Shown: positions 1-64,000 of the stretch, piece by piece | Position numbering within the stretch: the stretch's first letter is position 1 | How the letters are laid out: each line of letters starts with the position of its first letter | Origin: an uncultured Gammaproteobacteria bacterium | Lineage (GTDB): Bacteria; Patescibacteriota; Patescibacteriia; Magasanikbacterales; GWA2-37-8 | NCBI GenBank assembly: GCA_964624315.1 | Contig: CAZUWJ010000001.1 | Span: 21,160-85,159, forward strand | Reading direction: 5' to 3' | DNA length: 64,000 nt | Translations under genes and position numbers: made by a program | Notes under the pieces: model-generated | The model's input: the letters and a program-made list of their open reading frames with translations, nothing else | Databases searched by the model: none | Told to the model about the DNA's origin: nothing

Positions 1-186
1 AGTTTTGATTGTTATAGTTTCTCCATCAACCAAATCTTTAATTTTTTTAGTTTGACTATAATCTTCATAACGAAAAGGGAAGAAAAACAAAAAATCGCGG
101 ATATTTTTAATACCCAAACGTTTTAATTTATTAGGCACAGTTTTGGCCACTCCTTTTATATCTTTTATTGGAGCGCTAAGATTCAT
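1..186 (-). CDS. recG: ATP-dependent DNA helicase RecG, N-terminal fragment (gene continues beyond window start)
   Basis: Minus-strand translation from ATG at 186 reads MNLSAPIKDIKGVAKTVPNKLKRLGIKNIRDFLFFPFRYEDYS, matching the RecG N-terminal wedge region (LGI..v.DLLf.lPrRYED). It runs off the window edge. Confidence 0.5.
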   Translation of the reverse strand, partial: MNLSAPIKDIKGVAKTVPNKLKRLGIKNIRDFLFFFPFRYEDYSQTKKIKDLVDGETITIKT

Positions 187-188
187 AA

Positions 189-374
189 TTATTTTCTATT
201 CTTACTCTTTTTAACCCAATCCTCAATCACTAATTTATCCCCGACTTTTTTGATAACCACTTTCTGATTTTCTATCCAACCCAATTCTTTGACAAACTCT
301 ATCGGCAAGGCTACGGTATAGGTATACTTGGACTTTTGCAATTTATGAACTGGATTTTTGGCTCTACTTAGCAT
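189..374 (-). CDS. small AbrB/MazE/SpoVT-like DNA-binding protein
   Basis: 61 aa with core VALPIEFVKELGWIENQKVVIKKVGDKLVIE, typical of swapped-hairpin AbrB/MazE domains. A paralog lies at 41418..41591. Confidence 0.4.
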   Translation of the reverse strand: MLSRAKNPVHKLQKSKYTYTVALPIEFVKELGWIENQKVVIKKVGDKLVIEDWVKKSKNRK

Positions 375-587
375 AAATTTAGAGTTAAAATTAAAATAGT
401 ATGGTCGATAGACTAGTCTATTATAACATAAAATAAAAAAACGCTCCAGCAGAACATTTTTTTGTTTTTAATATATCTTTTGTTTCTTCCAGCTGTATTT
501 AGCGATCATTGACCACCGCCTTCTACTATCATATTAAAAAAAACGGCCTAGTAAAATTCTAGACCGTCTATAGGTAAGAGGATATTG

Positions 588-974
588 TTAGGGAATAGAG
601 GCGATTGCCTCGATCTCGACCATAACATCTAGCGGCAGTCGTGCCACCTGAAAGGCAGCCCGAGCCGGAGGATCATTTGGAAAGTATGTGGCATAAACGG
701 CGTTCATTTCCTGGAAACCACCTAGGTCCTGCATAAGAACAGTGGTCTTGACCACCTGATCCATGGAACCACCAGCTTCCTCCAGAATGGCCTTCATATT
801 TTCTAAGGCCCGGCGAGTTTGTTCTTTAATACCACCTTCAACCACCTTGCTGGTAGCAGGATCAACGGGTAGCTGTCCTGAGATGTACACCACACCATCT
901 TTCACTATAGCTTGGCTATACGGACCAATTGCCGATGGTGCTTTATCGGTACTCACTACTTTAAGTTTGCTCAT
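588..974 (-). CDS. ridA: RidA/YjgF/TdcF family reactive-intermediate deaminase
   Basis: 128 aa: TDKAPSAIGPYSQAIVKDGVVYISGQLPVDP ... RAAFQVARLP, full-length RidA signature. GC content is clearly above the window background. Confidence 0.85.
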   Translation of the reverse strand: MSKLKVVSTDKAPSAIGPYSQAIVKDGVVYISGQLPVDPATSKVVEGGIKEQTRRALENMKAILEEAGGSMDQVVKTTVLMQDLGGFQEMNAVYATYFPNDPPARAAFQVARLPLDVMVEIEAIASIP

Positions 975-1167
975 ACAAATCTCCTTGGTTCAAAAGCGTT
1001 TAAGTTAACTTAATAATACACTCTTTTTAGAAAAAGTCAAGGGCTAAAGAAGGAAATAAAAAATATCGCATAACTTAAAAAGGCATCTAGTTTTTTATAG
1101 CAATTGCAATATAACTTGAGGATAAAAAAATAGCGTACTAAAAAACATCGCTTTCACGATGTTTTTT

Positions 1168-1261
1168 GTGCACTTGCTCGGTCTAGAACCAAAGAAGTCT
1201 GGTCAGCCAAGGGCTTTTTCAAAGGTTTAATAAAATTTAGTAATAAGCCTATCGGTCGGGG
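1168..1261. repeat. 94-bp direct repeat DR1 (distal flank of DGR cassette), pseudo-tRNA 3'-half-like
   Basis: The first 59 bp are identical to 4590..4648 and the remainder is near-identical. An AACATCGctttcaCGATGTT hairpin plus T-run lies immediately upstream. Confidence 0.8.
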
Positions 1262-1382
1262 ATATTTTTAAGATTTTAAGGAGTTTTTAGCAATGTCCCA
1301 AGGATAATTATTATTGCCTAAAATAAGCAATTTATAGTGTGGGACAGGATATATGTTACGAATTGTCTTTTTAAAGTTAATA

Positions 1383-1420
1383 GAAAAAAACAGGCACCTA
1401 CTAAAACAGTAGGTGCCCAA
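1383..1420 (-). terminator. rho-independent terminator after DGR target gene
   Basis: Minus-strand hairpin GGGCACCTACTgtttTAGTAGGTGCC followed by a T-run. It is preceded by the GC hairpin CCGCCgaagGCGG (1431..1443). Confidence 0.55.
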
Positions 1421-1505
1421 AAATCTCGACCGCCTTCGGCGGAAAGTCAAAAATCAATTGAAAAAGATTCAAAAGATTCAAGATTTCCAGACCTCAAGAG
1501 TCGAT

Positions 1506-2369
1506 TTACTGCGGGAGAAAGCCAGATGCCGAACCACAGCCGTCGCGGACACCGCCGACATCGCTCGTGCCGAGCCCGACCCCGCCGTCGCCGAAGAAGA
1601 AGTAGAATGCCTCGGAAAAACGGCCACCGGCCTCTGGAGCGAATTCATCACCTGGGCAGTCAATCCAAAGGTCATCGTAATTCATCAGACGTTCGGGGTG
1701 AGTCAAAATCATGATTCCGACAGCGAAACTTCCTAGACCAAACTCACTGGCATTCATAATTTCGCGTGCCCGACGGACGGATTTACCACGATGGTTCAAT
1801 CCAAACTGAGCCGGAACAACGAGAATGTCGTGATCTTTCTGATCATCGCCGAGCTTCTGGAATGAATTGACTGACTTCTGCGACTGACGCAGGTACTGCG
1901 CGCTGAGCTGACCTTCACGGTAGTTGTATAAATTGCCGTCTCTGGTCTGTTTGATCAAGTTGAGTACCTTTTGCACGGCTTCGCCGTAGGTCGGGGCGAT
2001 CTTCTCCCATCTTGGAATGGCGAACCATCCCTCGGCATTTGACGGGATATCTCCGTTGGCAAGAATTTCATCCACTGTGCCAAGTTCCGGGAACAACTGA
2101 TGCAGAGTAGCGACCTGCTCGGCGATATCCTTACCCTTGGGTTTGTAACCCGAAAGGTACTTATAATTGGACTCGACTTCCTCGTGGGCGAACTGGTTGT
2201 TCACGGAGAGTTCACGAATGGCGGAGATGATTATCGCCTGAAACTCGTCACCTTTCTCGATGAGCTTCTGGAGTCCGTCTTTATCGAGACCGACTTCGGT
2301 TAAGGCCTTATCCGCGGAATCTTCAATGAACCTTCTGTACTGTTTCTTCTGTCCTTTGGTGATCGCCAT
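1506..2369 (-). CDS. DGR target (variable) protein; C-terminal 43 codons are encoded by the VR
   Basis: 287 aa, about 50% GC, with an AGGAGG SD upstream. The 3' end is the VR. VR-encoded tail YFFFGDGGVGLGTSDVGGVRDGCGSASGFLPQ corresponds to TR-encoded YFNFNDGKVKLDTNDVDNVNDNYGSASGFIPK (AAC/AAG codons). Confidence 0.75.
   Translation of the reverse strand: MAITKGQKKQYRRFIEDSADKALTEVGLDKDGLQKLIEKGDEFQAIIISAIRELSVNNQFAHEEVESNYKYLSGYKPKGKDIAEQVATLHQLFPELGTVDEILANGDIPSNAEGWFAIPRWEKIAPTYGEAVQKVLNLIKQTRDGNLYNYREGQLSAQYLRQSQKSVNSFQKLGDDQKDHDILVVPAQFGLNHRGKSVRRAREIMNASEFGLGSFAVGIMILTHPERLMNYDDLWIDCPGDEFAPEAGGRFSEAFYFFFGDGGVGLGTSDVGGVRDGCGSASGFLPQ
1509..1637 (-). repeat. DGR variable repeat (VR)
   Basis: 129 bp aligned base by base to TR 2873..3001. 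There are 105 identities and 24 mismatches, and every mismatch is an A in the TR replaced by G, T or C in the VR. Confidence 0.85.
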
Positions 2370-2872
2370 AGCGTCATCCTCCTTCTAAAATTACTGGAAC
2401 CGCTCCAGTAGGCGTTGCCTCTAATGAGGCGAGTGTACTAAATATATTAATATATATCCAATATGCTCGCCTCATTTTATGCAGTAAAATTAATGTTTTT
2501 AAAGAACAATTTAATAGTCTAGTATATCATAAATTGGGAGTTTTGTCAATGTTTGATTTTTAGCGGATGTAAATATGATAATTACTGTTAATTTTATCTT
2601 TTGTATGATAACATAAATTTGAGCATAGGCTAATGTTTGGCAGTTTACGAATTGCCAACGCCGAACTCTCTCTTTAACTAAAACAGCCAGAGTCGTGGCA
2701 ATTAAGGTTGTCATGAGCGTGTTGGTTTAAGGAGATACTGCTTGCTTTTACCTAGTACGGATTTCCATTTGGAATACCATCAAATAAAATACAGGGTTGA
2801 AAATATATAATTCCACAGCCAGTGGAAAGTAAAATTTAAGACCTAGTGATAATAGATGGGTAGAAGTGATAA

Positions 2873-3001
2873 CCAGAAGCCGATGGCCGTTTTTCCAAGG
2901 CATTCTACTTCAACTTCAACGACGGCAAGGTCAAGCTCGACACGAACGATGTCGACAATGTCAACGACAACTATGGTTCAGCATCTGGCTTTATCCCGAA
3001 G
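2873..3001 (+). repeat. DGR template repeat (TR)
   Basis: Invariant partner of the VR. It is A-rich at variable sites (AAC/AAG codons in the VR reading frame) and has no long ORF. The six-frame ORFs 2856..3125 and 1478..1675 are artefacts of this repeat. Confidence 0.85.
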
Positions 3002-3014
3002 TCTCTCCTTATTA

Positions 3015-3043
3015 AAAAGAGTATCCACTAAACGGATACTCTT
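3015..3043. terminator. hairpin between convergent TR and avd
   Basis: AAAGAGTATCCactaaacGGATACTCTTT inverted repeat lying between the TR end and the avd stop codon. Confidence 0.35.
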
Positions 3044-3390
3044 TAAAATTTTACTGATTTTATCCAACCGCCCAACATTCGTCCGATTTCATCAACTATA
3101 CTTTCTAAAGCGACGTACTTTTTAATATCAATTGTTTTAGTGTCTTTCATTAGGCGTATAAAAACACGTAACATGTTTAATTTTATACTACACTTCTCAA
3201 GTGTGGGTAGTTTGTTAGCTTTTTGTTCACCACTGGCTTTAATAATGCTTTCAATTATATCTAAGATTAATTTATCTCCGCGTTCAAAAATTGTATATCT
3301 ATCTTGTTTGGACACAATCTTGCGATATCCATGGAAAAGTTTATATAAATCGTAAGATTTTTTAAAAATTGGAATATCGAAGTCGTTCAT
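3043..3390 (-). CDS. avd: DGR accessory variability determinant (Avd; four-helix-bundle family)
   Basis: 115 aa. C-terminus DEIGRMLGGWIKSVKF matches the Bordetella bAvd C-terminal motif (aEvGRiLGsWiarv). Its size and position between TR and RT fit Avd. It lies on the strand opposite to TR and RT. Confidence 0.6.
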   Translation of the reverse strand: MNDFDIPIFKKSYDLYKLFHGYRKIVSKQDRYTIFERGDKLILDIIESIIKASGEQKANKLPTLEKCSIKLNMLRVFIRLMKDTKTIDIKKYVALESIVDEIGRMLGGWIKSVKF

Positions 3391-3413
3391 AAAATGTTTT
3401 AACTAATTTATTT

Positions 3414-4463
3414 ATGAGAATTTACCGTAATTTATTTGATAAAATTATTTCTCTAGAAAATTTAATGTTGTCTTGGGAAAAATTTCGTCGTGGAAAAACC
3501 GGAAAACCTGATGTACAAAAATTTGAGTTTAATTTAGAAGAAAATATTTTTAATCTTCATCGGGAATTGAAAAATAAGACATATATACATGGCAAATACA
3601 CTGGATTTTATATTACTGACCCAAAGACTCGACATATACATAAGGCAACTGTGAAAGACAGGGTATTACACCACGCTATTTTTAGAATTTTAAACCCTGT
3701 TTTTGAAGAGACTTTTATCTCTAACTCATTTTCTTGTAGAGTAAATAAAGGAAGTCATTTGGGAGTTGAGAAACTTGCTAGTATGATTAGGTCTGAAAGT
3801 AAAAATTATACTTCACCATGTTTTGTTTTAAAGTGCGATGTTAAAAAGTTTTTTGATTCAGTTGATCATCATATACTTTTGAAAATTATTAAAAGAAGAA
3901 CATGTAATAATAGCACGAGTTGGCTAGTGGGTCAAGTGATAAAAAGTTATTCAGCCAAGCAAACCGACCTTTTTAACCGACAGGGAATACCAATAGGTAA
4001 TTTAACTTCTCAATTGTTTGCCAATATTTATTTAAACGAGCTTGATCAGTATATTAAAAACAAATTAAAGGTAAAATATTATGCCAGATATACAGATGAT
4101 TTTGTTATAGTTTCCAAGAATAAAAAATATTTAAGAGGGCTGTTAGACCCTCTTAAAGAAATGCTATTTGAAAAATTAAAATTAGAACTTCATCCGCAAA
4201 AAGTTTCCATTGAAAATATTAATAGCGGGATAGATTTTTTAGGTTATGTTATTTTTCCACACCATACTCTGATTCGTCAAAAAACTAAACGTCGAATGTT
4301 TAAAAAACTAAAAAGAGCAGTTAAACAATACAAACAGAAAGAAATTAGTCAGGAAACTTTAGAACAAAGTTTACAATCCTACTTAGGAGTTTTATCTCAC
4401 GCCAACGCTTACAAATTAAGTCAAGATTTAAAAAATATGTATTGGTTTTGGTTGAATGAGTAA
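3414..4463 (+). CDS. DGR reverse transcriptase
   Basis: 349 aa. YARYTDDFVIV (YxDD) catalytic motif, QGIPIGNLTSQLFANIYLNELD motif ([I/L]GxxxSQ, diagnostic of DGR RTs versus group II QGxxxSP) and N-terminal LENLMLSWEKFRRGK. Confidence 0.85.
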   Translation: MRIYRNLFDKIISLENLMLSWEKFRRGKTGKPDVQKFEFNLEENIFNLHRELKNKTYIHGKYTGFYITDPKTRHIHKATVKDRVLHHAIFRILNPVFEETFISNSFSCRVNKGSHLGVEKLASMIRSESKNYTSPCFVLKCDVKKFFDSVDHHILLKIIKRRTCNNSTSWLVGQVIKSYSAKQTDLFNRQGIPIGNLTSQLFANIYLNELDQYIKNKLKVKYYARYTDDFVIVSKNKKYLRGLLDPLKEMLFEKLKLELHPQKVSIENINSGIDFLGYVIFPHHTLIRQKTKRRMFKKLKRAVKQYKQKEISQETLEQSLQSYLGVLSHANAYKLSQDLKNMYWFWLNE

Positions 4464-4589
4464 AATTATTTTTTAATTCAAAGTCAATCAAAAAAACACC
4501 ATAAATTGGTGTTTTTTTGATGTATCTCGGTCACTAGCTGTAATTACTAGAGGGTCAACCCTCGTCGCTAGAAACCGTGCACTAGAGTG

Positions 4590-4682
4590 TGCACTTGCTC
4601 GGTCTAGAACCAAAGAAGTCTGGTCAGCCAAGGGCTTTTTCAAAGGTCTTCTGAAATTTTGCAATAAGCCTCTCGGTCGGGG
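4590..4682. repeat. direct repeat DR2 (proximal flank of DGR cassette), pseudo-tRNA 3'-half-like
   Basis: Copy of 1168..1261. Its reverse complement parallels the 3' half of tRNA-Arg 7652..7723 segment by segment (anticodon-stem, variable loop, T-arm, acceptor; ends in GTGCA). Confidence 0.8.
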
Positions 4683-4683
4683 T

Positions 4684-5676
4684 TTAAATTTGTGAACTAA
4701 ACGGCAAAGTCTGGATAAAGTTTGTCATAAAATTCCAGTCTGGTTTACCGTTTTTAGTTGGGAGTTTTATTTTAATATCACCAGTTCTTTTGCTGGCAAC
4801 TCTACCATAATTAAAACGATATTTTTCTTTATTTATTATTGTTGCAATAAAAAGTAATATTGCCGTATTTACATTATCAAATTTTGCAATTAATGCTTTC
4901 GTTCGTGTTCCTAAATAATAATTTTGTGGTTGAGTGGTAGCAAAGAAATTACCCCTATCTGCAAGAGTTAAAGAATTTTCATGATTATATAATTTATAGT
5001 TGGGTAATTCACTTGTGTGGGCGACAACTCCGTTGTTGATAGCACTGTGTCCAATAACTGGATTTTTACCAATTAAACTCGAATAATATAACAAATCTTT
5101 TCCAGTTTCTATGTTAAATAAATCACTTAATTTGTAAATTTTCCATTTATTTATATTTAATTGTGGTGTTGCTAAGTTTTTATTTGGTTTTTTAGCATAT
5201 TGATAATTGTGCGTGTGTTCGCCAATAAACTTTTCCATAAAATTCCAGTCTGGTTTACCATTTTTAATTGGGAGTTTTATAGAACATGATTTTAAACGTT
5301 CTTGACTGGCTTTTCGTCCGTAATTATAGCGGTATTGTTCTCGATTTATAATTGTCAATAAAAACATCGCAATATTTTTTGTCATTTCAAACTTTGGAAT
5401 TAGCTTTTCTACATGGTCGCTGGCAGAAAAATCAGTATCTTGATAAGAACAATAGCCAAGCACAGCACTGTCAATGATCAAAACACCGCCTTTTTCAGTG
5501 GAGAAATTATAAAAACCTTCAACGCCGTTATTTGTGGCTTGAGTGGTTACAAATGGATTTTTTCCGATTCCGTATTCTTGTAATTCTAGAATAGGTGTTG
5601 TTTTACTTCCTTTAATTTTAAACAAATCGGAAAGATTAAAACTTTGCCAGTTTGTTGTATTAATTTTATTTATCAT
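4684..5676 (-). CDS. Type IIB (BcgI-like) restriction-modification specificity subunit with two target-recognition domains
   Basis: 330 aa. Two internal repeats share the motif NYGR.AS.R...IKLP.KNGKPDWNFM (a duplicated TRD). It overlaps the upstream R-M gene by 11 bp. Confidence 0.6.
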   Translation of the reverse strand: MINKINTTNWQSFNLSDLFKIKGSKTTPILELQEYGIGKNPFVTTQATNNGVEGFYNFSTEKGGVLIIDSAVLGYCSYQDTDFSASDHVEKLIPKFEMTKNIAMFLLTIINREQYRYNYGRKASQERLKSCSIKLPIKNGKPDWNFMEKFIGEHTHNYQYAKKPNKNLATPQLNINKWKIYKLSDLFNIETGKDLLYYSSLIGKNPVIGHSAINNGVVAHTSELPNYKLYNHENSLTLADRGNFFATTQPQNYYLGTRTKALIAKFDNVNTAILLFIATIINKEKYRFNYGRVASKRTGDIKIKLPTKNGKPDWNFMTNFIQTLPFSSQI

Positions 5677-7540
5677 CTTTTATTCCTAATTTGAATAATG
5701 TGAATTGTTTTATTGTATTAGCAAAATCATCAACAGATAAATCAGAATAATTAGTTTCCATATATGCTTCAGCGCACCATTCATTATCAGCGGTAATTTT
5801 TTTAAGGATAGACAAACCAGCAATATCTTTGTGGTTTCGATAATTTGTAATCCAATTATATTTTATACCATCTTTATAATTGTTTTCTGTAGCACCTTCA
5901 AACTTACCAAATAAGTCAATCCTACCTTTGTTTTTTCGTTTAACAAAACCATCGTCTTTGTAATAGCCAAGATAAACTTCTTTATCGGATGGATGTGGAC
6001 GTTTGGCGGTGAAAACCATTATACAAGACACCACCCCGACTTTAGAATTAAAGAATAATTCATCAGGCATTGAAAAAACCGCTTCCAATGTATGGTATTT
6101 TAAAATTTTTTTCTTGTAGTCGTATACTTTACCACTAGTGGCTAATGCTTCTTGCATTGGGACAATTGCTGCGCATAAACCGCCTTGTGATAAACAATCG
6201 AGATTGTTTAAAATAAATTCATATTCATCAATATCTGTCTTTTTATCATTTTTATATGGGGGGTTTAGTAATCCAACATTTGGCTTTTTTTCTTTAACGG
6301 ATTTAATAATATCTTTATCAAAACAACTACCGTGATTAATGTTGGTTTTACCATCTTGGTGAATGAACATGTTTGAGCAAGCGAGAGGAAATATTTTATC
6401 AGACTGTTCTGTGCCAATCAGTTGTTTTGATTTAATTGATTTTATTTTTTCTTCATCACCTTGGGCATTTTTAATCATAATATTCATTGCAGAAACTAAG
6501 AAGCCACCAGTTCCTGTACAATTATCATACACAACACTATCTTTGTTTACTTGAACTAATTCTGCCATGAATTCGGTTATGTGTGGAGGAGTTAGAACAA
6601 TACCTAAGCCTTTGTCGGAATTGGCATAACGTAAAAATTCAATATAAAGCTGTCCTAGAGCATCAAAATATTCATGGGTTTTAATAAAATCTTGAATATT
6701 TTCTTTTATATCAGTGATAATATCTCGTAAATCAGTATTATTTTTATTAGTTAAAGCTGTATTGCCAACAATTAATTTGAAGCGGTTTTCCAAAATTTTT
6801 AATTTAGTCTCACCAATTTTACCAGTTTCAAACATGTTATGGGTTGTTAAAATCAGAAAATCGGCAAGTTGCTTGGCATCAGAGTAGTTAATATAAGTTG
6901 TTGCAAAGCTATTGTTTTCAAGAGCGATTAAAATACAAGCAATCAGTAAGGCTCTTTCGTCTTCAGCAATTTTTAGTTGATGAAGTTTTTTGTTAAGTTT
7001 TTGTGAGAAAGCAAGTAATGATTGATAATCTTGACGGAACTTCTCTGGACTTTTGATATATCCATTTAAATAATCATTGAGCGGTAAAAGTTTGTCATCA
7101 AAAATTGGTGTGGCAATTTGTTCACCTTTAAGTTGTAAAAAATGAGAAATTTTTAATTCATTTGGTCTTTCACCGCTTATAGCAATAGCAAGAACATCAA
7201 AACTTTTAGATAGAAATGAACTATAAAGTTTGATACCGTCTATTGCATAGTCAGCATATTTATCAGATGTTTTGCTTTTGTGTTTGGAGGTGTTTCCTTT
7301 GCACTCTACGGCAATAATAAAATTAGGGTTGTTGCGATTTTGAATAATAAAATCTGGACGACCTTTACCAGAGCCGTCTTTTTTAGATGCGTTAGATAAC
7401 ATTTTGTTGATTTTGTCATTTCTGGAAGTTTGACGTTCATAAATCCAGTCATGTTTATTTGTATCAAGAGCCACCGCGTCAGCATACTTTTTTACAAAAT
7501 CTTCAAAAATTGTTTCTGTATTTGTTTCGTTTACTGTCAT
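5666..7540 (-). CDS. Type IIB (BcgI A-like) bifunctional restriction endonuclease / N6-adenine DNA methyltransferase
   Basis: 624 aa. N-terminal PD-(D/E)xK (GRPDFII ... IAVECK), then MTase motif I VYDNCTGTGGFL and motif IV NPPY (gamma-class order). Confidence 0.7.
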   Translation of the reverse strand: MTVNETNTETIFEDFVKKYADAVALDTNKHDWIYERQTSRNDKINKMLSNASKKDGSGKGRPDFIIQNRNNPNFIIAVECKGNTSKHKSKTSDKYADYAIDGIKLYSSFLSKSFDVLAIAISGERPNELKISHFLQLKGEQIATPIFDDKLLPLNDYLNGYIKSPEKFRQDYQSLLAFSQKLNKKLHQLKIAEDERALLIACILIALENNSFATTYINYSDAKQLADFLILTTHNMFETGKIGETKLKILENRFKLIVGNTALTNKNNTDLRDIITDIKENIQDFIKTHEYFDALGQLYIEFLRYANSDKGLGIVLTPPHITEFMAELVQVNKDSVVYDNCTGTGGFLVSAMNIMIKNAQGDEEKIKSIKSKQLIGTEQSDKIFPLACSNMFIHQDGKTNINHGSCFDKDIIKSVKEKKPNVGLLNPPYKNDKKTDIDEYEFILNNLDCLSQGGLCAAIVPMQEALATSGKVYDYKKKILKYHTLEAVFSMPDELFFNSKVGVVSCIMVFTAKRPHPSDKEVYLGYYKDDGFVKRKNKGRIDLFGKFEGATENNYKDGIKYNWITNYRNHKDIAGLSILKKITADNEWCAEAYMETNYSDLSVDDFANTIKQFTLFKLGIKDDK

Positions 7541-7651
7541 ATGATTACATTATACCATAATTATTTAAAATTGAGTAATAATTAATAGTTAACAAAAAAC
7601 ATCGTTTTTCACGATGTCTCTCGGTTGCATATGAGGTCTCACTAGCGTGTG

Positions 7652-7723
7652 CACCCACTAGGAATCGAACCTAGATCGTCGGCTCCGCAAGCCAATGTTC
7701 TATCCATTAAACTATGGATGCTT
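7652..7723 (-). tRNA. tRNA-Arg (anticodon GCG by manual folding)
   Basis: Manual cloverleaf on the minus strand. Acceptor GCATCCA/TGGGTGC, D-stem GTTT/GAAC, anticodon stem TTGGC/GCCGA with loop TTGCGGA, T-arm CTAGG-TTCGATT-CCTAG, discriminator A. CCA is not encoded. Confidence 0.7.
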
Positions 7724-7788
7724 ATGTATTTAAAACGGAGTTTATAATAACATAAACTCCGTAAGATATCAAGTCTTTAACATTTTAC

Positions 7789-8292
7789 TTATAAATTAAA
7801 CATTCTAGACAAACGATCAGACAACGGCTCTTCTTCTTCATCTAAATTTTCTTCTAAAAACTGCTCCAAATAATCTCGCACGGGTCTAGGATCATTATCT
7901 AACAAAGGAATACTTATCCTGTTTTTTAAAACACTTTTAGTAATTAAATACAAATTTTTGACATAGGGAGGATCATAAATTATCCAATACTGATCTAATT
8001 CTGAAAAACGATAGAATTTTTTACCTACCAAAACCCCGGTCTCAGTAACTGCTATATCTAACTCTAATGGCTCTTGAATTTCATGCATAAATAAAACTAT
8101 TCCAAACAACACAATAATTAGAGAAAATAAATAATTGTCAGTAAAAATACTATAAACTAGAAGTAACACCGTAATAACCCCCATAATCATATACCACCGT
8201 CTATCGCGAGGAGTTTTTTCATATTCTCTAATTTTCCAGCCAAACATGACATCTCCCAAATTAACATCTCTTTTTGTAATATCTTGAGGCAT
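7789..8292 (-). CDS. hypothetical membrane protein (two N-terminal TM helices, acidic C-terminus)
   Basis: 167 aa ORF with hydrophobic segments MIMGVITVLLLVYSIF and LFSLIIVLFGIVLF. No recognisable catalytic motif. Confidence 0.3.
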   Translation of the reverse strand: MPQDITKRDVNLGDVMFGWKIREYEKTPRDRRWYMIMGVITVLLLVYSIFTDNYLFSLIIVLFGIVLFMHEIQEPLELDIAVTETGVLVGKKFYRFSELDQYWIIYDPPYVKNLYLITKSVLKNRISIPLLDNDPRPVRDYLEQFLEENLDEEEEPLSDRLSRMFNL

Positions 8293-8383
8293 ATATTTAG
8301 ATTATTTATAATTTAGAGTTAAAACTAGCAAAAAACCATACCTTAATTATACAAAATTTATGACAAAAAATCAAATCAACTGG

Positions 8384-8413
8384 GTTTGATATTATAGGAC
8401 TTTTGTGTTATAA
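8384..8413 (+). promoter_or_regulatory. sigma70-like promoter of the LCP gene
   Basis: TTGATA, 18-bp spacer, TATAAT. This places the real start codon at 8436. Confidence 0.45.
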
Positions 8414-8435
8414 TCTGGTTGTATTTTATATTGTT

Positions 8436-9893
8436 ATGAATAGAACCCAAATTAACTTTTTAAAACCAATTGAACCCCCAAATCCTAATAACAAACCGCC
8501 ACAAAAGAAGCGGTTAATTATTTATATATTGCTAATTTTTATATTTTTAATGTTAGCTAGTACTCTAGCTAAAGCAATTATAAAAAAGCATGAAAATACA
8601 AAAATTGAAAATGGAATAACTTTAGAATCAAAAAGAGTCGGATTATTACAAACTGTTAAAAATTTTTTATTTAAAGATGAGGTAGTCATTGGTCAAGATG
8701 AAAGAATAAATATACTACTTCTAGGTATGGGTGGTGAAGGTCACGATGGCCCTTATTTAACAGATACAAATATTTTACTTAGTATTAAACCCCTAACCAA
8801 TGAAGTGGCCATGATCTCGGTCCCTAGGGATATGGGAGCAGAAATAGAAGGCTATGGCTTAACCAAAATAAACCATGCGAACGCCGCGGGAGAAAACAAA
8901 TACCCAAGACAAGGCGGAGAATATGCTCGTCAAGTTTTTGAAAAAACTTTTGATATTGATATCCCCTATTATATCCGCATAAATTTTAAAGCTTTTAAAG
9001 AAATGATAGATATTGTAGACGGAGTAAATATATATGTAAAAAGTGCTTTTGTTGACAATGCTTATCCAGCTAATAACTACGCTTATCAAACGGTTATTTT
9101 TAAATCCGGAGAACAAACCATGCATGGAGAGACCGCTCTAAAATTCGCCCGTTCCCGCCACGGTAATAATGGCGAAGGGTCTGATTTTTCCAGAGCCAGA
9201 AGACAACAGCAAGTAATTAATGCTCTCAAAGAAAAACTATTATCTAGCGGAACTTATACTAACCCGGCCAAGATAAAACAAATTTATGATTCATTATCAG
9301 AAAATGTCAGTACTAATTTAAACTTTGGGCAAATAATGTATTTGTCAGGATTAGCCAAAGAAACTAATTTAAACAATGTCAAAAATTTAACTTTGGACAG
9401 TGGTGAAGATGGATATTTATATTCCACTATGTCTAACGGAGTTTACCTACTTATGCCTAACAGCGGAGACTATGGAGAAATTTCTCAAGCCATGCAAAAC
9501 ATTTTTAATCCTGATTTTGAAATTAAAACAGAATATATCACCCCTGCTCAAACTCAAATTTTTCCAGAAGCTCAAATAGAAATACAAAACGGAACTTGGC
9601 AAGCAGGTTTAGCCTCTCGAGCCAAACAAAATCTAGAAGAAATAGGTTTTGTTATAAGCAGTGTTGGTAATACCCCAGAAAGACCAGTGAGCACTTCTTT
9701 AATATATTTAATTAATGAAAATTCACCGACTGAAATAACTACTGCCTTATCCCAGCAGCTTGGACTACCCACTACTACTTACTTGGCAAGTTCAACCACC
9801 TCAAGTACAATATATAGTACGAGTACAATAAATATAAATTTTGAAGATAATACAGAAATTTTAATAATTTTAGGAGAAGACTATTTAGAATAA
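8436..9893 (+). CDS. LytR-CpsA-Psr (LCP) family cell-envelope phosphotransferase with C-terminal LytR_C-like domain
   Basis: N-terminal TM segment, then ERINILLLGMGGEGHDGPYLTDTNILLSI ... ISVPRDM ... KINHA ... FKAFKEMIDIVDGVNIYV ... SDFSRARRQQQVI. Confidence 0.75.
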   Translation: MNRTQINFLKPIEPPNPNNKPPQKKRLIIYILLIFIFLMLASTLAKAIIKKHENTKIENGITLESKRVGLLQTVKNFLFKDEVVIGQDERINILLLGMGGEGHDGPYLTDTNILLSIKPLTNEVAMISVPRDMGAEIEGYGLTKINHANAAGENKYPRQGGEYARQVFEKTFDIDIPYYIRINFKAFKEMIDIVDGVNIYVKSAFVDNAYPANNYAYQTVIFKSGEQTMHGETALKFARSRHGNNGEGSDFSRARRQQQVINALKEKLLSSGTYTNPAKIKQIYDSLSENVSTNLNFGQIMYLSGLAKETNLNNVKNLTLDSGEDGYLYSTMSNGVYLLMPNSGDYGEISQAMQNIFNPDFEIKTEYITPAQTQIFPEAQIEIQNGTWQAGLASRAKQNLEEIGFVISSVGNTPERPVSTSLIYLINENSPTEITTALSQQLGLPTTTYLASSTTSSTIYSTSTININFEDNTEILIILGEDYLE

Positions 9894-9894
9894 T

Positions 9895-11262
9895 ATGAAA
9901 AAAGCAGAACTAATTGAAAGCAATCTACCTAAAGTCGTCTTGGTCGGTAGAACAAATGTAGGTAAATCTACCATATTCAATCGTTTGATTGAGAAAGATA
10001 TGGCTTTAATTTCTAATATAGCTGGAACAACTAGAACAAGCAACGTTGGAATTGTAAGTTGGAGAGGAAAAAACTTTGAATTAATCGATACAGGTGGCTT
10101 AACTTTTGATGATAAAGTAATTTTAGAAGAAGAAATAATCAAACAAACTGAAAAATCATTAAAAATAGCGGATTTAATAGTTTTTGTAATTGATATTCAA
10201 ACTGACCCCCTGCCCCAAGAAAAAGAACTAATACAACTAATAAAAAGAAAATACCAAAATAAACCATTAATTTTTGTGGCTAATAAAGCTGACAACCCAT
10301 CTTGGCAGGCTCAAACAAGCTCTCCTTCAATTTATAAACTGCAATTAGGGGAGCCAATGCCTATATCAGGCTCCAACGGAACTAACTTGGGAGATATGTT
10401 AGATTTGATTTTTAAAAATTTAAACAAACTACCCAAAAGACCAAAGACACTAAAAGAACTAGACCCAATAAATGTGGCTATTGTTGGAAAACCAAACGTA
10501 GGCAAATCAGCTCTTTTTAACAAAATAATCGGGCAAGACAAAGTTATAGTAAGTGATATGGCCCATACTACCAGAGAGCCATACGACACCTTGGTTGAAT
10601 ATGATAAAAAACCTATACTTTTTATTGATACCGCTGGCATTAGAAAAAAATCAAGAGTAAGCGGTTTGTTAGAAATACTTGGCATTAGTAAAAGCATTAA
10701 ATCAATCAAAAAATCAGACGTTACTCTACTAGTTTTGGATGCTACCGAACCAGTGACTGATCAAGATCAACAGCTAGCTGGGTTACTGCGTCAACAAACC
10801 AAGAGCGTAATTATTATTATTAATAAATGGGATAAAGCTGAAGATAATACGGACAACTTTAGAAATAAAGTCAAAGAGAATATGTATGGTTTATTCCCTC
10901 ATTTAAAATACGCTCCAATATTATTTACTTCAGCAAAAACAAAATACAGAATCCATCAAATCTTTCCGCTTATTTTACGGGCTTTTGAAGAAAGATATAC
11001 TGAAATATCTGGGGAAGACCTAGAGGATTTCTTGCAAAAAATAATGAAAAAAAGATTACCGCTTCGTGGAAAAGGTGTAAGACATCCAAAAGTTTTGGGA
11101 TTAAGTCAGCTTAATTCTGCTCCACCTATTTTTCAATTAGCAGTTAAAAACAGAACATCTGTCCATCCTTCTTACTTACATTATATTGGCAACAGATTAC
11201 GAGAAAATTTTAGTTTTTTTGCTTGTCCAATAATAGTAAAAATTAAAAAAATTAAAAAATAA
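9895..11262 (+). CDS. der: ribosome-associated GTPase Der/EngA (tandem GTPase domains plus KH)
   Basis: Two P-loops (GRTNVGKST and GKPNVGKSA), DTGG/DTAG motifs and NKxD motifs. Confidence 0.85.
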   Translation: MKKAELIESNLPKVVLVGRTNVGKSTIFNRLIEKDMALISNIAGTTRTSNVGIVSWRGKNFELIDTGGLTFDDKVILEEEIIKQTEKSLKIADLIVFVIDIQTDPLPQEKELIQLIKRKYQNKPLIFVANKADNPSWQAQTSSPSIYKLQLGEPMPISGSNGTNLGDMLDLIFKNLNKLPKRPKTLKELDPINVAIVGKPNVGKSALFNKIIGQDKVIVSDMAHTTREPYDTLVEYDKKPILFIDTAGIRKKSRVSGLLEILGISKSIKSIKKSDVTLLVLDATEPVTDQDQQLAGLLRQQTKSVIIIINKWDKAEDNTDNFRNKVKENMYGLFPHLKYAPILFTSAKTKYRIHQIFPLILRAFEERYTEISGEDLEDFLQKIMKKRLPLRGKGVRHPKVLGLSQLNSAPPIFQLAVKNRTSVHPSYLHYIGNRLRENFSFFACPIIVKIKKIKK

Positions 11263-11263
11263 C

Positions 11264-11803
11264 ATGAAATTAATAGTCGGTTTAGGAAATCCAGGTAAAC
11301 AATATGAAAAAACTAGGCACAATGCTGGCTGGATGGTTTTAAACGAAATAATTAAAAAATATAACCCACAAAAAAGTTGGTCAAATAGCAAAAAAGCCAA
11401 AGCTGAATTTTTAAAATTACAAATTAACAATCAAGAAGTGGAGCTCTTAAAGCCAACAAACTTTATGAACAACTCTGGTTTTTCTGTTCAATATGCAGTC
11501 AAAAAGCATAGCTTAAAACCAGAGGATATAATAGTTATACACGATGACAAGGATATAAATTTAGGAGAAATAAAAGTACAGTTTGATAAAAACTCAGCTG
11601 GACACAACGGAGTACAATCTATTATTAATCACTTAAAAACAAAAGAATTCTACCGCGTCAGAGTAGGAGTAGCCCCAGAAAATAAAAACCATATCGGAGA
11701 CACAACCCATTTTGTTTTAAAAAAATTTGGCTTATTTGAAAAAAAGAAAATTAATCAAGGTATAAATAAAGCCACGGAAGAAATAGAAAAATTAATTGTT
11801 TAA
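11264..11803 (+). CDS. pth: peptidyl-tRNA hydrolase
   Basis: MKLIVGLGNPGKQYEKTRHNAGW ... NNSGFS ... HDD ... GHNGV signature. Confidence 0.85.
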   Translation: MKLIVGLGNPGKQYEKTRHNAGWMVLNEIIKKYNPQKSWSNSKKAKAEFLKLQINNQEVELLKPTNFMNNSGFSVQYAVKKHSLKPEDIIVIHDDKDINLGEIKVQFDKNSAGHNGVQSIINHLKTKEFYRVRVGVAPENKNHIGDTTHFVLKKFGLFEKKKINQGINKATEEIEKLIV

Positions 11804-11806
11804 TCT

Positions 11807-12886
11807 ATGGACATACATCAAACCGCTTTGGCACATTTTGAAAAATTAACTCCGCGACGCTATCAAAATATGATAGCGTATTTTCATACTCCAAAAAATA
11901 TTTGGGAAGCAAAATTAAAAGATCTAATACAAACAAAAGTTGAACCTAGTATTATTGAGGAATACATCAAGTGGAGAAATAAAACTAATATAGAAAAAAT
12001 ACTATCCAACCTAGAACAAGATAAAATAAAAGTAGTCCACTTGGGAGATCCGGAATATCCTTATTTTTTATCAGAAATTTTTGATCCACCCCAGACTTTG
12101 TTTTTTAAAGGCACTCTGCCTGGCGCAGAAGAATATACCATATCAATAGTCGGAACTAGAAAATATACGACCTACGGCAAACAGGTAACCGAACATTTTG
12201 CTGATAAATTATCTCGCGAATCACTAACCATTGTATCTGGACTAGCTTTGGGCATAGACACTATCGCTCATACCTCAGCTGTAAAAAATAATAATAAAAC
12301 TGTGGCTGTTTTAGGCTCAGGTTTATCTGATGAATTTATTTACCCAAGATGTAATTTTAATTTATCTAAAAAAATAATAGAGACAGGTGGAACACTAATC
12401 TCTGAATACCCACCTGATTTTAAAGCCACCCTCTATTCTTTTCCAGCCCGCAATCGTATTATTGCTGGTTTGAGTCGAGCGGTTTTAATAACAGAAGCTC
12501 CTATCAAATCAGGAGCTCTCATAACTGGACGTAGCGCTATTGATTATAACCGCGAAGTTTTTATTGTTCCTCATCCCATTTTTTCTGCCCAAGGAGAAGG
12601 TAATAATCATTTTATAAAAAATGGAGCGACACCAGTCACCGACCCTCAAGAAATACTTGATGAATTAGGTATAAAAAATAAAATCCAAGAAAATAAAAAA
12701 ACAAACTTGCCAATAACTGAAATTGAGGGTAAAATACTTGGCCTCTTGAGTAAAGAACCAAAACACATTGATCAAATTGCCAAAGAAACTAATTCTAATA
12801 GCTCTCAAATCAACACTAGTCTGGCAATGCTTGAAATTAAAAACCTAATTAAAAACATCGGCAATATGATGTTTATTAAAAATTAA
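11807..12886 (+). CDS. dprA: DNA processing protein DprA/Smf
   Basis: Rossmann-like core SGLALGIDTIAHTSA ... AVLGSGLS ... GGTLISEYPP ... RNRIIAGLS. C-terminal winged-helix-like tail. Confidence 0.8.
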   Translation: MDIHQTALAHFEKLTPRRYQNMIAYFHTPKNIWEAKLKDLIQTKVEPSIIEEYIKWRNKTNIEKILSNLEQDKIKVVHLGDPEYPYFLSEIFDPPQTLFFKGTLPGAEEYTISIVGTRKYTTYGKQVTEHFADKLSRESLTIVSGLALGIDTIAHTSAVKNNNKTVAVLGSGLSDEFIYPRCNFNLSKKIIETGGTLISEYPPDFKATLYSFPARNRIIAGLSRAVLITEAPIKSGALITGRSAIDYNREVFIVPHPIFSAQGEGNNHFIKNGATPVTDPQEILDELGIKNKIQENKKTNLPITEIEGKILGLLSKEPKHIDQIAKETNSNSSQINTSLAMLEIKNLIKNIGNMMFIKN

Positions 12887-12980
12887 TTAATTTTAACAGC
12901 TAGATAAAAATAACTTAATACTCATAACTGACTCAATGTACCTGTCTGGTGAACTAAAAAAGACAAAAACCTTTAAATAA

Positions 12981-13009
12981 TTGACAATTTACCTATTTTT
13001 GGCTATTAT
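12981..13009 (+). promoter_or_regulatory. sigma70-like promoter upstream of topA
   Basis: TTGACA, 17-bp spacer, TATTAT. Confidence 0.4.
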
Positions 13010-13053
13010 TAAATTACGCTTTAAGCGAAATTTTTTGTTTATTTAAAAAACTT

Positions 13054-15099
13054 ATGGGAAAAACATTAGTAATAGTAGAGTCTCCAGCCAAGGCTAAGAC
13101 TATAAATAAATTTTTAGGGACAAACTATATAGTTAAGTCTTCTTTTGGTCATTTAAGAGATCTGCCAAAATCAAAAATGGGGATTGATATTGAGAATAAT
13201 TTTGAACCTCATTACATAAATAACCGAGCCAAAACCAAGGTTATTAAAGAATTAAAAGATAATGCTAAAAAAACAGATTCAATCCTGTTCGCTACTGATG
13301 AAGACAGAGAAGGAGAAGCTATCGCCTGGCATTTATCAAAAATACTCGATGTTCCCGAAGACCAAGCTAAAAGAATTGTATTTCATGAAATTACTAAGAA
13401 TGCTATTTTAGATGCTATCAAAAACCCAAGAATGATTGATATGGAATTAGTAAACGCCCAACAAGCTAGACGTATTTTAGATAGATTGGTGGGATATGAA
13501 CTCTCTCCATTCTTGTGGAAAAAAGTAATCAAAGGACTATCGGCTGGGAGAGTCCAGTCAGTGGCCGTCAGATTGGTTGTAGAAAAAGAAAAAGAAATAC
13601 AAAATTTTAAACCTCAAGAATATTGGAATGTTGAAGGTCTTTTTGAAAAAGAAAAGATAGATTTTACTGCCAAATTAATAAAACAAGATGGCAAGAAAAT
13701 AGACAAACTAACTGTGGAAAATAAAAAGCAAGCCGACGAAATTTCAAAAGATTTAAAGGGAGAAAAATATTTTGTTGAAAATATAGAAGAGAAACAAACA
13801 AAGAAAAACCCCCTACCCCCCTTTACTACTTCTACCCTGCAACAAACAGCCAATAATCGACTTGGGTTTTCTGCTAAACAAACCATGCGTTTAGCTCAAC
13901 AATTATATGAAGGTGTTGATATTGGTACTGATGGCTCAGTCGGTCTTATTACCTACATGCGTACTGACTCGCTCAATCTGTCAAAAGAATTTTTAGGTAA
14001 TACTACCAAATATATTAAACAGGAACTAGGTGAAAAATACTTAGCTGAAAAAACTAGGCTTTTTAAATCAAAAAGTAAAAACGCTCAAGAAGCTCACGAA
14101 GCTATCCGCCCTACCCATGTTGAATATGCTCCTGAAAAAATAAAAAACCACCTAGACAAAAATCAACTAAAGCTATACACCTTAATTTGGCAAAGAGCTA
14201 TCGCCACTCAAATGGCTCCAGCTATAATGAACAAAATATCACTAGACATAAAAACCAAAACTAAAGAATACGTTTTCAGGGCCAACGGTCAAAGTATAAA
14301 TTTTGATGGCTATTTAAAAATTTACACAACTAGCACTAAAGAAAATATTTTACCAAATTTTGAAAAGGGTGAAGATGTAAATTGTAAAAAAATGAATATT
14401 GAGCAACATTTTACAGAACCACCAGCCAGATATTCAGACGCTAGCTTAATTAAAATTTTAGAAGAATATGGAGTAGGCCGACCTTCTACTTATGCTCCGA
14501 CTTTGGCAACCATAGAAGCCAGGGGATATGTGAAAAAAAATGATCAAAAAAGATTTGAGCCAAACGAAACTGCTTTTATGGTAATCGACATACTAGTAAA
14601 GCATTTTCCACAAGTAGTAGATTACCAGTTCACTGCTAAAATGGAAGACGATTTGGATAAAATCGCAGAAGGCAAACAAAAATGGCAACCCCTCATAGCT
14701 GAATTTTATTTTCCTTTCAAAGAAAATCTAGAAAAAAAATATGAAGAAGTTAAAAAACTTGAACTAGATGAAAAAACAGATGAAATTTGTGATAAATGCG
14801 GAAAACCAATGATAATAAAAACCGGCCGATTTGGTAAATTTTTAGGATGTAGTGGTTTTCCAGAATGTAAAAATATTAAATCCGTACCCGGAACCGACAA
14901 AGACAAAAACGGACAACCGGATAGTGAACAAGTACAAAAATTACAAGAAAAATTTGAAGGTGAAGTTTGTGAAAAATGTGGAACAAAAATGGCTGTTAAA
15001 GTTGGGCGCTATGGACCATTTCTAGCTTGCACTGCTTTCCCGAAATGTAGAAACATTAAAAAAATTCCAAAAGAAGATAAGAAACCAGAAGATAAATAA
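13054..15099 (+). CDS. topA: DNA topoisomerase I with C-terminal zinc-ribbon repeats
   Basis: TOPRIM start LVIVESPAKAKTI ... GHLRDLP, catalytic-region Tyr (YMRTDS), and two CxxC...CxxC zinc-ribbon repeats at the C-terminus. Confidence 0.9.
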   Translation: MGKTLVIVESPAKAKTINKFLGTNYIVKSSFGHLRDLPKSKMGIDIENNFEPHYINNRAKTKVIKELKDNAKKTDSILFATDEDREGEAIAWHLSKILDVPEDQAKRIVFHEITKNAILDAIKNPRMIDMELVNAQQARRILDRLVGYELSPFLWKKVIKGLSAGRVQSVAVRLVVEKEKEIQNFKPQEYWNVEGLFEKEKIDFTAKLIKQDGKKIDKLTVENKKQADEISKDLKGEKYFVENIEEKQTKKNPLPPFTTSTLQQTANNRLGFSAKQTMRLAQQLYEGVDIGTDGSVGLITYMRTDSLNLSKEFLGNTTKYIKQELGEKYLAEKTRLFKSKSKNAQEAHEAIRPTHVEYAPEKIKNHLDKNQLKLYTLIWQRAIATQMAPAIMNKISLDIKTKTKEYVFRANGQSINFDGYLKIYTTSTKENILPNFEKGEDVNCKKMNIEQHFTEPPARYSDASLIKILEEYGVGRPSTYAPTLATIEARGYVKKNDQKRFEPNETAFMVIDILVKHFPQVVDYQFTAKMEDDLDKIAEGKQKWQPLIAEFYFPFKENLEKKYEEVKKLELDEKTDEICDKCGKPMIIKTGRFGKFLGCSGFPECKNIKSVPGTDKDKNGQPDSEQVQKLQEKFEGEVCEKCGTKMAVKVGRYGPFLACTAFPKCRNIKKIPKEDKKPEDK

Positions 15100-15101
15100 A
15101 T

Positions 15102-16595
15102 ATGAACAACGAAATTGTTATACCAAGCAATTTAAATATTGAAGATCTGATAACAGAGGCTAAAACTTATGTTAAAAAATCTGATTTAGACTTAATCAGG
15201 TTAGCTTTTGATTTTGCTGACAAAGCTCATGAAGGGCAAAAAAGAAAAACTGGTGAACCTTACATAATCCACCCTCTATCAGCTGCTTATATTTTGGCTA
15301 AAATGAAAATAGAAGTTACTATCATTGTAGCAGCTTTAATGCATGATGTGCCAGAAGATACAGAAGTCACTTTAGAGGATATTGAAAAGAACTTTGGAAA
15401 AGATACTGCTTCTATGATTAGGGGTATTACTAAATTAGGAAAATTAAAATATAGAGGAGTAGAAAGATACATAGAAAATCTACGTAAAATGTTTGTGGCT
15501 ATGGCTGAAGATGTTAGAGTAATGATTATTAAATTTGCTGATCGCACTCACAACCTGATGACTCTTGATGCCCAGCCCCCTAACAAACAATACCGTATTG
15601 CCTTGGAAAGTTTAGAAATTTACGCCCCAATAGCCAATCGTCTAGGCATGGGTGAATTTAAAGGAATGATGGAAGACCTAGCTTTTCCATATATTAATCC
15701 TAAAGAATTTAAAAAAACAAAGGAAATAAGAAATAAAGGTTTAGAAGTGGCTTCTGGAGAATTAGACAATATCATGATCAAAGCAAAGGAAGAACTAAAA
15801 AAAGCTCGCATACCTTTTAACGATGTTCACGGACGAGAAAAAAGATTATACAGTCTTTATCAAAAATTACTACGCAAAGAATGGGGTTCAGATAAAATAT
15901 ATGATATGGTGGCAATTCGCATAATTTTACCAAGCATAGCTGATTGTTATGCTGCTCTCGGAGTTTTACACAAACTATGGAAACCGCTAAAAGGAAGAAT
16001 AAAAGATTACATCGCTCAACCAAAACCAAATGGTTATAAATCATTACACACAACCGTATTTTGTGAAGGTGGCAAAACAGTGGAATTCCAAATCAGAACC
16101 AAAGACATGCACGATGAAGCTGAGTACGGTGTGGCAGCCCACTGGCATTATGATGAAAAAGGTGTTCGTTCAAATGTAAATAAACATATTTCTTGGGCCA
16201 AAGAATTAGCTAATATCCAAAACGAAGTCTTGAACAACTTATCTGATTTAGAAGAAATGAAATTAGACTTTTTTCAAAGCCGAATATTTGTTTTTACTCC
16301 CCAAGGTGATGTTATTGATTTGCCTGAAAATGCTACTCCGATTGATTTTGCCTATGCTATTCACACGGACGTAGGTAATAAATGTAACGGAGCCAAAGTT
16401 AATGACCAACTCATAAGTTTAGACACTTCTCTAAAGAACGGAGACGTGATTGAAATTATCACAGATAAAAACAGAAAAGGGCCAAGTCCAGATTGGTTAA
16501 AAACAGTTAAAACTCATGGGGCCAAAACAAAAATTAGAACAGAACTAAATAAAATGAAGGGGCCAGTCTGGCTGAAAACAATATTTAAAAAATAA
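15102..16595 (+). CDS. rel: RelA/SpoT-homolog (p)ppGpp synthetase/hydrolase (HD + synthetase + TGS; no ACT domain)
   Basis: HD motif HEGQKRKTGEPYIIHPL, synthetase-domain GRIKDYIAQPKPNGYKSLHT, and TGS-like FVFTPQGDVIDLP. Confidence 0.8.
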   Translation: MNNEIVIPSNLNIEDLITEAKTYVKKSDLDLIRLAFDFADKAHEGQKRKTGEPYIIHPLSAAYILAKMKIEVTIIVAALMHDVPEDTEVTLEDIEKNFGKDTASMIRGITKLGKLKYRGVERYIENLRKMFVAMAEDVRVMIIKFADRTHNLMTLDAQPPNKQYRIALESLEIYAPIANRLGMGEFKGMMEDLAFPYINPKEFKKTKEIRNKGLEVASGELDNIMIKAKEELKKARIPFNDVHGREKRLYSLYQKLLRKEWGSDKIYDMVAIRIILPSIADCYAALGVLHKLWKPLKGRIKDYIAQPKPNGYKSLHTTVFCEGGKTVEFQIRTKDMHDEAEYGVAAHWHYDEKGVRSNVNKHISWAKELANIQNEVLNNLSDLEEMKLDFFQSRIFVFTPQGDVIDLPENATPIDFAYAIHTDVGNKCNGAKVNDQLISLDTSLKNGDVIEIITDKNRKGPSPDWLKTVKTHGAKTKIRTELNKMKGPVWLKTIFKK

Positions 16596-16636
16596 TCCCG
16601 TAGATGGGGTTATTTTTTTATACTTTTTTAAATTTT

Positions 16637-17467
16637 CTATTTTAATTTATCTAACAAACTTTCAAATTCTTCTTTGGAATAAAAATCAATTATTATACTA
16701 CCCCTTTCTCCTTTTTGTTTGATATTCACCTTTGTTCCAAGCGACTCTCTTAATTCATTTTCTAAATAAGCAATATTAGGATCTTTTTTTGATTGTTTGT
16801 ATCCAGTCTTAACCCTTACACTTCTTTCTATTTCTCTTACAGAAATCTTTTCTCCAAGCATGGAAGATAACATACTTAATTGTTCTGCTTCATCTTTTAG
16901 GCCAAGCAAAGCCCTGGCTTGACCACTATTTATTTTTTTATTTATCAAAGCATTTTGAATTTGATCTGGCAATTCTAAAAGTCTAATACTATTAGCAATA
17001 GCCGAACGACTCTTACCAACTTTTTGGGAAACTTCTTCTTGGGTTAAACCAAACTCTTCAATTAATCTTTTATAAGAAAAAGCCTCTTCAATTGGATCCA
17101 AATCTTCTCTTTGAATATTTTCTATCAAAGCAACTTCCAACTTCTGTTGCTCTTTCATTTTTTTAACTACAGCTGGAACAGTAGTTAGACCAGCCAATTT
17201 AGAAGCTCTAGCTCTGCGCTCTCCAGCTACCAATTCATAACCTCCATCTTTACTCTCTACCACTACTACTGGTTGTAATACCCCGTGTTCTTTTATGGAA
17301 TTTGCCAAATCAATCAAAGATTTTTCTTCAAAATTTTGACGAGGTTGATGACTATTGGCAATAATTTTTGACAGTGGAATTTGCCAAATTCTACCTTCAA
17401 AATTATCTTCTTTTTTATTATTATTTGTGGGAGTAATAAGAGCCCCCAAACCTTTACCTAATGCCAT
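16637..17467 (-). CDS. parB: chromosome partitioning protein ParB
   Basis: LVAGERRARA ParB box, HTH region, convergent with parA. Confidence 0.85.
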   Translation of the reverse strand: MALGKGLGALITPTNNNKKEDNFEGRIWQIPLSKIIANSHQPRQNFEEKSLIDLANSIKEHGVLQPVVVVESKDGGYELVAGERRARASKLAGLTTVPAVVKKMKEQQKLEVALIENIQREDLDPIEEAFSYKRLIEEFGLTQEEVSQKVGKSRSAIANSIRLLELPDQIQNALINKKINSGQARALLGLKDEAEQLSMLSSMLGEKISVREIERSVRVKTGYKQSKKDPNIAYLENELRESLGTKVNIKQKGERGSIIIDFYSKEEFESLLDKLK

Positions 17468-17471
17468 AATT

Positions 17472-18245
17472 TTATTCTAAAGAATCAATATAATCACTTA
17501 CTTCCCTGGCTAAACGAGTGTAAGATTTTGCTCCTTTACCACGAGGTTCATAGTGAAAAATACTTTTACCAAAACTTGGCGCCTCGGCCAAGCGAACTGT
17601 TCTAGGGATAACTGTCCTAAAAATACTGCTAGGAAAATATTTGTATAATTCATCTAAAATTTCTGATGACAAACGAGTTCTAGCATCATACATAGTCATA
17701 ACAGCCCCTAAAACTTGAAGTTCAGGTTTAATATTTTCTTTAACTAATTCAATGGTTTTCAAAAGTTGCCCCAAACCTTCCAAAGCATAATATTCAGCTT
17801 GAACTGGTATCAAAATTTTATCAGCGGCCACTAGCCCATTCAAAGTCAAAATACCTAAAGAAGGGGGACAGTCAACAATAACATAATCATAAGCATGTTT
17901 GACCTCTCCTAAAATATCAGATAATTTCATCTCTCGGCCTTCAATATTTACTAATTCTACATTAGCTCCTGCTAAATCAGCGGTAGCTGGGACAACTCTT
18001 AGACCTTCGTGAGCGGTATTAAGAACGACATCGTGCAAACGATGTTCACCCATCAAAGCATGATATAATCCCTTTTCTAATTCATTGTGTTTAATGCCTA
18101 ATCCAGAAGTAGCGTTGCCTTGGGGATCCAAATCAACTAATAAAACAAATTTGCCTTGTTCTGCCAAACCGGCTGCTAAATTTACCGCTGTAGTTGTTTT
18201 ACCTACACCACCTTTTTGGTTTACGACAGATATTATATTTGACAT
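17472..18245 (-). CDS. parA: chromosome partitioning ATPase ParA/Soj
   Basis: Deviant Walker A NQKGGVGKTTTAVNLA. Start taken at ATG 18245 (MSNII). The six-frame start at 18254 is TTG. Confidence 0.85.
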   Translation of the reverse strand: MSNIISVVNQKGGVGKTTTAVNLAAGLAEQGKFVLLVDLDPQGNATSGLGIKHNELEKGLYHALMGEHRLHDVVLNTAHEGLRVVPATADLAGANVELVNIEGREMKLSDILGEVKHAYDYVIVDCPPSLGILTLNGLVAADKILIPVQAEYYALEGLGQLLKTIELVKENIKPELQVLGAVMTMYDARTRLSSEILDELYKYFPSSIFRTVIPRTVRLAEAPSFGKSIFHYEPRGKGAKSYTRLAREVSDYIDSLE

Positions 18246-18318
18246 ATAAAACAACCTAAACTAGGTTAAATTTTTTATTAAACTAAAAAATTTACTTAAT
18301 ATACCTATAACAAACACC

Positions 18319-18440
18319 TGTCATCCCGAGCTTGTCGAGGGATCTTTCTTGGTACTTACTTATAAATAGCTACACAAAAAGATTCCTCCACTCCGCTCTG
18401 CCCCTCCTCCTCGTCGGGACGAGCTACGGTCGGAATGACA
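18319..18440. repeat. MITE-like palindromic repeat, GC-rich-core subfamily
   Basis: Termini TGTCATCCCGAG ... CGGAATGACA. Internal GC-rich segment CCGCTCTGCCCCTCCTCCTCGTCGGGACGAGCTACGGTC is shared with 22626..22762 and, in reverse complement, with 53420..53547. Confidence 0.7.
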
Positions 18441-18509
18441 ATTTATTTGAGGCTTTATTTTGTAAAAAAACTTGATACACACTCAAACTAATATAATTAT
18501 ATCATAGAA

Positions 18510-18539
18510 TTGACAAAAGACCAATAATTTTGTATAATG
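18510..18539 (+). promoter_or_regulatory. sigma70-like promoter upstream of the tRNA-Leu / GIY-YIG locus
   Basis: TTGACA, 18-bp spacer, TATAAT, followed by hairpin CTGCCtctctGGCAG. Confidence 0.45.
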
Positions 18540-18634
18540 TAATGGCAAAATTAAGCAATCTGCCTCTCTGGCAGACAAAATAAATAAAAAAATTAATTTT
18601 GACTCTGAAAAATTACGTCAACTTATATTATATA

Positions 18635-18697
18635 TATTAGAACTAATGCTTCGAAAAACGTTAATAATATAAGCCGAAGTGGTGAAACTGGTAGACA
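18635..18697 (+). repeat. partial duplicate of tRNA-Leu(CAA): 27 bp of upstream sequence plus tRNA nt 1-35
   Basis: 63 bp matching 19012..19074 with two mismatches. Homology ends inside the anticodon (..CGACTCA|). It is followed by two hairpins (18698..18760) and the AAGGAG SD of the GIY-YIG gene. Confidence 0.75.
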
Positions 18698-18786
18698 CGC
18701 ACGACTCACCCCAAGCAGAGCAAAGCTCGCTTTGGGGTGTCCCAAACTGAGCTTTGCTCTAGTTGGGACAAAATCTAAGGAGAATT

Positions 18787-19038
18787 ATGTATTATGTATA
18801 TATATTAAAACTTTCAAATAATGATCTATATACTGGTAGAACAAACGACCTAAAAAGAAGGTATAATGAACATTTAAATAAAAAAGTAAAATCAACAGGT
18901 AAATATTGCCCATTAAAATTACTGCATTATGAAGCGTTTCTAGATAAAGAAGATTCTGTGAGAAGAGAAAACTATCTCAAAACTAGTACTGGCAAAAGAA
19001 TGTTAAAACTAATGCTTCGAAAAACATTACTAATATAA
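18787..19038 (+). CDS. small GIY-YIG nuclease-domain protein (URI/YhbQ-like)
   Basis: MYYVYILKLSNNDLYTGRTNDLKRRYNEH fits GIY-x10-YIG plus the conserved R and H/N. An AAGGAG SD lies 6 nt upstream, so 18787 is preferred over the track start 18763. The last 9 codons lie inside the repeat shared with 18635..18661. Confidence 0.7.
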   Translation: MYYVYILKLSNNDLYTGRTNDLKRRYNEHLNKKVKSTGKYCPLKLLHYEAFLDKEDSVRRENYLKTSTGKRMLKLMLRKTLLI

Positions 19039-19120
19039 GCCGAAGTGGTGAAACTGGTAGACACGCACGACTCAAAATCGTGTGGAGCAATCCTTGAGGG
19101 TTCGAGTCCCTCCTTCGGCA
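19039..19120 (+). tRNA. tRNA-Leu (anticodon CAA), class II with long variable arm
   Basis: Acceptor GCCGAAG/CTTCGGC, anticodon stem CACGA/TCGTG with loop CTCAAAA, long variable arm, T-arm GAGGG-TTCGAGT-CCCTC, discriminator A. Confidence 0.85.
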
Positions 19121-19190
19121 CAAGACCTACGGACGATAAACCCTCCTTCGGCACAAAACCCACTTTAACAATAGGGGTATCAATAACCTA

Positions 19191-20171
19191 TTGATACCGT
19201 ATCGATACCCTATGAACTACCTTCACATAATAATTTACGGTTTGACAGCTCTGGCCGTCTTTTTAATTTTTGTTTTTTTAAAAGATACTAAAAATCCAAA
19301 AACTTTTGCTTCAAAAAATAAAAATTTAACTTACGTTTTGATAGCTTTTTTGCTTACTATCTCTTTTGCTGGATTATATACCAGATTCATAGAACCAAAC
19401 ATTTTAATTACCAAAACTCAGTCTATAGATTTATCTAACATGGAGCAACCAATCAAAATATCTTTTATAGCTGATATACAAATCGGCAAATATAAAAAAG
19501 AAAAATGGATGAATAAAATAGTTAAAGAGGTAAAAAAAATAAAACCTGACTTAATACTATTTGGCGGGGACCTAATTTCTAATGAAGGCACGCTGGACGA
19601 TATTAAATATTTAGATACCCTATCTATTTTAACAAAAAACTACCCAACTTACTACATATTAGGAAACCATGAATACGGCTTGGGAGGGATGAACATTTCT
19701 CCAAACAAAAGCACTGGGGACAGAAGCTTAGAAACTATTCTACAAATGAATAAAATCGGAGCTAAATTACTAAGAAACAACTTCGATTGTTTAAGCTTAA
19801 ATAATCAAAAGCTTTGTTTATTTGGCATAGATGATTTATGGGGAGGGGAAATAAATTTTGAAGAATTAAAAAATTGGGATAAAAATGCAACCTTAATATA
19901 TTTAACTCACAATCCTGATGGCATATCCTACTGGCCAAACGATATTAAAAAACCAGATCTAGTTTTGTCCGGCCATACTCACGGAGGTCAAATTTATTTG
20001 CCAATTATTGGACCACTTGGCAATCCAGATGTAAAACTACCAAAAAAATATTGGAGAGGACTAAATTACTTTGACGATATTCCGCTCTATACTTCTTGTG
20101 GGGCCGGAGAATCAGGGGCAAACATACGCTTTCTTACTCCGCCAAGCATTGATGAAATAATATTAAAATAA
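19191..20171 (+). CDS. membrane-anchored calcineurin-like metallophosphoesterase
   Basis: N-terminal TM segment, then FGGDLIS, GNHEY and SGHTHGGQI metallophosphatase motifs. Confidence 0.6.
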   Translation: MIPYRYPMNYLHIIIYGLTALAVFLIFVFLKDTKNPKTFASKNKNLTYVLIAFLLTISFAGLYTRFIEPNILITKTQSIDLSNMEQPIKISFIADIQIGKYKKEKWMNKIVKEVKKIKPDLILFGGDLISNEGTLDDIKYLDTLSILTKNYPTYYILGNHEYGLGGMNISPNKSTGDRSLETILQMNKIGAKLLRNNFDCLSLNNQKLCLFGIDDLWGGEINFEELKNWDKNATLIYLTHNPDGISYWPNDIKKPDLVLSGHTHGGQIYLPIIGPLGNPDVKLPKKYWRGLNYFDDIPLYTSCGAGESGANIRFLTPPSIDEIILK

Positions 20172-20196
20172 AAAATGTAGTCCTAAATAATCTGCT

Positions 20197-20248
20197 GTCA
20201 TCCTGAGTGAAACGAAGGATCTAGATTCTTCGATACCTCAGAATGACA
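20197..20248. repeat. MITE-like palindromic repeat, short 52-bp form
   Basis: TGTCATCCTGAGTGAAACGAAGGATCT / AGATTCTTCGATACCTCAGAATGACA near-perfect palindrome between convergent genes. Confidence 0.7.
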
Positions 20249-20324
20249 ACACCATACTCAACATGACGGCTATAAAAAAATCAACGAATTAATTCGTTGA
20301 TTTTTTTATTATTTTATTTTAATA

Positions 20325-21620
20325 TTAAGGTCTCAACCTAGTAATAGTTCTTGGGAATGGAATACACTCACGAATATGTTCTACCCCGGCTATCCAACGC
20401 ACCGTTCTTTCTAGTCCAATACCAAATCCGCTATGAGGAACACTACCATATTTTCTTATATCCAAATACCATTTAAAATCTTCTAAATTTAGATTATCTT
20501 TTTTAATTTTTTCTAACAAAAGATCATAATCATCTTCACGCTCGGAACCACCTATCAATTCACCTGACCCCTCTATCCCTATCAAATCACTATTCAAAAC
20601 AATATCTGGGTTCTCCGGGTCTTCTTTCATGTAAAATGGCTTAATACTCTTGGGCCATTTTTCAATAAAGACAGGTACATCACTATCCTTTGTTAATAAT
20701 CCCTCATCATCATTTCCCAAATCTTCTCCATATTTTATATCACTCCCAAGTTCATTTAATTTTTTAATCGCTTGAGTATAGGTTAACCTGGTAAAATCTT
20801 TTTCTACAACTATTTGCAAAGGTTTAATATCTCTTTCTAAAACTTCTAATTCTTTCTGGCAATGTTCTAAACAATATTTAGCAATATACTGCACTAAGCC
20901 TTGTTGAATATCCAAATTTTCATCGTGCCCAATAAAAGCAGCTTCAGCGTCCATCATCCAAAATTCAGTCAAATGTCTTTTGGTTTTACTTTTTTCAGCA
21001 CGAAAAACTGGACCAAAATCGTAACAGCGCCCAACTGATTGTACGGCAGCCTCTAAATACAACTGACCTGACTGAGACAAATAAGCTTGTCCTAAATCAA
21101 AATAATCAACTGAAAAAAGAGTAGTTGTGCCCTCACAAGCATTGGGAGTAAAAATTGGAGAATCAACTTTTATAAAATCTTCCTTATGCAAATATTCATT
21201 AATAGCCATAATAACGGCATCTCTAACGCGTAATATCGCCCACTGTTTGGAGCTACGAAGCCATAGATGACGATTGTCCATTAAGAAATCAGGCCCATGT
21301 TCTTTGTTGGCTATTGGATAGTCTACGGAATCACTAATTACTTTAAAATTTTGCATTTGTAATTCATAAACTCCTGGTTTTTTGGGATGTTCCACTACTT
21401 TACCAACCGCTTCTACCGAGCACTCCTGTGAGCTTTGTTCTATTTGAGCCCAGCCGTCTTCACCCACATCGTTTAAACTAGCAACTCCCTGAACAAAACC
21501 AGTCCCATCACGCAACTCTAAAAAAGCTATCTTACCAGACGATCGTTTATTATAGAGCCAGCCTTTTATTTCGACTATTTCCCCCACATACTCGCTTAAT
21601 TTTTCTATATATACATGCAT
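20325..21620 (-). CDS. asnS: asparaginyl-tRNA synthetase
   Basis: Class IIb aaRS. N-terminal OB anticodon-binding domain, motif 2 FRAEKSKTKRHLTEFWMMDAE, and C-terminal YGSVPHSGFGIGLERTV, which is AsnRS-like rather than AspRS GxPPHGG. Confidence 0.75.
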   Translation of the reverse strand: MHVYIEKLSEYVGEIVEIKGWLYNKRSSGKIAFLELRDGTGFVQGVASLNDVGEDGWAQIEQSSQECSVEAVGKVVEHPKKPGVYELQMQNFKVISDSVDYPIANKEHGPDFLMDNRHLWLRSSKQWAILRVRDAVIMAINEYLHKEDFIKVDSPIFTPNACEGTTTLFSVDYFDLGQAYLSQSGQLYLEAAVQSVGRCYDFGPVFRAEKSKTKRHLTEFWMMDAEAAFIGHDENLDIQQGLVQYIAKYCLEHCQKELEVLERDIKPLQIVVEKDFTRLTYTQAIKKLNELGSDIKYGEDLGNDDEGLLTKDSDVPVFIEKWPKSIKPFYMKEDPENPDIVLNSDLIGIEGSGELIGGSEREDDYDLLLEKIKKDNLNLEDFKWYLDIRKYGSVPHSGFGIGLERTVRWIAGVEHIRECIPFPRTITRLRP

Positions 21621-21656
21621 ATTTTATAATTTACTATTTTATTAATCTTAACAAAA

Positions 21657-22220
21657 TTAACTAAAACTTTCAAGGCTTGCCCAATCCCCCATATCGTATT
21701 CTAATACACCTCTTACTTTTTCATAAATAAGTTTATGCTGTAAAACTCTGTTGTGATCAGACCATTTTTTGATATCCGTACTAAAATCATACAACCCTAA
21801 CACTTTGAGAAACTTTATAAAAAATAAATCAATAATCTTTGTTTTATCTTTCAAATTATTTTGTTCTAAATATGTTAAAAAATCATAGAGTAATTTAAAT
21901 AACTCTTCATCTCTATGCTGTTCTTTGACGGTTTTACCAAATACTTTAATAACAAACTTTACCACCAATATTTTATCAAAATTTGTCCGAATATTTTTAT
22001 AATATTCTAAACCCAGAACTTTAGTTACACGATTAAATTCTTTTCCTTTTTCTATATCAATCTCTACAAAAGAACACGGCTCCAGATAGGCCGCATTTTT
22101 TGAAACTATTTTTTTAGCACCCGTAGCTATTGCCTCTATTTTTCCTTGCTCTAAAGTATAAAGACTGATAGATTTATCATTTTCTCTAAAATCACGACAG
22201 GACAAAATTATACCTAACAT
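21657..22220 (-). CDS. recO: DNA repair protein RecO (short form)
   Basis: N-terminal OB-fold pattern MLGIILSCRDFRENDKSISLYTLEQGKIEAIATGAKK ... AAYLEP resembles RecO. Adjacent to ruvX. Weakly supported. Confidence 0.45.
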   Translation of the reverse strand: MLGIILSCRDFRENDKSISLYTLEQGKIEAIATGAKKIVSKNAAYLEPCSFVEIDIEKGKEFNRVTKVLGLEYYKNIRTNFDKILVVKFVIKVFGKTVKEQHRDEELFKLLYDFLTYLEQNNLKDKTKIIDLFFIKFLKVLGLYDFSTDIKKWSDHNRVLQHKLIYEKVRGVLEYDMGDWASLESFS

Positions 22221-22227
22221 ATTTAAA

Positions 22228-22599
22228 TTATTTCCTATTTTTACTTACTAAAAAAGATTCCAAAATAACCATTGCTGATTTTTCATCTCTTGTTGCTATC
22301 CCACCCATTACATCTGCCTGCTGAGAAGAAAATCTCTCATCATAAAACTCTAAGGGCGCTTGAATTTCTTTTTTTAATTTTTCAGCAAACTTTCTTACTC
22401 TTTTTGCATTGGCCTGCTCTGTACCATCTAATCCTAAAGGCAAACCCAAAACAACCTTCTCAACCTTTTCTTCTTTTATTACTTTTACTATATCATCTAA
22501 GCTATGAACTACTCCAAAAGGCAAAACCACCCCAATATCTGTATCAGACCAGGCTAAACCAAAATTTTTTGTACCAAAATCAATTCCTAGAATATTCAT
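22228..22599 (-). CDS. ruvX: Holliday-junction resolvase-like YqgF/RuvX
   Basis: MNILGIDFGTKNFGLAWSD ... VVLGLPL RNase-H-like signature. Confidence 0.8.
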   Translation of the reverse strand: MNILGIDFGTKNFGLAWSDTDIGVVLPFGVVHSLDDIVKVIKEEKVEKVVLGLPLGLDGTEQANAKRVRKFAEKLKKEIQAPLEFYDERFSSQQADVMGGIATRDEKSAMVILESFLVSKNRK

Positions 22600-22625
22600 A
22601 AACGCTAAATCTAAAATAATACACC

Positions 22626-22762
22626 GTCATCCTGATCCGCCAAATGGCGGAGAAGGATCTTTACTACAGATTACATACAAAAAAGTAATGATAGCAACTA
22701 AAGATTCCTCCACTTCGCTCTACCCCGCCTCCTCGGCGGGTTGAGCTACGGTCGGAATGACA
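22626..22762. repeat. MITE-like palindromic repeat, GC-rich-core subfamily
   Basis: CGTCATCCTGATCCGCCAAATGGCGGAGAAGGATCT ... CGGCGGGTTGAGCTACGGTCGGAATGACA, homologous to 18319..18440. Confidence 0.7.
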
Positions 22763-22767
22763 ACGGT

Positions 22768-23601
22768 TTAAAATCTTTCCTTATTCTCATCCGGTCTCCT
22801 GGTAACTACTTCACAACCACTATCAGTAATAATTATTGTATGCTCAAAATGGCCAGACAAAGAATTGTCAGCTGTCTCAATAGTCCACCCATCACTAGCA
22901 GTTTTTATTTTATAAGTTCCAAGTGTTATCATCGGTTCAATCGCAATTACTACACCCGGTTCCAATATCCATTTTTCTAATTCTTTTTCATAATAATTTG
23001 TTACGCGAGGTTGCTCATGAACTTCATGGCCAACGCCGTGACCAACTAAATCACGCACAATCCCATAATTTCCTTGAGATTTTACATACTTTTCAATAGA
23101 GGCCCCGATATCAGCGACAGTGTTGCCCGGTTTGCAAACTTTTATACCAGCTTTTAGAGCCCCCCTGGTTGTCTTTAGTAATTTTTTTGTTTTTGAATCA
23201 ATGCTCCCAATAGGAAAAGTAATCGCTGTATCTGTAAACCAGCCTCGAACTCTTTCTTTTTTATTTTTACTACCAGAATATACTGGCCATTCCATCCCAA
23301 TATCAATGCTAAAAATATCACTTTCTTTTAAAACGACATCTTTACGAGCGATACCATGAACTATGCCTTCGTTTATAGAAGCACAGATAGCTGTTGGAAA
23401 AGGTATATCACCCGCTCCAGACACGTAGCCTTTGAAAGATGGTTTACCTCCGACTGCTTTTATTTTTTCTTCAGCTAGCTCACTTATCTCCCAGGTAGAA
23501 ACTCCGGCTTTTGAAGCTTTTACTAACTCAGATAAAATACGACCCAAAATTTTTCCACCAGCCTTAATTTGTTTTAATTCTTCTTTTTCTTTTATATACA
23601 T
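22768..23601 (-). CDS. map: methionine aminopeptidase type I
   Basis: Pita-bread metal ligands: DIGASIEKYV ... GHGVGHEVHE ... metal-binding D/H/E residues. Confidence 0.9.
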   Translation of the reverse strand: MYIKEKEELKQIKAGGKILGRILSELVKASKAGVSTWEISELAEEKIKAVGGKPSFKGYVSGAGDIPFPTAICASINEGIVHGIARKDVVLKESDIFSIDIGMEWPVYSGSKNKKERVRGWFTDTAITFPIGSIDSKTKKLLKTTRGALKAGIKVCKPGNTVADIGASIEKYVKSQGNYGIVRDLVGHGVGHEVHEQPRVTNYYEKELEKWILEPGVVIAIEPMITLGTYKIKTASDGWTIETADNSLSGHFEHTIIITDSGCEVVTRRPDENKERF

Positions 23602-23602
23602 A

Positions 23603-24265
23603 TTAATTTTTTAAAATTTGGTCAATATCAGACTCTACTTCTTCAATAGTTTTTTGACCATCAACTTTTTTTAATACACCCAAATTATCATAAAAATCTA
23701 AAATAGGTTTCAAAGGGACATTGCCTTGTTTATCTATCCTCTCCTTAATGACTTCTTCACTGTCATCTGCTCTCACTTCTAAGTCTCCACCACATTTTAG
23801 ACATTTATCTATGTTGTAATATTTCGGAAGCCAAGGAATTATTTCTCCACAACTTTTACAAACTCTTCTTTTGGTTAATCTATTAAAACTTTCTTCATCA
23901 GACAAAGACACTTCAATCGCTTTTACCTCGTCAGCTAAGTTTTTGCTAACAAAAAAATCTTGATATTTTTCAGCTTGAGCAACATTTCGTATAGCTCCGT
24001 CTAATAGAACTCCTTGACCAGCATCCAAATATTTTTCAATTTCTGCAAAAGCCAGCTTGTATATCAAATCATCAGACACGAGTTTGCCGGTTTTCATCTC
24101 TTCTAGCTTCTTTTTATCTTCTGAGTCAGCGTTCGGATCACTCGCTAATGCACGCAAAAGATCACCAGTTGAAATATGGCCATATTTATGTTTTTCAACT
24201 AATTTTTTAGCCTGAGTGCCCTTTCCGCTTCCTGGCGGGCCAATTAAAATGATTATTTTTTGCAT
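23603..24265 (-). CDS. adk: adenylate kinase with zinc-binding lid
   Basis: P-loop IILIGPPGSGKGTQA and CKSCG ... CLKCGG lid cysteines. Confidence 0.9.
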   Translation of the reverse strand: MQKIIILIGPPGSGKGTQAKKLVEKHKYGHISTGDLLRALASDPNADSEDKKKLEEMKTGKLVSDDLIYKLAFAEIEKYLDAGQGVLLDGAIRNVAQAEKYQDFFVSKNLADEVKAIEVSLSDEESFNRLTKRRVCKSCGEIIPWLPKYYNIDKCLKCGGDLEVRADDSEEVIKERIDKQGNVPLKPILDFYDNLGVLKKVDGQKTIEEVESDIDQILKN

Positions 24266-24322
24266 AAATTTGATTTTTTCCGCTTAAATTAGGCAAAATT
24301 AGTATAACATAAAGCTAGGGGC

Positions 24323-24351
24323 TTGACAAGAAGGTTAAAATGTGGTATAAT
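24323..24351 (+). promoter_or_regulatory. consensus sigma70 promoter of lipoprotein cassette 1
   Basis: TTGACA, 17-bp spacer, TATAAT. Confidence 0.55.
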
Positions 24352-24616
24352 AATCTGTTAAATAAATACTGTTAGAGAGAGCGGTATTTTACACAAAACT
24401 CTTGTTTTATGTAAAATTCCCCTCTTTATCCAAGAGGGGTTTGTTCTTTAAAATTAAGGGTTATTTAAAAAGATTTGTTGTTTTCTTCCTAGCTATTGTT
24501 CTAAGCATTTATTTACTAAATACTTATTGGTAAATGGATGTTTAGAACAATAACACTGACAGTGCTTAGTGCCTAGCTTAGGGCCTTATAAAGTAAGTAG
24601 GAACAATGAGAAGACC

Positions 24617-25186
24617 ATGAAAAATTTTAAAACCATAGCAGGAGACCTGGCCTTCCTAATGGCCATCGCGATTTTCACCGCCACCTTCATGGGGTGTGGC
24701 GATGGTATTAGCGAAATCATGACCCAAGAAGACCTAATGGAAGGTATTGTGCCTTCTTTTGGCGATGGTGTCATGACCTCCCTCCCAGAGGGTTATTATG
24801 GACAGGTGTTCGCCTGTTACGACACCCCACACACTGATCGGATTCAAGATCCCTCCAATGTCCTTTTCGAGAATAAAAACTTGAAAGGATACTACGACAA
24901 GTGGTCTGGAAAGGTTTACCTCCAGAAAAAAGACGGGGAACAAAACAAAATCGTAATACAGTGTAGAGGGGAAGAAGTGCAAGAAGTGCACTATGTTGCC
25001 GAAGCATGGGAGGGACGATCCTCCGGAAGTATGAAATGCTACTACATCGTCGACGGCTGTCGTAACACGGAAAACATCTGTTTCCGCTACGAACAAGACG
25101 GAAGCAGCTCCACCACTTTCTCTCCAACAACAGCCCGAAGGGCTGAGTTGGATAGCCTTTGTATGGGCTTCCAAAATTTCAAATAA
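24617..25186 (+). CDS. GC-rich secreted cysteine-rich lipoprotein (hypothetical), paralog A
   Basis: Start MKNFKTIAGDLAFLMAIAIFTATFMGCG (signal peptide plus lipobox). About 50% GC, 10 Cys. Antisense six-frame ORFs 24734..25174 and 24771..25130 are artefacts. Confidence 0.5.
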   Translation: MKNFKTIAGDLAFLMAIAIFTATFMGCGDGISEIMTQEDLMEGIVPSFGDGVMTSLPEGYYGQVFACYDTPHTDRIQDPSNVLFENKNLKGYYDKWSGKVYLQKKDGEQNKIVIQCRGEEVQEVHYVAEAWEGRSSGSMKCYYIVDGCRNTENICFRYEQDGSSSTTFSPTTARRAELDSLCMGFQNFK

Positions 25187-25205
25187 CCCTTTTTTCTCTT
25201 ACTAC

Positions 25206-25242
25206 CCCTCGGCACAATTCGTGCTTGGGGGTGTTTTTTTTA
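25206..25242 (+). terminator. rho-independent terminator of cassette 1
   Basis: CCCCTCGGCACAATTCGTGCTTGGGGG plus a T-run. Near-identical to the terminator at 25899..25931. Confidence 0.6.
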
Positions 25243-25259
25243 TTATCCTTCTATCCCCC

Positions 25260-25289
25260 TTGACAAAACCCTGAAAATATGATATAATA
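25260..25289 (+). promoter_or_regulatory. consensus sigma70 promoter of lipoprotein cassette 2
   Basis: TTGACA, 18-bp spacer, TATAAT. Confidence 0.55.
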
Positions 25290-25453
25290 GCTTGTTGTAA
25301 AAACTGTTCTTTAAAATTAAGGGTTATTTAAAAAATACAATCATTCCAAGAAGATTAAAGCTAATACATTGGCTTTGGTTTTCTTGGAATGATACGAAAA
25401 TTGGAACGAACCTATTGACGCTCACCGTGGAACGGTGGGCAGGAGAATGAACA

Positions 25454-25891
25454 ATGCAACTCATGGCCAAAGCTACGATGTTTGCCATTCTTATTTCTAT
25501 TTTCGCAATCGCCTTTGGGGGTTGCGGACATGAAGAAACATGGGATCAAGATGCGACCCTGCCCATCCAATCCCTCTTAGAAGAAGAAGGGGGCTGGATA
25601 GGTATGGGTAGTAATGAGCTTGACCAAACGATTTATTATAAAGATGCATACTACCACTTTGAGAAGGGAGACCAGCATCTCAAGGTGAAGTGTTATCCTC
25701 TAAAATATAAGGGTAAGCTCAACCACCTCTTTAATTACCTCGTATACACGCCCAGAGGGGAAGACGAACGCGAGGAGTTTATTTTTTGTGAGGGCCTACT
25801 GCCATGTAGGTGGCAGCAACATGACTTTAACGTCCGGTTTTATCTAAAACCAGGCACAAGGGCCATCCTGGAAAATATCTGTTCAATGTAA
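25454..25891 (+). CDS. GC-rich secreted cysteine-rich lipoprotein (hypothetical), paralog B
   Basis: MQLMAKATMFAILISIFAIAFGGCG signal peptide plus lipobox. AGGAGA SD. Shares the ENIC motif and Cys spacing with paralog A. Confidence 0.5.
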   Translation: MQLMAKATMFAILISIFAIAFGGCGHEETWDQDATLPIQSLLEEEGGWIGMGSNELDQTIYYKDAYYHFEKGDQHLKVKCYPLKYKGKLNHLFNYLVYTPRGEDEREEFIFCEGLLPCRWQQHDFNVRFYLKPGTRAILENICSM

Positions 25892-25898
25892 TAACCCT

Positions 25899-25931
25899 TT
25901 TTCTTACCGCCCCCGGCACAGTTGTGCTGGG
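25899..25931 (+). terminator. rho-independent terminator of cassette 2
   Basis: CCCCCGGCACAGTTGTGCTGGGGG plus a T-run. Confidence 0.6.
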
Positions 25932-25964
25932 GGTATTTTTTTATTAACTGCTAATTAAAACAAA

Positions 25965-26232
25965 CTGTCATCCTGAGGAACCGAAGGATCTAATACCACA
26001 GCTCTAGATCCTTCGATTCCTCAGGATGACAATGCCCTACCTAGAAAGATATTGTACCACAGCTCTAGATCCTTCGATTCCTCAGAATGACAATGCCCTA
26101 CCTAGAAAGATATTGTACCACAACTTTAGATTCTTCTCCGCCACCCGGCGGATCAGAATGACAACACTCCCTTTGTAGGTAGGCAAACCCGCTTTCGCGG
26201 GGATAACACTATATTTTTTGTTTAATATAAAA
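25965..26232. repeat. tandem array of MITE-like repeat units and half-units
   Basis: One full palindromic unit, then two tandem roughly 60-bp units ATGCCCTACCTAGAAAGATATTGTACCACAGCTCTAGATCCTTCGATTCCTCAG(G/A)ATGACA, then two degenerate units ending in AGAATGACA and CCCGCTTTCGCGGGGATAACA. Confidence 0.7.
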
Positions 26233-26372
26233 TAAAGAAACTATAGTTTTAACTACAGTTTAAACTATAGTTTCTTTTACTCTTAAAATTTAAAAACCTC
26301 TCCGTAAAGAAAGGTTTTTTATTTGATTATTAGATCCTTCGGTTCCTCAGGAGGACAATGCTACAAGAAAAT

Positions 26373-27671
26373 TTATATCCTATCGTATTCATGCATTGTT
26401 ACCTGTGCTTCAATCTGTTTCGCTATATCAATTGCAACAGCTACTACGATCAATATACTAGTACCACCGATAGATAAGCTCTGTACCCCAAGTATACCAC
26501 GCAACACAAGCGGTAAAATAGCAATACCAGCCAAGAATGATGCTCCGGTTAAGTTAATCCTAGTCATTGTTCTGTTAAGATAACTTTCTGTTTCTTTACC
26601 AGGACGAATACCAGGAATAAAACCACCTTGACGTTGTAAATTCTCAGCGATTTTCTGAGGATGAAATATAACAGCAGTATAAAAATATGTAAAACCAAAT
26701 ACCAAGACAAAATATAATACTGCGTAAAAAACTTGATTTTGAAATACTTTAACAACACCCATAGCCAGACTCGCCATCCAAGCACTCTGCGCATTTATAA
26801 AAAACTGAGCAATCATCGGTGGAAATAAAATCAAAGAAATAGCAAAGATAATTGGAATAACACCAGCAAGATTCACACGCAACGGTAAATGGGTATTTGA
26901 TCCACCATACATTTTATTACCTCTAATTTGTTTCGCATAACTAACTGGAATATTTCTCTGACCTTCGTTTATAAACACAACTCCAACGATAGTAAAAACA
27001 GTAATTCCTCCAAATAAGATTAGTGTATATAAATCAGATGGATTATAGTTAACTATTAAATTTCTAACAACAGTTGGCAAACCTGTAACGATACCAGCAA
27101 AGATCAAAAGCGAAATACCATTACCCACTTTCTTTTCAGTTATCATCTCACCGATCCACATCAAAAATATAGTACCAGCTGTAATTGTTAAAATCATAAT
27201 TAAAAATCTGAAAGCATCAACTCCCACCAAAAGAGGAACTTGAGATTGAGAATTCAAAAGCTTTATCATGCTATATGATTGTAAAAAAGCCAATGGTACA
27301 GTTAAAAAACGAGTATACATGTTTATTTTTTGCTGACCAGATTCACCTTCTTTTTGAATTTCTTCTAACTTTGGCACAATCATGGTTAACAACTGAAATA
27401 TAATAGATGCAGTAATATAAGGGGCAATACCAAGCATAACTACTGAAAAGTTCTGCATAGTTCCACCTGAAAAAACATTTAACATCCCAAGCATTTGATT
27501 GCCAGCTAACATTTTTTGTAAAGCTCCAGCATCTACACCTGGCACAGGAATGTGAGCTACTAATCTAAAAATAACCAACATCAAAACAACAAATAAGATA
27601 TTTTTTCTTAAATCTTTTATTTTCCAAATTTGTCTAACTTTATCTGACCACATATTTTTTAAATTAATCAA
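26373..27671 (-). CDS. secY: preprotein translocase SecY
   Basis: 432 aa, 10 TM segments, conserved GGTSILI and plug/TM2 motifs. Positioned after rplO as in the spc operon. Confidence 0.9.
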   Translation of the reverse strand: MINLKNMWSDKVRQIWKIKDLRKNILFVVLMLVIFRLVAHIPVPGVDAGALQKMLAGNQMLGMLNVFSGGTMQNFSVVMLGIAPYITASIIFQLLTMIVPKLEEIQKEGESGQQKINMYTRFLTVPLAFLQSYSMIKLLNSQSQVPLLVGVDAFRFLIMILTITAGTIFLMWIGEMITEKKVGNGISLLIFAGIVTGLPTVVRNLIVNYNPSDLYTLILFGGITVFTIVGVVFINEGQRNIPVSYAKQIRGNKMYGGSNTHLPLRVNLAGVIPIIFAISLILFPPMIAQFFINAQSAWMASLAMGVVKVFQNQVFYAVLYFVLVFGFTYFYTAVIFHPQKIAENLQRQGGFIPGIRPGKETESYLNRTMTRINLTGASFLAGIAILPLVLRGILGVQSLSIGGTSILIVVAVAIDIAKQIEAQVTMHEYDRI

Positions 27672-27705
27672 TAACCCTAAAATATAATGCTCTGAGAGTT
27701 ATAAT

Positions 27706-28146
27706 TTATTTGATCTCCCCACCGACTGCTTTTATCTTTTCTCCTACAGACTTGGTGGATCCTACCCCATCTAAAATTATTTTTTTGGTTAATTCTCCTC
27801 TCAAAACTACTTTAGCGGATTTTACAGTTTTATTTATCAATCTTTTTTCTTTTAAAGTAACCATACTAACCACTTCCCCATCTGCAAATTTCTTTTCAAT
27901 ATTGCCCAAAATTATGGTAGCTGGTTTAGTAGCTAGACTTTTAAAACCTCTGAGCTTTGGAGTTGATTGGATAATATTTTTTGCACCTTTTATTTTCAAA
28001 CCACTCTTACCACCAGAACGAGAACGCTGTCCTTTCATACCACGGGCAGAATAATTACCTTTACCAGATGCATTACCACGCCCAACTCTCTTGCTTTTTC
28101 TTTTTGAGCCTTTGGCTGGCTTAATTGTATTTGGTTGCATTATCAT
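27706..28146 (-). CDS. rplO: 50S ribosomal protein L15
   Basis: KRVGRGNASGKGNYSARGMKGQRSRSGG signature. Confidence 0.9.
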   Translation of the reverse strand: MIMQPNTIKPAKGSKRKSKRVGRGNASGKGNYSARGMKGQRSRSGGKSGLKIKGAKNIIQSTPKLRGFKSLATKPATIILGNIEKKFADGEVVSMVTLKEKRLINKTVKSAKVVLRGELTKKIILDGVGSTKSVGEKIKAVGGEIK

Positions 28147-28151
28147 ATTTT

Positions 28152-28880
28152 TTATTTTTTATCCACCACAGCTTTAGTGACGGCGGGATCTTCTTTTTTG
28201 TCCACTACAGCTTTCTCGACCGCTACAACTTTTTTAACCGCAGTAACTTTAGCGGGGGAGGTAGCAGGGACAGTAGCAGGCTCTCTTTTAACAAATTTTT
28301 TGAAAGGGGCTTTTCTATCACTAGGCTTATAACTTTTCTTAAAAGCCGGTCTTGCATTTTCTTCTTTTTTTAATGGAGGTCTTTTTGTTTTCTTTACTAA
28401 TTCTTCATAATTTTTAAAAGATTGCAAAGCTTTCAAAGTAGCTCTAGCAATGGAAATTTTATTTTTTGTTTTACCTAAAATTTTTGCAGAAACATTAGGT
28501 ACACCAGCTAATTCTAAAATAACACGAACAGAACCACCGGCAATAACTCCAGAACCAGTCGGGGCTGGTTTTAATAAAATTTTTGCAGCTTTAAATTTAG
28601 TTTCAACAACATGAGGAATAGTATCCTTCATTACTGGAACATGAATTATATTTTTCTTAGCTTGTTTAACAGCTTTATCAACGGCTATTTGAACATCTTT
28701 ACCTTTTGATAAACCCATGCCGACACGACCATTTTTATCACCCAAAACAACACAAGCTCTAAAACTCAACTGTTTACCACCTTTGGTAACACGAGTTACA
28801 CGAGCTAAATCTAAAATCTGGCGATTAAATTCTTCGCGTTCTTTATTACGGTTATTACTTCTGCGTGGATTTTTTTTCAT
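28152..28880 (-). CDS. rpsE: 30S ribosomal protein S5 with roughly 90-aa K/A/V-rich C-terminal extension
   Basis: S5 dsRBD plus C-terminal domain (VTRVTKGGKQLSFRACVVLGD ... GSGVIAGG). Directly followed by rplO with no rpmD (L30) between them. Confidence 0.9.
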   Translation of the reverse strand: MKKNPRRSNNRNKEREEFNRQILDLARVTRVTKGGKQLSFRACVVLGDKNGRVGMGLSKGKDVQIAVDKAVKQAKKNIIHVPVMKDTIPHVVETKFKAAKILLKPAPTGSGVIAGGSVRVILELAGVPNVSAKILGKTKNKISIARATLKALQSFKNYEELVKKTKRPPLKKEENARPAFKKSYKPSDRKAPFKKFVKREPATVPATSPAKVTAVKKVVAVEKAVVDKKEDPAVTKAVVDKK

Positions 28881-28904
28881 AAAAACAATTGTTTAACAAA
28901 AATT

Positions 28905-29276
28905 TTAAATTTTTAAACCATTTTCTTTGGCACCATCAGCCACTGCTTTCACTCTACCGTGGAATTGATAACCACCTCTATCAAAAACAGCTTGTTCTAT
29001 CTTTTTTTCTTTAGCTTTTTCAGCTAATAATTTTCCAACTAAATAAGCTTTAGCTACTTTACCATTTAGGCTATCAGTTTTATCTTCTTTTATTTCTTTG
29101 GTATTAACAGCACATAATGTTTTACCACTAATATCATCTATTAACTGTACATTAAGACTACACAAACCTCTAAAAACAGACAAACGAGGGACGGTAGCTG
29201 TGCCTTTTAATCTCTTTCTAATCCTAGTATGTCTTAACTGTCTATTTTTATTTTTTGAATCTATTTTTCTTTTCAT
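28905..29276 (-). CDS. rplR: 50S ribosomal protein L18
   Basis: RLSVFRGLCSLNVQLIDD ... FDRGGYQFHGRVKA. Confidence 0.9.
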   Translation of the reverse strand: MKRKIDSKNKNRQLRHTRIRKRLKGTATVPRLSVFRGLCSLNVQLIDDISGKTLCAVNTKEIKEDKTDSLNGKVAKAYLVGKLLAEKAKEKKIEQAVFDRGGYQFHGRVKAVADGAKENGLKI

Positions 29277-29287
29277 ATTTTTAAATT

Positions 29288-29830
29288 TTATGCGGAAGCG
29301 GCAGTTTTACCAGCTTTACGACGTATAATTTCATCAGTATATTTAATACCTTTACCTTTGTAAGGTTCTGGTTTTCTAATTGATCTAATATTAGCAGCTA
29401 CTTCACCCACTACTTGCTTATCAATACCTTCAATAGTAACAACATTCTTTTCAACTGTAAAAGTTATATCTGGAACAACTTTAACATCTACTGGATGAGA
29501 ATAACCGGCTTCTACTTTTAAATCTTTACCATTCAAAGTAATTTTATAACCAACTCCGTTTATCTCTAGCTGTTTTTTAAAACCTTCAGTAACTCCGATT
29601 ATCATGTTTTGCAAAAGGCTAGAATATGTTCCCCACAAAGCACGCTCTGTCTTATCGGTTTCTTTTTTAACAACAACTTTAGCCTCTTGTCCATTTATAT
29701 CTATACTAACAAGAGAATTTAATTTTTGTTTTAATTCACCTTTTGGGCCTTTAACAATCAAAACACCATCTTTTACTTCCAAAGTAACTCCAGCAGGGAT
29801 TTGTCTAATTGTTTTTCCTATACGTGACAT
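29288..29830 (-). CDS. rplF: 50S ribosomal protein L6
   Basis: Two-domain L6: MSRIGKTIRQIPAGVT ... GYSHPV ... PEPYKGKGI. Confidence 0.9.
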   Translation of the reverse strand: MSRIGKTIRQIPAGVTLEVKDGVLIVKGPKGELKQKLNSLVSIDINGQEAKVVVKKETDKTERALWGTYSSLLQNMIIGVTEGFKKQLEINGVGYKITLNGKDLKVEAGYSHPVDVKVVPDITFTVEKNVVTIEGIDKQVVGEVAANIRSIRKPEPYKGKGIKYTDEIIRRKAGKTAASA

Positions 29831-29844
29831 AATTTATAAATTAA

Positions 29845-30234
29845 TTACCAAACTTCACAGATTAACTCTCCACCCAGTTGTTGTTTGCGAGCATCTCTGG
29901 TGGTCATAACACCTTTTGGAGTAGAAATTATAGCCATACCATAGCCATTTAAAACTCTTTCAATATCTTTGGCTTTTATATAACGACGATGGCCTGGCTT
30001 ACTTATTCTTTTAAGACTAGTAATGGTTGAACTTTTTCCTTTGTATCTCAAAACCACCTGCAAATCAGCATGTTTGCCTTCAATTTTGCTTATCTCTCCG
30101 ATATAACCTTCTTTGGCTAAAATATCTAAAATAGATTTTTTAGTTTTAGAATAAGGAATAACCACTTCTTTTTTGTGGGCCATAAAGGCATTTCGGATTC
30201 TGGTTAACATGTCAGCTATTGGGTCTGTCATCAT
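29845..30234 (-). CDS. rpsH: 30S ribosomal protein S8
   Basis: MTDPIADMLTRIRNA ... STPKGVMT. Confidence 0.9.
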   Translation of the reverse strand: MMTDPIADMLTRIRNAFMAHKKEVVIPYSKTKKSILDILAKEGYIGEISKIEGKHADLQVVLRYKGKSSTITSLKRISKPGHRRYIKAKDIERVLNGYGMAIISTPKGVMTTRDARKQQLGGELICEVW

Positions 30235-30302
30235 AGGTGTTTATTATTTTGTTTATTATTTTTTATTATTTTTAAATAGTTTATCAATGCGCCTTAAATG
30301 AA

Positions 30303-30488
30303 CTACCAACTGGATTTTCTTACTCCAGGGATTTTACCATCATTGGCAAGCTCTCTAAAACAGATACGGCATAAACCGAATTTTCTCATAAATCCTCGTT
30401 TGCGACCACACTTCCAACAACGTCTAACAATTCTGGTAGAGTATTTTGGTGTTTTCTTTGATTTTGCTATTTGTGCTTTAGTAGCCAT
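30303..30488 (-). CDS. rpsZ: 30S ribosomal protein S14 type Z (zinc-binding)
   Basis: 61 aa with [10 protein letters not shown] ... CRICFRE, the C-x2-C ... C-x2-C pattern. Confidence 0.9.
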
Positions 30489-30497
30489 AATAAATAC

Positions 30498-31040
30498 TTA
30501 TTTTACAAATGGGAAACCTAATTTTTTAAGCAAAGCTTTAGCTTCTTCTTTATTTTTTGCATTAGTGCTAATAACTACTTCTAAACCATGTATTTTATCT
30601 ATCTCATCAGCTTTCACTTCTGGAAAAGATAAATTTTCTCTGAAACCATAAGAAAAATTACCTTGTCTATCAAAACCCTTGTCAGTTATTCCTCTAAAAT
30701 CACGAATACGAGGGTAAGCAATTTTCACTAATTTTTCTAAAAAATCATACATTCTCTTCCCGCGTAAGGTAACTTTTACACCCACATCCATACCTTCTCT
30801 TAGCTTAAAATTTGAAATAGCTTTTTTAGCTTTAGTTCTAACTGTTTTTTGACCAGTAATTTTTTGTAAAGTTTTTTCTACTGTTTCAATAAAATTAGCT
30901 TCTTTTGCCATTTTACCAACACCAGAATTAACAGTCACTTTTAAAATCTTTGGTACTTGCATTACATTCTTATAACCAAATTCTTCTTTTAAGGCTGATA
31001 CTACTTCTTTTTTATATTGTTTATATAAATTATTTTCCAT
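30498..31040 (-). CDS. rplE: 50S ribosomal protein L5
   Basis: L5 signature NVMQVPKILKVTVNSGVG ... GMDVGVKVTLRG. Confidence 0.9.
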   Translation of the reverse strand: MENNLYKQYKKEVVSALKEEFGYKNVMQVPKILKVTVNSGVGKMAKEANFIETVEKTLQKITGQKTVRTKAKKAISNFKLREGMDVGVKVTLRGKRMYDFLEKLVKIAYPRIRDFRGITDKGFDRQGNFSYGFRENLSFPEVKADEIDKIHGLEVVISTNAKNKEEAKALLKKLGFPFVK

Positions 31041-31044
31041 ATTA

Positions 31045-31353
31045 TTAGTCTATTACTTCTTTACATTTACCACAAACTCTTTTTTTATCTTCACCTTCTT
31101 TTTTAAAACCAATTCTAGCTGGCACCCCACATTTTGGGCAAACAAGCATTACATTACTAATATTAATTGGTGCTGACAATTCAATAATTTGTCCTTTTTC
31201 CCCAGCTTTTGAAGCACGTAAATGTTTCTTCATGATATTTAAACCTTCAACAACCACTCTATCAATTTTTGGGAAAACCTGAATAACCTTTCCAGTTTTA
31301 CCTGCATCTTTACCAGTTGTAACTTTTACTTTATCATTTGTTTTGATTTTCAT
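31045..31353 (-). CDS. rplX: 50S ribosomal protein L24 with C-terminal CxxC ... CxxC zinc-ribbon tail
   Basis: KOW motif KVKVTTGKDAGKTGKV, then CPKCGVPARIGFK ... CGKCKE. Confidence 0.85.
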   Translation of the reverse strand: MKIKTNDKVKVTTGKDAGKTGKVIQVFPKIDRVVVEGLNIMKKHLRASKAGEKGQIIELSAPINISNVMLVCPKCGVPARIGFKKEGEDKKRVCGKCKEVID

Positions 31354-31368
31354 AAAACTATATTTATT

Positions 31369-31740
31369 TTACAAAACTTCTGGAGCCAAAGAAACTATCT
31401 TTTGAAAACCTTTAACTCTTAATTCTCTGGCAACAGGCCCAAAAATACGTGTACCTTTAGGCTCTTTTGTCTTACGATCAATAATCACAGCTGCATTTTC
31501 ATCAAATCTTACATAAGTTCCATCTTTTCTACCAATTTCTTTTTTTTGTCTAACTATAACAGCATGTATTACTTCACCTTTTTTAACTTGCCCACGAGGA
31601 GCAGCTTCTTTTACAGCACAAGTAACAACATCGCCTATTCTAGCATAGCGTTTTTTATAACCTCCAAGTACCCTAATACACTGCAATTTTTTTGCACCAC
31701 TGTTATCGGCTACTTTTATCATTGAACGATGTTGTATCAT
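31369..31740 (-). CDS. rplN: 50S ribosomal protein L14
   Basis: [18 protein letters not shown] ... full-length L14. Confidence 0.9.
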
Positions 31741-31763
31741 ATTAACAATTTACTATACAATAA

Positions 31764-32018
31764 TTATTTTGACAAAACTTTAGTTAAATACCATTTTTTT
31801 GTTTTTGAAAGAGGACGACATTCAGTAAATTCTACCATATCACCAACTTTGGCTATTCCCTTTTCATCATGAACATGATATTTATGACTAACTTTGATAG
31901 CTTTTTGGTATTTTTTAATAGGCTTCATCCTATTAACATTAACAGTAATAGTCTTTTCCATTAAAGTTGAAATTACTTCACCTGTGAATACTCTTTTAAT
32001 TATTTTACTATTTTCCAT
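31764..32018 (-). CDS. rpsQ: 30S ribosomal protein S17
   Basis: OB-fold S17 with GDMVEFTECRPLSKTKKWYL. Confidence 0.9.
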   Translation of the reverse strand: MENSKIIKRVFTGEVISTLMEKTITVNVNRMKPIKKYQKAIKVSHKYHVHDEKGIAKVGDMVEFTECRPLSKTKKWYLTKVLSK

Positions 32019-32028
32019 AAAATTATAC

Positions 32029-32235
32029 TTATTTGCTTTCTTTCAAAGCAGTTAAGACTCTTGAAATATCTCTTTTTATTTGCTTTATTTTATGCACCTG
32101 TTTCAACTGGTGACTAAAAGCACTAAAACGTAAATTCCTCAACCCTTCTCTTTTTTCCAAAAGCATTTCATTTAAATCTTTCTTTGTTTTATTTTTTAAA
32201 TCAATGTAATCCATATATTTAATTCTTTTCTGCAA
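32029..32235 (-). CDS. rpmC: 50S ribosomal protein L29
   Basis: 68-aa helical protein between rplP and rpsQ. Has the LRFSAFSHQL motif. Confidence 0.8.
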   Translation of the reverse strand: MQKRIKYMDYIDLKNKTKKDLNEMLLEKREGLRNLRFSAFSHQLKQVHKIKQIKRDISRVLTALKESK

Positions 32236-32632
32236 AAGTTGCTTTAACGCTCAATTTATAACCAGCTAATTTAATAGCTTCTTGAGCAGTTTTTTTATCA
32301 ATGCCTGATAGTTCAAACAACACTGTACCTGGTTTCACAACACAGACATAGTGATCCGGTGCACCCTTACCAGAACCCATAGGGGTTTCATTACCTTTTT
32401 TTGTTACTGGTTTATCAGGAAAAATTCTAATCCACATCTTACCTGTTTTACGAACATAACGAGTCAAAACACGACGAGTAGCTTCTATTTCTCTACTACT
32501 AAGCCAACCATAACCAAGACTTTTAATAGCAAATTCACCAAAAGATACTTTGTTAGCACGGGTAGCCACGCCTTTTTGGCGACGACGTCCTTTGTGCCAT
32601 TTTCTGTGTTTTACTTTCTTAGGTAACAACAT
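32219..32632 (-). CDS. rplP: 50S ribosomal protein L16
   Basis: MLLPKKVKHRKWHKGRRR ... MGSGKGAP. Confidence 0.9.
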   Translation of the reverse strand: MLLPKKVKHRKWHKGRRRQKGVATRANKVSFGEFAIKSLGYGWLSSREIEATRRVLTRYVRKTGKMWIRIFPDKPVTKKGNETPMGSGKGAPDHYVCVVKPGTVLFELSGIDKKTAQEAIKLAGYKLSVKATFAEKN

Positions 32633-32637
32633 ATTGA

Positions 32638-33309
32638 TTATTTATTCTCTTCTTTTTTAAATTTTTCTTTTCTGCCAAAAGTTTCACCATGATAAACCCA
32701 AACTTTAACACCAATCTTACCAAAAATAGTTTGAGCTTCTACAAAAGCATAGTCCACATCACTACGTAAAGTGATTAAGGACATTTTACCAGCACTTAAT
32801 TTTTCAGTTCTGGCAATCTCAACTCCATTTAAACGACCAGCCATACAAATCTTCACTCCTTTAGCACCAGCATTCATAACTCTATCAATAGCTTGTTTCA
32901 TTACTCTTCTAAACGGAATACGTCTTTCTATCTCTAAAGCAGTAGTTGTAGCTATAACTTTAGCAGACAAAGCTGGCTGTTTTAAAGCCTGAACATTCAT
33001 TCTCACTTTTATTTTAAACTGTAAAATATTTTTCTCAATGTGTTTTCTTAATTCTTCCAAACCTTGACCATTACGTCCAATAATCATACCTGGTTTAGCA
33101 GCTAAAATAGTAATTGACACATCCCTCAAAGTTCTTTCAATACCAATAGCATCAATACCAGATTCTTTTAATTTTTTTTCTAAATATTCACGTATTTTAA
33201 TATCTTGCTCTAATAACAAAGCTCCTTTGTTCTTTTTGGCGAACCATTTTGAATCCCAAGTAAAAACTATAGGAGTTCTGTAAATTTTAGGATGTACTTT
33301 ATGACCCAT
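32638..33309 (-). CDS. rpsC: 30S ribosomal protein S3
   Basis: MGHKVHPKIYR plus KH and C-terminal domains. Confidence 0.9.
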   Translation of the reverse strand: MGHKVHPKIYRTPIVFTWDSKWFAKKNKGALLLEQDIKIREYLEKKLKESGIDAIGIERTLRDVSITILAAKPGMIIGRNGQGLEELRKHIEKNILQFKIKVRMNVQALKQPALSAKVIATTTALEIERRIPFRRVMKQAIDRVMNAGAKGVKICMAGRLNGVEIARTEKLSAGKMSLITLRSDVDYAFVEAQTIFGKIGVKVWVYHGETFGRKEKFKKEENK

Positions 33310-33318
33310 AAAATTATG

Positions 33319-33783
33319 TTATTTCTTATCTTCTTTTTTAGTAGTTTTTTTAACAGCTTCTTTCTTCTCTGGATCTTTATCTTTTTTAACAGGCTCTTCC
33401 TTTTCTGAGGCTTTTTCTTTTTTAACAGCCTTTTTCTTCTCTGGAGCTTCTCCTAATAGAAAAATATTAATATGAGAAGTTCTTTTTCTTATACTAGTAG
33501 CTCTACCCTGAGCACGTGGCATCCATCTTTTTAAAATCGGGCCTTCGTCAACTGTAATTTTTGTAATTACCAAATCTTCTTTTTTCATTTCATAGTTATG
33601 TTCAGCATTAGCAATAGCTGATAACATTAATTTCAAAACTGGACGAGCGGCTTTTTTATTTAAAACACGCAAAATATTTTCAGATTCGACTACTTGTCTG
33701 CCTCTAATTAAATCAGCAACCAAACGAACCTTACGTGGGCCTATTCTTAAAAATCTTAATTTTGCTTTTACTTCTTGTTGCAT
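33319..33783 (-). CDS. rplV: 50S ribosomal protein L22 with K/E-rich C-terminal extension
   Basis: L22 core ([17 protein letters not shown] ... ) plus roughly 45-aa [10 protein letters not shown] tail. Confidence 0.85.
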
Positions 33784-33788
33784 ATTGA

Positions 33789-34076
33789 TTATTTACCTTT
33801 AGCTTGAACCTTAGCCATTCTACCACCATGACTTACAAATTTACGAGTAGGTGAAAATTCTCCTAAACGATGGCCTACCATATTTTCTTCTACATAGACA
33901 GAAATAAAATCCCTACCATTGTGTACTAAAAAAGTAACACCAACCATCTCAGGAGAAATAACACAAGCACGAGACCAAGTTTTGATCGGAGTTTTTTTAC
34001 CTTCGACCTTAGCTTTTTCTACTTTTTGTAATATTCTCGGGTCAACGTAAGGACCTTTTTTAAGACTTCTACTCAT
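33789..34076 (-). CDS. rpsS: 30S ribosomal protein S19
   Basis: [12 protein letters not shown] ... [11 protein letters not shown] ... [13 protein letters not shown]. Confidence 0.9.
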
Positions 34077-34085
34077 ATTTTTATT

Positions 34086-34934
34086 TTATTTTCTCTTTTT
34101 AGTTCTTTTTTGGATAATTAATTTTCCAGTCCATTTCTTTTTATTTCTAGTCTTTACACCCAAAGCTGTCTTGCCATAAATATTTTGTGGACCACGTTTC
34201 TGACCAATCGGACTATGACCTTCACCACCACCATGAGGATGATCACAAGGGTTCATATTCTTACCTTTAACAGTCGGACGAACACCCATAAGTCTCTTTC
34301 TACCAGCCTTGCCCCAACGAATCAATCTATAATCAGCGTTACCAACAGTACCAACAGAGGCCATATTAGACTTTAGAATTGAACGTATTTCTCCTGAGGG
34401 CAATTTTATTTGAGCATATTTTCCTTCAATACCTAATAATTGAGCTCCAACACCGGCTCCACGAGCCAACTGACCACCTTTACCAGGAGATACTTCTATG
34501 CTGTAAATCAATAAACCAACTGGAATATTTTCTAAAGGCATACGAGCAGCAGTAGTAGCTTCTATCTTATTTTTAGAAGACATTACTTTATCTCCTACTT
34601 TTAAGCCTTGCGGACATAAAATATAGGATTTAGTTCCATCAGCATACTCAATCAAAGCAACTCTTGGACCACGATTCGGATCATATTCTATTGCTGTCAC
34701 TTCTGCTTCTTCATCCAGTTTGGCAACTCTCTTAAAATCAACTACCCTGTAATATCTTTTAACTCCACCACCTTTATGCCTAACTGTTATTTTACCTTGA
34801 TTATTTCTACCTGATTTTATTTTTATAATTTTAACCAAACTTTTTTCCGGTTCTGTTTTTGTAATATCATCAAAAGCGTCAACACTTGATTTGCGACGTC
34901 CCGGAGTTGTTGGTTTATAAACTTTAATAGCCAT
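34086..34934 (-). CDS. rplB: 50S ribosomal protein L2
   Basis: SGRNNQGKITVRHKGGG ... CDHPHGGGEG. Confidence 0.9.
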   Translation of the reverse strand: MAIKVYKPTTPGRRKSSVDAFDDITKTEPEKSLVKIIKIKSGRNNQGKITVRHKGGGVKRYYRVVDFKRVAKLDEEAEVTAIEYDPNRGPRVALIEYADGTKSYILCPQGLKVGDKVMSSKNKIEATTAARMPLENIPVGLLIYSIEVSPGKGGQLARGAGVGAQLLGIEGKYAQIKLPSGEIRSILKSNMASVGTVGNADYRLIRWGKAGRKRLMGVRPTVKGKNMNPCDHPHGGGEGHSPIGQKRGPQNIYGKTALGVKTRNKKKWTGKLIIQKRTKKRK

Positions 34935-34942
34935 ATTTGAAA

Positions 34943-35350
34943 TTAAACGCCTTCATGAATAGTAATGGTCTTGCCTTTTGGTAATGTTACAATAGCCTTT
35001 TTATAAGCTGACCTACGGCCACTCAACTTACCATATCTTTTTTTCTTTCCTTCAACATTAACAGTTCTAATATTAATCGTTTTCACTCCGTAAGTTTCTA
35101 AAATAGCTTTTTTAACATCTGTTTTGCTAGCCTTAATTGAAACAATAAAACTATATTTATTTTGTGATTCTGCAGTAGCGCTCTTTTCAGTAACTAAAGG
35201 ACGAACTAAAACTTTATAAGAGATATTACCACCTTTTACATTTTTAGTTTTAGAAACTGTTTTTACTTCCTTTTCATCAGTTGCTTTAACTGCTTTCTTT
35301 TCTTCTACAGCTTTATCTTTATTTTTTTTTATTTTTCCTAGCAAACCCAT
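34943..35350 (-). CDS. rplW: 50S ribosomal protein L23 with K-rich N-terminal extension
   Basis: L23 core VLVRPLVTEKSA ... KKKRYGK preceded by a roughly 40-aa K/E-rich segment. Confidence 0.8.
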   Translation of the reverse strand: MGLLGKIKKNKDKAVEEKKAVKATDEKEVKTVSKTKNVKGGNISYKVLVRPLVTEKSATAESQNKYSFIVSIKASKTDVKKAILETYGVKTINIRTVNVEGKKKRYGKLSGRRSAYKKAIVTLPKGKTITIHEGV

Positions 35351-35351
35351 A

Positions 35352-35981
35352 TTATTTACTTAAGTTTTCTTCTAATTTATTAACACCCTCTTTAGAAATA
35401 ATCACACCTTGATTATTCAAAAGATCCATTAAATTTACATCTTCTGCTCTAACAGTCTTAATCTGTTGTAAATTATTAGTCATTTTTAAAACTTTATCAT
35501 CTTTGCCTTCAGTTAAAACTATAAATCTTTTATTTTTAGCTGGCAAATCTTTTAAAAATTTATCAAATGCTTTTGTTTTTTGTTCAGAAAAATCAAAGTT
35601 GTCTATTACCCAGAAAGCTTCATGAGTAACTTTATCAGACAAACACATCTTGATGGCTGCCTTTTTCATTTTTTTATTGATTTTATCTTTATAATTTCTA
35701 AGATTCAAAGGGCCAAAAGTGACACCGCCGCCTACCCACAAAGGTGAACGAATAGAACCATGACGAGCACGGCCAGTACCTTTTTGTTTCCAAGGTTTCT
35801 TACCACCGCCTCTAACCTCACTTTTATCTTTTGAGTGAGCCCATGGTTGTCTTTGGTTATTAGTTAAAGAAATAAACACTTGATGTACTACTTCAGGTTT
35901 AATTTCAACAGCAAAAACTTCGTCTTTCAAATCAATCTCGCCTGTTTCTTTGCCTAATAAATTATAAACTTTAGTTTTCAT
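35352..35981 (-). CDS. rplD: 50S ribosomal protein L4
   Basis: L4/L1e signature. Start taken at the internal Met (MKTKVYNL ...) 4 bp after the rplC stop, rather than the track start 36047 that overlaps rplC. Confidence 0.8.
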   Translation of the reverse strand: MKTKVYNLLGKETGEIDLKDEVFAVEIKPEVVHQVFISLTNNQRQPWAHSKDKSEVRGGGKKPWKQKGTGRARHGSIRSPLWVGGGVTFGPLNLRNYKDKINKKMKKAAIKMCLSDKVTHEAFWVIDNFDFSEQKTKAFDKFLKDLPAKNKRFIVLTEGKDDKVLKMTNNLQQIKTVRAEDVNLMDLLNNQGVIISKEGVNKLEENLSK

Positions 35982-35985
35982 AAAA

Positions 35986-36807
35986 TTATTTACTTTCTTC
36001 AACTGCCTCAGCCTTAGCTTCAGCTGGTTTTTCTGCCACAACTTCATCAGAAGCAGGGACTTTTTCTTCTTCTTTTTTTACCCCAGTACTAGACTCTTTG
36101 CCAGCTGGCAAATCGTCAGTGCGGGACTTCGCTTCGCTCGCTTCCTGTTTTTCTTGTTTAATTTTCAAATCGCCTTCAGCAAAAATTTCTAAATATCCTT
36201 GTTTTGCACCTGGAACAGCTCCTCTAACATACAAGGCATTATCTTCAAAATCGATTTTTATAATTTCTAAATTTTTAACAGTAACTTGATCACCACCCAT
36301 ACGTCCGCCCATTTTCATACCTTTGAAAACTTTTTGTGGACCAGTAGCACCAATTGAACCAGGCATTCTATTTTGATGTTTTTGACCATGTGATGCTGGG
36401 CCACATTTAAAATTATAACGTTTCATAACACCAGCAAAGCCTTTTCCTTTTGAAACACCAGTAATAGCGATCTTTTCACCCTCAACAAAAGCACTCAAAT
36501 CTACATAATCACCCTTTTTAAAACTATCAGTTTTTTCAACTTTAAATTCTCTTAATCTTCTAACTGGTTCCAAATCTTTCAAATGTCCTGATTTTGGTTT
36601 GTTTAAACGAAAACTTTTGGTTTTTCCGAAACCAACTTGAAGGGCATTATCTTTAATTTGTGTTATTTGACACGGACCAGCTTGAACTTTGGTAACAGCA
36701 ACTGCTTCACCATTATCTTTGAAGATCTGTGTCATGCCTAATTTTTTACCTAAAATAAATTTCATATTTTTTGCCATTGGTCCAATAGGACTTAACTTTT
36801 TTAACAA
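35986..36807 (-). CDS. rplC: 50S ribosomal protein L3 with roughly 70-aa acidic/K-rich C-terminal extension
   Basis: L3 core KKLGMTQIF ... FKCGPASHGQKHQNRMPGSIG. True start is probably an internal Met (about 36765-36777). The C-terminal tail carries the repeat shared with rpsA. Confidence 0.85.
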   Translation of the reverse strand: MLKKLSPIGPMAKNMKFILGKKLGMTQIFKDNGEAVAVTKVQAGPCQITQIKDNALQVGFGKTKSFRLNKPKSGHLKDLEPVRRLREFKVEKTDSFKKGDYVDLSAFVEGEKIAITGVSKGKGFAGVMKRYNFKCGPASHGQKHQNRMPGSIGATGPQKVFKGMKMGGRMGGDQVTVKNLEIIKIDFEDNALYVRGAVPGAKQGYLEIFAEGDLKIKQEKQEASEAKSRTDDLPAGKESSTGVKKEEEKVPASDEVVAEKPAEAKAEAVEESK

Positions 36808-37083
36808 AAAAACTAGAAGCAGTAGAATAAAATATTAGTCTCTTGCTTCTAGCCTTTTTGACGATTAATCAAAATTGGCTTATTACTTTTAAATTTCAAT
36901 AGTTTTCTCCTAAATTATTTTTCGCTTCGTACAAATGTTTTCCTACCGTTAACTAACGGGTTATGGATCTTATTTGTCAAGCAATAATAACCTTTTTTTA
37001 AAGTGCCCTAATTATAACAGAAAATAAATATACTGTCAATACTCTAAACAATGGAATTGTCCACTGTTTATTAACTTTTCAAT

Positions 37084-37431
37084 TTACATTTTTATTTCGA
37101 CATCTACGCCAGCTGGTAAACTCAAATTCATCAACGCATCAACACATTTAGGAGTAGCTTCTACAATATCTATCAATCTTTTATGGGTACGTATTTCAAA
37201 TTGTTCACGAGCAGTTTTGTGTACAAAAGTTGAACGATTAACAGTAACTTTGTTCTTTTCAGTTGGCAAAGGTACTGGACCGACTACTTTAGCACCATTT
37301 CTCAAAGCAGTGTCAATAATAGTTTTGGTAGCTTGATCAATAATACGGTTATCGTATGCTCTAATTTTAATTCTAATACGTGTACCTTCTCCTTCTTTTT
37401 CTTTTTCTTTTTTGTTATTTTCTACTGTCAT
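37084..37431 (-). CDS. rpsJ: 30S ribosomal protein S10
   Basis: [15 protein letters not shown] ... S10 core with short N-terminal K/E extension. Confidence 0.85.
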
Positions 37432-37503
37432 AGTGATTAAAGAACTTTATTAAATATCTCTGCCCCACCCGCCGTGGCGGACAGGGCAGATATATTTTTA
37501 GAT

Positions 37504-38694
37504 TTATTTAATAATTTTTGTTACAACACCAGCTCCTACTGTACGACCACCTTCGCGGATAGCAAAGTTCATATTTTCTTCCATAGCTACTGGTACAATT
37601 AATTTACACTTTAAATTTACTGTATCACCAGGCATAACCATTTCTGTGCCTTCAGGTAAAGTAACTTCACCAGTAACATCCGTAGTACGAATGTAAAACT
37701 GTGGTTTGTAGCCAGCAAAGAATGGTTTATGACGTCCACCTTCTTCTTTAGTCAAGATATAAACTTTGGTCTCAAATTCAGTATGAGGAGTAATCGTGCC
37801 AGGTTTAGCCAAAACCATACCACGTTCTACTTCATCTTTTTTTGTACCACGAAGAAGTATTCCTGCATTATCACCTGCTTGACCTTCTTTTAATTGCTTG
37901 TTAAACATTTCAATACCAGTAACAATTGTTTTTGAAGGCTCTTCTTTTAAACCTACCATTTCAACTTCGTCGTTGATATGTATAATACCACGATCAATAC
38001 GACCGGTTACCACTGTACCACGACCTTCAATTGAAAATACGTCTTCAATAGGCATTAAAAATTCTTTATCAGTAGCGCGTTCTGGTTCTGGAAAATATTC
38101 ATCCATTGTGTTTAATAATTCCATAATAGGCTTTGTAGCTTCTTCATCTTCTGGATTTTCTAAAGCTTTTAAAGCTGAACCACGAATAATAGGGGTTTTA
38201 TCTCCAGAAAATTTGTATTTTGTTAACAAATCTCTAATTTCTTCTTCAACTAAGTCAATAAGTTCTGGATCAGAAACTTGATCAACTTTATTCAAAAATA
38301 CTATAATATTAGGCACGCCTACTTGATAAGCAAGCAAGATGTGTTCACGAGTTTGAGGCATTGGACCGTCAGCAGCAGAAACTACTAAAACAGCACCGTC
38401 CATTTGGGCAGCACCAGTAATCATGTTTTTGACATAGTCAGCATGACCTGGGCAATCAACATGAGCATAATGACGTTTTTCTGTTTCATATTCTACATGA
38501 GCTGTAGAAATAGTAATACCACGCTCTTTTTCTTCTGGAGCGGAATCGATCTCATCTACATTTTTAGTTTGAGCGATCAAACCTTTTGCAGCAGCTACCT
38601 TTAAAATAGCAGCCGTAAGAGTAGTCTTACCATGGTCAACGTGGCCGATAGTACCAACGTTAACATGTGGCTTATTACGTAAAAACTCAGCCAT
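37504..38694 (-). CDS. tuf: elongation factor Tu
   Basis: [27 protein letters not shown] and NKVD G-domain motifs. 396 aa. Confidence 0.95.
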
Positions 38695-38802
38695 ACGAAC
38701 TTAGGTTATTGGCGGCTCTACTCTTGAGTGGTCAAGGCAGATTTGTAATCCAGCCGCTTTCATTTTATATATTAAAAGCACTTCAATTAAGAAGCGCTGT
38801 AT

Positions 38803-38831
38803 ATTATACAAAAAAAACTTAGATAAGTCAA
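38803..38831 (-). promoter_or_regulatory. sigma70-like promoter of tuf
   Basis: Minus strand TTGACT, 17-bp spacer, TATAAT, about 110 nt upstream of the tuf ATG. Confidence 0.45.
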
Positions 38832-38894
38832 TAGGCAAATATGGGGATAAAGTGTGCTTAAAAAGCCAACAAAACCTTTTGTTAAAAATCCTAT

Positions 38895-39431
38895 TTATTC
38901 AAGTGGCTCAATATAAAATTTATCCTCCTCAACATCGTCTTCTGGCAAGTCATCCAAAGGCTCTTCATCTATGATATTATCTACCAATGGCAAACTCTCG
39001 TCTCTTATTTCAGTTAATTCTTCTATTTTGATTTCTTCACTTTTTTCGCTATTTTTAGGCAAATTTTCCATATCAGCTACTGGTAAAATACCATCTTTAA
39101 TCTCTTCTGGCTCTACTTCTTTATTATGATCTTCAAAATCTTTACCATAATCATTGTGAATACCGTTGGCTTGTTTCCAGCGAGTAATATCATCGTCTAT
39201 CTTTTCAAATAATTCTTCTTCACTCAATCCTGTTAATGGATCTGTGCCTTCGTCCTCATCATCCTCATCATCAAAGTCAGGTTCAAAATCATAGGCATCG
39301 TCATGCATTAATTCATAATCTTCTAAATCTAAAATTGCAAAAGCCCGATCTGTTTCTTTATCTAAGACAATAAATTTATCTCCAGTTTTATCAACTAGTT
39401 TTAAGATTCTATTTAGTTGTTCATTTTTCAT
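38895..39431 (-). CDS. highly acidic hypothetical protein (D/E-rich; possible DNA-mimic)
   Basis: 178 aa with runs DFDDEDDEDEGTD, EEPLDDLPEDDVEED. No catalytic motifs. Immediately downstream of the helicase gene on the same strand. Confidence 0.3.
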   Translation of the reverse strand: MKNEQLNRILKLVDKTGDKFIVLDKETDRAFAILDLEDYELMHDDAYDFEPDFDDEDDEDEGTDPLTGLSEEELFEKIDDDITRWKQANGIHNDYGKDFEDHNKEVEPEEIKDGILPVADMENLPKNSEKSEEIKIEELTEIRDESLPLVDNIIDEEPLDDLPEDDVEEDKFYIEPLE

Positions 39432-39550
39432 ATTTTATTTTTTAAGCAATTAAATTATAGCAGTATAAGGTTTTAAGTGTCAAGAAAAAAGAAACTGACG
39501 ACGTACGTACGAACGTACGTACGACGGAAGCACGAAATCTTCCTATTTTT

Positions 39551-41272
39551 TTATTTTTTATTTATAAACAACAAACTCAACTTTATATCTTCGTAAGAAA
39601 CTTTTTCTTTTAAATATTTAAAGACTGATCGCAGTTTTATATTTCCACTTTCCAACAAATCAATCTTTCTATTTTTTATTTTAATATCCTTGACTGCTTT
39701 TTTAACTTTTTTAAAAATCTCTGCTTTTGGTTTAAAATATTCAATATCCAAATCAGGCGAAGACAGAACAATCTTTTGAATATGTTTTAAAATTGTATCT
39801 CTGGAACATCCCCTCTCTTTGACAATCTCCTCAATAGATTTCTTTTTTTCTAATAATTCTTTTGTCTCCTGCAGAGTCCCTACTTTCTTTTTTACTTTCT
39901 TTTTTTTCTTGAGCTTTACTGCGTTTCTTTTTATATCATCTTTTTTAAGTGTTCCATCATTTTTTAGAATAAACCCTTCAAACATTTTCGTCTTTTCCGA
40001 ATCACTAAACGAACCAAACTTTAAAACATTTAGATCTGAAGATTTTTTGATATGTTTATCAACTGCTGAAACTAAATTATCAACAGTCAAAGCTATATCG
40101 TTTAAACCCATCAAACGTAAACCAGAAATAGATTTTATCCTACTCAAAGCCACATAACCCTGCCCTGTTTCAAAAGTTTTTGACAAATCAATCTCGGCAG
40201 CGTCAAGCGTCATTCCCTGCGACTTATGCACTGTTAAGGCCCAAGCTAAGCGCAAAGGAACCTGTCTGATCTGAGCCACAATTGTACCTTTAGTATTTTC
40301 AAATTCCCAACTTTCTTTTTCGGCTGAGATTGTTTGACCTGAAAAAATCTTTACAACTGGAGCGCCAGTTATGCTATTAAAATCTATTATCTTGCCAAGA
40401 GTTCCATTTACATATCCTTTTTCATAATTATTTTTTATAAAAATAACTACTGCCCCTAATTTTAATTTTAATTCTTCTCTCACCAAAGAAGATTTAAATA
40501 TTTTCTCAACATTTTTCTTGGTGCCAGTATTGTCTGAAATAAATACTCTAGTTGGAGAACTAATCTTATTTAACTCTTCTTCATTTATTCTATCCACGTC
40601 TATGTTGTGAGTATATAGTTTTGTTATTTCAAAATCAGTTGGTAATTCTTTTCCCCGACACTCCTTGAATATTTCCATTGATTTAGCCGAAACTTTACCA
40701 GACCTGATTTCATCCAAAATATTTATCAACACTTCATCACTTTGCCTAAATTTTTCTTGCAAATAACAACTTCTAAAATCAACTTGTTTCCAAGATTCTG
40801 TTTGCCAAGCAAATTTTATTTCTCGTTTAGCTTTTGAAACTGGAGGAAGTTGAAAAAAATCTCCTGAAACTATGAGTTGTACCCCACCAAAAGGTTTGTC
40901 TACTTGTTTAAAACCTCGCAAGGCTCTATCCATAGTTGAAAAAATATCAGGCGAAACCATAGACACCTCATCTACTATCAAAACTTTTACTTTACTCAAA
41001 CGTTTATATAAAAATTCTTTTTGCAACAAACTGTCTATCATATACTCGTCGTAATAGTCTCTGATGCCAATGCCAAAAAAAGAATGGATAGTCATTCCTC
41101 CGATGTGAGAAGCGGCGATACCAGTTGGGGCAACAATAGAGGGTTTTATCCCCCTTTCTTTCAAATAGTCTATATACATATTTAAAAGATGCGTTTTACC
41201 TGTCCCGGCTGATCCGGTCAAAAAAACATTTCTCCCTGATTTTAATATTCCAAAAGCTATTTCTTGGTTCAT
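39551..41272 (-). CDS. PIF1/RecD-family (AAA_30) ATP-dependent DNA helicase with C-terminal HTH-like tail
   Basis: Walker A LTGSAGTGKTHLL, Walker B VLIVDEVSMV, GGVQLIVSGDFFQLPPV motif and a basic KKKKKVKKK linker. Confidence 0.6.
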   Translation of the reverse strand: MNQEIAFGILKSGRNVFLTGSAGTGKTHLLNMYIDYLKERGIKPSIVAPTGIAASHIGGMTIHSFFGIGIRDYYDEYMIDSLLQKEFLYKRLSKVKVLIVDEVSMVSPDIFSTMDRALRGFKQVDKPFGGVQLIVSGDFFQLPPVSKAKREIKFAWQTESWKQVDFRSCYLQEKFRQSDEVLINILDEIRSGKVSAKSMEIFKECRGKELPTDFEITKLYTHNIDVDRINEEELNKISSPTRVFISDNTGTKKNVEKIFKSSLVREELKLKLGAVVIFIKNNYEKGYVNGTLGKIIDFNSITGAPVVKIFSGQTISAEKESWEFENTKGTIVAQIRQVPLRLAWALTVHKSQGMTLDAAEIDLSKTFETGQGYVALSRIKSISGLRLMGLNDIALTVDNLVSAVDKHIKKSSDLNVLKFGSFSDSEKTKMFEGFILKNDGTLKKDDIKRNAVKLKKKKKVKKKVGTLQETKELLEKKKSIEEIVKERGCSRDTILKHIQKIVLSSPDLDIEYFKPKAEIFKKVKKAVKDIKIKNRKIDLLESGNIKLRSVFKYLKEKVSYEDIKLSLLFINKK

Positions 41273-41417
41273 TTGAGTTTGCTTTATTTACAAAATAGAA
41301 ACCTATTATACCCCGCCTCTCTGCCCACTGCAACTCCACCCAAGAATACGACACCAAAAACTCGGCGAACAAGTAAAAAATCGCCGAGGTGGCGATTTTT
41401 TGATTTTTTATATATCC

Positions 41418-41591
41418 TTACTTCTTCCAATCACTAACATTAAAACTTTTACCTTTTTTCTTAATCACTACCTTTTGTTTTTCACGCCATCCAAATTCTC
41501 TCATTATCTCAATTGGGATAGTTATACAATAACTATCTCCACTTTTTGTTATTTTTCGGATAAGCTTGTCCTCTAATTTTCTTCTAGACAT
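41418..41591 (-). CDS. small AbrB/MazE/SpoVT-like DNA-binding protein (57 aa; absent from the ORF track because <60 aa)
   Basis: MSRRKLEDKLIRKITKSGDSYCITIPIEIMREFGWREKQKVVIKKKGKSFNVSDWKK. Paralog of 189..374 (shared IPIE ... GW ... QKVVIKK). Confidence 0.4.
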   Translation of the reverse strand: MSRRKLEDKLIRKITKSGDSYCITIPIEIMREFGWREKQKVVIKKKGKSFNVSDWKK

Positions 41592-41707
41592 ATATTTTTT
41601 TATTTAAAAAGAAATCATGATTTAAATACTGATTTAAATCAGTATTTCTATTATATCACAAAACTACAGTGTTAAGGTAGTTTTGGGGTGTGTGATTATT
41701 TTTTGTT

Positions 41708-42655
41708 TTAATGTCTATTAATTTTAGAGATGTGTTTTCTGAATGCTTTATCCATTCTTACTGCACTATCAATTAAAAATTCATTCATTTTTCCCCAATC
41801 ATCTTTATTAGACACATCAACTCCATCTAGCTGATTTTTAATTCTAGAAGTTACATTATCCTCCATCCTTTCCCAAATTAATTCATTTCCGAAATCAGTT
41901 TCTATCTTCTCTTTTTGTGTAAAGAAATAATCAAATATTTTTTTATTTTCTTCTTGAGTACCTCTATTAATATAAATTTCTGCTCTAGCATATTTTTTAG
42001 ATATAACAATATTTACACTTACCCCACCCATACCAATTGCTATCGGAAGCCAATTTTCTGTTCCCGGGTTAACATTACTACACATTGAATTTGTTTTATT
42101 TATTTCGTTGATAAATTGTGTCCAAAATTCTTTTCTTATAATATGTCTTTGTGCGTATTCCTTCTTTTCAGCTCCAATTTGTTTAATTTTTACACTTGGC
42201 CTTTTAACAACAGTAAAAAGAGGGCCTGCTATTGGTTCATTTCCAATTTTTATCGCCTCTAGCTGTATTAAATAAAATGAAATATCATCAGGAGTAGTTT
42301 CGTTTAACCAATCAATCGCCTTCTTATGTTCCTCTACGGGATGGCTTGAAATCCAAATAGCAGTTTTTGCTTCAAGATTTGTTAAATACGTAATTATTTG
42401 TCCAAGATGCGTATGGTCTGTTTTCTCTAATTGATTTTCAATGATTACTTTATTTCCGTAGTTATCTTCTCCATACAAATCAACACGAAAAGGTCCCACA
42501 TTTTCTTCTCGTGATTCAATACTTATATCAAAACCTATAACATCATTGAGATAATCTATATTTTCTTCAAGCCATCTAGTAAAATCTTTATCTTCTTTTT
42601 TCCAAAGTTCTCGTAATGGTACTTTTTTTATTTTTCCAATTAAATTATTTTGCAT
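41708..42655 (-). CDS. DUF4268-like protein with N-terminal nuclease-like E-x-Q ... D-H-x-H-x-GQ motif
   Basis: 315 aa. FRVDLYGEDNYGNKVIIENQLEKTDHTHLGQIITYL resembles the ExQ/HLGQ motif of PD-(D/E)xK-related DUF4268 proteins. Confidence 0.35.
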   Translation of the reverse strand: MQNNLIGKIKKVPLRELWKKEDKDFTRWLEENIDYLNDVIGFDISIESREENVGPFRVDLYGEDNYGNKVIIENQLEKTDHTHLGQIITYLTNLEAKTAIWISSHPVEEHKKAIDWLNETTPDDISFYLIQLEAIKIGNEPIAGPLFTVVKRPSVKIKQIGAEKKEYAQRHIIRKEFWTQFINEINKTNSMCSNVNPGTENWLPIAIGMGGVSVNIVISKKYARAEIYINRGTQEENKKIFDYFFTQKEKIETDFGNELIWERMEDNVTSRIKNQLDGVDVSNKDDWGKMNEFLIDSAVRMDKAFRKHISKINRH

Positions 42656-42660
42656 AGTTT

Positions 42661-42768
42661 TTAGATTATATAATATAAATATTTTTTAGTTAATCTTAGT
42701 GGAATTATTTGTCCACCATATTCACCAAAATAACCTCCGGCATTTGGTTTATTATTTACTTTGTTCAT
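42661..42768 (-). pseudogene. possible relic of trpB N-terminus (35-codon ORF)
   Basis: Encodes MNKVNNKPNAGGYFGEYGGQIIP ..., which resembles the TrpB N-terminal motif YFGEFGGQYVPE. No continuation. Confidence 0.2.
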
Positions 42769-43082
42769 ATATTTTATGTTTATTTTAAATTTAAATACAA
42801 TAACACTCACAAATTACTCCGCCAACTAAAGGTTGCTTTGTTGTAATATAAATATCTCATAAATTTCAATAATAAAAACTGCCCAACATACGAAGATGAT
42901 GAGCAGTTTTTAAAAAATTACAAAACCCTACTCAGCACCGTGAGTAGCCCAACAACTGTTATTTTGTAAATTATGTAATTCCATGTATTTATTTTAGCAT
43001 AGAAAATGAAATTTGACAATAGTTTTTATTTAAAAAAAATACGAGATTAAATCCCGTATTTACATATCCTTAAAAGGGCAGT

Positions 43083-43583
43083 TTAGAGAGCTCGGTAAAC
43101 GATTTTTTCAGCGAACTCGCCATAGTCTATGCCAAGCTTAAGTACAATACGCTTGCAAAAAGCCTCCCAAACCTCATCATCCAAACCTTTTGGGCGGAGG
43201 TCGTCATATCCATCAGTCGGTTGAAATGCTTCTACCAAGGTAGCCTTGGCATACAGTTCATTTGCATCAAAACCATGGACCTCCACAAGATCGCGGAGTA
43301 TCTGTAGACTAGCCGTGGTAGAGTCTCCGTCTATATCACGGGGAATAGTCATCATGGAATCCATGACAATTACTTCAAGGTCGTTGAAATTCTTAATAAT
43401 AGATTCAATAACACCGTGATAGTCCCCCATAAAACCGATGTAACTATCCTTGTTATCGAACATATCACCCCAGCTTAACACATGGTCAGCCGGAATCTTG
43501 CCTTTGTCTTTTAACCTCTTTGCGATCTCGTTGGCCAAAAGCTCGGGAAATGGTCGTGAAGTATCCACTATCAAAATTTTCAT
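43083..43583 (-). CDS. hypothetical protein, GC-atypical orphan
   Basis: 166-aa ORF at roughly 46% GC versus about 30% in its flanks. Strong AGGAGCAGGAGAGAG SD. No recognisable motif. Confidence 0.35.
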   Translation of the reverse strand: MKILIVDTSRPFPELLANEIAKRLKDKGKIPADHVLSWGDMFDNKDSYIGFMGDYHGVIESIIKNFNDLEVIVMDSMMTIPRDIDGDSTTASLQILRDLVEVHGFDANELYAKATLVEAFQPTDGYDDLRPKGLDDEVWEAFCKRIVLKLGIDYGEFAEKIVYRAL

Positions 43584-43792
43584 GGTCTCTCTCCTGCTCC
43601 TAGGTTGGATAGGTTGGGTCTGAATAAAAGCTTTGTTTAATTATTTTTAACATAAATTGTAAATAAAGTCAATATTAATAAGAGGGGTTTTAAATAACCA
43701 AATCAAAAAACCTGCCATTACAGCAGGTTTTTTGATTTAAAGTATTTTTTCATCGTTCGCCATAGCTTTAAAGCGAAGGCGAATTTTCCATA

Positions 43793-45175
43793 CTACTTCT
43801 CTTCCCCAACACTAGACTCTTCGTCAGTGTGGGACTTCGCTTCGCTCGCTTTTACTTCAGCCTCTGGTTCTTCTACTTTAGTTTCCTCTTTTTTCTTTTT
43901 TTTCTTTTCTTTCTTCTCTTTTTTTACTTCAGCCTTTGGCTTTTCTTCCCCGACACTAGACTCTTCGCCAACTGGCAAATCGTCAGTGTGAGACTTCGCT
44001 TCGCTCACTTTTTCAACTTTCTTTTCTTTTACTTCCTTTTCTTCCTTGTCCGCAGTAACTTTAGCGGAGGTGGATTTGCCTTTTACTCCTGCCAAACGAA
44101 GACCTAATCTGTGTTCAGCTGGCTCCATTGAAACTATTTCAAAATCTAGTTCTTGTCCAATTGTGAATTCTTTATTAATATCACCCATCGGTTTATTTGA
44201 TAGTTCACTAACATGAGCTAAGCCATGGATATCACTGTCTAGCGCTACCATCAAACCAAAACCTTCAACTTTCAAAATCTTTCCTTTTACCACACTACCT
44301 ACTTTATATTTTTCTTTTACACCTTTCCAAGGATCTTCAACATTTCTTTTGATAGATAGATAAATTTTTGATTTATCAAGTTGAATAATTTGAGCTTTTA
44401 CTTTATCGCCTACTTTCAAAATATCTCTTGGGTGATCAATTCTTTGCCAAGCGATTTCTGAAATATGGACCAAACCTTCTAAACCTTCGCCGAAACGAAT
44501 AAAGGCACCAAATGAAGTTAGAGCATTTACTTCGCCCTCTACAACATCGCCTACTTTATAAGATTCTAACACAGCTTTTTGAGAATCTTCCCAAACAGCT
44601 CTCTCAGATACTATTAATTTTTCATCATTTTCATCAGCATCAATCACTTTTACTTCTACTTCTCCACCTATTAAACTTTGTAATTTTTCTAAAATTCTAT
44701 TTTTATCTCCACCTGAAACACGAGGATAGTTTTCTGGACTTAATTGAGAAACAGGCATAAAACCTGACAAAGCATCAACTTTCATCATTAAACCACCTTT
44801 ATTAGCTGCTAAAATCTTAGCTTTAACAGTCAAACCGTCTTTCATTAATTTTTTAACAGCGTCCCAAGCACGCTTAAACCCAGCAATACGGAAAGAAAGT
44901 TCCATCTCACCATTTTCATTTTCTGATTCTATTACTGTGGCTTCAGCTTCAGTACCTACTTTCAAATCTGTATATTCACTTGATTCAGCAAATAACTCTG
45001 GTCCACGAACAACACCAACAGTCATACCTTCAATATCAAGATGAATTTGACCTTTTTCAACACTAATAATATTACCTTTAACAACATCACCAACTTTTGG
45101 TAATTGGTTAAAAAAGTCTTTTAGCAGATCTTTAAAATCCTCTGCTTTTTTGTCTAATATTTTGTCTTCAGACAT
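43793..45175 (-). CDS. rpsA: 30S ribosomal protein S1 (four S1 domains) with K/E-rich repetitive C-terminal tail
   Basis: Repeated S1/OB motifs (GDVVKG ... , GDVVEGEV ... , GSVVKGKI ...). The tail contains two copies of the SEAKSHTD(D)(LPVG)EESSVGEEK repeat. Confidence 0.85.
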   Translation of the reverse strand: MSEDKILDKKAEDFKDLLKDFFNQLPKVGDVVKGNIISVEKGQIHLDIEGMTVGVVRGPELFAESSEYTDLKVGTEAEATVIESENENGEMELSFRIAGFKRAWDAVKKLMKDGLTVKAKILAANKGGLMMKVDALSGFMPVSQLSPENYPRVSGGDKNRILEKLQSLIGGEVEVKVIDADENDEKLIVSERAVWEDSQKAVLESYKVGDVVEGEVNALTSFGAFIRFGEGLEGLVHISEIAWQRIDHPRDILKVGDKVKAQIIQLDKSKIYLSIKRNVEDPWKGVKEKYKVGSVVKGKILKVEGFGLMVALDSDIHGLAHVSELSNKPMGDINKEFTIGQELDFEIVSMEPAEHRLGLRLAGVKGKSTSAKVTADKEEKEVKEKKVEKVSEAKSHTDDLPVGEESSVGEEKPKAEVKKEKKEKKKKKKEETKVEEPEAEVKASEAKSHTDEESSVGEEK

Positions 45176-45261
45176 AAAAAAAATACCTATTTAGCCCCTC
45201 CTAAGATTAATTAGGAAAGAGTGTTCCTCTCTAAGTTGGAGAAACTTTGATTATAAATTTT

Positions 45262-45292
45262 AAGTACCTAGAGTATACCAGATTTTTAAAAG
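45262..45292 (-). promoter_or_regulatory. consensus-like promoter of rpsA
   Basis: Minus strand TTGACA, 17-bp spacer, TATACT, about 90 nt upstream of the rpsA ATG with an AGGAGG SD. Confidence 0.5.
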
Positions 45293-45705
45293 AATGTCAA
45301 TAAAAAGAAAAACCGCTAGCCAACGGACTTTCTAAAGATAATGAAGGTTACTGGGCCTTTTTACTTTTCAAGGCAACCTACACGTTGGCTAGCGACTTTA
45401 TACTAAAGAATATATCTAAGACACGTCATAGGACGCACCTCCTTTATATCTAAAGAATTGTTAAGAAACGATCCAACCGGCTATTTTGCGGTTGGGACAA
45501 AGAAAGGAGCCTCCTTTCTCCTTCATACAGAAGGACCAAACTGGTCCAACAAAAATATCACAAATCAACAAAATTGTCAACTTACACCCCTTTTTAAAAC
45601 CCAGCCACATCTTGCCTAACTCGGAATAATATGATAAAATATATGCGTTGTTAAAAACATAAACAATCTAAAGGAGTGTTTATTGTTATTTACTAATTAA
45701 AAAAT

Positions 45706-46320
45706 ATGCATATATCATGGCTCGGGCAAACTTGCATTAAGCTACAAACAAAAAAATTAAATGACGATGTTGTTGTATTGATAGACCCCTACAAACCAGA
45801 AAAAGGGACATTTCCTAGAAATTTAGCCCCTCAAATAGCAGTGTTATCCAAGGGGCGAAAAAACACTATTACCCTAAGTCAAGATTCATTTATCATTGAT
45901 TCACTGGGAGAAATAGAAGTAAAAAATGTGATGATTTATTCTTACCCGGCAGAAAAACAATCAGTCTTTAAAATCAATGCTGAAGGACTAAACATTGTTC
46001 ACTTGTCTGATATTAATAAAAAACCACCTCAATCCACTATGGATAAAATCGCTGATCCTGATATTTTAATAATTCCTGTGGGAGATAATGAAAAATATTT
46101 AAATACCAAAGAAGCTAACGCCATTATCGGCGAATTAGAACCAAAAATTATAATACCAATGGCTTACAAATGTGATAGTGACCCAACTGCCAAAGGTTTA
46201 GAAGATTTTATAAAAGAAATCGGATTAGCTCCAAAAACTACTGATAAAAAAGTAATCATAAAGCAAAAAGATTTACCTCAAGATAGAATGGAACTAATCG
46301 TTTTAGAAAAAAGCGTTTAA
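45706..46320 (+). CDS. metallo-beta-lactamase-fold metal-dependent hydrolase (UPF0173-like)
   Basis: MHISWLGQTCIKLQ ... VVVLIDPY ... typical start of MBL-fold UPF0173 proteins. Confidence 0.5.
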   Translation: MHISWLGQTCIKLQTKKLNDDVVVLIDPYKPEKGTFPRNLAPQIAVLSKGRKNTITLSQDSFIIDSLGEIEVKNVMIYSYPAEKQSVFKINAEGLNIVHLSDINKKPPQSTMDKIADPDILIIPVGDNEKYLNTKEANAIIGELEPKIIIPMAYKCDSDPTAKGLEDFIKEIGLAPKTTDKKVIIKQKDLPQDRMELIVLEKSV

Positions 46321-46330
46321 AATATAAACT

Positions 46331-46690
46331 ATGTCAAACAAATATAAAATTCCAGAAAGATACAACCATGAAAAAAAGATAAAAAAATGGATGTGGGTAG
46401 GAGTTGTTACTTTTGTTTTAATAATTTTATTTTTTTGGGCCTTAGCTGCTAAAATGAAACTAGGTAATGTTGACTGGGGTAATATTCAAGAAAAAAACCT
46501 AATAGAAAATACTGCCCAAAACTGGGATGAAGTTTTTATAGAAGAAAAAGAAAAACAACTAGCCAAAGACAAGGAAGAAGTTAAAGAAAAAATACAAAAT
46601 ATAATAGAGATACTAGACACTGCTACTTCAAGCGTTAGTAGTACCCCTGACACAACCACTACAACAATTTTAACAACTACAACAAAATAA
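46331..46690 (+). CDS. hypothetical single-TM protein with T-rich C-terminus
   Basis: 119 aa. One TM helix ([21 protein letters not shown]), an E/K-rich middle and a [11 protein letters not shown] tail. Confidence 0.3.
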
Positions 46691-46692
46691 AT

Positions 46693-49158
46693 ATGCCACA
46701 AGATTCATTATTGCCAAAAAATCAAATAGGAGAACTAAGAGACATCCCTATCGTAGAAGAAATGGAACGATCATATTTAGAATATGCTATGAGCGTTATT
46801 GTTTCACGTGCCTTACCAGATGTTCGCGATGGCTTGAAACCAGTGCACAGACGTATTCTATATGCTATGTGGGAAATCGGTTTAAGACATAATGCCAAAT
46901 TCAGAAAATCAGCTCATGTAGTCGGTGCAGTGATGGCCAAATATCATCCGCATGGAGATAGTGCTATTTATGATTCTATGGTACGTATGGCCCAAGATTT
47001 TTCCATGCGTGCTCAGATGGTAAACGGTCAAGGTAACTTTGGTTCAATGGACGGAGATAGTGCTGCGGCTATGCGTTATACAGAAGCCAAACTTCGAGCT
47101 ATTGCCGAAGAAATGTTATTTGACATAGAAAAAGACACTGTCAATTTTGTACCCAACTACGATGAGTCCACCAAAGAACCATCAGTTTTACCAGCCAAAT
47201 TACCTCAACTACTTTTAAATGGTAGTACTGGTATCGCCGTTGGTATGGCCACTTCTATTCCTCCCCATAATTTGGGAGAAATTTGTGACGCGGTAACTGC
47301 TTTAATAGACAACCCAGATACTGGTATCGAAGAAATGGTTAATATTATCAAAGGACCAGACTTCCCTACTGGCGGTATTATTTATAATAAAAAAGATATA
47401 CTAGAAGCTTTGGCTACTGGTAGAGGCGGCGTTGTGGTAAGAGCTAAAACAGATATTCAAGAAAAAAAGAGCGGACAATTTCAAATAATCGTAACCGAGG
47501 TTCCCTACCAAGTAAACAAAGCTAATCTTTTAGAAAAAATTGCCAACCTTGTTCAAGAAAAAAAGATAGAAGGTATCAGAGATTTGCGTGATGAATCTAA
47601 TAAAGATGGTGTTCGTGTGGTGATAGAACTAAAAAAAGATGCTTTCCCTAAAAAAGTTTTAAACAGGCTATTCAAACTAACTGATTTACAAACAACTTTT
47701 CATTATAATACTTTAGCTTTGATAGACGGTATCCAACCCAGAATATTAAATGTCAAAAATATTTTAGAAGAGTTTATAAAACACAGAAAAGAAGTAGTCA
47801 AAAGAAGAACTGCGTTTGATCTAAATAAAGCCAAGGAAAGAGCTCATATTTTAGAAGGTCTTAAAAAAGCACTTGATAAAATAGACGCTGTTATCAAAAC
47901 TATTAAAGCTTCCAAGGATAAAGAAGTCGCCCGAACAAATTTAATGAAGACATTTAAATTTACCGAGAGACAAGCTGTGGCTATTTTGGAAATGCGTTTG
48001 CAACAATTAGCAAACTTAGAAAGTAAAAAGATTGAAGATGAATTAAAAGAAAAACAAACCATCATAAAAGAGTTAGGAACTTTGCTGGCCTCTGATAAAA
48101 AAATATTAAAACTTATAAAAACCGAGACTCTAGAGATGAAAGAAAAATATGCTGATAAAAGAAGGACTCAAATAATCCCTCATGGAGTAAAAGAATTTAA
48201 AATTGAAGATTTGGTTCCTAATGAACCAACCTTAGTAATGATTACTACTGATGGATACATAAAACGTTTACCACCTGATACTTTCCGTCAACAATCACGC
48301 GGAGGCAAAGGAGTTATCGGAACAAATTCAAAAGAAGAAGAGAGCGTTGATGAGTTATCTTTGATTAATACTCATGATGACATCATGTTCTTTACTAACA
48401 GAGGACGCGTCTTCAAACTAAAGGCCTACGACATCCCACAGGCTAGTCGCACTGCCAAAGGACAGGCATTAGTAAACTTCTTACAACTTGGCCCAGCAGA
48501 AACTACGACTGCCTTTTTAGCTTTTTCTAATACCAAAAATATCAAAAACCTAGTAATGGTAACTAAAAAAGGATTAATAAAGAAAACTCCTTTAGAAGAT
48601 TTCACTAATGTCAGGAGAGGTGGTTTAATAGCTATCAAATTAAAAGAAGAAGATCATCTAGAATGGGTTGAACCATCATCTGGCAACGACGAGATAATGA
48701 TTGCCACCAAAAAAGGACAGGCAATAAGATTCAAAGAAAAGAACGCTCGCCCAATGGGCAGATCAGCCAGTGGTGTTAGAGCTATCAAATTAAAAAGTAC
48801 TGACGAAGTAATTGCTATGGATGTTGTTGACCCAAAAAATAAAAATCTTGAACTTTTAACTATTTCTGAAAACGGTTTGGGTAAGCGCACTAAAATCTCT
48901 CAATACAAAGTCCAAGGCAGAGGCGGTAGTGGTATCAAAACTATTGATATGACCAAAAAAACTGGTGAACTAATCTTTGCTAAAGCAGTTGACTCTAGCG
49001 AGAAAGCTGACAGCGATGTATTACTCATGTCTACAAAAGGACAAGTAATACGATTGCCTTACAAATCTGTTTCCACTTCTGGTCGCGCCACTCAAGGTGT
49101 GAGACTAATGAGATTCAAAGCAGGTGGAGATAAAGTTTCAGGCGTAGCAATGATATAA
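46693..49158 (+). CDS. gyrA: DNA gyrase subunit A
   Basis: [27 protein letters not shown] catalytic-Tyr region and a QQSRGGKG GyrA-box in the C-terminal beta-pinwheel. Confidence 0.9.
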
Positions 49159-49166
49159 AATAAATA

Positions 49167-49203
49167 CAAATAAAAAATACATATCCGCCAACTGGCGGAT
49201 ATG
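49167..49203 (+). terminator. rho-independent terminator after gyrA
   Basis: ATACATATCCGCCAACTGGCGGATATGTAT hairpin plus T7. Confidence 0.6.
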
Positions 49204-49238
49204 TATTTTTTTTAGTTGTATTATAACGTGACGTTCAC

Positions 49239-49317
49239 TGTCATTCCCGCGAAAGCGAGAATCCAGAAACGTTTTATTGGTAAATTCTCCTGGATCCCCG
49301 CTTTCGCGGGGATGACA
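49239..49317. repeat. MITE-like palindromic repeat, CCCGCGAAAGCG-core variant
   Basis: TGTCATTCCCGCGAAAGCGAGAATCCAG ... CTGGATCCCCGCTTTCGCGGGGATGACA. Confidence 0.7.
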
Positions 49318-49336
49318 ATCCATTTTTGCTTACTTA

Positions 49337-50734
49337 TTAAAATATTTTATCTACAAAAACTATCGTACTAAAAAACCCAAAGAACAAAAATATTAAGAGA
49401 ATAATTATTCTTCGCCAAAGTCTAGGCTGGCATTCTTTTGGTAATAATTTATAATTTGTCCAATTAACAAGTCCGACATGCACGAACATAGCTACGGCAT
49501 TAATCACTGCTCCTAATATTATTAAAGTTTTTGGTTCATAAATATTAAACAAAAACAGAAGTACCCCAAAGGTAATCTGCGCCCAAACAAAAATAAAATA
49601 AATTTTTGAAAGTTCTAAAGTAGATTCAGGATTATTATGCAATTTTTTGATAGCTACATTTTCAGCCATAATCCTACTAGTAGAATCCATTACCCCTAGC
49701 TGGGTTTGAAAAAGCATTATTGACACTACGGTTAAAAAGAAAGTTCCCAACACCGGAAACAAGGCCTTGCCTATAACCATGCCTTCGCTAATAACAAAAT
49801 TTATCCCTTCACCATTTCCGACCTGCCCAAAAGTCGTAACGTATGACAGGAGCATTAAAAAACACATTGATAACAGCCCTATAAACCAAAACACAAACAG
49901 ATGTTCTAAGGAAATTAACTTCCACCATTTTTTAAAATTACTCAAATTTTCTTCTGTAATCTCAAAATCTTCACCTGATAATTTTAATTTTTGTTTTTTC
50001 TTTAAATTAGCAAAGAGTCCAGCAATTTTTTGAGAGTAAAACCCCATGCCATATCCTTTTTCTTTAATATAGATTGATTGGGTAAGATTTAAATTCCCAC
50101 CTGCTCCAGAATAAGCAAAAGCAGCCAAAAAAGTAGCCAAAGCTATGCCCCGAGGTAAAAACCAAAACCCGTCACCCTTGCCCACCAAACCTTGAAGTAA
50201 AATTCCCCAATCAATTTTAGTAGCCAATATAACAGTTAGAATAAAAATAAATGGCACGCCTAATAAAATAATAGTTCTAGTTAATTTTTCCATTAATCCA
50301 TAAACAGTTTTGCCAGAGGACAAAACCACTCCGATTAAAAGTAAAAAGCCAATGGCTAGCCATTTAAAACTTTCTATTCCAAGTACTACGGAAAAAACTT
50401 TGGCTGAGGCAGCAATAATCCCCGGCAAACCAAAACCAATAAACGTTGAAATTATAAACCAGTACGGAGCACGTTTAAAAATTTTTGCGATACCTACAAA
50501 AACGCTCTCACCTTTTACTAGAGCATAGCGCTCTATCTCCATGTTTATAAAATATTGGAATGTAATACCGAGCATCGCCCCCCAAGCTATCCCCAGGCCG
50601 TAATTTGAAGCCATATAAGGCCACAAGATAACTTCACCAGATCCAAGACCAAGGGCTAAGATAATAAAACTCGGACCAATCAATTTTTTAAATTTTGGTG
50701 GACGAGGAAATGGTTTGTAATTTTTATCTGACAT
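49337..50734 (-). CDS. NRAMP-family-like divalent cation transporter (divergent)
   Basis: 465 aa, 11-12 TM. TM1 region LIGPSFIILALGLGSGEVILWPYMASNYGLGIAW parallels Nramp GPGfLvA.gyiDPGN.aT ..., with GSGE in place of DPGN. Confidence 0.4.
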   Translation of the reverse strand: MSDKNYKPFPRPPKFKKLIGPSFIILALGLGSGEVILWPYMASNYGLGIAWGAMLGITFQYFINMEIERYALVKGESVFVGIAKIFKRAPYWFIISTFIGFGLPGIIAASAKVFSVVLGIESFKWLAIGFLLLIGVVLSSGKTVYGLMEKLTRTIILLGVPFIFILTVILATKIDWGILLQGLVGKGDGFWFLPRGIALATFLAAFAYSGAGGNLNLTQSIYIKEKGYGMGFYSQKIAGLFANLKKKQKLKLSGEDFEITEENLSNFKKWWKLISLEHLFVFWFIGLLSMCFLMLLSYVTTFGQVGNGEGINFVISEGMVIGKALFPVLGTFFLTVVSIMLFQTQLGVMDSTSRIMAENVAIKKLHNNPESTLELSKIYFIFVWAQITFGVLLFLFNIYEPKTLIILGAVINAVAMFVHVGLVNWTNYKLLPKECQPRLWRRIIILLIFLFFGFFSTIVFVDKIF

Positions 50735-50750
50735 AATTTAAAAGTAAAAT

Positions 50751-51803
50751 CTAAAACATCCTTCTCACTTTTCTCAAAAATTTGTAAAACAAATACTTTT
50801 TATTATTTAAGATAATATCCACTGTTCCTGCGTCTTCTTTATATTCTCCTCCAAACCCAAGTTTGAATCTAGTTACACCAGCGTATTGATGGTCTTTGTT
50901 ATATTCAAATTCTTTTTTAGATCCTTCGCTCCGCTCAGGATGACAAGAGGGCTCAGGATGACAAGAAAAGTCAGGATGGCAGTTAACACAAGGCGCTATC
51001 CCAAAAAAATCATAATATTTATAACCCAACTCTTTACCAAACTTTATTGCTCCCCATTGTAGTAAATTCGGAGCCATTAACTTCCTATATTCATAATCAG
51101 ACGCCCCATAAAGATAGGTAAAAGTATCGCCAAAGCCAATAAATACGCCTGTCGCCACTACCCCGTCATCTTTATAGGCATTTAACTGGTAACTCAAATC
51201 AAATTCTAAAATTTCTTTATAATGTTTTTTATCATGCAGTCTAAAACCATCTCTTTGTCCAGTTTCTTGCATCAAATTAAAAAATTTATCAAAATCTTTT
51301 TCTTTTTTTACAACCACACCTTTCCTTTCAGACAATCCAATATTATACCTAGTCTTTGAATGCATGTTTTGCAAAATTTCTTCTTCATTTTTTGATATAT
51401 CTAATACTAAAGTAGACTTAGGATTAATATCTTTAGAAAATATAAATTTAAAATCCGAAGCCTGTATTTGCTCTTTTGGTTCAATACGTAAAAATATACA
51501 CTTTTTTTCTATAAAATAATCACTCAAGGTTCTCAAAACTTCTGTTTTCTCATCATCACCATCAATAAAAACAGGGCCTTTGGGACAAAAAGCATATTTT
51601 AATCCAAAAAACAGATCACTATACACAACCTGACATTCAGCTTTTATCTCCTCACCATCTAAAACCGCTAACCTTTCCACTTTTTTACCTTCATTTTCTA
51701 AAATTTTACCCCATCTTGAGCTTTGAGAAAAAGAAGAAAAACAGCTATTTTCTACTAGCCATTCATCCCAGCTGTCATTATTTTGTATTTTTTTAACTTC
51801 CAT
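50751..51803 (-). CDS. FemAB/FemX-family peptidoglycan branch aminoacyltransferase-like protein with in-frame repeat insertion
   Basis: Fem-like N-terminus (FSQSSRWGKI). The central segment CVNCHPDFSCHPEPSCHPERSEGS is encoded by a MITE end at 50919..50981. Confidence 0.5.
   Translation of the reverse strand: MEVKKIQNNDSWDEWLVENSCFSSFSQSSRWGKILENEGKKVERLAVLDGEEIKAECQVVYSDLFFGLKYAFCPKGPVFIDGDDEKTEVLRTLSDYFIEKKCIFLRIEPKEQIQASDFKFIFSKDINPKSTLVLDISKNEEEILQNMHSKTRYNIGLSERKGVVVKKEKDFDKFFNLMQETGQRDGFRLHDKKHYKEILEFDLSYQLNAYKDDGVVATGVFIGFGDTFTYLYGASDYEYRKLMAPNLLQWGAIKFGKELGYKYYDFFGIAPCVNCHPDFSCHPEPSCHPERSEGSKKEFEYNKDHQYAGVTRFKLGFGGEYKEDAGTVDIILNNKKYLFYKFLRKVRRMF
50919..50981. repeat. MITE-like repeat fragment (three tandem CTCAGGATGACA termini) embedded in coding sequence
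   Basis: AGATCCTTCGCTCCGCTCAGGATGACA AGAGGGCTCAGGATGACA AGAAAAGTCAGGATGGCA on the plus strand. Translated in-frame on the minus strand as the CHPx repeats. Confidence 0.7.
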
Positions 51804-51956
51804 AATACTAATGATAATTTAAAACAGCTTAAAAAGCAAGAAAACCTACATATATACAAACGTATGTGCGCCAATTTGTTAAATTATCTAAACATTGACA
51901 ATAAAGATAAAAAATGATAAAGTATCAACGTTATTTTTAAATTAAACTAATTTAAT

Positions 51957-52172
51957 ATGCCACATCCAAAAAAGAAAAGTACTAAAACTAGCAAAAAGAA
52001 CCGCGCATCACATTTTGCTTTGAAAAATCCAAATCCAATCAAATGTGAAAAATGCGGAGAACCAACAGCGCCACACAGAGCTTGCTCAAATTGTGGCACA
52101 TATAAAGGTAAAGCTGTTCTAGATACTGACAAAAGAATAAAGAGAGCCCAAAGAAGCAAGGGTAAAAAATAA
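51957..52172 (+). CDS. rpmF: 50S ribosomal protein L32
   Basis: MPHPKKKSTKTSKKNRASH ... CEKCG ... CSNCGTYKG zinc-ribbon L32. The antisense 148-aa ORF 51947..52393 is an artefact. Confidence 0.85.
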   Translation: MPHPKKKSTKTSKKNRASHFALKNPNPIKCEKCGEPTAPHRACSNCGTYKGKAVLDTDKRIKRAQRSKGKK

Positions 52173-52193
52173 TTCTTTAACTTTCTTAAAAAT

Positions 52194-52628
52194 ATGTCAT
52201 CACGCCACGTAGCCAGAAGTATAGCCATGCAATCCCTCTTTGAATGGGACTTTAACGGCCAGCCAACCGCTGGTTTACCGGTCATTGTAGAGCATAATCT
52301 AGTAGAATTTGGCTCTGGGTTAGATGACACAGAATTTACTCGTAAAACCATCGGTGGAGTTATAGAAAATTTGGCAAAGATAGATAAACTCATTGTCTCT
52401 TACGCTCCAGAGTGGCCAATCGAACAAATTACTATCATTGATAGGAATATTTTGCGTATTGGAGTTTACGAATTAAAATTCAACAAAGATATTCCACCGA
52501 AAGTAGCCATTAATGAAGCTATTGAACTAGCCAAGAGTTACGGAGGACCATCTTCAGGCAAATTCGTAAATGGTGTCTTGGGTTCAATGTATAAAGATTT
52601 AGAAAAAGAAAAAACAAATTCTAAATAA
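52194..52628 (+). CDS. nusB: transcription antitermination factor NusB
   Basis: [17 protein letters not shown] ... INEAIELAK ... all-helical NusB. Confidence 0.8.
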
Positions 52629-52650
52629 ATATCTCAATTAAATTTAAACT

Positions 52651-53409
52651 ATGGAAATTAGCGAATTAAAAGAAAAAAACTTTGACTTACTGCAAAAAAA
52701 AATTGACGTCAAATTTAATGATGAAAAAATTTTATTACAAGCCTTTATACATCGTTCATACATAAATGAACACCGAGATTTTCCTATCAACCACAACGAA
52801 CGTTTAGAATTTTTAGGTGATGCTGTTTTGGAGCTAATAGTAACGGATTACTTATATAATGAATATTCTAATCCAGAAGGAGAATTAACTAACTGGAGGG
52901 CAGCTTTGGTAAATGCAAAAATGCTAGCTAGCATTGCGTATGAGATAGGAGCTGAACCATATTTATTTTTAAGTCACGGTGAATCAAAAGATGCTGGCAC
53001 CAAAGCAAGGGACTATATAATGGCCAATGCTATGGAAGCGATTATTGGAGCCATCTATTGTGATCAAGGATATGATGTGACTAAAAAATTTATAACTCGT
53101 TGGGTTATATCAAAATTACCACATGTATTAGAGCATGGACTTTACATGGATTCAAAAAGTAGATTCCAAGAATCAGCCCAAGAAACAGTCGGAGTAACTC
53201 CAACTTACAAAGTTTTAGAAGAAACCGGTCCAGATCATGATAAACAATTTAAAATCGGAGTATTCTTAGAAAAAGAAATGGTAGCCGAAGGAGTTGGAAC
53301 TAGCAAACAAGAAGCTCAAACTGATGCTGCTGAAAATGGTTTAAAAGTAAAAAAATGGAAAGGCCCTAAAGTAAATATAATTAAAAGAGATCCTAAAGAT
53401 CTTGTTTAA
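52651..53409 (+). CDS. rnc: ribonuclease III
   Basis: RNase III signature NERLEFLGDAVLELIVTDYLY plus C-terminal dsRBD (DHDKQFKIGVFLEKEMVAEGVGTSKQEAQTDAA). Confidence 0.9.
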   Translation: MEISELKEKNFDLLQKKIDVKFNDEKILLQAFIHRSYINEHRDFPINHNERLEFLGDAVLELIVTDYLYNEYSNPEGELTNWRAALVNAKMLASIAYEIGAEPYLFLSHGESKDAGTKARDYIMANAMEAIIGAIYCDQGYDVTKKFITRWVISKLPHVLEHGLYMDSKSRFQESAQETVGVTPTYKVLEETGPDHDKQFKIGVFLEKEMVAEGVGTSKQEAQTDAAENGLKVKKWKGPKVNIIKRDPKDLV

Positions 53410-53419
53410 AAAAACTAAT

Positions 53420-53547
53420 TGTCATTCCGACCGTAGTCCGCCGAAGGAGGCGGACGAAGCGGAGGAATCTTTCTGTATAATTACCAAAAAAGATCTCTCC
53501 ATTTCGTTCGTATCCACTCACTTCAGTCGAGATGACAGTATTATCAC
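53420..53547. repeat. MITE-like palindromic repeat, GC-rich-core subfamily, inverted orientation
   Basis: TGTCATTCCGACCGTAGTCCGCCGAAGGAGGCGGACGAAGCGGAGGAATCTT ... CAGTCGAGATGACA is the reverse-complement form of 18319..18440. Confidence 0.7.
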
Positions 53548-53565
53548 AAACTGATAATTTAACCT

Positions 53566-53638
53566 GGGTCGCTAGCTCAGTTGGTAGAGCAGGTCCCTCT
53601 TAAGGACAAGGTCCAGGGTTCGATCCCCTGGCGACCCA
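53566..53638 (+). tRNA. tRNA-Lys (anticodon CTT)
   Basis: Acceptor GGGTCGC/GCGACCC, D-arm GCTC-AGTTGGTA-GAGC, anticodon loop CTCTTAA, T-arm CAGGG-TTCGATC-CCCTG. Confidence 0.85.
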
Positions 53639-53646
53639 CACTAATA

Positions 53647-53718
53647 GCCCCTGTAGTGAAATGGATATCATGCTTGGCTTCGGACTAAGTGTTCCGGGTT
53701 CGAATCCTGGTGGGGGCA
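53647..53718 (+). tRNA. tRNA-Arg (anticodon TCG)
   Basis: Acceptor GCCCCTG/TGGGGGC (two GU pairs), anticodon stem CTTGG/CTAAG with loop CTTCGGA, T-arm CCGGG-TTCGAAT-CCTGG, short variable loop. Confidence 0.75.
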
Positions 53719-53791
53719 CAAAATATTAAAAATAAAAAATACTCCAGCAAATGGAGTATTTTTTATTTCGAGACATCTTCCCCAAATTATA

Positions 53792-54541
53792 TTATTTTAC
53801 AAACCCGACTAATTCAACCTGATCTTTATACTCAACCACCAAATCTTTTAATTCATTTTTTAATTCTTTTAATTGAGTTTCATCATTTGCGACAACTATA
53901 ACTAAAAATGGATTATCATTTGTAAATAATTCTCCAAACCCATGACCGCCCAAAGCAATTTCAATCGCGATTTTTACATTTGCAACACTGTGATCAATAT
54001 CAAATGCCCAACGACTAACTACAAATCCGCTTGGCATATCTGTTAAGCTAATAGGGTTAACACCGCCCACACCATCATAATAAACAGATCTAGCAGTATG
54101 TAATTCTTTTGGTCTTAACATCTCCGCCTTATCCATATGGCGATGTTTAATATCTTCGCCTGACAAATCCTTCATTTTATTTACCAACTCCAAAGCAAAA
54201 TCGCGACCATAGTCATCTGATTTTTCTAATTCTTTATTATTTAATTTAGTCCAAATACCCGCTGCTCCACACCAGTCATGACTAGTAACTTCTGTTACGC
54301 CAGCTTGTAACATTTTCTCAGCTACATAATCTAAACCTTTATCGTGCAATATACCAGAACCACCTATTCTAACTTTTCCATATGAGCAACCTTCGTCCAT
54401 ACAAGTGCAATCAACCCTATCTAAATCAGAAAACAAACTATTTTTATTTTCTAATTTAAAAAAATAACTTTGGCTTCCCTCACTTAAGATATTTTTTATC
54501 TTTTGATTTTCTTCTTCAAAAAATTCTTTTTTATTTTCCAT
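53792..54541 (-). CDS. hypothetical protein with beta-carbonic-anhydrase-like Cys/His zinc-site arrangement
   Basis: 249 aa. DCTCMDEGC (C-x-D) ... GGSGIL ... DYVAEKMLQAGVTEVTSHDWCGAAG (H-x-x-C-G-A) echoes the beta-CA CxDxR ... HxxCG pattern. No Arg in the first motif, so the assignment is tentative. Confidence 0.25.
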   Translation of the reverse strand: MENKKEFFEEENQKIKNILSEGSQSYFFKLENKNSLFSDLDRVDCTCMDEGCSYGKVRIGGSGILHDKGLDYVAEKMLQAGVTEVTSHDWCGAAGIWTKLNNKELEKSDDYGRDFALELVNKMKDLSGEDIKHRHMDKAEMLRPKELHTARSVYYDGVGGVNPISLTDMPSGFVVSRWAFDIDHSVANVKIAIEIALGGHGFGELFTNDNPFLVIVVANDETQLKELKNELKDLVVEYKDQVELVGFVK

Positions 54542-54805
54542 AAAAAAATTTAAAAATTATATTTTCATACTACTCTTATTTTTTTTTGAAGTCAACTTTT
54601 GAAAATAAAAACTAAAATTAAAAAACTGTGCATAACTTTTCATAAAACTATTTCTTTTTTTGTAAAAAAAACTTATAATACATATGTCGAAAGTTTTTTT
54701 ACATAAATGCTTGTGTGTAAAAACTTCAAGAAAATTTTGAAGATATGCCCTAGGGTATTTTCAAAATAAATTCTTGTTTTAAATCTCAACTTATTAAGGA
54801 AGGAG

Positions 54806-55042
54806 GTGAACACTATGCCACCTAAGAAAAAACCAGCAAAAAGAAAAGTAACTAAGAAAAAAGTTGCTAAAAGAAAAGTTACAAAAAGGAAACCGGCTAA
54901 AAAGAAAGCTGCTCCTAAAAGAAAAGTAGCTAAGAAAAAACCGGCAAAGAAAAAAGCTGCTAAAAGGAAACCGGCTAAAAAGAAAGCTGCTCCTAAAAGA
55001 AAAGTAGCTAAGAAAAAACCGGCTAAACGTAAGAAAAGATAA
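54806..55042 (+). CDS. histone H1-like lysine/alanine/proline-repeat nucleoid protein
   Basis: 78 aa, more than 50% K/R. Tandem KKKPAKKKAAPKRKVAKKKPAKRK repeats. GGAGGTG SD. Own terminator at 55056..55091. Confidence 0.5.
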   Translation: MNTMPPKKKPAKRKVTKKKVAKRKVTKRKPAKKKAAPKRKVAKKKPAKKKAAKRKPAKKKAAPKRKVAKKKPAKRKKR

Positions 55043-55055
55043 TCTTACAAAAATA

Positions 55056-55091
55056 AAATTACCCCGCTTTTGGCGGGGTAATTTTATTTTT
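55056..55091 (+). terminator. rho-independent terminator after the histone-like gene
   Basis: TACCCCGCTTTTGGCGGGGTA hairpin plus T-run. Confidence 0.55.
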
Positions 55092-55095
55092 GTAA

Positions 55096-56361
55096 TTAAT
55101 CTAACTCTAAACCAACTTGTACAAAATCCCCTCTATCTTTTTTATCTTTAAAAACTTTTACAATACCAAACTCTCCATCATAGCCAGGTATCACATAAAC
55201 ATTACCCTCCCTCACTCTTTTGATAGCCTCGACAATTTTTTTGTCAGTTACATTTTTAATATCTTCTAAACTAACATCTAACAATATACCAAATTCATTC
55301 CCTAATTTTGATATCATCTCATCATACTGTAACTTAACTTTTTTTGTATTTACTCCGCACCCAAAAGTATCAGCCAAAATTTCAGGTAAAGGCACTAAGC
55401 TTTTATATGGGATTCTGTCTACACCGCTATTATCATTTTTATCAGACAACTCATTTATTCTATTTAAAACCCCAACTGTCAGTTTCTTTTTACATTTTGG
55501 GCAAATACCTTTTAATTTTTTTGTTTCTTCTGGCTCGCAAGAAAAATGACAATTGCGACAACCATCTGTATGATACTTTCCTTCTTCTGGATAAAATTCT
55601 ATTGTGTATAAAAATTTCTTTTTGTCTCCTGTTCTAAATATTCTCATTATTTCATTATAATTTATATCTTTTTCATCTTTAAAATCTAAAACATTTGCTT
55701 CTCTACCTAGTTTTTGCAAACTATGGGCATCAGAATTTGAAACCAACGTAATATTATCTAACATTGGCACTTGCCAATTCATCAGAGGGTCAGATGACAA
55801 ACCAGTCTCAATTGCAAAAATATGAGGAGTTAACTCTTCAAACGCATCTTCTAAACTATCATAACCACCTTTAGATCCTAAAATACCAAACCAAGGCGTC
55901 CAAGCGTGCGCTGGAATCATCACCATGCGATCATCAACCCCTAATATCAACTCCAAAAGTTGTTTAGCAGTTAAACCTATAATAGGACGCCCGTCTGATT
56001 TTAAATTAAAACCATCTTTTTCTAATTTTTTATTAAATTTTTCTGCAATTTCTATATTAGGAGCAAAAACACATAAATGAACGCGTCTAGTTTTATCTTT
56101 ATGTTTTTTGATAACTGCTAATTCTGTTCCAATAATGAATTTTGTTGGGCTTGACCCATCTTTTAATTTATAAATTCCAGAAGTATCCTCTACTAGATTT
56201 TCTTTTATATGTTCAAACCAGCCCGGATGAGTAAAGTCCCCGGTTGAAACTATATCTATTCCCCTTACCTCGCAAGCTTTAGCAATTTTGGGCAATACCA
56301 ACTCTGGGGAACAAGCTCGAGAATATTTTGAATGGATATGAAGGTCTAGGATTTTTTTCAT
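55096..56361 (-). CDS. PHP-domain nuclease, endonuclease Q-like
   Basis: 421 aa. N-terminal DLHIHSKYSRA PHP motif, further His/Asp ligands (IPAHAW, SNSDAH) and a C-terminal zinc finger (CRNCHFSC ... CPKCKKK), as in archaeal EndoQ. Confidence 0.45.
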   Translation of the reverse strand: MKKILDLHIHSKYSRACSPELVLPKIAKACEVRGIDIVSTGDFTHPGWFEHIKENLVEDTSGIYKLKDGSSPTKFIIGTELAVIKKHKDKTRRVHLCVFAPNIEIAEKFNKKLEKDGFNLKSDGRPIIGLTAKQLLELILGVDDRMVMIPAHAWTPWFGILGSKGGYDSLEDAFEELTPHIFAIETGLSSDPLMNWQVPMLDNITLVSNSDAHSLQKLGREANVLDFKDEKDINYNEIMRIFRTGDKKKFLYTIEFYPEEGKYHTDGCRNCHFSCEPEETKKLKGICPKCKKKLTVGVLNRINELSDKNDNSGVDRIPYKSLVPLPEILADTFGCGVNTKKVKLQYDEMISKLGNEFGILLDVSLEDIKNVTDKKIVEAIKRVREGNVYVIPGYDGEFGIVKVFKDKKDRGDFVQVGLELD

Positions 56362-56365
56362 AAAA

Positions 56366-56695
56366 CTATAAATTTATTCTAAATTCTTTTCCATAATCCT
56401 CAAAGCCTAAACCTAAATAAAGTTTATGGACTTTTTCTCTTTCATAACGACTAGTGCCAATCAATTTATAACATCCTTGTTTTTTGGCTTCTTCTACCGC
56501 AGCTCTTATAATTTCTTTACCACGACCCTGGCCACGATGTACTTCTGACACAAAAACATCTTCCAACAAAGCATACGGCTCATTGTGTAAACCATTAAAA
56601 ATAATATAAATATAAGCACGAGCGATTTCCACCCCTTCATTTTTAATAAAAATTTTTATTGCTCGACTGGTTTTTTCAGTTGTTTTATAACTCAT
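56366..56695 (-). CDS. GNAT family N-acetyltransferase
   Basis: Acetyl-CoA motif A: VHRGQGRGKEIIRAAVEEAKKQGCYKL. Confidence 0.7.
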   Translation of the reverse strand: MSYKTTEKTSRAIKIFIKNEGVEIARAYIYIIFNGLHNEPYALLEDVFVSEVHRGQGRGKEIIRAAVEEAKKQGCYKLIGTSRYEREKVHKLYLGLGFEDYGKEFRINL

Positions 56696-56699
56696 ATTT

Positions 56700-57650
56700 T
56701 TATATTATTATTTCTTTTAAAATTTTACCCAATTTATTCGGATCCAAACCACCTTCTTCTTTTTCAAAATCTTTAAAAACCAATCTACTCTTATCTATAT
56801 TTTCTAAATCAAAATCTACTAAATACCATTTTTTTTCTTCATACTTCTTTTTGACATCACTATCCAAAATAGTATCATTAGCAATAACCACATCTATTTT
56901 TCTTGGTAAATACATCTCTAATTCACCTACAAAATCACTCAATTTTGTTGGGCCAGTTTCTCCGACACCTTCATAGGCATTGCCTACTACTTGAATTAAT
57001 TTAGCATTTGATTTATTTATCGCTTCTTTTATTCCTAAAGGCAAAATAGAAGCCACTATACTGGTATAAAGACTACCCGGACCAAGTATAATATAATCAG
57101 CTTCTCCAATAACTTTTACCGCTTCTTCCGAAGCTTCAACCCGTGGCTCAAGACCTAATTTTTTAATTCGCAAACTCCTATCATATTCAGGGCGATCGAT
57201 TAAACCTTCTGTTTTTACAATATCACCATTATCAAGTTCAGCTATTAAATCAGAAACTCCGAGGCTAGCCGGGTAAACATGTCCAGCAGCTTCCACAGCT
57301 TGCTCTAAAGCTCTGACAGCCGACATCCAATCACCGGCATACTGTTCTGCTAAAACTAAAAATATATTGCCTAAATCATGATTGTCTAATTTACCGGCAC
57401 CACTAAAACGGTTGCTATAAAAAATTTGTTTTAAAAATGTATAATCATATTTTGACATAGCTAATATTGCTCGCAAAATATCACCCGCTGGTAAAGTATT
57501 AAATTCTTTTCGTAAACTTCCTGAAGATCCAGTAGAATCACTCATAGAAATAACAGCTGACAATTCAATATTATCTATATTTTGTTTCAAGGCGTTAATT
57601 GATATGGCACTACCGTTGCCTCCGCCTATAACGACAATTTTTTTTTTCAT
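56700..57650 (-). CDS. YvcK/CofD-family (UPF0052) gluconeogenesis-factor-like protein
   Basis: KIVVIGGGNGSAISINAL N-terminal motif, LPAGDILRA, and size about 316 aa. Confidence 0.6.
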   Translation of the reverse strand: MKKKIVVIGGGNGSAISINALKQNIDNIELSAVISMSDSTGSSGSLRKEFNTLPAGDILRAILAMSKYDYTFLKQIFYSNRFSGAGKLDNHDLGNIFLVLAEQYAGDWMSAVRALEQAVEAAGHVYPASLGVSDLIAELDNGDIVKTEGLIDRPEYDRSLRIKKLGLEPRVEASEEAVKVIGEADYIILGPGSLYTSIVASILPLGIKEAINKSNAKLIQVVGNAYEGVGETGPTKLSDFVGELEMYLPRKIDVVIANDTILDSDVKKKYEEKKWYLVDFDLENIDKSRLVFKDFEKEEGGLDPNKLGKILKEIII

Positions 57651-57662
57651 ATTTTTTTAGTT

Positions 57663-59486
57663 TTATTCAACAGTCACACTCTTCGCCAAATTACGAGGTC
57701 TGTCTACATCTCTCTTAAGCATAACTGCAACATGGTAGGCAAACATCTGCAAAGGTATGGTATTTAAAAGTGGTTCCAAAAGCTCCATTGTATTTGGTAC
57801 ATAAATTACATCCTCCGACAATTCTTTTACTTTTTCATCACCATCGGTAGCAAGTAAAATTAACGGAGACTTACGAGCTTTTACTTCTTCTATATTACTT
57901 CTCATTTTTTCATAGAGCTGATCTTTTACCATAATACCAAACACAGGAAAATCTTCTGAGAGCAGAGCAATCGGACCATGTTTTAATTCTCCACCCGGAT
58001 AACCTTCGCTATGAATATAAGAAATTTCTTTTAACTTTAGAGATCCTTCAAGAGCAACTGGAAAATTTATTCCTCGCCCTAAAAAAAACATATTTTTTGA
58101 ATCTTTATATTTTTTGGCAATTTCTTTTATTCTATCATTTTGTTCAAAAATTTTATTCATCTTTTCTGGGATTTCGAGTAATGCGCTAATTAATCTTTGT
58201 CCGGTTGCCAAAGTGACGCGCTTTAGACGGCCCAGCTGAATAGCATACAAAATCATAATAGCCACCATATTGGTGTAGGCTTTTGTAGAAGCTACTGCCA
58301 ACTCTGGACCAGCATGAATATAGCTTCCACCCTCAGTCTCTCGTGCAATGGTAGAACCCACTACATTTACAATTCCCCGCACAAAAACACCTTTGCGCTT
58401 TGCTTCTCTTACAGCTGCCAAAGTATCAGCAGTTTCTCCAGACTGAGAAATAGCAAACACCAAAGTCTTTTTGTTAATTATTGGATCACGATAACGAAAT
58501 TCTGAGGCAACATCTACTTCGCAAGGAATACCAGCTAAACGTTCAAACGCATATTTACCGGCCATCGCTGCATAACTAGCTGTGCCACAGGCAATAATAA
58601 CAATACGCTCCACAGATCTCATCTCCTCATCTGTCATATTAAGTCCACCAAGATGAGCAGTTCCTTCTTCCATATTTATACGACCGCGAATAGCATCTTC
58701 AAATACAGTTGGCTGGTCATGTATTTCTTTTAACATAAAATGTTCATAACCCAATTTCTGTGCCTGACTTTCATCCCAGTTAATTTCTTCTACACATTTA
58801 ACAATATTTTCATCTTTCAAATTAAAAGTTTCCAAACTACCTGCCTTAATCACCGCTAATTCACCATCATCTAAAAATATAACTTTTTTAGTATAAGCGA
58901 GCATCGGAGAAGCATCCGAAGCAATATAATATCCGTCATCTCCCATGCCGATTACTATTGGACTTCCTAAACGGGCTACCACTAACTCATCCGGATGATC
59001 TTCATGCAAAGCTACCAAACCATATGTACCCCGAACTAAAGCCAAAGCTTTTAAAACTGCTTCATGTAAATCACCAGTATAATTTTTGTCTATTAAATGT
59101 GCTAGCACTTCAGTATCGGTTTCTGTTTTGAATTCTACGTCTCCCAAAAATTCTTCTTTTAAATCACGATAATTTTCTATAATACCATTGTGAACAATAG
59201 ATAACTTACCAGAAAAACCAAAATGAGGGTGAGCATTTTCTTCGGTCACCCCGCCATGCGTAGCCCAACGAGTATGAGCAATACCAATATGACTCTCCGA
59301 AATTTGGCCATTTAATTTTTTTGATAATTCTTCTATCTTTCCAACAGCCCTCACCCTTACCAATTTTTTATCATCAATCAAAGCAACTCCAGCACTGTCA
59401 TAGCCACGATATTCTAAACGTTCTAAACCTTTTATTAAAATAGGTAAAGCTTGTTTTTGACCAATGTAACCTATAATTCCACACAT
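57663..59486 (-). CDS. glmS: glutamine--fructose-6-phosphate aminotransferase (GlcN-6-P synthase)
   Basis: N-terminal MCGIIGYIG (Ntn Cys), two SIS domains, C-terminal ... SVTVE. Confidence 0.9.
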   Translation of the reverse strand: MCGIIGYIGQKQALPILIKGLERLEYRGYDSAGVALIDDKKLVRVRAVGKIEELSKKLNGQISESHIGIAHTRWATHGGVTEENAHPHFGFSGKLSIVHNGIIENYRDLKEEFLGDVEFKTETDTEVLAHLIDKNYTGDLHEAVLKALALVRGTYGLVALHEDHPDELVVARLGSPIVIGMGDDGYYIASDASPMLAYTKKVIFLDDGELAVIKAGSLETFNLKDENIVKCVEEINWDESQAQKLGYEHFMLKEIHDQPTVFEDAIRGRINMEEGTAHLGGLNMTDEEMRSVERIVIIACGTASYAAMAGKYAFERLAGIPCEVDVASEFRYRDPIINKKTLVFAISQSGETADTLAAVREAKRKGVFVRGIVNVVGSTIARETEGGSYIHAGPELAVASTKAYTNMVAIMILYAIQLGRLKRVTLATGQRLISALLEIPEKMNKIFEQNDRIKEIAKKYKDSKNMFFLGRGINFPVALEGSLKLKEISYIHSEGYPGGELKHGPIALLSEDFPVFGIMVKDQLYEKMRSNIEEVKARKSPLILLATDGDEKVKELSEDVIYVPNTMELLEPLLNTIPLQMFAYHVAVMLKRDVDRPRNLAKSVTVE

Positions 59487-59509
59487 AAATTTAATTTTTA
59501 ATTTCTAAT

Positions 59510-59989
59510 TTATTTTAAACCCATTTCAAAAGCTTTTTTATTTTCTTCCCAGTTTGGTTTTGTGGATAATTTTTCTTCCAAAAGTTTAAAAGCATTCTCC
59601 AATATATCAATTTTATTTTCTTTTAATTTTTTTAAAATTACCCCTAGAAAAAATATATTAAAACTAAACAATGAAATACTTTGTTCTTTTAGTCTATCTT
59701 TAAAATCTAAAATATCTATTTTTTCTGTTTTATCTCCGATATAATTTTTTATTCTTTCTCTCGCTTGGTCTGACAAAATTAAAACAACATCAGCCTGGCT
59801 AAATTTTGGATAGACAATCTCATCTTCTGAAATTTTTATAAAAGATAAAGAGACGCCACCTCTTTGTTCCAAGCCATAATTTGGAATTTGCATGATATCC
59901 AAACCACTCTCAAAAACACTGTTCGATAAAATCTTTGAAATAAGTTGTACACCTTGTCCGCCGTCTCCGGCAAGTAAAATTTTTAACAT
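59510..59989 (-). CDS. 2-oxoacid:ferredoxin oxidoreductase gamma subunit
   Basis: MLKILLAGDGGQGVQLISKIL, the POR/KOR gamma-subunit start. Confidence 0.65.
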   Translation of the reverse strand: MLKILLAGDGGQGVQLISKILSNSVFESGLDIMQIPNYGLEQRGGVSLSFIKISEDEIVYPKFSQADVVLILSDQARERIKNYIGDKTEKIDILDFKDRLKEQSISLFSFNIFFLGVILKKLKENKIDILENAFKLLEEKLSTKPNWEENKKAFEMGLK

Positions 59990-60014
59990 AAGTTTATAAT
60001 AATTTTAATATAAC

Positions 60015-60091
60015 TGTCATCCTGAGTGAAACGAAGGATCTTAATTCCGCTACTAGATTCTTCGCTCCACTCAGAATGACAACCTGATTAT
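60015..60091. repeat. MITE-like palindromic repeat, GAACGAAGGATC-core subfamily
   Basis: TGTCATCCTGAGTGAAACGAAGGATCT ... GATTCTTCGCTCCACTCAGAATGACA between the gamma and beta subunit genes. Confidence 0.7.
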
Positions 60092-60771
60092 ATCTCCCCC
60101 AACTTAAACACTTCTTTTAGACTGTTTAATTTATTAATAGTATCTACCCCTTTGGTTTTCCAGTTAGTCGGACACATCGACAATATCTCAACACAAGCAA
60201 AATGACCAGACTTTTGAGTTTCAACTGCTTTTTCAATATAACTTTTTAAATTCCCCACATCATTTACGGCAGTTCTAGCTAAAAATGCTTTTTCACTAGC
60301 TACTTCACGTAAAAGTTTTATACCGTCTAATGGCTCTGCTTCCACACCTTCTGGGGTAGTATCTGTTTTTTGCCCTTTTAAAGTTGTTGGAGCCGTTTGC
60401 CCTCCAGTCATTGCATAAATAGTATTATTAACCACCAAAATTGTAACAGGCTCATCACGCCTAGCTGCCCACAGTAAACTTTGCAATCCAATAGCATAAG
60501 CTCCGCCGTCTCCAGTTAATCCAATGACGGTTGAATCTTTTTTGGCTCTTTTAAAACCCATGATAGTTGGGGTCACCCGACCGTGATGAGTCTGAAAAGT
60601 ATTAATAGGCAAAAAATTCCAAGCCAAAAGTGAACAACCAATATCAAGCCCTAAAACTGATTTTTCTTTTATACCCATATCAGACAAAACTTTTTCTAAA
60701 ATCATTAAAACTATGGGGTAGCCACAGCCAGGACAAAATTTACAGGCACTATTATTTATTTCTTTATTCAT
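60088..60771 (-). CDS. 2-oxoacid:ferredoxin oxidoreductase beta subunit (TPP-binding)
   Basis: CPGCGYP ... GLTGDGGAYAIG ... TPP-binding GDG motif. Confidence 0.7.
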   Translation of the reverse strand: MNKEINNSACKFCPGCGYPIVLMILEKVLSDMGIKEKSVLGLDIGCSLLAWNFLPINTFQTHHGRVTPTIMGFKRAKKDSTVIGLTGDGGAYAIGLQSLLWAARRDEPVTILVVNNTIYAMTGGQTAPTTLKGQKTDTTPEGVEAEPLDGIKLLREVASEKAFLARTAVNDVGNLKSYIEKAVETQKSGHFACVEILSMCPTNWKTKGVDTINKLNSLKEVFKLGEI

Positions 60772-60780
60772 ATTAATTTT

Positions 60781-61806
60781 TTATAAGTTAGAAATTTTAT
60801 CCATAATTTCTTCCGCCTCAATCCCTACGGCTGGTTTTTGTAAATAATGAAAACTAACATTAGAACAATCTTCTATTCCATCTTTGACTAATTTGGACAA
60901 TTGCCCAAAACTTGATTCTACAATTAAAACTTTTTTAACTTTATTTAAATTTTTATTTAAACTCTCGATATCTAACGGTCGCAAAGTTATAGGACGCCAT
61001 AGTCCAACTTTTTTATTCTCTTTTCTTAATTTTTTTACAGCTAATTTAGCCGCTGCCCCGACTATACCGTGAGCAATAATTAAAATTTCAGCGCCCTCTG
61101 TTTCAAATTCTTCAGACTCCACAACTTCAACTGACATCTTTTCAAAATCCGATTTTGTTTTTTCTAATTCCTCAAATAATTCTTCTTCAAAAGTAAAAAT
61201 ATTCCTCCAATGTTTTATTTCCCCTTCTTTAACCAAAGGATATGGTTTTTCATTTTCTAAATTTTCAAACTTAGAAAAATCGACCACTCCTTTTGTTTTT
61301 AAAAGATAACCATCAGTCAAAATAATAGTTGGAAACCTATATTTCCAAGCATTGTTAAACGCCAACCGAGCCATAAAATATAGTTCTTCCAAATTAGAAG
61401 CAGAATAAACCAGGCGCATCCCTTCGCCGTTACCACCATAACAAGCCAGCGTAACTTCTTGTTGAGAATAAATCACCGTACCAGAAGAAGGTCCACCTCT
61501 TTGAGCCACAACTGTTACGAACGGCAAACGCATCCCTTCGGCCATAGACAACCCGTCCTGCATCAAAACATGACCTGGGCCAGCAGTAGCTGTAAACGTT
61601 TTTTGCCCAGCAATAGCCGCTCCACACACAGCAAAGCCAGCCGCTATTTCATCTTCGGTCTGTAAATATTTTTTACCACTCCCAATCCAGCCAGTAAAAA
61701 CTTCTGTCCCCGGGGTTATGGGATAACCATACATCATCTCTGCCCCAGCGTCTATTACTCCTCTGACTACGACTTCGGAGCCAGTTAAAAAATGTTTTTT
61801 ATTCAT
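60781..61806 (-). CDS. 2-oxoacid:ferredoxin oxidoreductase alpha subunit
   Basis: GYPITPGTEV ... transketolase-like Pyr domain. Forms a 3-gene operon with the beta and gamma subunits. Confidence 0.7.
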   Translation of the reverse strand: MNKKHFLTGSEVVVRGVIDAGAEMMYGYPITPGTEVFTGWIGSGKKYLQTEDEIAAGFAVCGAAIAGQKTFTATAGPGHVLMQDGLSMAEGMRLPFVTVVAQRGGPSSGTVIYSQQEVTLACYGGNGEGMRLVYSASNLEELYFMARLAFNNAWKYRFPTIILTDGYLLKTKGVVDFSKFENLENEKPYPLVKEGEIKHWRNIFTFEEELFEELEKTKSDFEKMSVEVVESEEFETEGAEILIIAHGIVGAAAKLAVKKLRKENKKVGLWRPITLRPLDIESLNKNLNKVKKVLIVESSFGQLSKLVKDGIEDCSNVSFHYLQKPAVGIEAEEIMDKISNL

Positions 61807-62569
61807 ATTTTTTTAAATCATTAGCTTTTTGTAATTCTTCATTTGTATTTATGCCACACCACTCGGCCGAATCTTTTAATTCTACCAAATTAGTTTTTTC
61901 ATTTTGTCTGTTAGCTATATCAACCATGCTTGGCAAACCATATTCTCCTAAACCCGGTATCGCTCCAATTTTTTGATAATTGGCCTCAAACCAGTCTCTC
62001 TCAAATATAAATGTGCCAGTAGAAATCTCTTTTATTTTTTTATCTTCATCACTTAAATTTTCTTTTTCTTTAATCTCAAACCTACCACCCTTTTTCAAAA
62101 CTCGTCCATATTGATGATATTGTAAATTATCAGCTATTTCTGAAATTAATAAAGTCAAAATAGCTCCGGAATCCAACTGTTTTTCTACCAAATCTTTCAA
62201 AGTATCAACTTTATAAAAAAGGCTGTCGTCCCCTCCTAACACTAAAACATGTTTTATGTTATCTCCTAAAACTTTTATACCTACATAGGCTGCGTGGGCA
62301 GTTCCTAGTCGTTCCTCTTGAAAAGCGTAAGTTACTTCACTGCCAAAATAATCAACTACCTTTTCTTTTTTAAAACCTATTACCAAACAAATTTGTTCAG
62401 GAGTCAAACCTAAACCTTTTAAAGTTTCTATAGTATAATAAACCATCGGCTTACCCGATACTTCTAACATTACTTTTGGTTTGTCCACGCAATTCAAGCG
62501 AGTCCCTTTGCCAGCTGACAAAACTACTGCCCCTAAATTTTCTAAATTAATGACTGACATACTCTGCAA
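61799..62569 (-). CDS. sugar-phosphate nucleotidyltransferase (NTP_transferase fold)
   Basis: AVVLSAGKGTRL ... VDKPK signature of GlmU/RmlA-like nucleotidyltransferases. Confidence 0.5.
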   Translation of the reverse strand: MQSMSVINLENLGAVVLSAGKGTRLNCVDKPKVMLEVSGKPMVYYTIETLKGLGLTPEQICLVIGFKKEKVVDYFGSEVTYAFQEERLGTAHAAYVGIKVLGDNIKHVLVLGGDDSLFYKVDTLKDLVEKQLDSGAILTLLISEIADNLQYHQYGRVLKKGGRFEIKEKENLSDEDKKIKEISTGTFIFERDWFEANYQKIGAIPGLGEYGLPSMVDIANRQNEKTNLVELKDSAEWCGINTNEELQKANDLKKYE

Positions 62570-63176
62570 TATCTAGTAAATTATAAAAATACGGTAGGCG
62601 CGCTAAATCATATTTAACTTTTAAAACATGCTCATTGGCTTTTATAACAGTTCTTAATTTAGTATAAATTCTATTCATTTGAACCGCCTGCTTTATTTCA
62701 TTGTCTATAAACCAAACATGTTTATCTTCAGTTTTTTCTAAAAGTTCACCAATGACATGCTGTTTGGTATCATCAACAAAAAACAATCTATCAAAATATT
62801 TATCTACCCCAGACAATTTTACTTTAAACTCTTGAAAGCTAGGCTCTCCCAAACTTAAAAGTACCAAACTATCACCTGTTTGTTTTAATTTTTCCAAAAA
62901 ATTAAATACTTCAGGAAATAATATTTCTGGCATTTTTTTATTAACTTCATCTAATTTTGCTAAAACTTCTTTTTTTACAAAACCATATTTATAATGCAAA
63001 ATATCAGCATGACGTTTATCGCAGTATGTTGAAATATTCTCATCATCGTAACGCGCCTCACTATAGGAATTCCAGTAAATTTCTTCGCTCACACCTAAAG
63101 ATAACAAAGCTTTCATTCTTTCTTTTTTGAATTTCTGCGTATCTAATAAAGTGTCGTCAAAATCTATAATATACAT
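62547..63176 (-). CDS. HAD-superfamily hydrolase
   Basis: Motif I MYIIDFDDTLLDT (DxD) at the N-terminus. Confidence 0.5.
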   Translation of the reverse strand: MYIIDFDDTLLDTQKFKKERMKALLSLGVSEEIYWNSYSEARYDDENISTYCDKRHADILHYKYGFVKKEVLAKLDEVNKKMPEILFPEVFNFLEKLKQTGDSLVLLSLGEPSFQEFKVKLSGVDKYFDRLFFVDDTKQHVIGELLEKTEDKHVWFIDNEIKQAVQMNRIYTKLRTVIKANEHVLKVKYDLARLPYFYNLLDIAEYVSH

Positions 63177-63194
63177 ATTTATAATTCATGATTT

Positions 63195-63261
63195 TGTCAT
63201 CCTGAGTGGAACGAAGGATCTAACAACGTACTTAAAATTCTTCGCTCCACTCAGAATGACA
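63195..63261. repeat. MITE-like palindromic repeat, GAACGAAGGATC-core subfamily
   Basis: TGTCATCCTGAGTGGAACGAAGGATCT ... ATTCTTCGCTCCACTCAGAATGACA. Closest relative of 60015..60091. Confidence 0.7.
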
Positions 63262-63268
63262 TTTTGTT

Positions 63269-64000
63269 TTAAAGGCTCTTCCAAAGATTATCAAAAATTA
63301 ATCTTTGCATTTTATAAACTCCCTGGTTTTCTATCACCACCCCCACTGGTTCACTTTTAGCATCGAGTGAAATATAGGCGGTTTTACCTGGATAAATAAA
63401 AATATATGTTGGCGTGTCATTTTCAGACGCTTCCAGCCATTTTCTTTCGTCCATTCCACGTAATTCCCCGCCCTGACCCAAGGCAATGGCTTTTACTTTT
63501 ATGCCTTTTGATATTCTAACATCTGAAAAAGTTTCAAAATCATTATAAAGGAACTCTCTAATACCAGCAGTTGAATATACCCTGTATTCTTTTTCAATAG
63601 TATCATCACAAACACCAAGCACGTCTTCTAATATCTTATAGATTTCTTTCTTACCATAATATCTAGAAATTGGCTTATTTCCCCCACTATGATGGAGTGA
63701 CTTTAATTCAGGGATAAATCTTTCTAATTTTTTATCTACCTCTCCTAGCTCTAAAGAACGATTTTTAACCAAATCATGTAATTTTACTGGATCTTCAGCC
63801 ACAAAGTACTGTTTTTTATTCTTTTCATAAAAAGAAACCAAACCTTTTTCTTTTAATTCTTTCAAAAGATCATAAACTGTCCCCCTGTTAATTTGGCTAT
63901 ATTCAGCCAAAGCACGAACAGAAGAAGGCCCTAATTCTAATAAATTAAGATATATTTTAGCGCTTTTGTCAGAAAAACCTAATTTTTTAAATAATGTTAT
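63269..64000 (-). CDS. TrmB-like winged-helix transcriptional regulator (N-terminus beyond window end)
   Basis: ORF continues past 64000. The extended translation ... SAKIYLNLLELGPSSVRALAEYSQINRGTVYDLLKELKEKGLV is a TrmB-type wHTH. Confidence 0.45.
   Translation of the reverse strand: MTLFKKLGFSDKSAKIYLNLLELGPSSVRALAEYSQINRGTVYDLLKELKEKGLVSFYEKNKKQYFVAEDPVKLHDLVKNRSLELGEVDKKLERFIPELKSLHHSGGNKPISRYYGKKEIYKILEDVLGVCDDTIEKEYRVYSTAGIREFLYNDFETFSDVRISKGIKVKAIALGQGGELRGMDERKWLEASENDTPTYIFIYPGKTAYISLDAKSEPVGVVIENQGVYKMQRLIFDNLWKSL

Follow-up and report, generated by a model that had tools for sequence, protein, structure and literature searches.

Does the long inverted repeat that joins the end of a protein-coding gene to a site beside a reverse transcriptase (RT) gene mark a working diversity-generating retroelement (DGR), and what RNA would such an element use? 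We addressed this in a 64,000-nt stretch of DNA, referred to here as the window, using an adenine-only template repeat (TR)/variable repeat (VR) pair, a bRT-like RT, Avd, a predicted C-type-lectin-like target end and covarying RNA at the TR. As a whole, the locus is best explained, with a probability of roughly 85%, as a chromosomal DGR of candidate-phyla-radiation (CPR)/Patescibacteria type, B3 with an inverted target, together with the RNA mechanism proposed below. This DGR type is already catalogued in CPR bacteria; the unexpected part is the folded RNA around the template, with helper elements 5' of the TR where the Bordetella phage model has them on the 3' side.

Cassette organization

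The cassette runs target (−), TR (+), avd (−), RT (+), so that TR, reverse-strand avd and RT stand in the B3 order (Table 1). The same TR-avd-RT core was found in 36 loci, and the DGR parts in the window appear complete and intact.

Table 1. Features of the DGR locus (window coordinates)
Feature	Position	Strand	Basis or remark
95-nt direct repeat, left copy	1167..1261		repeat finding
Intrinsic-terminator-like hairpin	1391..1419	−	ends target transcript
Small GC hairpin CCGCC-GAA-GGCGG	1430..1442	−	5-bp stem, 3-nt loop; 66 nt 3' of VR
Target (variable protein) gene	1506..2369	−	287-aa ORF
VR	1508..1637	−	last 43 target codons and first base of stop codon
IMH-like VR 3' end	1508..1535	−	in relatives, 24-nt A-free block, then fixed difference
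Long hairpin, 32-nt arms	2416..2483	−	repeat finding; presumed 5' UTR of target mRNA
Promoter-like site for target gene	2521..2549	−	TTGACA, 17 nt, TG-TATACT; 11/12 matches; consensus match only
Candidate extended -10 (TG-TATGAT) for TR RNA	2602..2609	+	inferred; at conserved 'TG.TATAAT' position of family alignment
Conserved structured leader of TR RNA (~255 nt)	2616..2870	+	covariation and MFE folding
Leader helix P1	2628-2662	+	covarying leader structure
Leader helix P2	2684-2724	+	covarying leader structure
P0 5' strand UAAGGAGA	2728-2735	+	pairs with 3004-3011
Linker UACUGC	2736-2741	+	directly after P0 5' strand
P3 5' strand	2742-2753	+	covarying leader structure
P4	2757-2780	+	followed by A-rich single strand 2781-2793
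P5	2794-2844	+	7-nt apical loop
P3 3' strand	2858-2869	+	abuts TR 5' end
TR	2873..3002	+	ungapped comparison, repeat finder; last 28 nt (2975-3002) form IMH*-like block
P0 3' strand UCUCCUUA	3004..3011	+	directly 3' of TR/VR homology; pairs with 2728-2735
Stem-loop SL3, 10-11 bp	3014..3044	+	between TR and avd stop codon
avd accessory gene	3043..3390	−	115 aa; strand opposite to TR and RT
DGR RT gene	3414..4463	+	349 aa; Pfam RVT_1; bRT 8ub7 best PDB match
Palindromic terminator-like hairpin	4487..4521		3' of RT gene
95-nt direct repeat, right copy	4588..4682		93% identical to left copy; first 59 nt identical

The template and variable repeats

The repeat finder returned the TR and VR as gapless 130-nt arms with 24 mismatches, and an ungapped comparison of 2873-3001 (+) with the reverse complement of 1509-1637 gave 105 identities and 24 mismatches over 129 positions, reproducing the alignment in a preliminary description of this DNA. 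All 24 mismatches lie at TR adenines (19 A>G, 3 A>C and 2 A>T), and 12 of the 36 TR adenines keep their base in the VR. Mismatches at other bases, which that description had named as grounds for refutation, number zero in the 129 nt. Assuming that mismatches fall at random over the TR (36 A in 129 nt), the probability of 24/24 on A is (36/129)^24 = 5e-14. This A-only pattern recurs in 35 independent loci.

The claim that every substitution reflects adenine mutagenesis nevertheless needs one amendment. Although all the differences do sit on TR adenines, the A at TR 2999, opposed by C in the VR (CGAAG vs CGCAG), did not arise by random mutagenesis, since the same TR/VR difference is fixed in 33/34 related loci; on sequence comparison it is a difference of the IMH*/IMH type. 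In relatives it follows a 24-nt A-free block that is the same in TR and VR, an arrangement whose IMH/IMH* function is putative. The 21 variable codons give a theoretical repertoire of ~10^18 peptides, a refinement of the ~10^15 or more given earlier. No second VR-like copy was found within the window when TR adenines were treated as wildcards.

The target gene and its flanks

As stated in the preliminary description, the VR forms the 3' end (codons 245-287) of the target ORF. The target protein has an N-terminal three-helix region followed by a predicted distant C-type-lectin-fold domain that the VR closes. Searches of its sequence against Pfam, NCBIfam and PDB sequence profiles gave no matches, the variable domain matched no FGE-sulfatase or DUF1566 profile, and Foldseek against the PDB returned nothing significant. 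Of the C-type-lectin/FGE-like fold that the preliminary description proposed looking for, the C-type-lectin part is predicted. Compared with the solved C-type-lectin variable proteins TvpA (2y3c) and Mtd (1yu0), a relationship that Foldseek misses, the target is only 10-12% identical and has the additional N-terminal helical region. Neither a signal peptide nor a transmembrane segment is evident, and the protein looks cytoplasmic, in line with the earlier description of it as non-secreted-looking. Its gene has a GC3 of 0.61 against a median of 0.23. For 26 related target genes the nearest 2.5 kb or more holds neither an RT nor an avd, and therefore targets persist without a linked DGR.

Both the GC hairpin and the terminator reported 3' of the VR are present, the latter as a terminator-like hairpin. 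The GC hairpin is a candidate DGR target hairpin/cruciform that also occurs in the class A relatives L005, L013, L041, L052 and L063, with similar ones in L036, L073 and L074. Such hairpins were detected 3' of the VR in 21 of the 36 related loci (some being terminators) and not found in the other 15; this element is not universal among DGRs (PMC5758913). At the other end of the gene, L005 and L026 each show a counterpart of the long hairpin that carries compensating changes.

The reverse transcriptase and Avd

The best PDB match of the RT is Bordetella bRT (8ub7, E 4.9e-46), with group II RTs matching far worse, and its IGNLTSQ and YTDD align to IGSLTSQ and YMDD of bRT. The PDB match and these motifs (motif 4 [ILV]GxxxSQ, YxDD) place it in the DGR clade, where the preliminary description had put it. 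The neighboring gene, previously called Avd-like, matches Pfam bAvd above threshold (E 2.4e-17; 63.8 bits, cut-off 40) and NCBIfam DivGenRetAVD slightly below it (E 9.4e-21; 74.1 bits, cut-off 80), and also weakly matches Bbp7 (4dwl). The gap between avd and the RT gene is 23 nt and contains no obvious RT promoter.

A covarying RNA surrounds the template

RNAalifold predicts 75 pairs in the leader, 55 of them with compensatory changes. Pairing reaches 93.0% in 32 loci and 93.5% in 94 loci, against 41-51% with slid partners, and the observed pair counts were attained by 0/500 shuffles. MFE folding of the window sequence alone yields the same leader helices (z −3.59), and all RNA helices are intact in the window copy. 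A pattern scan found ~100 further loci in which the leader keeps a constant spacing to avd and RT; the leader matches no Rfam family. All 11 SL3 pairs covary in the 32-locus set, as do 9/9 counted pairs in the 94-locus mapping. Runs of A and T border SL3 in most loci, as in a bidirectional terminator; a simple scan made no terminator call for it in the window. A TR-internal hairpin (RNAalifold columns 413-445) was dropped because its pairs show only G-C/G-U variation and no compensatory change.

The covarying RNA is 5' of the TR, and the locus thus departs from the Bordetella-type topology of a structured TR-strand spacer between TR and RT. Only 41 nt separate the TR from the avd stop codon, and the remainder is antisense avd.

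We propose that an RNA of ~435 nt would be transcribed from ~2616 to SL3 (~3050) and bound by RT and Avd. Synthesis of cDNA would be cis-primed at the P0 duplex, just 3' of the TR, whose 3' strand is proposed to be the template strand of a template:primer duplex. The TR would be copied with misincorporation opposite adenines until copying halts at the P3 duplex, and the cDNA would then take the place of the VR; donor and recipient would be told apart by the A-free IMH-like block and the fixed A/C difference. We further propose that SL3 is the counterpart of the stem-loop to which Avd binds in Bordetella, a bidirectional terminator, or both.

By the order of its elements, the leader from 2728 to 2869 may correspond to Bordetella Sp 47-139: both would present a primer strand, a linker, a stop strand, a short stem-loop, an A-rich single strand and a long stem-loop with a heptaloop. 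Because this order matches but lies 5' of the TR, the DGR RNA might be a circular permutation of that of Bordetella, and we consider the chances evenly divided as to whether B3-type CPR DGRs use such a permuted RNA. If they do, the primer strand, stop-duplex strand, short stem-loop, A-rich 'thumb-ring'-like strand and long RT-binding stem-loop would all be 5' of the TR, and only the P0 template strand and the Avd-binding stem-loop would be 3' of it. An identical RNP would thus form from an RNA whose parts are joined in another order, which would have freed avd to take up its inverted position directly behind the TR. We found no description of a permuted RNA for B3-type CPR DGRs in the published DGR literature searched, and upstream coverage in the survey by Handa et al. 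extends only 40 nt from the TR. Short likenesses to Bordetella Sp (UUAC..GGUU and GAUACUG) were also seen; they carry no weight as evidence.

Comparison with known DGRs

Like the DGR of Bordetella phage BPP-1 (order mtd-avd-TR-Sp-brt), the window element combines adenine-specific TR-to-VR differences, LTSQ and YxDD in the RT, Avd and a VR that closes a (here predicted) C-type-lectin-type domain at its 3' end. The two also share an A-poor, IMH-like end at which TR and VR differ, a stem-loop directly 3' of the TR and a duplex abutting the TR 5' end. Unlike in BPP-1, avd is inverted between TR and RT, the sequence 3' of the TR is just 41 nt long, and the long structured RNA (~255 nt) is 5' of the TR, where BPP-1 has its 140-nt Sp on the 3' side. 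The target is encoded on the opposite strand and looks cytoplasmic, and the host is the chromosome of a small AT-rich genome rather than a phage.

The TR-(avd)-RT arrangement is known from CPR bacteria as B3 (Wu et al. 2018, PMC5758913) and DGR clade 2 (Roux et al. 2021, PMC8144416). Gene order and host group match the window element, targets without a recognizable domain or membrane anchor are shared with these DGRs and with the unknown VR classes of Wu et al. 2018, and we see no essential difference, so the element is a member of this group; the papers covered make no mention of the conserved leader RNA. As a DGR it is one further example of a class whose abundance in Patescibacteria was already established, but a covariation-supported RNA of ~435 nt is now defined around its template, compact enough to be of use in engineering DGR-based mutagenesis. 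It indicates that functional RNA can escape surveys restricted to TR-adjacent sequence. Should it prove to be the Bordetella spacer in permuted form, nature would thereby supply a test of the connections that the RT-Avd-RNA particle cannot do without.

Alternative explanations

A duplicated gene fragment that diverged by ordinary mutation near an unrelated RT would account for the existence of the 130-nt inverted repeat and for nothing else. This explanation is already refuted by the confinement of all differences to one base of one copy and by the recurrence of that pattern across independent loci; the RT and Avd are, moreover, DGR-specific. It is also highly improbable that the RT stems from a group II intron, a retron or a defence system. 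The NCBIfam group II RT/maturase model does match it at E 9e-49, but with 166 bits against a cut-off of 300, whereas bRT leads the solved relatives by 26 orders of magnitude, an Rfam scan of 950-4750 turned up neither an intron nor msr/msd nor any other RNA family at E<=5, and Avd and the TR/VR pair adjoin the gene. Group II or retron identity, the second ground for refutation named in the preliminary description, was therefore not borne out by the profiles, and its interpretation of the locus as a DGR is supported by the A-only repeat pair, the bRT-like RT and Avd.

Two further alternatives accept the DGR but not all of the reading preferred here. It is unlikely, though in keeping with some observations, that the element is decayed or dormant, its VR recording past retrohoming in a target that is no longer diversified. 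The VR is identical in three assemblies, one of which has 12 other differing sites at the locus, and the 26 unlinked related targets point the same way. However, consensus assemblies hide minority haplotypes and these assemblies may derive from related samples, the RT, avd and target ORFs are full-length, the catalytic YTDD is intact and so is every RNA helix. We likewise doubt that the upstream RNA stands outside the RT machinery, as a regulatory leader or small RNA for TR or target expression, while read-through antisense avd serves as a Bordetella-type spacer. Consistent with this, Handa et al. found stem-loops just 3' of the TR and upstream/downstream duplexes in 207/278 DGRs including those of CPR (a count based on 40 nt upstream and 100 nt downstream of the TR), SL3 received no terminator call in the window, and the RT lacks an obvious promoter behind avd. 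On the other hand, P3 and P0 clamp both TR ends to the leader with compensatory changes, the leader mirrors the element order of Sp 47-139, the A/T runs around SL3 in most loci are terminator-like and the ~100 further loci keep the leader at its fixed distance from avd and RT.

Flanking repeats

An exact 23-mer from the 95-nt flanking repeat had no match in the genome-contig and metagenome-contig collections searched, and an unoccupied ('empty') site without the DGR was sought and not found. The repeat matched no Rfam family and was called as neither tRNA nor tmRNA; tmRNA, SRP RNA and RNase P RNA were discarded as identities after inspection by eye. Its two copies bracket the whole cassette, and their folding z-scores are ordinary, with stability coming mostly from the adjoining terminators.

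Identity of the element

Base-by-base alignment of 2873-3001 (+) with the reverse complement of 1509-1637 gave 129 positions with 105 identities and 24 mismatches, all of which lay at adenines of the template repeat (TR; 19 A→G, three A→C and two A→T), and 12 of the 36 TR adenines were unchanged in the variable repeat (VR). Since the 129 nt contain 36 adenines, all 24 mismatches would fall on adenine by chance with a probability of 5e-14. A repeat finder returned the identical pair as 130-nt arms (1508-1637 and 2873-3002), and a search of the window with TR adenines as wildcards found no second VR-like copy. In the frame of the 287-aa target ORF (1506-2369, − strand), the changed bases are mostly at codon positions 1 and 2 of AAC, AAG, GAC and AAT, and the 21 variable codons allow about 10^18 peptides, which refines the estimate of up to about 10^15 or more in the preliminary description. 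The adenine specificity claimed there also survived realignment, which gave no non-A mismatch, but one of the 24 positions, TR 2999, is structural rather than mutagenic because the TR/VR difference at that site is fixed in 33 of 34 related loci. In these loci the last 24 nt before the repeat end are adenine-free and the same in TR and VR, and are followed by the single fixed difference (CGAAG in TR, CGCAG in VR), beyond which the two repeats agree again for two or three bases. The block and the difference behave as IMH and IMH* do in the Bordetella element (PMC5758913).

The RT ORF (3414-4463, +) matched Pfam RVT_1, and its closest solved relative was the Bordetella phage bRT (8ub7, residues 4-337) at E = 4.9e-46, compared with 2.8e-20 for the best group II RT and about 1e-18 for retron-type RTs, which argues against an origin in either of the latter groups. 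The NCBIfam group II model scored 166 bits on this RT, under its cut-off of 300; NCBIfam includes no DGR RT model. The motifs previously read as DGR-specific aligned IPIGNLTSQLFANIY on bRT IPIGSLTSQLFANVY and YTDD on YMDD. The proposed Avd-like gene (3043-3390, −) was confirmed by Pfam bAvd (63.8 bits, cut-off 40) and fell just short of NCBIfam DivGenRetAVD (74.1 bits, cut-off 80). Rfam searched over 950-4750 at E ≤ 5 returned no intron, retron or other RNA family. On the TR/VR pattern, the bRT-like RT, the Avd and the lack of a rival Rfam family, the element is therefore a diversity-generating retroelement (DGR), and the original interpretation holds. In Wu et al. 2018 (PMC5758913) the order TR(+), avd(−), RT(+) is named 'Architecture B3, TR-(avd)-RT', and CPR variable repeats mostly remained in classes of 'unknown VR'. 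CPR DGRs fall in clade 2 of Roux et al. 2021 (PMC8144416), and their targets lack transmembrane or other recognisable domains. As a DGR, the element is an ordinary member of this already described CPR class.

Features of the cassette and its surroundings (window coordinates)
Feature	Position	Strand	Remark
95-nt direct repeat, left copy	1167-1261		brackets whole cassette
Terminator	1391-1419		downstream of VR
Small hairpin	1430-1442		CCGCC-GAA-GGCGG, downstream of VR
Degenerate tandem repeats	~1450-1500	−	YTTGAR / GAATCTTTT, between VR stop codon and GC hairpin
P1	2628-2662	+
P2	2684-2724	+
P0	2728-2735 with 3004-3011	+	UAAGGAGA paired with UCUCCUUA
Linker	2736-2741	+	UACUGC
P3	2742-2753 with 2858-2869	+
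P4	2757-2780	+
A-rich single strand	2781-2793	+
P5	2794-2844	+	7-nt apical loop
SL3 (stem-loop)	3014-3044	+
95-nt direct repeat, right copy	4588-4682		brackets whole cassette

Related loci

Counting the window, 36 of 80 fetched genome loci carry a TR and avd beside the target, with a detectable RT in 32 of the 36. The core TR(+)-avd(−)-RT(+) is common to all 36. Most of them have their target upstream and in the same orientation, and an inverted target is seen in the window plus nine others (L005, L007, L013, L025, L026, L041, L052, L060 and L063). The GC hairpin and terminator reported downstream of the VR were both located; the hairpin recurs in inverted-target relatives and was not detected in every locus. 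The tandem repeats between VR and hairpin are kept across the family.

Over 35 distinct TR/VR pairs, 469 TR adenines were kept, 397 changed to G, 176 to T and 137 to C; the 84 non-A mismatches include many at the ragged ends of the fixed 135-nt frame. A→G thus makes up 56% of the changes across the 35 loci and 79% (19 of 24) in the window, so that the G bias of the window is a stronger version of a family trend. Either a misincorporation preference of the RT or selection favouring codons for Gly, Asp and Ser could underlie this bias.

A further 26 targets, for which both flanks extend over at least 2.5 kb, have neither RT nor avd nearby (e.g. L009, L011, L012, L020 and L024). They show hypervariable positions as in the linked targets and an adenine-poor VR (10.8% A), and so are targets either served in trans or orphaned.

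A conserved RNA around the template repeat

The TR is followed by the avd stop codon after only 41 nt, and this 3' tail has a uniform layout in every locus: UCUCUCC-like bases, a few nucleotides and a 10-11-bp stem-loop that runs up to the stop codon. On the other side, about 255 nt upstream of the TR (the leader) are conserved in sequence even where the RTs of two loci share only 50-60% identity. For 32 non-redundant loci, RNAalifold predicted 75 pairs, and compensatory changes were present in 55. After addition of P0, a long-range helix spotted by eye, 93.0% of cells were paired, versus 41-51% when partners were slid by 1-3 columns, and double changes occurred in 59 of 77 pairs; none of 500 shuffles reached the observed values.

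We used a two-motif leader pattern to scan metagenomes and recovered at least 120 loci. About 100 of these have avd(−) and RT(+) at fixed offsets and a target of the same family (23-71% identity), and about 10 lack avd, RT and target despite room for them and are probably chance matches. With 94 sequences, 93.5% of cells were paired versus 42-50% when slid, and compensatory cells numbered 1154 versus about 200. The minimum-energy fold of window positions 2616-3050 recovered P1, P2, P0, P3, P4, P5 and the 3' stem-loop (z = −3.59).

A2735, at the end of the 5' strand of P0, is invariant in the 94 loci. Because the five core pairs of P0 are almost invariant, its covariation support comes from a few informative variants: UAAGGAGA/UCUCCUUA in the window, GGGGAGA/UCUCCCC in one relative (L081) and an 11-bp extension in another (L036). 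The leader motif GCCGAACUCUCUCU (2660-2673) is a near repeat of the TR 3' junction CCCGAAGUCUCUCC (2995-3008), and an alternative pairing or switch is possible since both could pair with GGAGA (2731-2735).

Relation to the Bordetella RNA

In the cryo-EM particle of the Bordetella element, the spacer downstream of the TR begins with an Avd-binding stem-loop directly after the TR. Next come a primer strand, which pairs with the TR 3' end and has the priming adenosine as its last nucleotide, a linker of two nucleotides, and the strand that forms the 'cPRT Stop' duplex by pairing immediately upstream of the TR. A short stem-loop and adenosines follow, then a 13-nt single-stranded 'thumb ring' and, last, a long stem-loop that binds the RT and contains two interior loops and a heptaloop (10.1101/2023.10.23.563531). 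The CPR RNA at 2728-2869 follows the same order: the P0 5' strand up to A2735, the linker, the P3 5' strand, the P4 stem-loop, a conserved A-rich single strand, P5 (interior loops, heptaloop) and the P3 3' strand, which stops 1-3 nt short of the TR. On the other side of the TR lie the P0 partner and then a stem-loop placed like the Bordetella Avd-binding element.

The CPR template RNA is thus apparently a circular permutation of the Bordetella DGR RNA, with the roles of its elements inferred from order, size and position. If the 3' end of the Bordetella spacer were joined to the segment upstream of the TR, and the resulting circle cut between the Avd-binding stem-loop and the primer strand, the CPR connectivity would result. 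Such a permutation would account for the TR/VR homology ending 1 nt before P0, for the 12-bp duplex abutting the TR 5' end, where Bordetella cDNA synthesis stops, and for the inverted avd right behind the TR. A published survey covering the RNA elements of 278 DGRs was limited to 40 nt on the upstream side of the TR and 100 nt on its downstream side, and our search of the literature, whose coverage is incomplete, turned up no account of the upstream domain. What is added to the described class is a conserved template RNA with an apparent permutation, a feature open to testing.

The P1 and P2 loops (2645-2650 and 2703-2706; family consensus GUUUACGGAUU and AUUACGGUU, window GUUUACGAAUU and AUUAAGGUU) resemble the thumb-ring sequence CACGUUACACGGU of Bordetella phage BPP-1 (L205, spacer 82-94), which may be coincidence.

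The target family

The target has no Pfam or NCBIfam match. At E ≤ 1e-3 it has 1864 homologs, the majority about 287-293 aa long. Identity to the target is 55-78% for most of the best 120, and homologs with a named source come from Patescibacteria. An exhaustive profile search gave 2027 clusters at the 50% identity level, and 248 GTDB species genomes encode a relative. The protein body is highly conserved across the family, and the last 43 residues are hypervariable. A structure model built from 143 sequences, including 50%-level representatives, reached pLDDT 96.4 and pTM 0.90. The C-type-lectin-like fold raised earlier for the C-terminus is favoured by this model with moderate confidence, but Foldseek gave no match at E < 1, C-type lectins being recurrent among the weak matches. 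Residues ~80-287 are predicted to form a distant C-type-lectin-fold domain behind a three-helix N-terminal region and, at the same moderate confidence, the VR would supply its last strands. For a very large unannotated family this adds a candidate fold. No hydrophobic leader or transmembrane segment is apparent in the target sequence, which the preliminary description had called non-secreted-looking; this agrees with the published remark on CPR targets (PMC8144416).

The target has the highest GC3 of 58 window ORFs (0.61; median 0.23, ribosomal proteins 0.14-0.28), and the RT (0.22) and avd (0.27) are host-like. In nearly all related loci the target is 10-30 points above its flanks in GC, with or without an adjacent DGR. 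Other GC-rich window ORFs (588-974, 24569-25186, 25454-25891 and 43083-43583) may be foreign. Between the promoter-like site of the target and its start codon lies a hairpin with 32-nt arms (2416-2483), an equivalent of which, with compensating changes, occurs in the inverted-target relatives L005 and L026. Among some family members and loci (P0094, P0104, P0041; L059, L068, L069, L147) there are whole-domain internal tandem duplications (about 480 aa) or two paralogous targets beside one DGR.

Strain comparison and neighbourhood

The ORFs of the element and all RNA helices are intact. An ENA assembly (L001) is 99.76% identical to the window over 8.4 kb, differing by eight clustered RT mismatches, three SNPs and a 9-nt indel at 1461, which is one unit of the tandem repeats gained or lost. 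Its TR and VR are those of the window, and a Logan contig is identical to the window over 1197-3295. Since the VR is identical in the otherwise differing L001 and in the Logan contig, there is no sign of VR turnover at the consensus level. The eight RT mismatches fall within 36 nt (3566-3601), which suggests strain recombination or an assembly mosaic.

The two copies of the 95-nt direct repeat are 93% identical, with the first 59 nt identical. Among the loci compared the repeat is confined to the window and L025, where a homologous element brackets the DGR in another gene neighbourhood (L025 positions 2017-2152, 3614-3746 and 7106-7232); an SSF transporter gene next to tRNA-Lys is bracketed there as well, by a third copy, and at its 3' end the L025 element resembles the 3' end of tRNA-Lys and its terminator. 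The 95-nt repeat received no Rfam, tRNA or tmRNA call, and no recombinase accompanies the bracketed cassette. The arrangement looks like insertion of the cassette at a repeated site. Directly adjoining the cassette is a type I restriction-modification pair, HsdS and HsdM (4684-7540), with the usual internal repeat of 56 nt in the HsdS gene (4715-4770 and 5225-5280).

Follow-up and report, generated by a model that had tools for sequence, protein, structure and literature searches.

A known bacteria-wide family of hairpin repeats in a candidate-phyla-radiation bacterium, and its probable link to the Ssn nuclease

What are the short palindromic repeats scattered over the window analysed here (a 64-kb stretch of DNA from a bacterium of the candidate phyla radiation, CPR), and what could have spread them? 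The initial annotation read them as MITE-like elements with 12-bp terminal inverted repeats (TIRs) at ten places. A repeat is indeed present at each of these. We find, however, that they belong to a known bacteria-wide hairpin family and are not classic transposon-derived MITEs.

Anatomy and folding of the repeating unit

The window contains 18 matches to TGTCATCCTGAG with up to two mismatches, whereas 2.29 were expected and shuffled sequences never gave more than seven. Read directly from the sequence, the repeating entity is a self-contained hairpin unit of 26–62 nt, and the window holds 21 units and two half-unit fragments (Table 1). Some details of the earlier list changed. The places were right, but two of the copies end earlier, at 53537 (not 53547) and at 60081 (not 60091). 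The array placed at 25965–26232 consists of a left unit followed by three right units in tandem, repeating every 61 nt (25966–26163), plus a decayed unit (26196–26215); an independent assembly contig, L001, terminates within it at 26022. The supposed fragment at 26330–26362 is a complete single unit, and the three core subfamilies gave way to five or six unit types. A count of units gives a density of about one per 2 kb rather than one per 6 kb, and only across 18–64 kb. Units are absent from 1–18 kb and from the ribosomal-protein operon (27–49 kb), and a relaxed scan gave no convincing further copy outside 18.3–63.3 kb of the window.

Each unit runs in the order TGTC tag, AT-xyz stem, inner hairpin, x'y'z'-AT, C and tail. 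The stem opens with A-T and T-A pairs and a covarying triplet, usually followed by a tandem G.A/A.G step (GA/GA), and after the closing stem come an invariant C and a tail of 2–3 nt, while the inner hairpin is variable. The supposed common TIR corresponds to the tag of this REP-like unit together with the base of its stem, and these termini stay conserved when the copies are aligned. The predicted fold, with tag and tail unpaired on either side of the stem and inner hairpin, was obtained for 11 of the 12 units tested; short type-i units are thermodynamically undistinctive (z about -0.5). Among 384 units from other genomes the closing triplet is fully paired in 359, compared with a mean of 153 and a maximum of 172 when partners were shuffled, and at least ten compensatory variants occur (including CCT/AGG, TCC/GGA, CCC/GGG, TCT/AGA, GCT/AGC, TTC/GAA, CTC/GAG, GTT/AAC, GTC/GAC and CTT/AAG). 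From this covariation we conclude that the unit stem is under selection.

At eight places in the window units form inverted pairs with their tags outward, the two halves often being of different type. Folding into one long hairpin, which had been ascribed to all copies, holds for five of the eight dimers, homodimers having z-scores of -3.1 to -11. The three mixed dimers (at 18319, 22625 and 53420; z -2.0 to -4.1) lack a single long fold because two different unit types are paired in each. Pairs scored by orientation were tags-outward in 82 cases, as against 13 tags-inward and 25 direct; for single units no robust orientation bias relative to local GC skew was seen.

Table 1. Repeat units and half-units in the window, with strand, type and distinguishing features (z, folding z-score).
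Unit	Type	Coordinates	Strand	Features
U1	short	18319..18345	+	TGTC-ATCCC-GA-GCTTGTC-GA-GGGAT-CT; left half of mixed dimer; same 27-mer found beside canonical ssn genes in L108 and L235/L276
U2	long type ii	18380..18440	-	TGTC-ATTCC-GA-CCGTAG-[inner hairpin]-GGA-GGAAT-CT; right half of dimer with U1; 91% identical to 22700-22763
U3	i	20196..20222	+	CCT-GA-GTGAAAC-GA-AGG; identical to 60015-60041
U4	i	20223..20248	-	spacer-less dimer with U3, in 3' UTR upstream of bidirectional terminator
U5		22625..22660	+	CGTC tag; CCT-GA-TCCGCC-AAAT-GGCGGA-GA-AGG; predicted hairpin folds, z -3.8
U6	long type ii	22701..22762	-	paired with U5 as mixed dimer, in the map–ruvX spacer; z -3.1; inner-hairpin differences from U2 preserve pairing
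U7	i	25966..25992	+	left unit of array; dimer z -10.9
U8	i	26005..26031	-	first right unit of array
U9		26066..26092	-	tandem copy (92%), period 61 nt
U10		26127..26163	-	third right unit of array; TCT-GA-TCCGCC-GGGT-GGCGGA-GA-AGA; z -4.3
U11	decayed, NTS-like	26196..26215	-	TGTT-ATCCCCGC-GAAA-GCGGG..., read directly from sequence
U12	single, i	26331..26357	-	mutated tag TGTCCT; 15 nt past secY stop codon; 97% complementary to U7
U13	iii, NTS-like	49239..49264	+	TGTC-ATTCCCGC-GAAA-GCGAGAAT-CCAG; matches published SRM pattern; z -2.7
U14	iii	49292..49317	-	ATCCCCGC/GCGGGGAT, compensatory variant; matches SRM pattern; z -4.8; dimer with U13 adjoins terminator
U15	i	50919..50945	-	in frame within FemAB-family gene; encodes CHPERSEGS
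Two 18-nt 'stutter' 5' half-units		50946..50981	-	TGTCATCCTGAG+6 and TGCCATCCTGAC+6; encode CHPEPS and CHPDFS
U16	long type ii	53420..53470	+	z -3.6
U17	iv	53491..53537	-	CTC-GA-...-GA-GAG; mixed dimer with U16, upstream of tRNA-Lys; folds poorly alone (z +1.9); related units in L235 and L276
U18	i	60015..60041	+	dimer partner of U19
U19	i	60055..60081	-	dimer with U18 between two co-directional genes, unchanged in L135 (a different sample); z -5.6
U20	i	63195..63221	+	dimer partner of U21
U21	i	63236..63261	-	tail ATT, not ATC; dimer with U20, z -7.2; 100% match to 60057-60081

The family beyond the window and the ssn gene

Copies are not restricted to the window: TGTCATCCTGAG-N7-GAAGGATCT occurs at no fewer than 120 loci in most bacterial phyla, four CPR MAGs included, and TGTCATTCCGACCGTAG at no fewer than 119 metagenome loci. 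An autonomous partner with the same ends had been proposed, and an autonomous-looking one is found in relatives, but it is the gene for a GIY-YIG nuclease of 90–101 aa (ssn) and not a transposase. SsnA, known from work on Neisseria and Wolbachia, is a 94-aa single-domain GIY-YIG nuclease that binds its hairpins only as single-stranded DNA and does not bind the RNA form (Chenal 2025, Nat Commun 16:2388, PMC11893778). The C after the palindrome is required for binding and the GTC before it for cleavage, the cut falling a few nucleotides upstream, and in Neisseria Ssn limits natural transformation (PMC11893778).

Units lie no more than about 60 nt from every canonical ssn-like gene that we found (in L065, L076, L081, L097, L108, L140, L147, L235/L276/L277, L278/L279 and the viral contig L285). 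In most cases a tags-outward pair encloses the gene, unit(+)-ssn-unit(-), with a gap of 296–359 nt, and tandem unit copies adjoin ssn in L276 (three) and L277 (five). The bracketing units are of types seen in the window, and the ssn genes that they enclose come from many phyla. An unbiased screen yielded seven cases of tags-outward enclosure; four were ssn, the sole tightly enclosed gene, and the others were lpxB, surE and a helicase. No transposase was bracketed by units in the approximately 1.7 Mb of loci examined. Within the CPR, canonical Ssn is present in Magasanikbacteria, Berkelbacteria, Parcubacteria and Doudnabacteria; the first of these is, among named groups, the one whose proteins most resemble those of the window, and there too ssn is unit-flanked. 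The repertoire of L276 (GC 0.34) is that of the window, including the U1 27-mer, and L278 carries at 5771–5838 a near-identical copy of the 49239 dimer, about 1.5 kb downstream of a Magasanikbacteria ssn (3980–4279). No canonical ssn was found within the 64-kb window or about 7.5 kb of its flanks.

We consider it likely that the repeats are REP-type DNA hairpins of the CGTC/TGTC-tagged superfamily, of the class of Ssn-recognised NTS/SRM motifs, and the window dimers look like gene-less versions of the unit(+)-ssn-unit(-) cassette. The tags-outward dimers would then derive from that cassette by loss of the gene, and may have spread in trans via an Ssn-type nuclease encoded elsewhere in the genome or formerly present, with local change of units by tandem slippage. 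This explanation presumes that Ssn, or a CPR Ssn, would recognise units with the GA/GA step or a long inner hairpin, and transposition of SRM-ssn-SRM cassettes is a putative part of it.

Could the cognate nuclease instead be the window's own 83-aa GIY-YIG protein (18787–19038), 346 nt from the 18319–18440 dimer? The protein is a single domain, similar in size to Ssn, that retains the catalytic residues Y, Y, R, H and E, and its matches with canonical ssn-like proteins range from about 1e-8 to 1e-9. It has units nearby, but from unit density we estimate that a unit would lie within 350 nt by chance in about 1 in 5 cases. It has neither the GFTxKY motif nor the C-terminal LKxWxR...NxxWxDL segment, and is about equally similar to UPF0213 proteins (PDB 1zg2, E 8e-7). 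In relatives it occupies a fixed syntenic slot (parB-parA / GIY-YIG / tRNA-Leu) at unit-free loci, and three further members of its clade, in other contexts, are also unit-free. The protein is in a sister clade to canonical Ssn with no repeat association, and we regard it as an unlikely source of the activity.

Genomic setting and turnover

As had been noted, most copies directly follow a stop codon and sit between genes that converge or run in the same direction. At least three are within 3' UTRs, between stop codon and terminator, and some reports describe 3'-UTR effects for E. coli REPs. Host-serving, non-mobile structures are one alternative, either mRNA-stabilising 3'-UTR hairpins or the terminators that the initial annotation suggested. 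No unit is terminator-like by score, however, and T-tails are lacking; genuine bidirectional terminators stand beside dimers at 20272–20309, 25909–25934 and 49172–49211. Three relatives (L122, L123, L130) lack the 20196 dimer but have its neighbouring terminator conserved, and the 18319 dimer is missing from the orthologous parA/GIY-YIG spacer of the same three; these syntenic absences reflect turnover, and the relatives' sites function without units. One copy, moreover, is within a coding sequence, and the RNA form is not a ligand of SsnA (PMC11893778). A host-serving role is accordingly improbable as the explanation of the family, although a side effect of units on mRNA is possible and compatible with the Ssn explanation.

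The coding copy lies in frame in a FemAB loop that carries unit-derived inserts of differing types in 14 of 111 orthologs, and this loop is a recurrent insertion site for units. Under the Ssn explanation, units would persist in tolerant sites: 3' UTRs beside terminators, intergenic spacers and this one permissive protein loop. The picture of a dispersed, palindromic and mostly intergenic family was borne out, and it looks like non-autonomous selfish DNA. Recent activity, by contrast, is not inferable from likeness between copies, because different phyla share identical units.

Comparison with known systems

A REP/REPIN system driven by RAYT (REP-associated tyrosine transposase, IS200/IS605 family) is a very doubtful alternative. 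As in REPINs and the E. coli BIMEs, the units are small REP-like hairpins in inverted doublets, long-lived in intergenic space and likely to stem from the termini of a gene cassette present in one copy, and type-ii units contain a GTAG followed by a hairpin. However, GTAG occurs only in the loop region of that one type, the conserved 5' tag being TGTC/CGTC; REPIN/RAYT systems combine a GTAG tag with an HUH Y1 transposase, whereas the units bracket a GIY-YIG gene elsewhere, and the window holds no RAYT-like ORF. Nor were CGTC repeats found with a flanked tyrosine transposase (Di Nocera et al., PMC3733652).

The classic MITE of the earlier reading, an IS deletion derivative whose 12-bp TIRs are bound by a mobilising DDE-type transposase, is largely refuted and hardly credible: small size, inverted termini, many copies without coding capacity, mostly intergenic dispersal and the five long-folding dimers recall prokaryotic MITEs such as Correia elements and Nezha, but none of the eight dimers has a target-site duplication, the halves are modular, fold by themselves and are often unrelated beyond tag and stem base, lone units (26331, 50919) and a same-orientation tandem (26005–26163) exist, the bracketed gene is ssn with no DDE transposase partner, and units cross phyla with identical sequence, in contrast to prokaryotic MITE copies (cMITEs), 97% of which are genus-specific by the figure quoted in PMC11602168.

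The Ssn explanation has its own points of tension. The published degenerate SRM pattern matches only two of the 21 window units, missing 19, and recovers just 16 of the 584 units in the loci examined. Cuts at two inverted units would fall on opposite strands, unlike in the IS200/IS605 single-strand model. As to likeness, the units at 49239 and 49292 differ little in sequence from the NTS, CGTCATTCCCGCGMAVGCGGGAATCYRG; the critical GTC and C are kept in the window units, except for GTT at 26196 and T for C at 63236; and the NTS-ssnA-NTS layout recurs in CPR loci L276–L279.

The CGTC-tagged REP superfamily covers Neisseria dRS3 and Rickettsia conorii RPE-4 and RPE-6 (Di Nocera, De Gregorio, Rocco 2013, BMC Genomics 14:522, PMC3733652). 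Its published members have stems of 8–9 bp and loops of 4–5 nt and come from five phyla, a definition strictly matched only by the type-iii window units; type-i units conform only when the stem is taken to include the G.A/A.G step, and units of 36–62 nt have an extra inner hairpin. The host here is a member of the Patescibacteria (CPR), and the present scans place the family in many more phyla. The window units share with this superfamily the 5' CGTC tag, frequently TGTC, the complementary A-T and T-A at the start of the stem and the short unpaired 3' tail (CCA in type-iii units). They also share the prevalence of one inverted dimer type, with homodimers and heterodimers, the sites between convergent or co-directional genes, the in-frame intragenic copies and the lack of an adjacent transposase.

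Anatomy and spread of the hairpin units

The initial annotation had described a family of palindromic repeats with 12-bp terminal inverted repeats. The family is real, since TGTCATCCTGAG occurs 18 times in the window at up to two mismatches, compared with 2.29 expected and never more than seven after shuffling, and the repeat is present at all of the places originally listed. A relaxed scan of the window for the tag and closing stem gave no convincing copy outside 18.3-63.3 kb. Comparison of the copies with one another shows, however, that what recurs is a self-contained unit of 26-62 nt and not a 12-bp terminus. Each unit opens with a four-base tag and a stem comprising A-T, T-A and three variable complementary bases; this triplet is followed in most units by a GA...GA step. 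An inner hairpin, which varies, comes next, after which the closing stem, an invariant C and a tail of 2-3 nt complete the unit. We count 21 units and two half-unit fragments in the window. The tag is TGTC in 19 units, CGTC in one (22625) and TGTT in one decayed copy (26196). Tag-AT...AT-C can be read in all units with the exception of 26331, which has CT, and GTC before the stem and C after it are each found in 20/21. The 3' tail is CCA in type iii (the NTS-like units 49239 and 49292) and CT(T/A) in the other types. The only regularity of the flanks is a pyrimidine preceding the tag, counted by eye in 19/20 units.

In MFE folds the stem begins at the tag-adjacent AT. It has 8 bp and a GAAA loop in units 49239 and 49292, and in type i (short units with the GA/GA step) it extends over 9 positions only when the tandem G.A pairs are included. 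A second inner hairpin is present in the units of 36-62 nt. Folded singly as DNA, 11/12 units gave an unpaired tag, a stem, an inner hairpin and an unpaired tail. Thermodynamic support was not significant for the short units, and covariation served instead. By eye, eight places in the window are inverted pairs with tags outward and spacers of 0-40 nt; a strict finder returned six such dimers and one direct pair. The proposal that the copies fold into long hairpins holds for the same-type pairs (z -3.1 to -11). It fails for the pairs at 18319, 22625 and 53420, which join units of different types (z -2.0 to -4.1) and therefore form no single long hairpin.

The units that are arranged otherwise are included in the table. 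An independent assembly of this genome (L001, 99.99% identical) ends at 26022, within the tandem array, as expected for multi-copy DNA. Copies consisting of a 5' half only (tag, stem, GAG and a few bases) lie directly upstream of a complete unit; the same arrangement is seen again in genomes that are not related, and it might be a trace left by unit copying or repair.

Positions of units and other features (window coordinates unless a locus is named; L-numbers denote fetched loci)
Feature	Position	Strand	Remarks
DGR target gene	1506-2369	-	variable repeat 1508-1637 at C-terminal end
DGR template repeat	2873-3002	+	
DGR bAvd	3043-3390	-	
DGR reverse transcriptase	3414-4463	+	
ORFs of the secY/adk insert	24569-25186 and 25454-25891	opposite-strand	lipoprotein-like signal peptides, no Pfam match
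Tandem array	26005-26163		three same-orientation units, period 61 nt
Decayed unit	26196-26215		
Single unit	26331-26357		15 nt past secY stop codon
FemAB-family gene	50751-51803		in-frame unit insert at 50919-50981
5'-half copies	window 50946-50981; L081 4652-4697; L097 1321-1368; L137; L278 3342-3406		

The units are widespread. The string TGTCATCCTGAG-N7-GAAGGATCT, which specifies 21 bases of the commonest unit type, was found at at least 120 loci of species-representative genomes, against a chance expectation that we estimate at about 0.3 in the genome collection. Among the matches listed are Firmicutes, Bacteroidota, Acidobacteriota, Chloroflexota, Cyanobacteria, Planctomycetota, Verrucomicrobiota, Nitrospirota, Spirochaetota, Synergistota, Proteobacteria, Omnitrophota and four CPR groups. 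At least 119 metagenome loci contain the 17-mer that opens the long unit type. Carriage by phages is rare, with type-i units on 14 IMG/VR contigs and genes for the single-strand DNA nuclease Ssn on 6.

The closing triplet is fully paired in 359/384 units from genome loci, with at least 10 different complementary triplets, whereas shuffled partners gave a mean of 153 and a maximum of 172; where the triplet was not fixed by the search pattern it is paired in 103/115 units. The base after ATC is T in 131/133 units of other genomes. The covariation of the triplet shows that the stem is selected as structure, with GTCAT, the G.A step and ATC(T) selected as sequence. The 7-nt loop region shows mostly sequence conservation (C...G C) and not covariation. 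Pairs at the genome loci are oriented with tags outward in 82 cases, tags inward in 13 and directly in 25. The orientation of single units relative to local GC skew (71 vs 102) was not robust at strong skew.

Genomic setting and turnover

The window has a GC content of about 33%, and its best protein matches are in Patescibacteria, especially Candidatus Magasanikbacteria. As first described for most of them, units are flanked by convergent or co-directional genes, and one divergent spacer also holds units. The suggestion that they double as terminators was not borne out, as none of them scores as terminator-like. Clear bidirectional terminators (20272-20309, 25909-25934 and 49172-49211) adjoin three dimers, each of which sits between stop codon and terminator and hence inside the 3' UTR, and a side effect of units on mRNA 3' ends is possible. 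In a scan of the window with Rfam covariance models the gathering score was reached by tRNAs only, and at E up to 1 there were just chance-level matches to generic (miRNA) hairpins. A hammerhead-like reading of CUGA...GAA was rejected because the core is incomplete and Rfam gives no match.

Related genomes differ by gain or loss of dimers. Those at 18319-18440 and 20196-20248 are missing from three syntenic loci (L122, L123 and L130) in which the surrounding promoter and bidirectional terminator are retained, and at one locus sampled twice there are 3 tandem unit copies beside ssn in one sample (L276) vs 5 in the other (L277). Insertion polymorphism among samples of the genome itself was not seen: the sole other sample that contains it (L135) shows the same dimers at 99.97% identity. 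As identical units occur in different phyla, similarity between copies is unusable for dating activity.

The unit inside the FemAB-family gene encodes the peptide CHPDFS-CHPEPS-CHPERSEGS, located in a loop after FFG[IV]AP. Among FemAB orthologs (from the set P0001-P0120), 14/111 carry unit-derived peptides in this same surface loop, which has a median length of 10 residues. Types and orientations vary, and some inserts are whole dimers (e.g. RCHSEQSEESL...PQDDK). The closest insert-free ortholog (P0003) has 66% identity. This pattern reflects either repeated insertion at a permissive site or an old insertion that was often replaced and lost.

Several further features of the window were recorded. 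A 2.1-kb insert (24266-26372) separates secY and adk, which are usually adjacent; its ORFs have a higher GC content (0.41), consensus promoters and their own terminator, and its right boundary is the hairpin-unit array. A diversity-generating retroelement (DGR) occupies 1506-4463, and 24/24 mismatches between its template and variable repeats fall at template adenines. The retroelement region lies between the copies of a second direct repeat of 95 nt (1167-1261 and 4588-4682, 93% identical). These two copies do not differ specifically at adenines, and the repeat is therefore not a second template/variable pair. The small, very lysine-rich ORF at 54815-55040 (+) consists of 15-nt periodic repeats (PAKRK / KKKVAK) and resembles histone-H1-like basic proteins. 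A 70-nt repeat, TCGTCAGTG[CT]GGGACTTCGCTTCGCTCGCTT..., lies in minus-strand coding regions at 36074-36143, 43782-43851 and 43941-44010 (60% and 86% identical to the reference copy) and is unrelated to the hairpin family. Some 2.9-6.3 kb past the right end of the window, 3.4 kb (L134 1-3438) at the end of the neighbouring contig are without called genes.

Single-strand nuclease genes and the units

Chenal et al. (2025) described the Neisseria motif NTS, CGTCATTCCCGCGMAVGCGGGAATCYRG, and SsnA, a 94-aa single-domain GIY-YIG nuclease that binds and cuts the NTS only as single-stranded DNA and in one orientation (PMC11893778). SsnA binding depends critically on the C after the palindrome, and cutting on the three preceding bases, whereas the loop tolerates change or extension (PMC11893778). 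The motif frequently lies on both sides of ssnA (NTS-ssnA-NTS), a gene with homologs across phyla (PMC11893778). Units 49239 and 49292 are nearly identical in sequence to the NTS, and the bases critical for Ssn (GTC and the following C) are retained in the window units, as in NTS/SRM. The published SRM pattern, HGTCWYN(0-2)YYVSBRHN(0-5)WNVSBRGN(0-2)RNCYNB, is matched in the window by 49239-49266 and 49290-49317 only, with the 19 other units unmatched, and by 16/584 units in the fetched loci. It also misses the units that flank canonical ssn at five loci (L065, L081, L108, L076 and L097), indicating that it is narrower than the family.

The window itself contains one gene that initially seemed a candidate partner. 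The ORF at 18787-19038, 346 nt from a dimer, encodes an 83-aa single-domain GIY-YIG protein whose size and domain fit the Ssn family, which comprises cd10448-type proteins of about 90-100 aa. Although alignable with Ssn, it falls in a CPR-wide clade of its own, without the GFTxKY motif and the C-terminal segment, and is about equally close to UPF0213 proteins; this clade is a sister group to Ssn. In Magasanikbacteria relatives the gene lies in a fixed order (parB-parA / GIY-YIG / tRNA-Leu(CAA) / metallophosphoesterase) at loci without units, and no units were found near clade members in six independent contexts, three of them other than parA-tRNA-Leu. We rejected this protein as the partner of the units because its clade has no association with them.

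The clade gene always immediately precedes tRNA-Leu(CAA) in Magasanikbacteria. In the window, 18634-18708 is a duplicate (95% identical), 366 nt upstream, of the last 39 nt of the GIY-YIG gene and the first 36 nt of the tRNA gene. It is followed by two related hairpins (18709-18770), and the 3' end of the tRNA gene (CCCTCCTTCGGCACAA) is repeated at 19141-19156. Relatives have the tRNA gene directly after the GIY-YIG gene, without the duplications seen at 18634-19160, a region that looks like a scar of integration or duplication at a tRNA gene.

Canonical ssn-like genes were recovered by searching the fetched loci with the window GIY-YIG protein and then with a profile, and for L276/L277 and L278/L279 by look-up. 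Their products are 90-101 aa long and carry GFTxKY, LVYxE and REKQLKxWxR...NxxWxDL as motifs; the genes are found at L065, L076, L081, L097, L108, L140, L147, L235, L276/L277 and L278/L279. Size, catalytic-residue positions (Y5/Y16/E63 here vs published Y6/Y17/E64) and flanking motifs appear to link them to Neisseria SsnA. Canonical Ssn is common in CPR, the named matches including Magasanikbacteria, Berkelbacteria, Parcubacteria and Doudnabacteria. Each recovered canonical ssn has units within about 60 nt, and most are enclosed in the order unit(+)-gene-unit(-), the gap between the units being 296-359 nt. Such bracketing is seen in CPR as well as in many other phyla. A gene-blind screen for adjacent units 180-3000 nt apart with a single ORF filling the gap gave ssn in 4/7 tags-outward cases. 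The other three enclosed genes (lpxB, surE and a helicase) are ordinary genes between two separate dimers. The transposase-bearing partner that had been anticipated was never among the genes enclosed by tags-outward pairs.

Units of the window's own types lie beside ssn in the CPR relatives L276-L279 and L235 and at seven other loci. L276 (GC 0.34) has 16 units of these types in 17 kb, including a 27-mer identical to 18319-18345, and L278, from a Magasanikbacteria MAG, has unit-ssn-unit together with a dimer nearly identical to that at 49239. The window dimers thus correspond in geometry and sequence to the ends of an ssn cassette, without the gene. Canonical ssn is absent from the window and the 7.5 kb of reachable flanks, and extension of the contig (6.3 kb to the right, 1.2 kb to the left) gave neither ssn nor further units; the driver, if one still exists, would have to lie elsewhere in the genome. 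Of the original interpretation, non-autonomous, selfish-looking DNA with a partner elsewhere survives, and the notions of a MITE with terminal inverted repeats and of terminators do not.

Published work has established that Ssn, on recognising the hairpin in single-stranded DNA, makes its nick a few bases 5' of the tag. Most likely, the window dimers are gene-less derivatives of the ssn cassette that were propagated in trans, with slippage giving rise to local arrays and half-unit stutters, and with copies persisting at the sites of least harm. Cuts directed by a pair of inverted units would lie on opposite strands, at odds with the IS200/IS605 model. We consider it possible, though on balance doubtful, that the tags-outward dimers represent the non-autonomous version of a mobile unit-ssn-unit element whose sole gene is a GIY-YIG single-strand nuclease. 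If this were true, it would represent a class of bacterial mobile DNA using neither transposase nor recombinase. The hairpin family would be among the most widely shared bacterial non-coding sequences, reaching deep into reduced CPR genomes. Its definition consists of GTC, an AT stem, a G.A/A.G step that is optional, a free loop and ATC, far broader than the SRM motif.

The new points are modest: the breadth of variants outside the published motif, the dense presence in CPR and the FemAB hot spot. The SRM pattern misses most members, namely tandem G.A and long-inner-hairpin variants, both of which bracket canonical ssn. Dense hairpin populations and ssn cassettes are placed in small-genome Patescibacteria, which should be more convenient for weighing the costs of selfish DNA against its benefits and for examining any part played in the control of incoming single-stranded DNA. 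Apparently struck more than once, by units of several types, the FemAB loop offers a natural archive of repeated insertion that could reveal target choice.

Relation to described repeat classes

The MITE assignment gives way to REP-type Ssn motifs. No flanking direct repeats that would mark a target-site duplication are present at any of the eight dimers, and no transposase genes were found in the window. Assignment to REPIN/RAYT finds no better match, with TGTC as the tag, GTAG solely inside type-ii units (those with a long inner hairpin) and no RAYT-like ORF in the window.

Di Nocera et al. (2013) defined 'CGTC-tagged REPs', in which the tag CGTC, found at one end of the unit, is often altered to TGTC and can also be CCTC (PMC3733652). 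Their stems open with complementary AT residues and are 8-9 bp long with loops of 4-5 nt, followed by a short tail near CCA; intragenic copies occur, and there is no associated transposase (PMC3733652). One kind of inverted dimer prevails, with both homodimers and heterodimers (PMC3733652), and Neisseria dRS3 as well as Rickettsia RPE-4 and RPE-6 are among the members of the class (PMC3733652). The window units agree with this class in the tag, the A-T/T-A start of the stem, the short unpaired 3' tail, an intragenic copy (in the FemAB coding sequence), the small number of direct pairs and the lack of a transposase in the window. A prevailing inverted dimer is common to both, with the proviso that the 'HH' of Di Nocera et al. 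may not equal tags outward. We conclude that the window repeats are an ordinary instance of a described class, and they should therefore not be reported as a new MITE.

Follow-up and report, generated by a model that had tools for sequence, protein, structure and literature searches.

In a stretch of genomic DNA of 64,000 nucleotides, referred to here as the window, a gene for a small GIY-YIG nuclease lies between a broken and an intact copy of the same tRNA-Leu(CAA) gene. This raises the question how the nuclease gene came to lie there, and how a functional tRNA gene is preserved next to it. As empty-site reference we used L093, the closest relative (ParA 97.7% identical). The locus is composed of the following features:

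18510..18538, + strand: resident tRNA-Leu promoter TTGACA-17-TATAAT (consensus 12/12), now ahead of the whole unit
18589..18633, + strand: start of the window-specific insertion, 45 nt, AT-rich, absent from L093 (alignment lost after 18588)
18634..18672, + strand: upstream part of repeat copy 1, in frame and ending in ..YILELMLRKTLII plus stop; matches the 3' end of the live ORF at 35/39 positions
18673..18708, + strand: tRNA-Leu(CAA) 5' fragment, nt 1-36, ending in ..CTCA; 36/36 identical to 19039-19074
18709..18768, no strand assigned: H, a palindromic double hairpin (hp1 18709-18737, TG, hp2 18740-18768; inverted repeat I2)
18771..18775, + strand: AAATC, tRNA nt 37-41 resumed after H and end of the broken copy (direct reading)
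18777..18782, + strand: Shine-Dalgarno sequence AAGGAG, 4 nt ahead of the ATG (direct reading)
18787..19038, + strand: gene for an 83-aa single-domain GIY-YIG nuclease (Pfam PF01541); its stop codon abuts tRNA nt 1
19039..19121, + strand: intact tRNA-Leu(CAA) (ARAGORN; Rfam 58 bits), identical to L093 2361-2443
19122..19153, + strand: spacer caagacctacggacgataaa, then a duplicated 13-nt tRNA 3' end (19141-19153, ccctccttcggca), defined by direct repeat D2 and the L093 alignment

Structure of the tRNA-Leu locus

The direct repeat shared by the two tRNA copies is 75 nt long (18634-18708 versus 19000-19074; 71/75 identical; E = 2.5e-28 in blastn against the whole window), with a start-to-start spacing of 366 nt. 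It consists of 39 nt of upstream sequence plus tRNA nt 1-36 and ends after the second anticodon base. The initial annotation of this DNA, made from the sequence alone, had reported a 63-bp repeat composed of 27 bp of upstream sequence plus tRNA nt 1-35; it was right about the second copy (19012-19074), the break inside the anticodon and the complete tRNA-Leu that follows, but its first copy (18635-18697) was placed 11 nt too far to the left, since the true partner is 18646-18708. Likewise, the second repeat copy includes the last 12 codons of the nuclease gene plus the stop codon, not just the last nine codons. As the first 39 nt of the repeat are GIY-YIG coding sequence that is missing from the empty site, we rejected the idea that the 75-nt repeat is a target-site duplication.

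From the upstream part of copy 1, ILELMLRKTLII aligned to residues 72-83 of the ORF in a tblastn search, and a 16-nt match (D3) ties this part to the N-terminal codons of the ORF as well. Judged by these alignments, 18634..18672 appears to be what is left of an older GIY-YIG gene that suffered an internal deletion. Two further details were absent from the initial annotation. The pentanucleotide AAATC takes up the tRNA exactly at the break point of copy 1, and the 3' end of the tRNA is involved in a second small duplication (19108-19130 and 19141-19163, D2). The spacer and the 13-nt tRNA 3' end form a 33-nt insertion relative to L093, beyond which the common downstream flank resumes; the 13-nt repeat makes it impossible to place this insertion exactly. 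The spacer is similar to the one preceding the right-hand tRNA fragment in locus L009.

The two hairpins previously seen between the repeat copies together constitute one 60-nt palindromic unit, H, with the dinucleotide CA on either side (18707-18708 and 18769-18770). H folds with z-scores of -5.0 as DNA and -4.8 as RNA, and homologous hairpins with compensatory changes are present in L015 and L012. Across loci, the stems covary, the loops are conserved (ATYC, GRAT), the two halves of the unit mirror each other around a central CG, and H is bordered by CG or CA on both sides; the H of the window is a long variant without the GTCAT motif. Its position and architecture are repeated at about 28 other loci (see below). 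These hairpins inside the broken loop are the hallmark of the element, which had been missed before.

The promoter ahead of the unit, already recognised as a consensus promoter, is found together with the same leader directly before tRNA-Leu in L093. Because this resident tRNA promoter lies upstream, transcription of the tRNA 5' half as a tRNA-half-like RNA, as suggested earlier, is plausible. The predicted Shine-Dalgarno sequence was also found in place.

Comparison with the empty site

The DNA flanking the locus is 93% and 88-89% identical between L093 and the window. L093 carries the same promoter-leader and an identical tRNA-Leu, without the GIY-YIG gene, the hairpin or the tRNA fragment, which agrees with the trace of homing or insertion that the initial annotation had assumed. 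Missing in L093 are 450 nt (18589-19038) and the 33 nt after the tRNA, so that the two genomes differ by an insertion polymorphism of ~480 nt. This window-specific DNA encodes the GIY-YIG ORF only, and no tyrosine or serine recombinase gene. Thus, at a conserved tRNA-Leu site the nuclease gene is present in the window and absent from its close relative. The next relatives, L096, L098 and L100 (ParA 78-82%), are without the nuclease gene as well, and more distant lineages (ParA 71-73%, Metallophos 33-39%) carry a nuclease that is 59-76% identical at the same tRNA-Leu. A comparison of relatives had been recommended for the GIY-YIG insert; it revealed homologues at tRNA genes with a like partial duplication, also in unrelated phyla.

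The 83-aa GIY-YIG protein

The assignment of the 83-aa protein to the GIY-YIG nucleases stands: Pfam PF01541 covers residues 1-70 (E = 2.3e-14; 53.9 bits versus a cut-off of 22.6). The AF2 model (pLDDT 93.6) has a GIY-YIG fold with the order beta-beta-alpha-beta-alpha-alpha, the full length forming one domain, and neither Pfam nor the model gave any further (DNA-binding) domain within the 83 aa. Residues Y3, Y5, Y15, G17, R25, H29 and E61, catalytic residues included, are invariant in 24 family members. The best PDB matches (Foldseek) are UPF0213 (1zg2), Slx1 (6seh) and I-TevI (1ln0), and the protein groups with UPF0213, Ssn and Slx1 rather than with I-TevI.

The Ssn family comprises single-domain GIY-YIG ssDNA nucleases with NTS/SRM hairpin repeats (Chenal et al. 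2025, PMC11893778). Ssn binds an ssDNA hairpin and cuts a few nt 5' of it, and its gene is often hairpin-flanked (PMC11893778). By profile search we obtained two Ssn-type ORFs, which are NTS-flanked; a regular-expression search for Ssn ORFs near NTS motifs found none. The 83-aa protein is 38% identical (E = 1e-12) to an NTS/SRM-flanked Ssn-type ORF, with an hhalign probability of 96.7%. The protein is related to UPF0213 as well as to the Ssn nucleases. In both Ssn and the present family, proteins of ~80-95 aa consist of the GIY-YIG domain alone, and a GC-rich hairpin repeat is in close linkage with the gene. A further parallel may exist at loci with a short H, where the tRNA/H junction lies 4 nt 5' of GTCAT and Ssn cuts about as far 5' of CGTCAT... 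On the other hand, the family profile is at least as close to UPF0213 (BH0048, 1zg2; 58 bits) as to Ssn (47 bits), and the hairpin of the element is embedded in a broken tRNA loop with partial tRNA duplication; tRNA is not mentioned in the Ssn paper (PMC11893778). The published SRM motif, applied as a regular expression, had 0 matches in 90+ GIY-YIG loci, H included, so H is not a canonical SRM. Canonical SRMs are present elsewhere in the window (49239-49317), and SRM-like MITEs occur in this genome that are absent from its sister.

A family of probable insertions in tRNA loops

The comparison of homologous loci covered 89 nuclease ORFs from Patescibacteria, Cloacimonadota and other phyla. A same-strand tRNA was located within 320 nt of 62 of them, with 29 anticodon types represented. 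The density of tRNA genes was 1.50 per kb near the ORF versus 0.094 per kb at distances of at least 700 nt, and the strand ratio was 71:1. About 28 loci have the order tRNA fragment, H, 5-9 nt, ORF and intact tRNA, or its mirror image; the break of the tRNA falls within the anticodon, T or D loop, and H caps the fragment there. Beyond H, the tRNA continues for 5-12 nt across loci (5-9 nt in nearly all related ones).

Scanning metagenomes for H only, we found T-loop sequence at 74/87 sites versus 0.5% of random positions. A nuclease gene lies within 150 nt at 26 of 89 H sites; the remainder are solo or arrayed. When H was removed and ARAGORN rerun on the 89 sites, no convincing full-length tRNA emerged across H; there were five weak calls, all of them truncated fragments beside the nuclease start. 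Since removal of H restores no convincing full-length tRNA, H was rejected as a tRNA intron.

Tandem arrays are found in L039, L033 and L120, and decayed copies, frameshifted copies and solo scars are common. At L028 and L012, the fragment deviates in sequence from the intact tRNA. The hairpin repeat sequence co-varies with the nuclease clade; in the 78-aa "..FRNKRLI" clade a recognisable tRNA fragment is often lacking. Viral contigs contained two weak relatives only, which indicates that the element is not phage-borne. The locus of the window is one member of a large family that affects many tRNAs at the anticodon, T and D loops.

Proposed mode of invasion

We consider it quite probable that the unit 18589-19153 represents a selfish element that lives in tRNA genes, and that this copy was acquired recently. 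Such an element would have two parts: the gene for a GIY-YIG nuclease of ~80 aa with a single domain, and H, the GC-rich palindromic double hairpin, positioned exactly at the break of the tRNA loop. The broken tRNA copy would extend from its natural end up to the loop, be capped by H and stop 5-12 nt past H, towards the nuclease gene. On the far side of that gene the same tRNA would be present in intact form, so that the host keeps it. The nuclease gene would be expressed from the captured tRNA promoter, as part of a fragment-H-ORF-tRNA co-transcript.

As cut site we propose a Y-R^R step in exposed loops of tRNA genes; this would be CA^AA at the present locus, and CG^AA both in T loops and in the anticodon loop of Ser-CGA. 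A 2-nt stagger of the cut, typical of GIY-YIG homing enzymes, would account for the dinucleotide (CG or CA) that borders H on either side. The break could then be mended from the element-bearing copy, with the conserved tRNA sequence as portable homology, and the repair would copy H, the nuclease gene and that part of the tRNA required to rebuild an intact gene. Repeated cutting and unequal repair may lead to tandem arrays, and loss of the nuclease gene may leave solo "fragment + H" scars. For the window, the history may have been that an older GIY-YIG gene resided upstream of tRNA-Leu before a second copy entered the anticodon loop; the 39 nt of GIY-YIG coding sequence in the repeat would follow from this. 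Substrate, cut site and strand specificity of the nuclease are here predicted from sequence patterns.

Some observations complicate this scheme. The occupied allele keeps an intact and presumably cleavable tRNA, so that the scheme does not account for immunity of the element-bearing site. Compared with L093, the left junction is found at tRNA nt 1 and not in the loop; to explain this, one has to assume that the site was invaded twice in succession or that a whole cassette took the place of the resident gene. As both tRNA copies of the window equal the L093 tRNA, sequence alone cannot tell an incoming copy from an in situ duplication. Instead of a gain in the window, a clean deletion in L093 is formally conceivable.

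Alternative explanations and related systems

The GIY-YIG protein might instead benefit its host as a tRNA-gene-linked repair or processing factor, with the fragment-hairpin leader as a regulatory or processing element for the nuclease mRNA and the tRNA transcribed with it. The proximity to tRNA genes on strictly the same strand (71:1), the predicted transcription from the tRNA promoter and the compensatory changes that maintain the hairpin stems are in line with such a role. Additionally, the few tRNA bases past H could close a three-way junction, and Ssn has been proposed to serve genome dynamics in Neisseria (PMC11893778). We regard this explanation as unlikely, as the gene is missing at the same locus in the closest relative and the next three, has no fixed partner among 29 tRNA anticodon types, and is commonly found in decayed, frameshifted, solo and tandem copies; moreover, the fragment and the intact tRNA are of different origins at some loci.

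Tyrosine-recombinase islands, prophages and other integrative elements have the anticodon or T loop of tRNA genes as their classic targets, where duplication of part of the tRNA leaves an intact gene. The locus could accordingly represent attL/attR-type scars of an integrase island once attached at tRNA-Leu, with the GIY-YIG gene as leftover cargo. Indeed, foreign GC-rich ORFs follow the same tRNA-Leu in L096 and L100, and an extra ORF does so in L001. It is nevertheless very improbable that an island left these traces: the whole difference from the empty site is ~480 nt and encodes the 83-aa nuclease only, the duplicated 5' half with a conserved hairpin at the break is not a feature of att sites, and the same compact architecture recurs at dozens of loci. 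The element is ~0.4-0.5 kb in size, either the 5' or the 3' part of the tRNA is duplicated, and a palindromic hairpin is located at the break.

The break in the anticodon loop of tRNA-Leu falls where bacterial tRNA-Leu genes classically harbour group I introns, GIY-YIG enzymes typically occur as endonucleases encoded in introns, and there is a weak match to an NCBIfam group I intron endonuclease family (18 bits versus a cut-off of 56). That the locus descends from a group I (or other) tRNA intron and its homing endonuclease, with decay of the ribozyme after the duplication had rescued the tRNA, is just as improbable as the island. No ribozyme core or other intron-like family was detected by Rfam at E <= 10 over 17500-20000, where the hits were tRNA and noise only, in keeping with the earlier judgement that this is not a group I intron. 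H is a palindrome of 40-60 nt and no ribozyme, the same element resides in T and D loops too, H-bearing copies are never full-length tRNAs, and the protein is without a DNA-binding domain and outside the I-TevI group. What the element has in common with group I introns and inteins is the combination of a selfish nuclease with a device that preserves the function of the host gene; here, however, the device would be a partial gene duplication in DNA instead of splicing.

An assembly artefact or chance repeat is extremely improbable. Metagenome-type assemblies may misjoin repeats, but an E value of 2.5e-28 was obtained for this one, three public sources list the identical protein on an 85.6-kb contig, and assemblies made independently from many other samples and phyla show the same architecture.

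The reading as a selfish tRNA-gene coloniser finds a parallel in free-standing GIY-YIG homing genes such as segB of phage T4, which lies in a tRNA gene cluster (PMC2330249). In both cases, the GIY-YIG gene is located among or beside tRNA genes, is present or absent between close relatives and would spread by break repair via flanking homology. SegB leaves mostly 2-nt 3' ends (PMC2330249), a stagger that fits the 2-nt duplication of the element. Unlike the element, Seg enzymes have a separate DNA-binding domain (as in the I-TevI type) and do not split their target gene; with the element, the target tRNA is interrupted within a loop, a hairpin closes off the broken end, and a duplicate makes up for the loss. 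The element is also chromosomal and essentially absent from viral contigs. IS200/IS605 elements, REP/RAYT systems and MITEs resemble it in that hairpins define their ends, the protein is small and of nuclease type, and derivatives without the protein are abundant, as are tandem clusters present. In contrast to IS200/IS605 and REP/RAYT, its enzyme and only ORF is GIY-YIG and not HUH (Y1), and it targets tRNA loops, with duplication of a gene part and a 2-nt repeat.

Significance of the proposed tRNA-gene element

A full-text literature search turned up no report in which a GIY-YIG gene or a hairpin lies within a tRNA loop and the tRNA is duplicated, and a survey of GIY-YIG proteins from 2006 does not mention such an element. 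We tentatively suggest, with slightly more doubt than conviction, a new class of minimal mobile elements of 0.1-0.5 kb. In these, an Ssn-like hairpin-recognising nuclease would pick T-loop-like 7-nt loops (N-T-C-R^A-A-N) exposed single-stranded in tRNA genes and install its cognate palindromic hairpin with a 2-nt duplication, the essential gene being saved by partial duplication and not by RNA or protein splicing. The same nuclease may drive SRM-like MITEs.

If true, this would add a third way, beside introns and inteins, in which an element can home into an essential gene and leave its function intact. It would also give a huge family of tiny GIY-YIG proteins, whose only characterised relatives, the Ssn nucleases (2025), have an unclear natural function outside Neisseria, a concrete role as selfish invaders of tRNA genes. 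The numerous tRNA gene fragments and GC-rich palindromes beside tRNA genes in Patescibacteria and other uncultured phyla would be accounted for; such fragments can mislead tRNA annotation and searches for "tRNA halves". Nucleases specific for T-loop-like hairpins are possible tools for work with single-stranded DNA. For the family itself, the conserved tRNA would act as portable homology for transfer between distant hosts.

The tRNA-Leu(CAA) locus

The unit at 18589-19153 is composed of a tRNA-Leu(CAA) fragment, a palindromic double hairpin (H), an 83-aa GIY-YIG gene and an intact tRNA-Leu(CAA).

Features of the unit and its promoter
18510-18538, consensus promoter (12/12 match)
18634-18708, copy 1 of a direct repeat, including the 5' part of the broken left tRNA-Leu copy
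18709-18768, H
18777-18782, AAGGAG preceding the ORF
18787-19038, 83-aa GIY-YIG ORF (Pfam GIY-YIG, E = 2.3e-14)
19000-19074, copy 2 of the direct repeat
19039-19121, intact tRNA-Leu(CAA)

Promoter, AAGGAG motif and nuclease ORF had been described in the initial annotation and were recovered here; the promoter is that of the resident tRNA, with the whole unit downstream of it. Public sources list the identical 83-aa protein (P0001). The direct repeat also exists (E = 2.5e-28, blastn against the whole window), but with 75 nt (71 identical; 366 nt from start to start) it is longer than the 63 nt originally assigned, and the 63-nt partner of 19012-19074 is 18646-18708 instead of 18635-18697. It does combine the tRNA-Leu 5' part with upstream DNA, the extents being 39 nt and tRNA nt 1-36 rather than 27 bp and nt 1-35. 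Read in frame, the 39 nt upstream of copy 1 give ..YILELMLRKTLII*, a GIY-YIG N-terminal stub joined to a C-terminus. Downstream of the intact tRNA, its last 13 bases are repeated after a 20-nt spacer (repeat D2).

The two hairpins noticed between the repeat copies are present, but form one palindromic unit rather than separate structures: H consists of two 29-nt hairpins with TG between them, and as their loops are mutually complementary it can fold as one 24-bp hairpin (fold z-scores of about -5). CA is found on either side of H, followed by AAATC, the exact tRNA sequence past the break. Because AAATC continues the tRNA, copy 1 corresponds to tRNA nt 1-41, interrupted in the anticodon loop by H. 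It stops 5 nt past H, at the start of the SD and ORF.

The orthologous locus in relatives

The lineages compared share the synteny ParB-ParA-[..]-metallophosphoesterase and fall into two groups, with and without the GIY-YIG gene.

Relatives with the syntenic locus (identities to the window)
L001, L002, L009, L013, L015: ParA 71-73%; metallophosphoesterase 33-39%; GIY-YIG gene directly 5' of tRNA-Leu(CAA), 59-76% identical
L012: locus ends short of ParA; metallophosphoesterase 37%; GIY-YIG gene directly 5' of tRNA-Leu(CAA), 70% identical
L093 (closest relative): ParA 97.7%; metallophosphoesterase 88.7%; GIY-YIG gene absent
L096, L098, L100: ParA 78-82%; metallophosphoesterase 51-53%; GIY-YIG gene absent

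In L093 (ParB 94.9% identical; flanking DNA 93% and 88-89%), the same promoter and leader lead directly into an identical tRNA-Leu, and neither nuclease gene nor H nor tRNA fragments were found at this locus. Relative to L093, the window has 450 extra nt at 18589-19038, directly 5' of tRNA nt 1, and a further 33 nt at the 3' end of the tRNA. The unit is thus an insertion polymorphism; the initial annotation had suspected homing or target-site duplication. Since the nearest relatives lack the element and distant ones carry it, its distribution is patchy. This fits a gain after the split of the window lineage from L093; a clean loss in L093 is formally conceivable.

Carriers differ in their state of decay. 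In L002 and L009 only tRNA nt 1-12 are left, followed by a homologous but interrupted hairpin region, and in L009 the tRNA is followed downstream by a T-arm fragment that carries a 37-nt insert. L012 and L013 are devoid of a left fragment and carry 'acacgactca + H + aaaatcgtg...' downstream of the intact tRNA; this sequence is the 3' part of another tRNA-Leu allele whose anticodon loop contains H.

Other changes were seen at this tRNA. In L096 (1750-2460) and L100 (1760-2440), both without nuclease, tRNA-Leu(CAA) and a terminator are followed by a markedly GC-rich ORF of ~155-240 aa; these ORFs have no Pfam match and look like a separate foreign insertion at this tRNA. A further extra ORF follows tRNA-Leu in L001 (228 aa, opposite strand), and in L098 the tRNA-Leu is inverted.

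The same architecture in other bacteria

A scan with the nuclease alignment (one genome per species) yielded 80 loci, which represent the best protein matches and not a random sample. They stem from many Patescibacteria lineages, Cloacimonadota, Kiritimatiellae, Lentisphaerae, Bdellovibrio and MAGs labelled Gammaproteobacteria. A same-strand tRNA lies within 320 nt of the ORF in 62 of 89 homologous ORFs (41 downstream, 21 upstream), with 29 anticodon types represented. The tRNA density is 1.50 per kb near the ORF versus 0.094 per kb at distances of at least 700 nt, and all but one of the nearby tRNAs are on the same strand (71 versus 1).

The window design recurs in ~28 loci, as counted with exact seeds that miss decayed fragments; the nuclease is hence not simply found at unrelated loci devoid of tRNA duplication, the outcome against which the initial annotation had cautioned. 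Two configurations occur:

Configuration A: tRNA 5' fragment, H, 5-9 nt continuing the local tRNA, a few nt, ORF, intact tRNA
Configuration B (mirror; L029, L087, L089): intact tRNA, ORF, 6-12 nt of tRNA, H, 3' fragment

Breaks are located after the fourth base of the anticodon loop (Leu-CAA, Ser-CGA, Arg-CCG and others), after TTCG in the T loop, or in the D loop. Beside the broken tRNA an intact copy always remains, and similarity between the two usually begins at tRNA nt 1. In L028 and L012 they are different alleles, therefore fragment and intact copy differ in origin at least sometimes. Recognisable fragments are often absent in the 78-aa nuclease clade, and in L039 and L033 the unit forms tandem arrays.

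L033 (4100-5100) also contains a second, more distant small GIY-YIG gene (MYCVYMAQS..) in tandem duplicate. Each copy is preceded by tRNA-Ser(GGA) nt 1-31, the 22-nt mini-palindrome GCCCGAAGGGCGCCCTTCGGGC and nt 32-43, and the right-hand fragment downstream of the intact tRNA reads 'nt 22-31 + palindrome + nt 32-91'; this is therefore the same design, but it uses another hairpin and the break falls within the anticodon stem. In L039 (2000-2060), extra single H-type hairpins, e.g. accatgtcgaatgacatggt and ccatatcatacgatatgg, are present in the D-arm region of a tRNA-Ser fragment that is itself already broken, which suggests that single hairpins can move alone into tRNA-like sequence.

A metagenome scan by the H pattern, without tRNA or protein information, gave at least 80 loci with at least 89 H sites. 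Two of the 89 listed sites are at contig ends; among the 87 assessed, T-loop sequence flanks H in 74 (45 on both sides, 29 on one), compared to 0.5% at random positions of the same loci, and anticodon loops hold several of the others listed. H is strongly target-specific for tRNA loops. Across phyla, there is a tight association of the nuclease gene with H and broken tRNA loops. A nuclease ORF lies within 150 nt of H in only 26 of the 89 listed sites. Most other listed sites are solo units separated by a few nt from an intact tRNA, of the form 'tRNA + spacer + GGTTCG-H-CGAATCC..3' end' or its upstream mirror image. Decay products and arrays are common; among the matches listed, L120 has five 70-nt units following tRNA-Asp. 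Nuclease-less units of 70-80 nt (spacer, GGTTCG, H and tRNA 3' end) occur in L120 (1378-1730), L117, L127, L145 and L151 in up to five tandem repeats directly after an intact tRNA.

Hairpin and nuclease

H of the largest nuclease clade follows the pattern CCNNGTC-ATYC-GACNNGG CG CCNNGTC-GRAT-GACNNGG CG. Hairpin 2 is the reverse complement of hairpin 1, making H symmetric around its central CG. Covariation is free in the 7-bp stems, with loops and closing pairs conserved; together, loops and closing pairs read TCGAAT and ATTCGA, i.e. the T-loop motif on both strands. The target dinucleotide on both sides of H is CG in this clade, whereas the window, L015 and L023 have CA. The Leu clade, including the window, has longer hairpins with pairing likewise maintained by compensatory changes. 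Hairpin types track nuclease clades, which tend to keep within isoacceptor families (Leu, Arg, Ser).

The AF2 model of the window protein (pLDDT 93.6) shows a GIY-YIG fold, the best-matching solved structures being UPF0213 BH0048 (1zg2), Slx1, EF2693 and the I-TevI catalytic domain. Within the family there is no variation at the catalytic positions Tyr, Tyr, Arg and Glu. Two Ssn-type ORFs with canonical NTS repeats alongside were recovered (L258, L224). The window protein is 38% identical to one (E = 1e-12) and matches the other with an hhalign probability of 96.7%. Ssn binds an ssDNA hairpin and cuts a few nt 5' of it, and such hairpins often flank Ssn genes, an arrangement termed IS-like (PMC11893778). 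That paper makes no mention of tRNA, the tRNA-loop setting being a feature of the window element, and H does not fit its SRM search motif. In members of the short-H clade, tRNA and H meet 4 nt 5' of GTCAT, approximately the position of the Ssn cut relative to its CGTCAT motif. Because of this similar distance, H may be the nuclease's own binding site.

SRM-like elements in the window

The published SRM pattern has two matches in the window (0-1 in shuffles), both at 49239-49317; a second GIY-YIG gene was not found within the window.

Canonical and degenerate motif pairs
49239-49317: inverted pair of canonical Ssn-related motifs, TGTCATTCCCGCGAAAGCGAGAATCCAG (+ strand, 49239-49266) and TGTCATCCCCGCGAAAGCGGGGATCCAG (- strand, 49290-49317), both almost identical to the Neisseria NTS consensus, between convergent ORFs 46693-49158 (+) and 49337-50734 (-)
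18248-18484: 237 nt between parA and the tRNA-Leu promoter (4 nt in L093), with an inverted, degenerate SRM-like pair, GTCATCCCGAGCTTGTCGAGGGATC (~18320-18345, +) and GTCATTCCGACC...GGAGGAATC (- strand, ending 18441)
22602-22766: another insertion of the window that L093 lacks (165 nt), with inverted SRM-like motifs at its borders, CGTCATCCTGATCCGCCAAATGGCGGAGAAGGATC (left) and ..GGTCGGAATGAC (right)
53417-53560: SRM-like element GTCATTCCGACCGTAGTCCGCCGAAGGAGGCGGACGAAGCGGAGGAATC, whose inverted partner ends in ..cgagatgac, just upstream of a tRNA-Lys + tRNA-Arg pair (53566-53719)

The 18248-18484 insertion resembles a MITE, positioned ~350 nt 5' of the nuclease gene, and 22700-22763 is 91% identical to 18378-18441. 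Two such MITEs and the nuclease cassette thus distinguish the window from L093 within 7 kb. This raises the question whether this nuclease moves these MITEs. From ~20 kb onward (20000-64000), most of the window has a strongly and persistently negative GC skew (about -0.2 to -0.3), with short reversals near 24-26, 46-50 and 52-54 kb.

Possible mechanism and origin

Judging from sequence comparison, the nuclease would cut at a Y-R^R step within loops of tRNA genes; these loops may be exposed as hairpins when tRNA genes are single-stranded, e.g. during heavy transcription, replication or DNA uptake. A cut stagger of 2 nt, known for GIY-YIG homing enzymes such as SegB (PMC2330249), would generate the 2-nt repeat around H. 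The break would be repaired from an element-bearing copy, homology being provided by the tRNA halves, and tandem arrays would result if the intact copy that survives is cut again and again. Repair via tRNA halves would account for the similarity from tRNA nt 1, the clades within isoacceptors and the arrays. For the window, we infer as the simplest account that an older GIY-YIG gene was already located 5' of tRNA-Leu, as in L012, that a second copy entered the anticodon loop, and that most of the first gene was later lost by internal deletion.

Against an arrangement beneficial to the host speak its patchy distribution, the variety of tRNA partners and the abundance of decay products. The scar of an integrase island is likewise disfavoured because the nuclease is the sole coding content of the entire insertion. 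A degenerate intron would have to do without any ribozyme and to account for T- and D-loop sites, which speaks against it; at the window locus Rfam finds only the tRNA and no intron family even at E <= 10, in line with the initial annotation's exclusion of a canonical group I intron. H as an intron of working tRNAs was also rejected, since removal of H gave no convincing full-length tRNA spanning any listed site; among the matches listed, the H-bearing copy is always truncated just past H on one side. The design recurs in assemblies that are independent of each other, which excludes an assembly artefact.

We found no earlier description of this nuclease/H/tRNA-duplication arrangement in the full-text literature, largely of non-subscription journals. 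The element builds on known kinds, namely GIY-YIG selfish elements and Ssn-hairpin modules; distinctive are its tRNA-loop target and the compensation through partial gene duplication.
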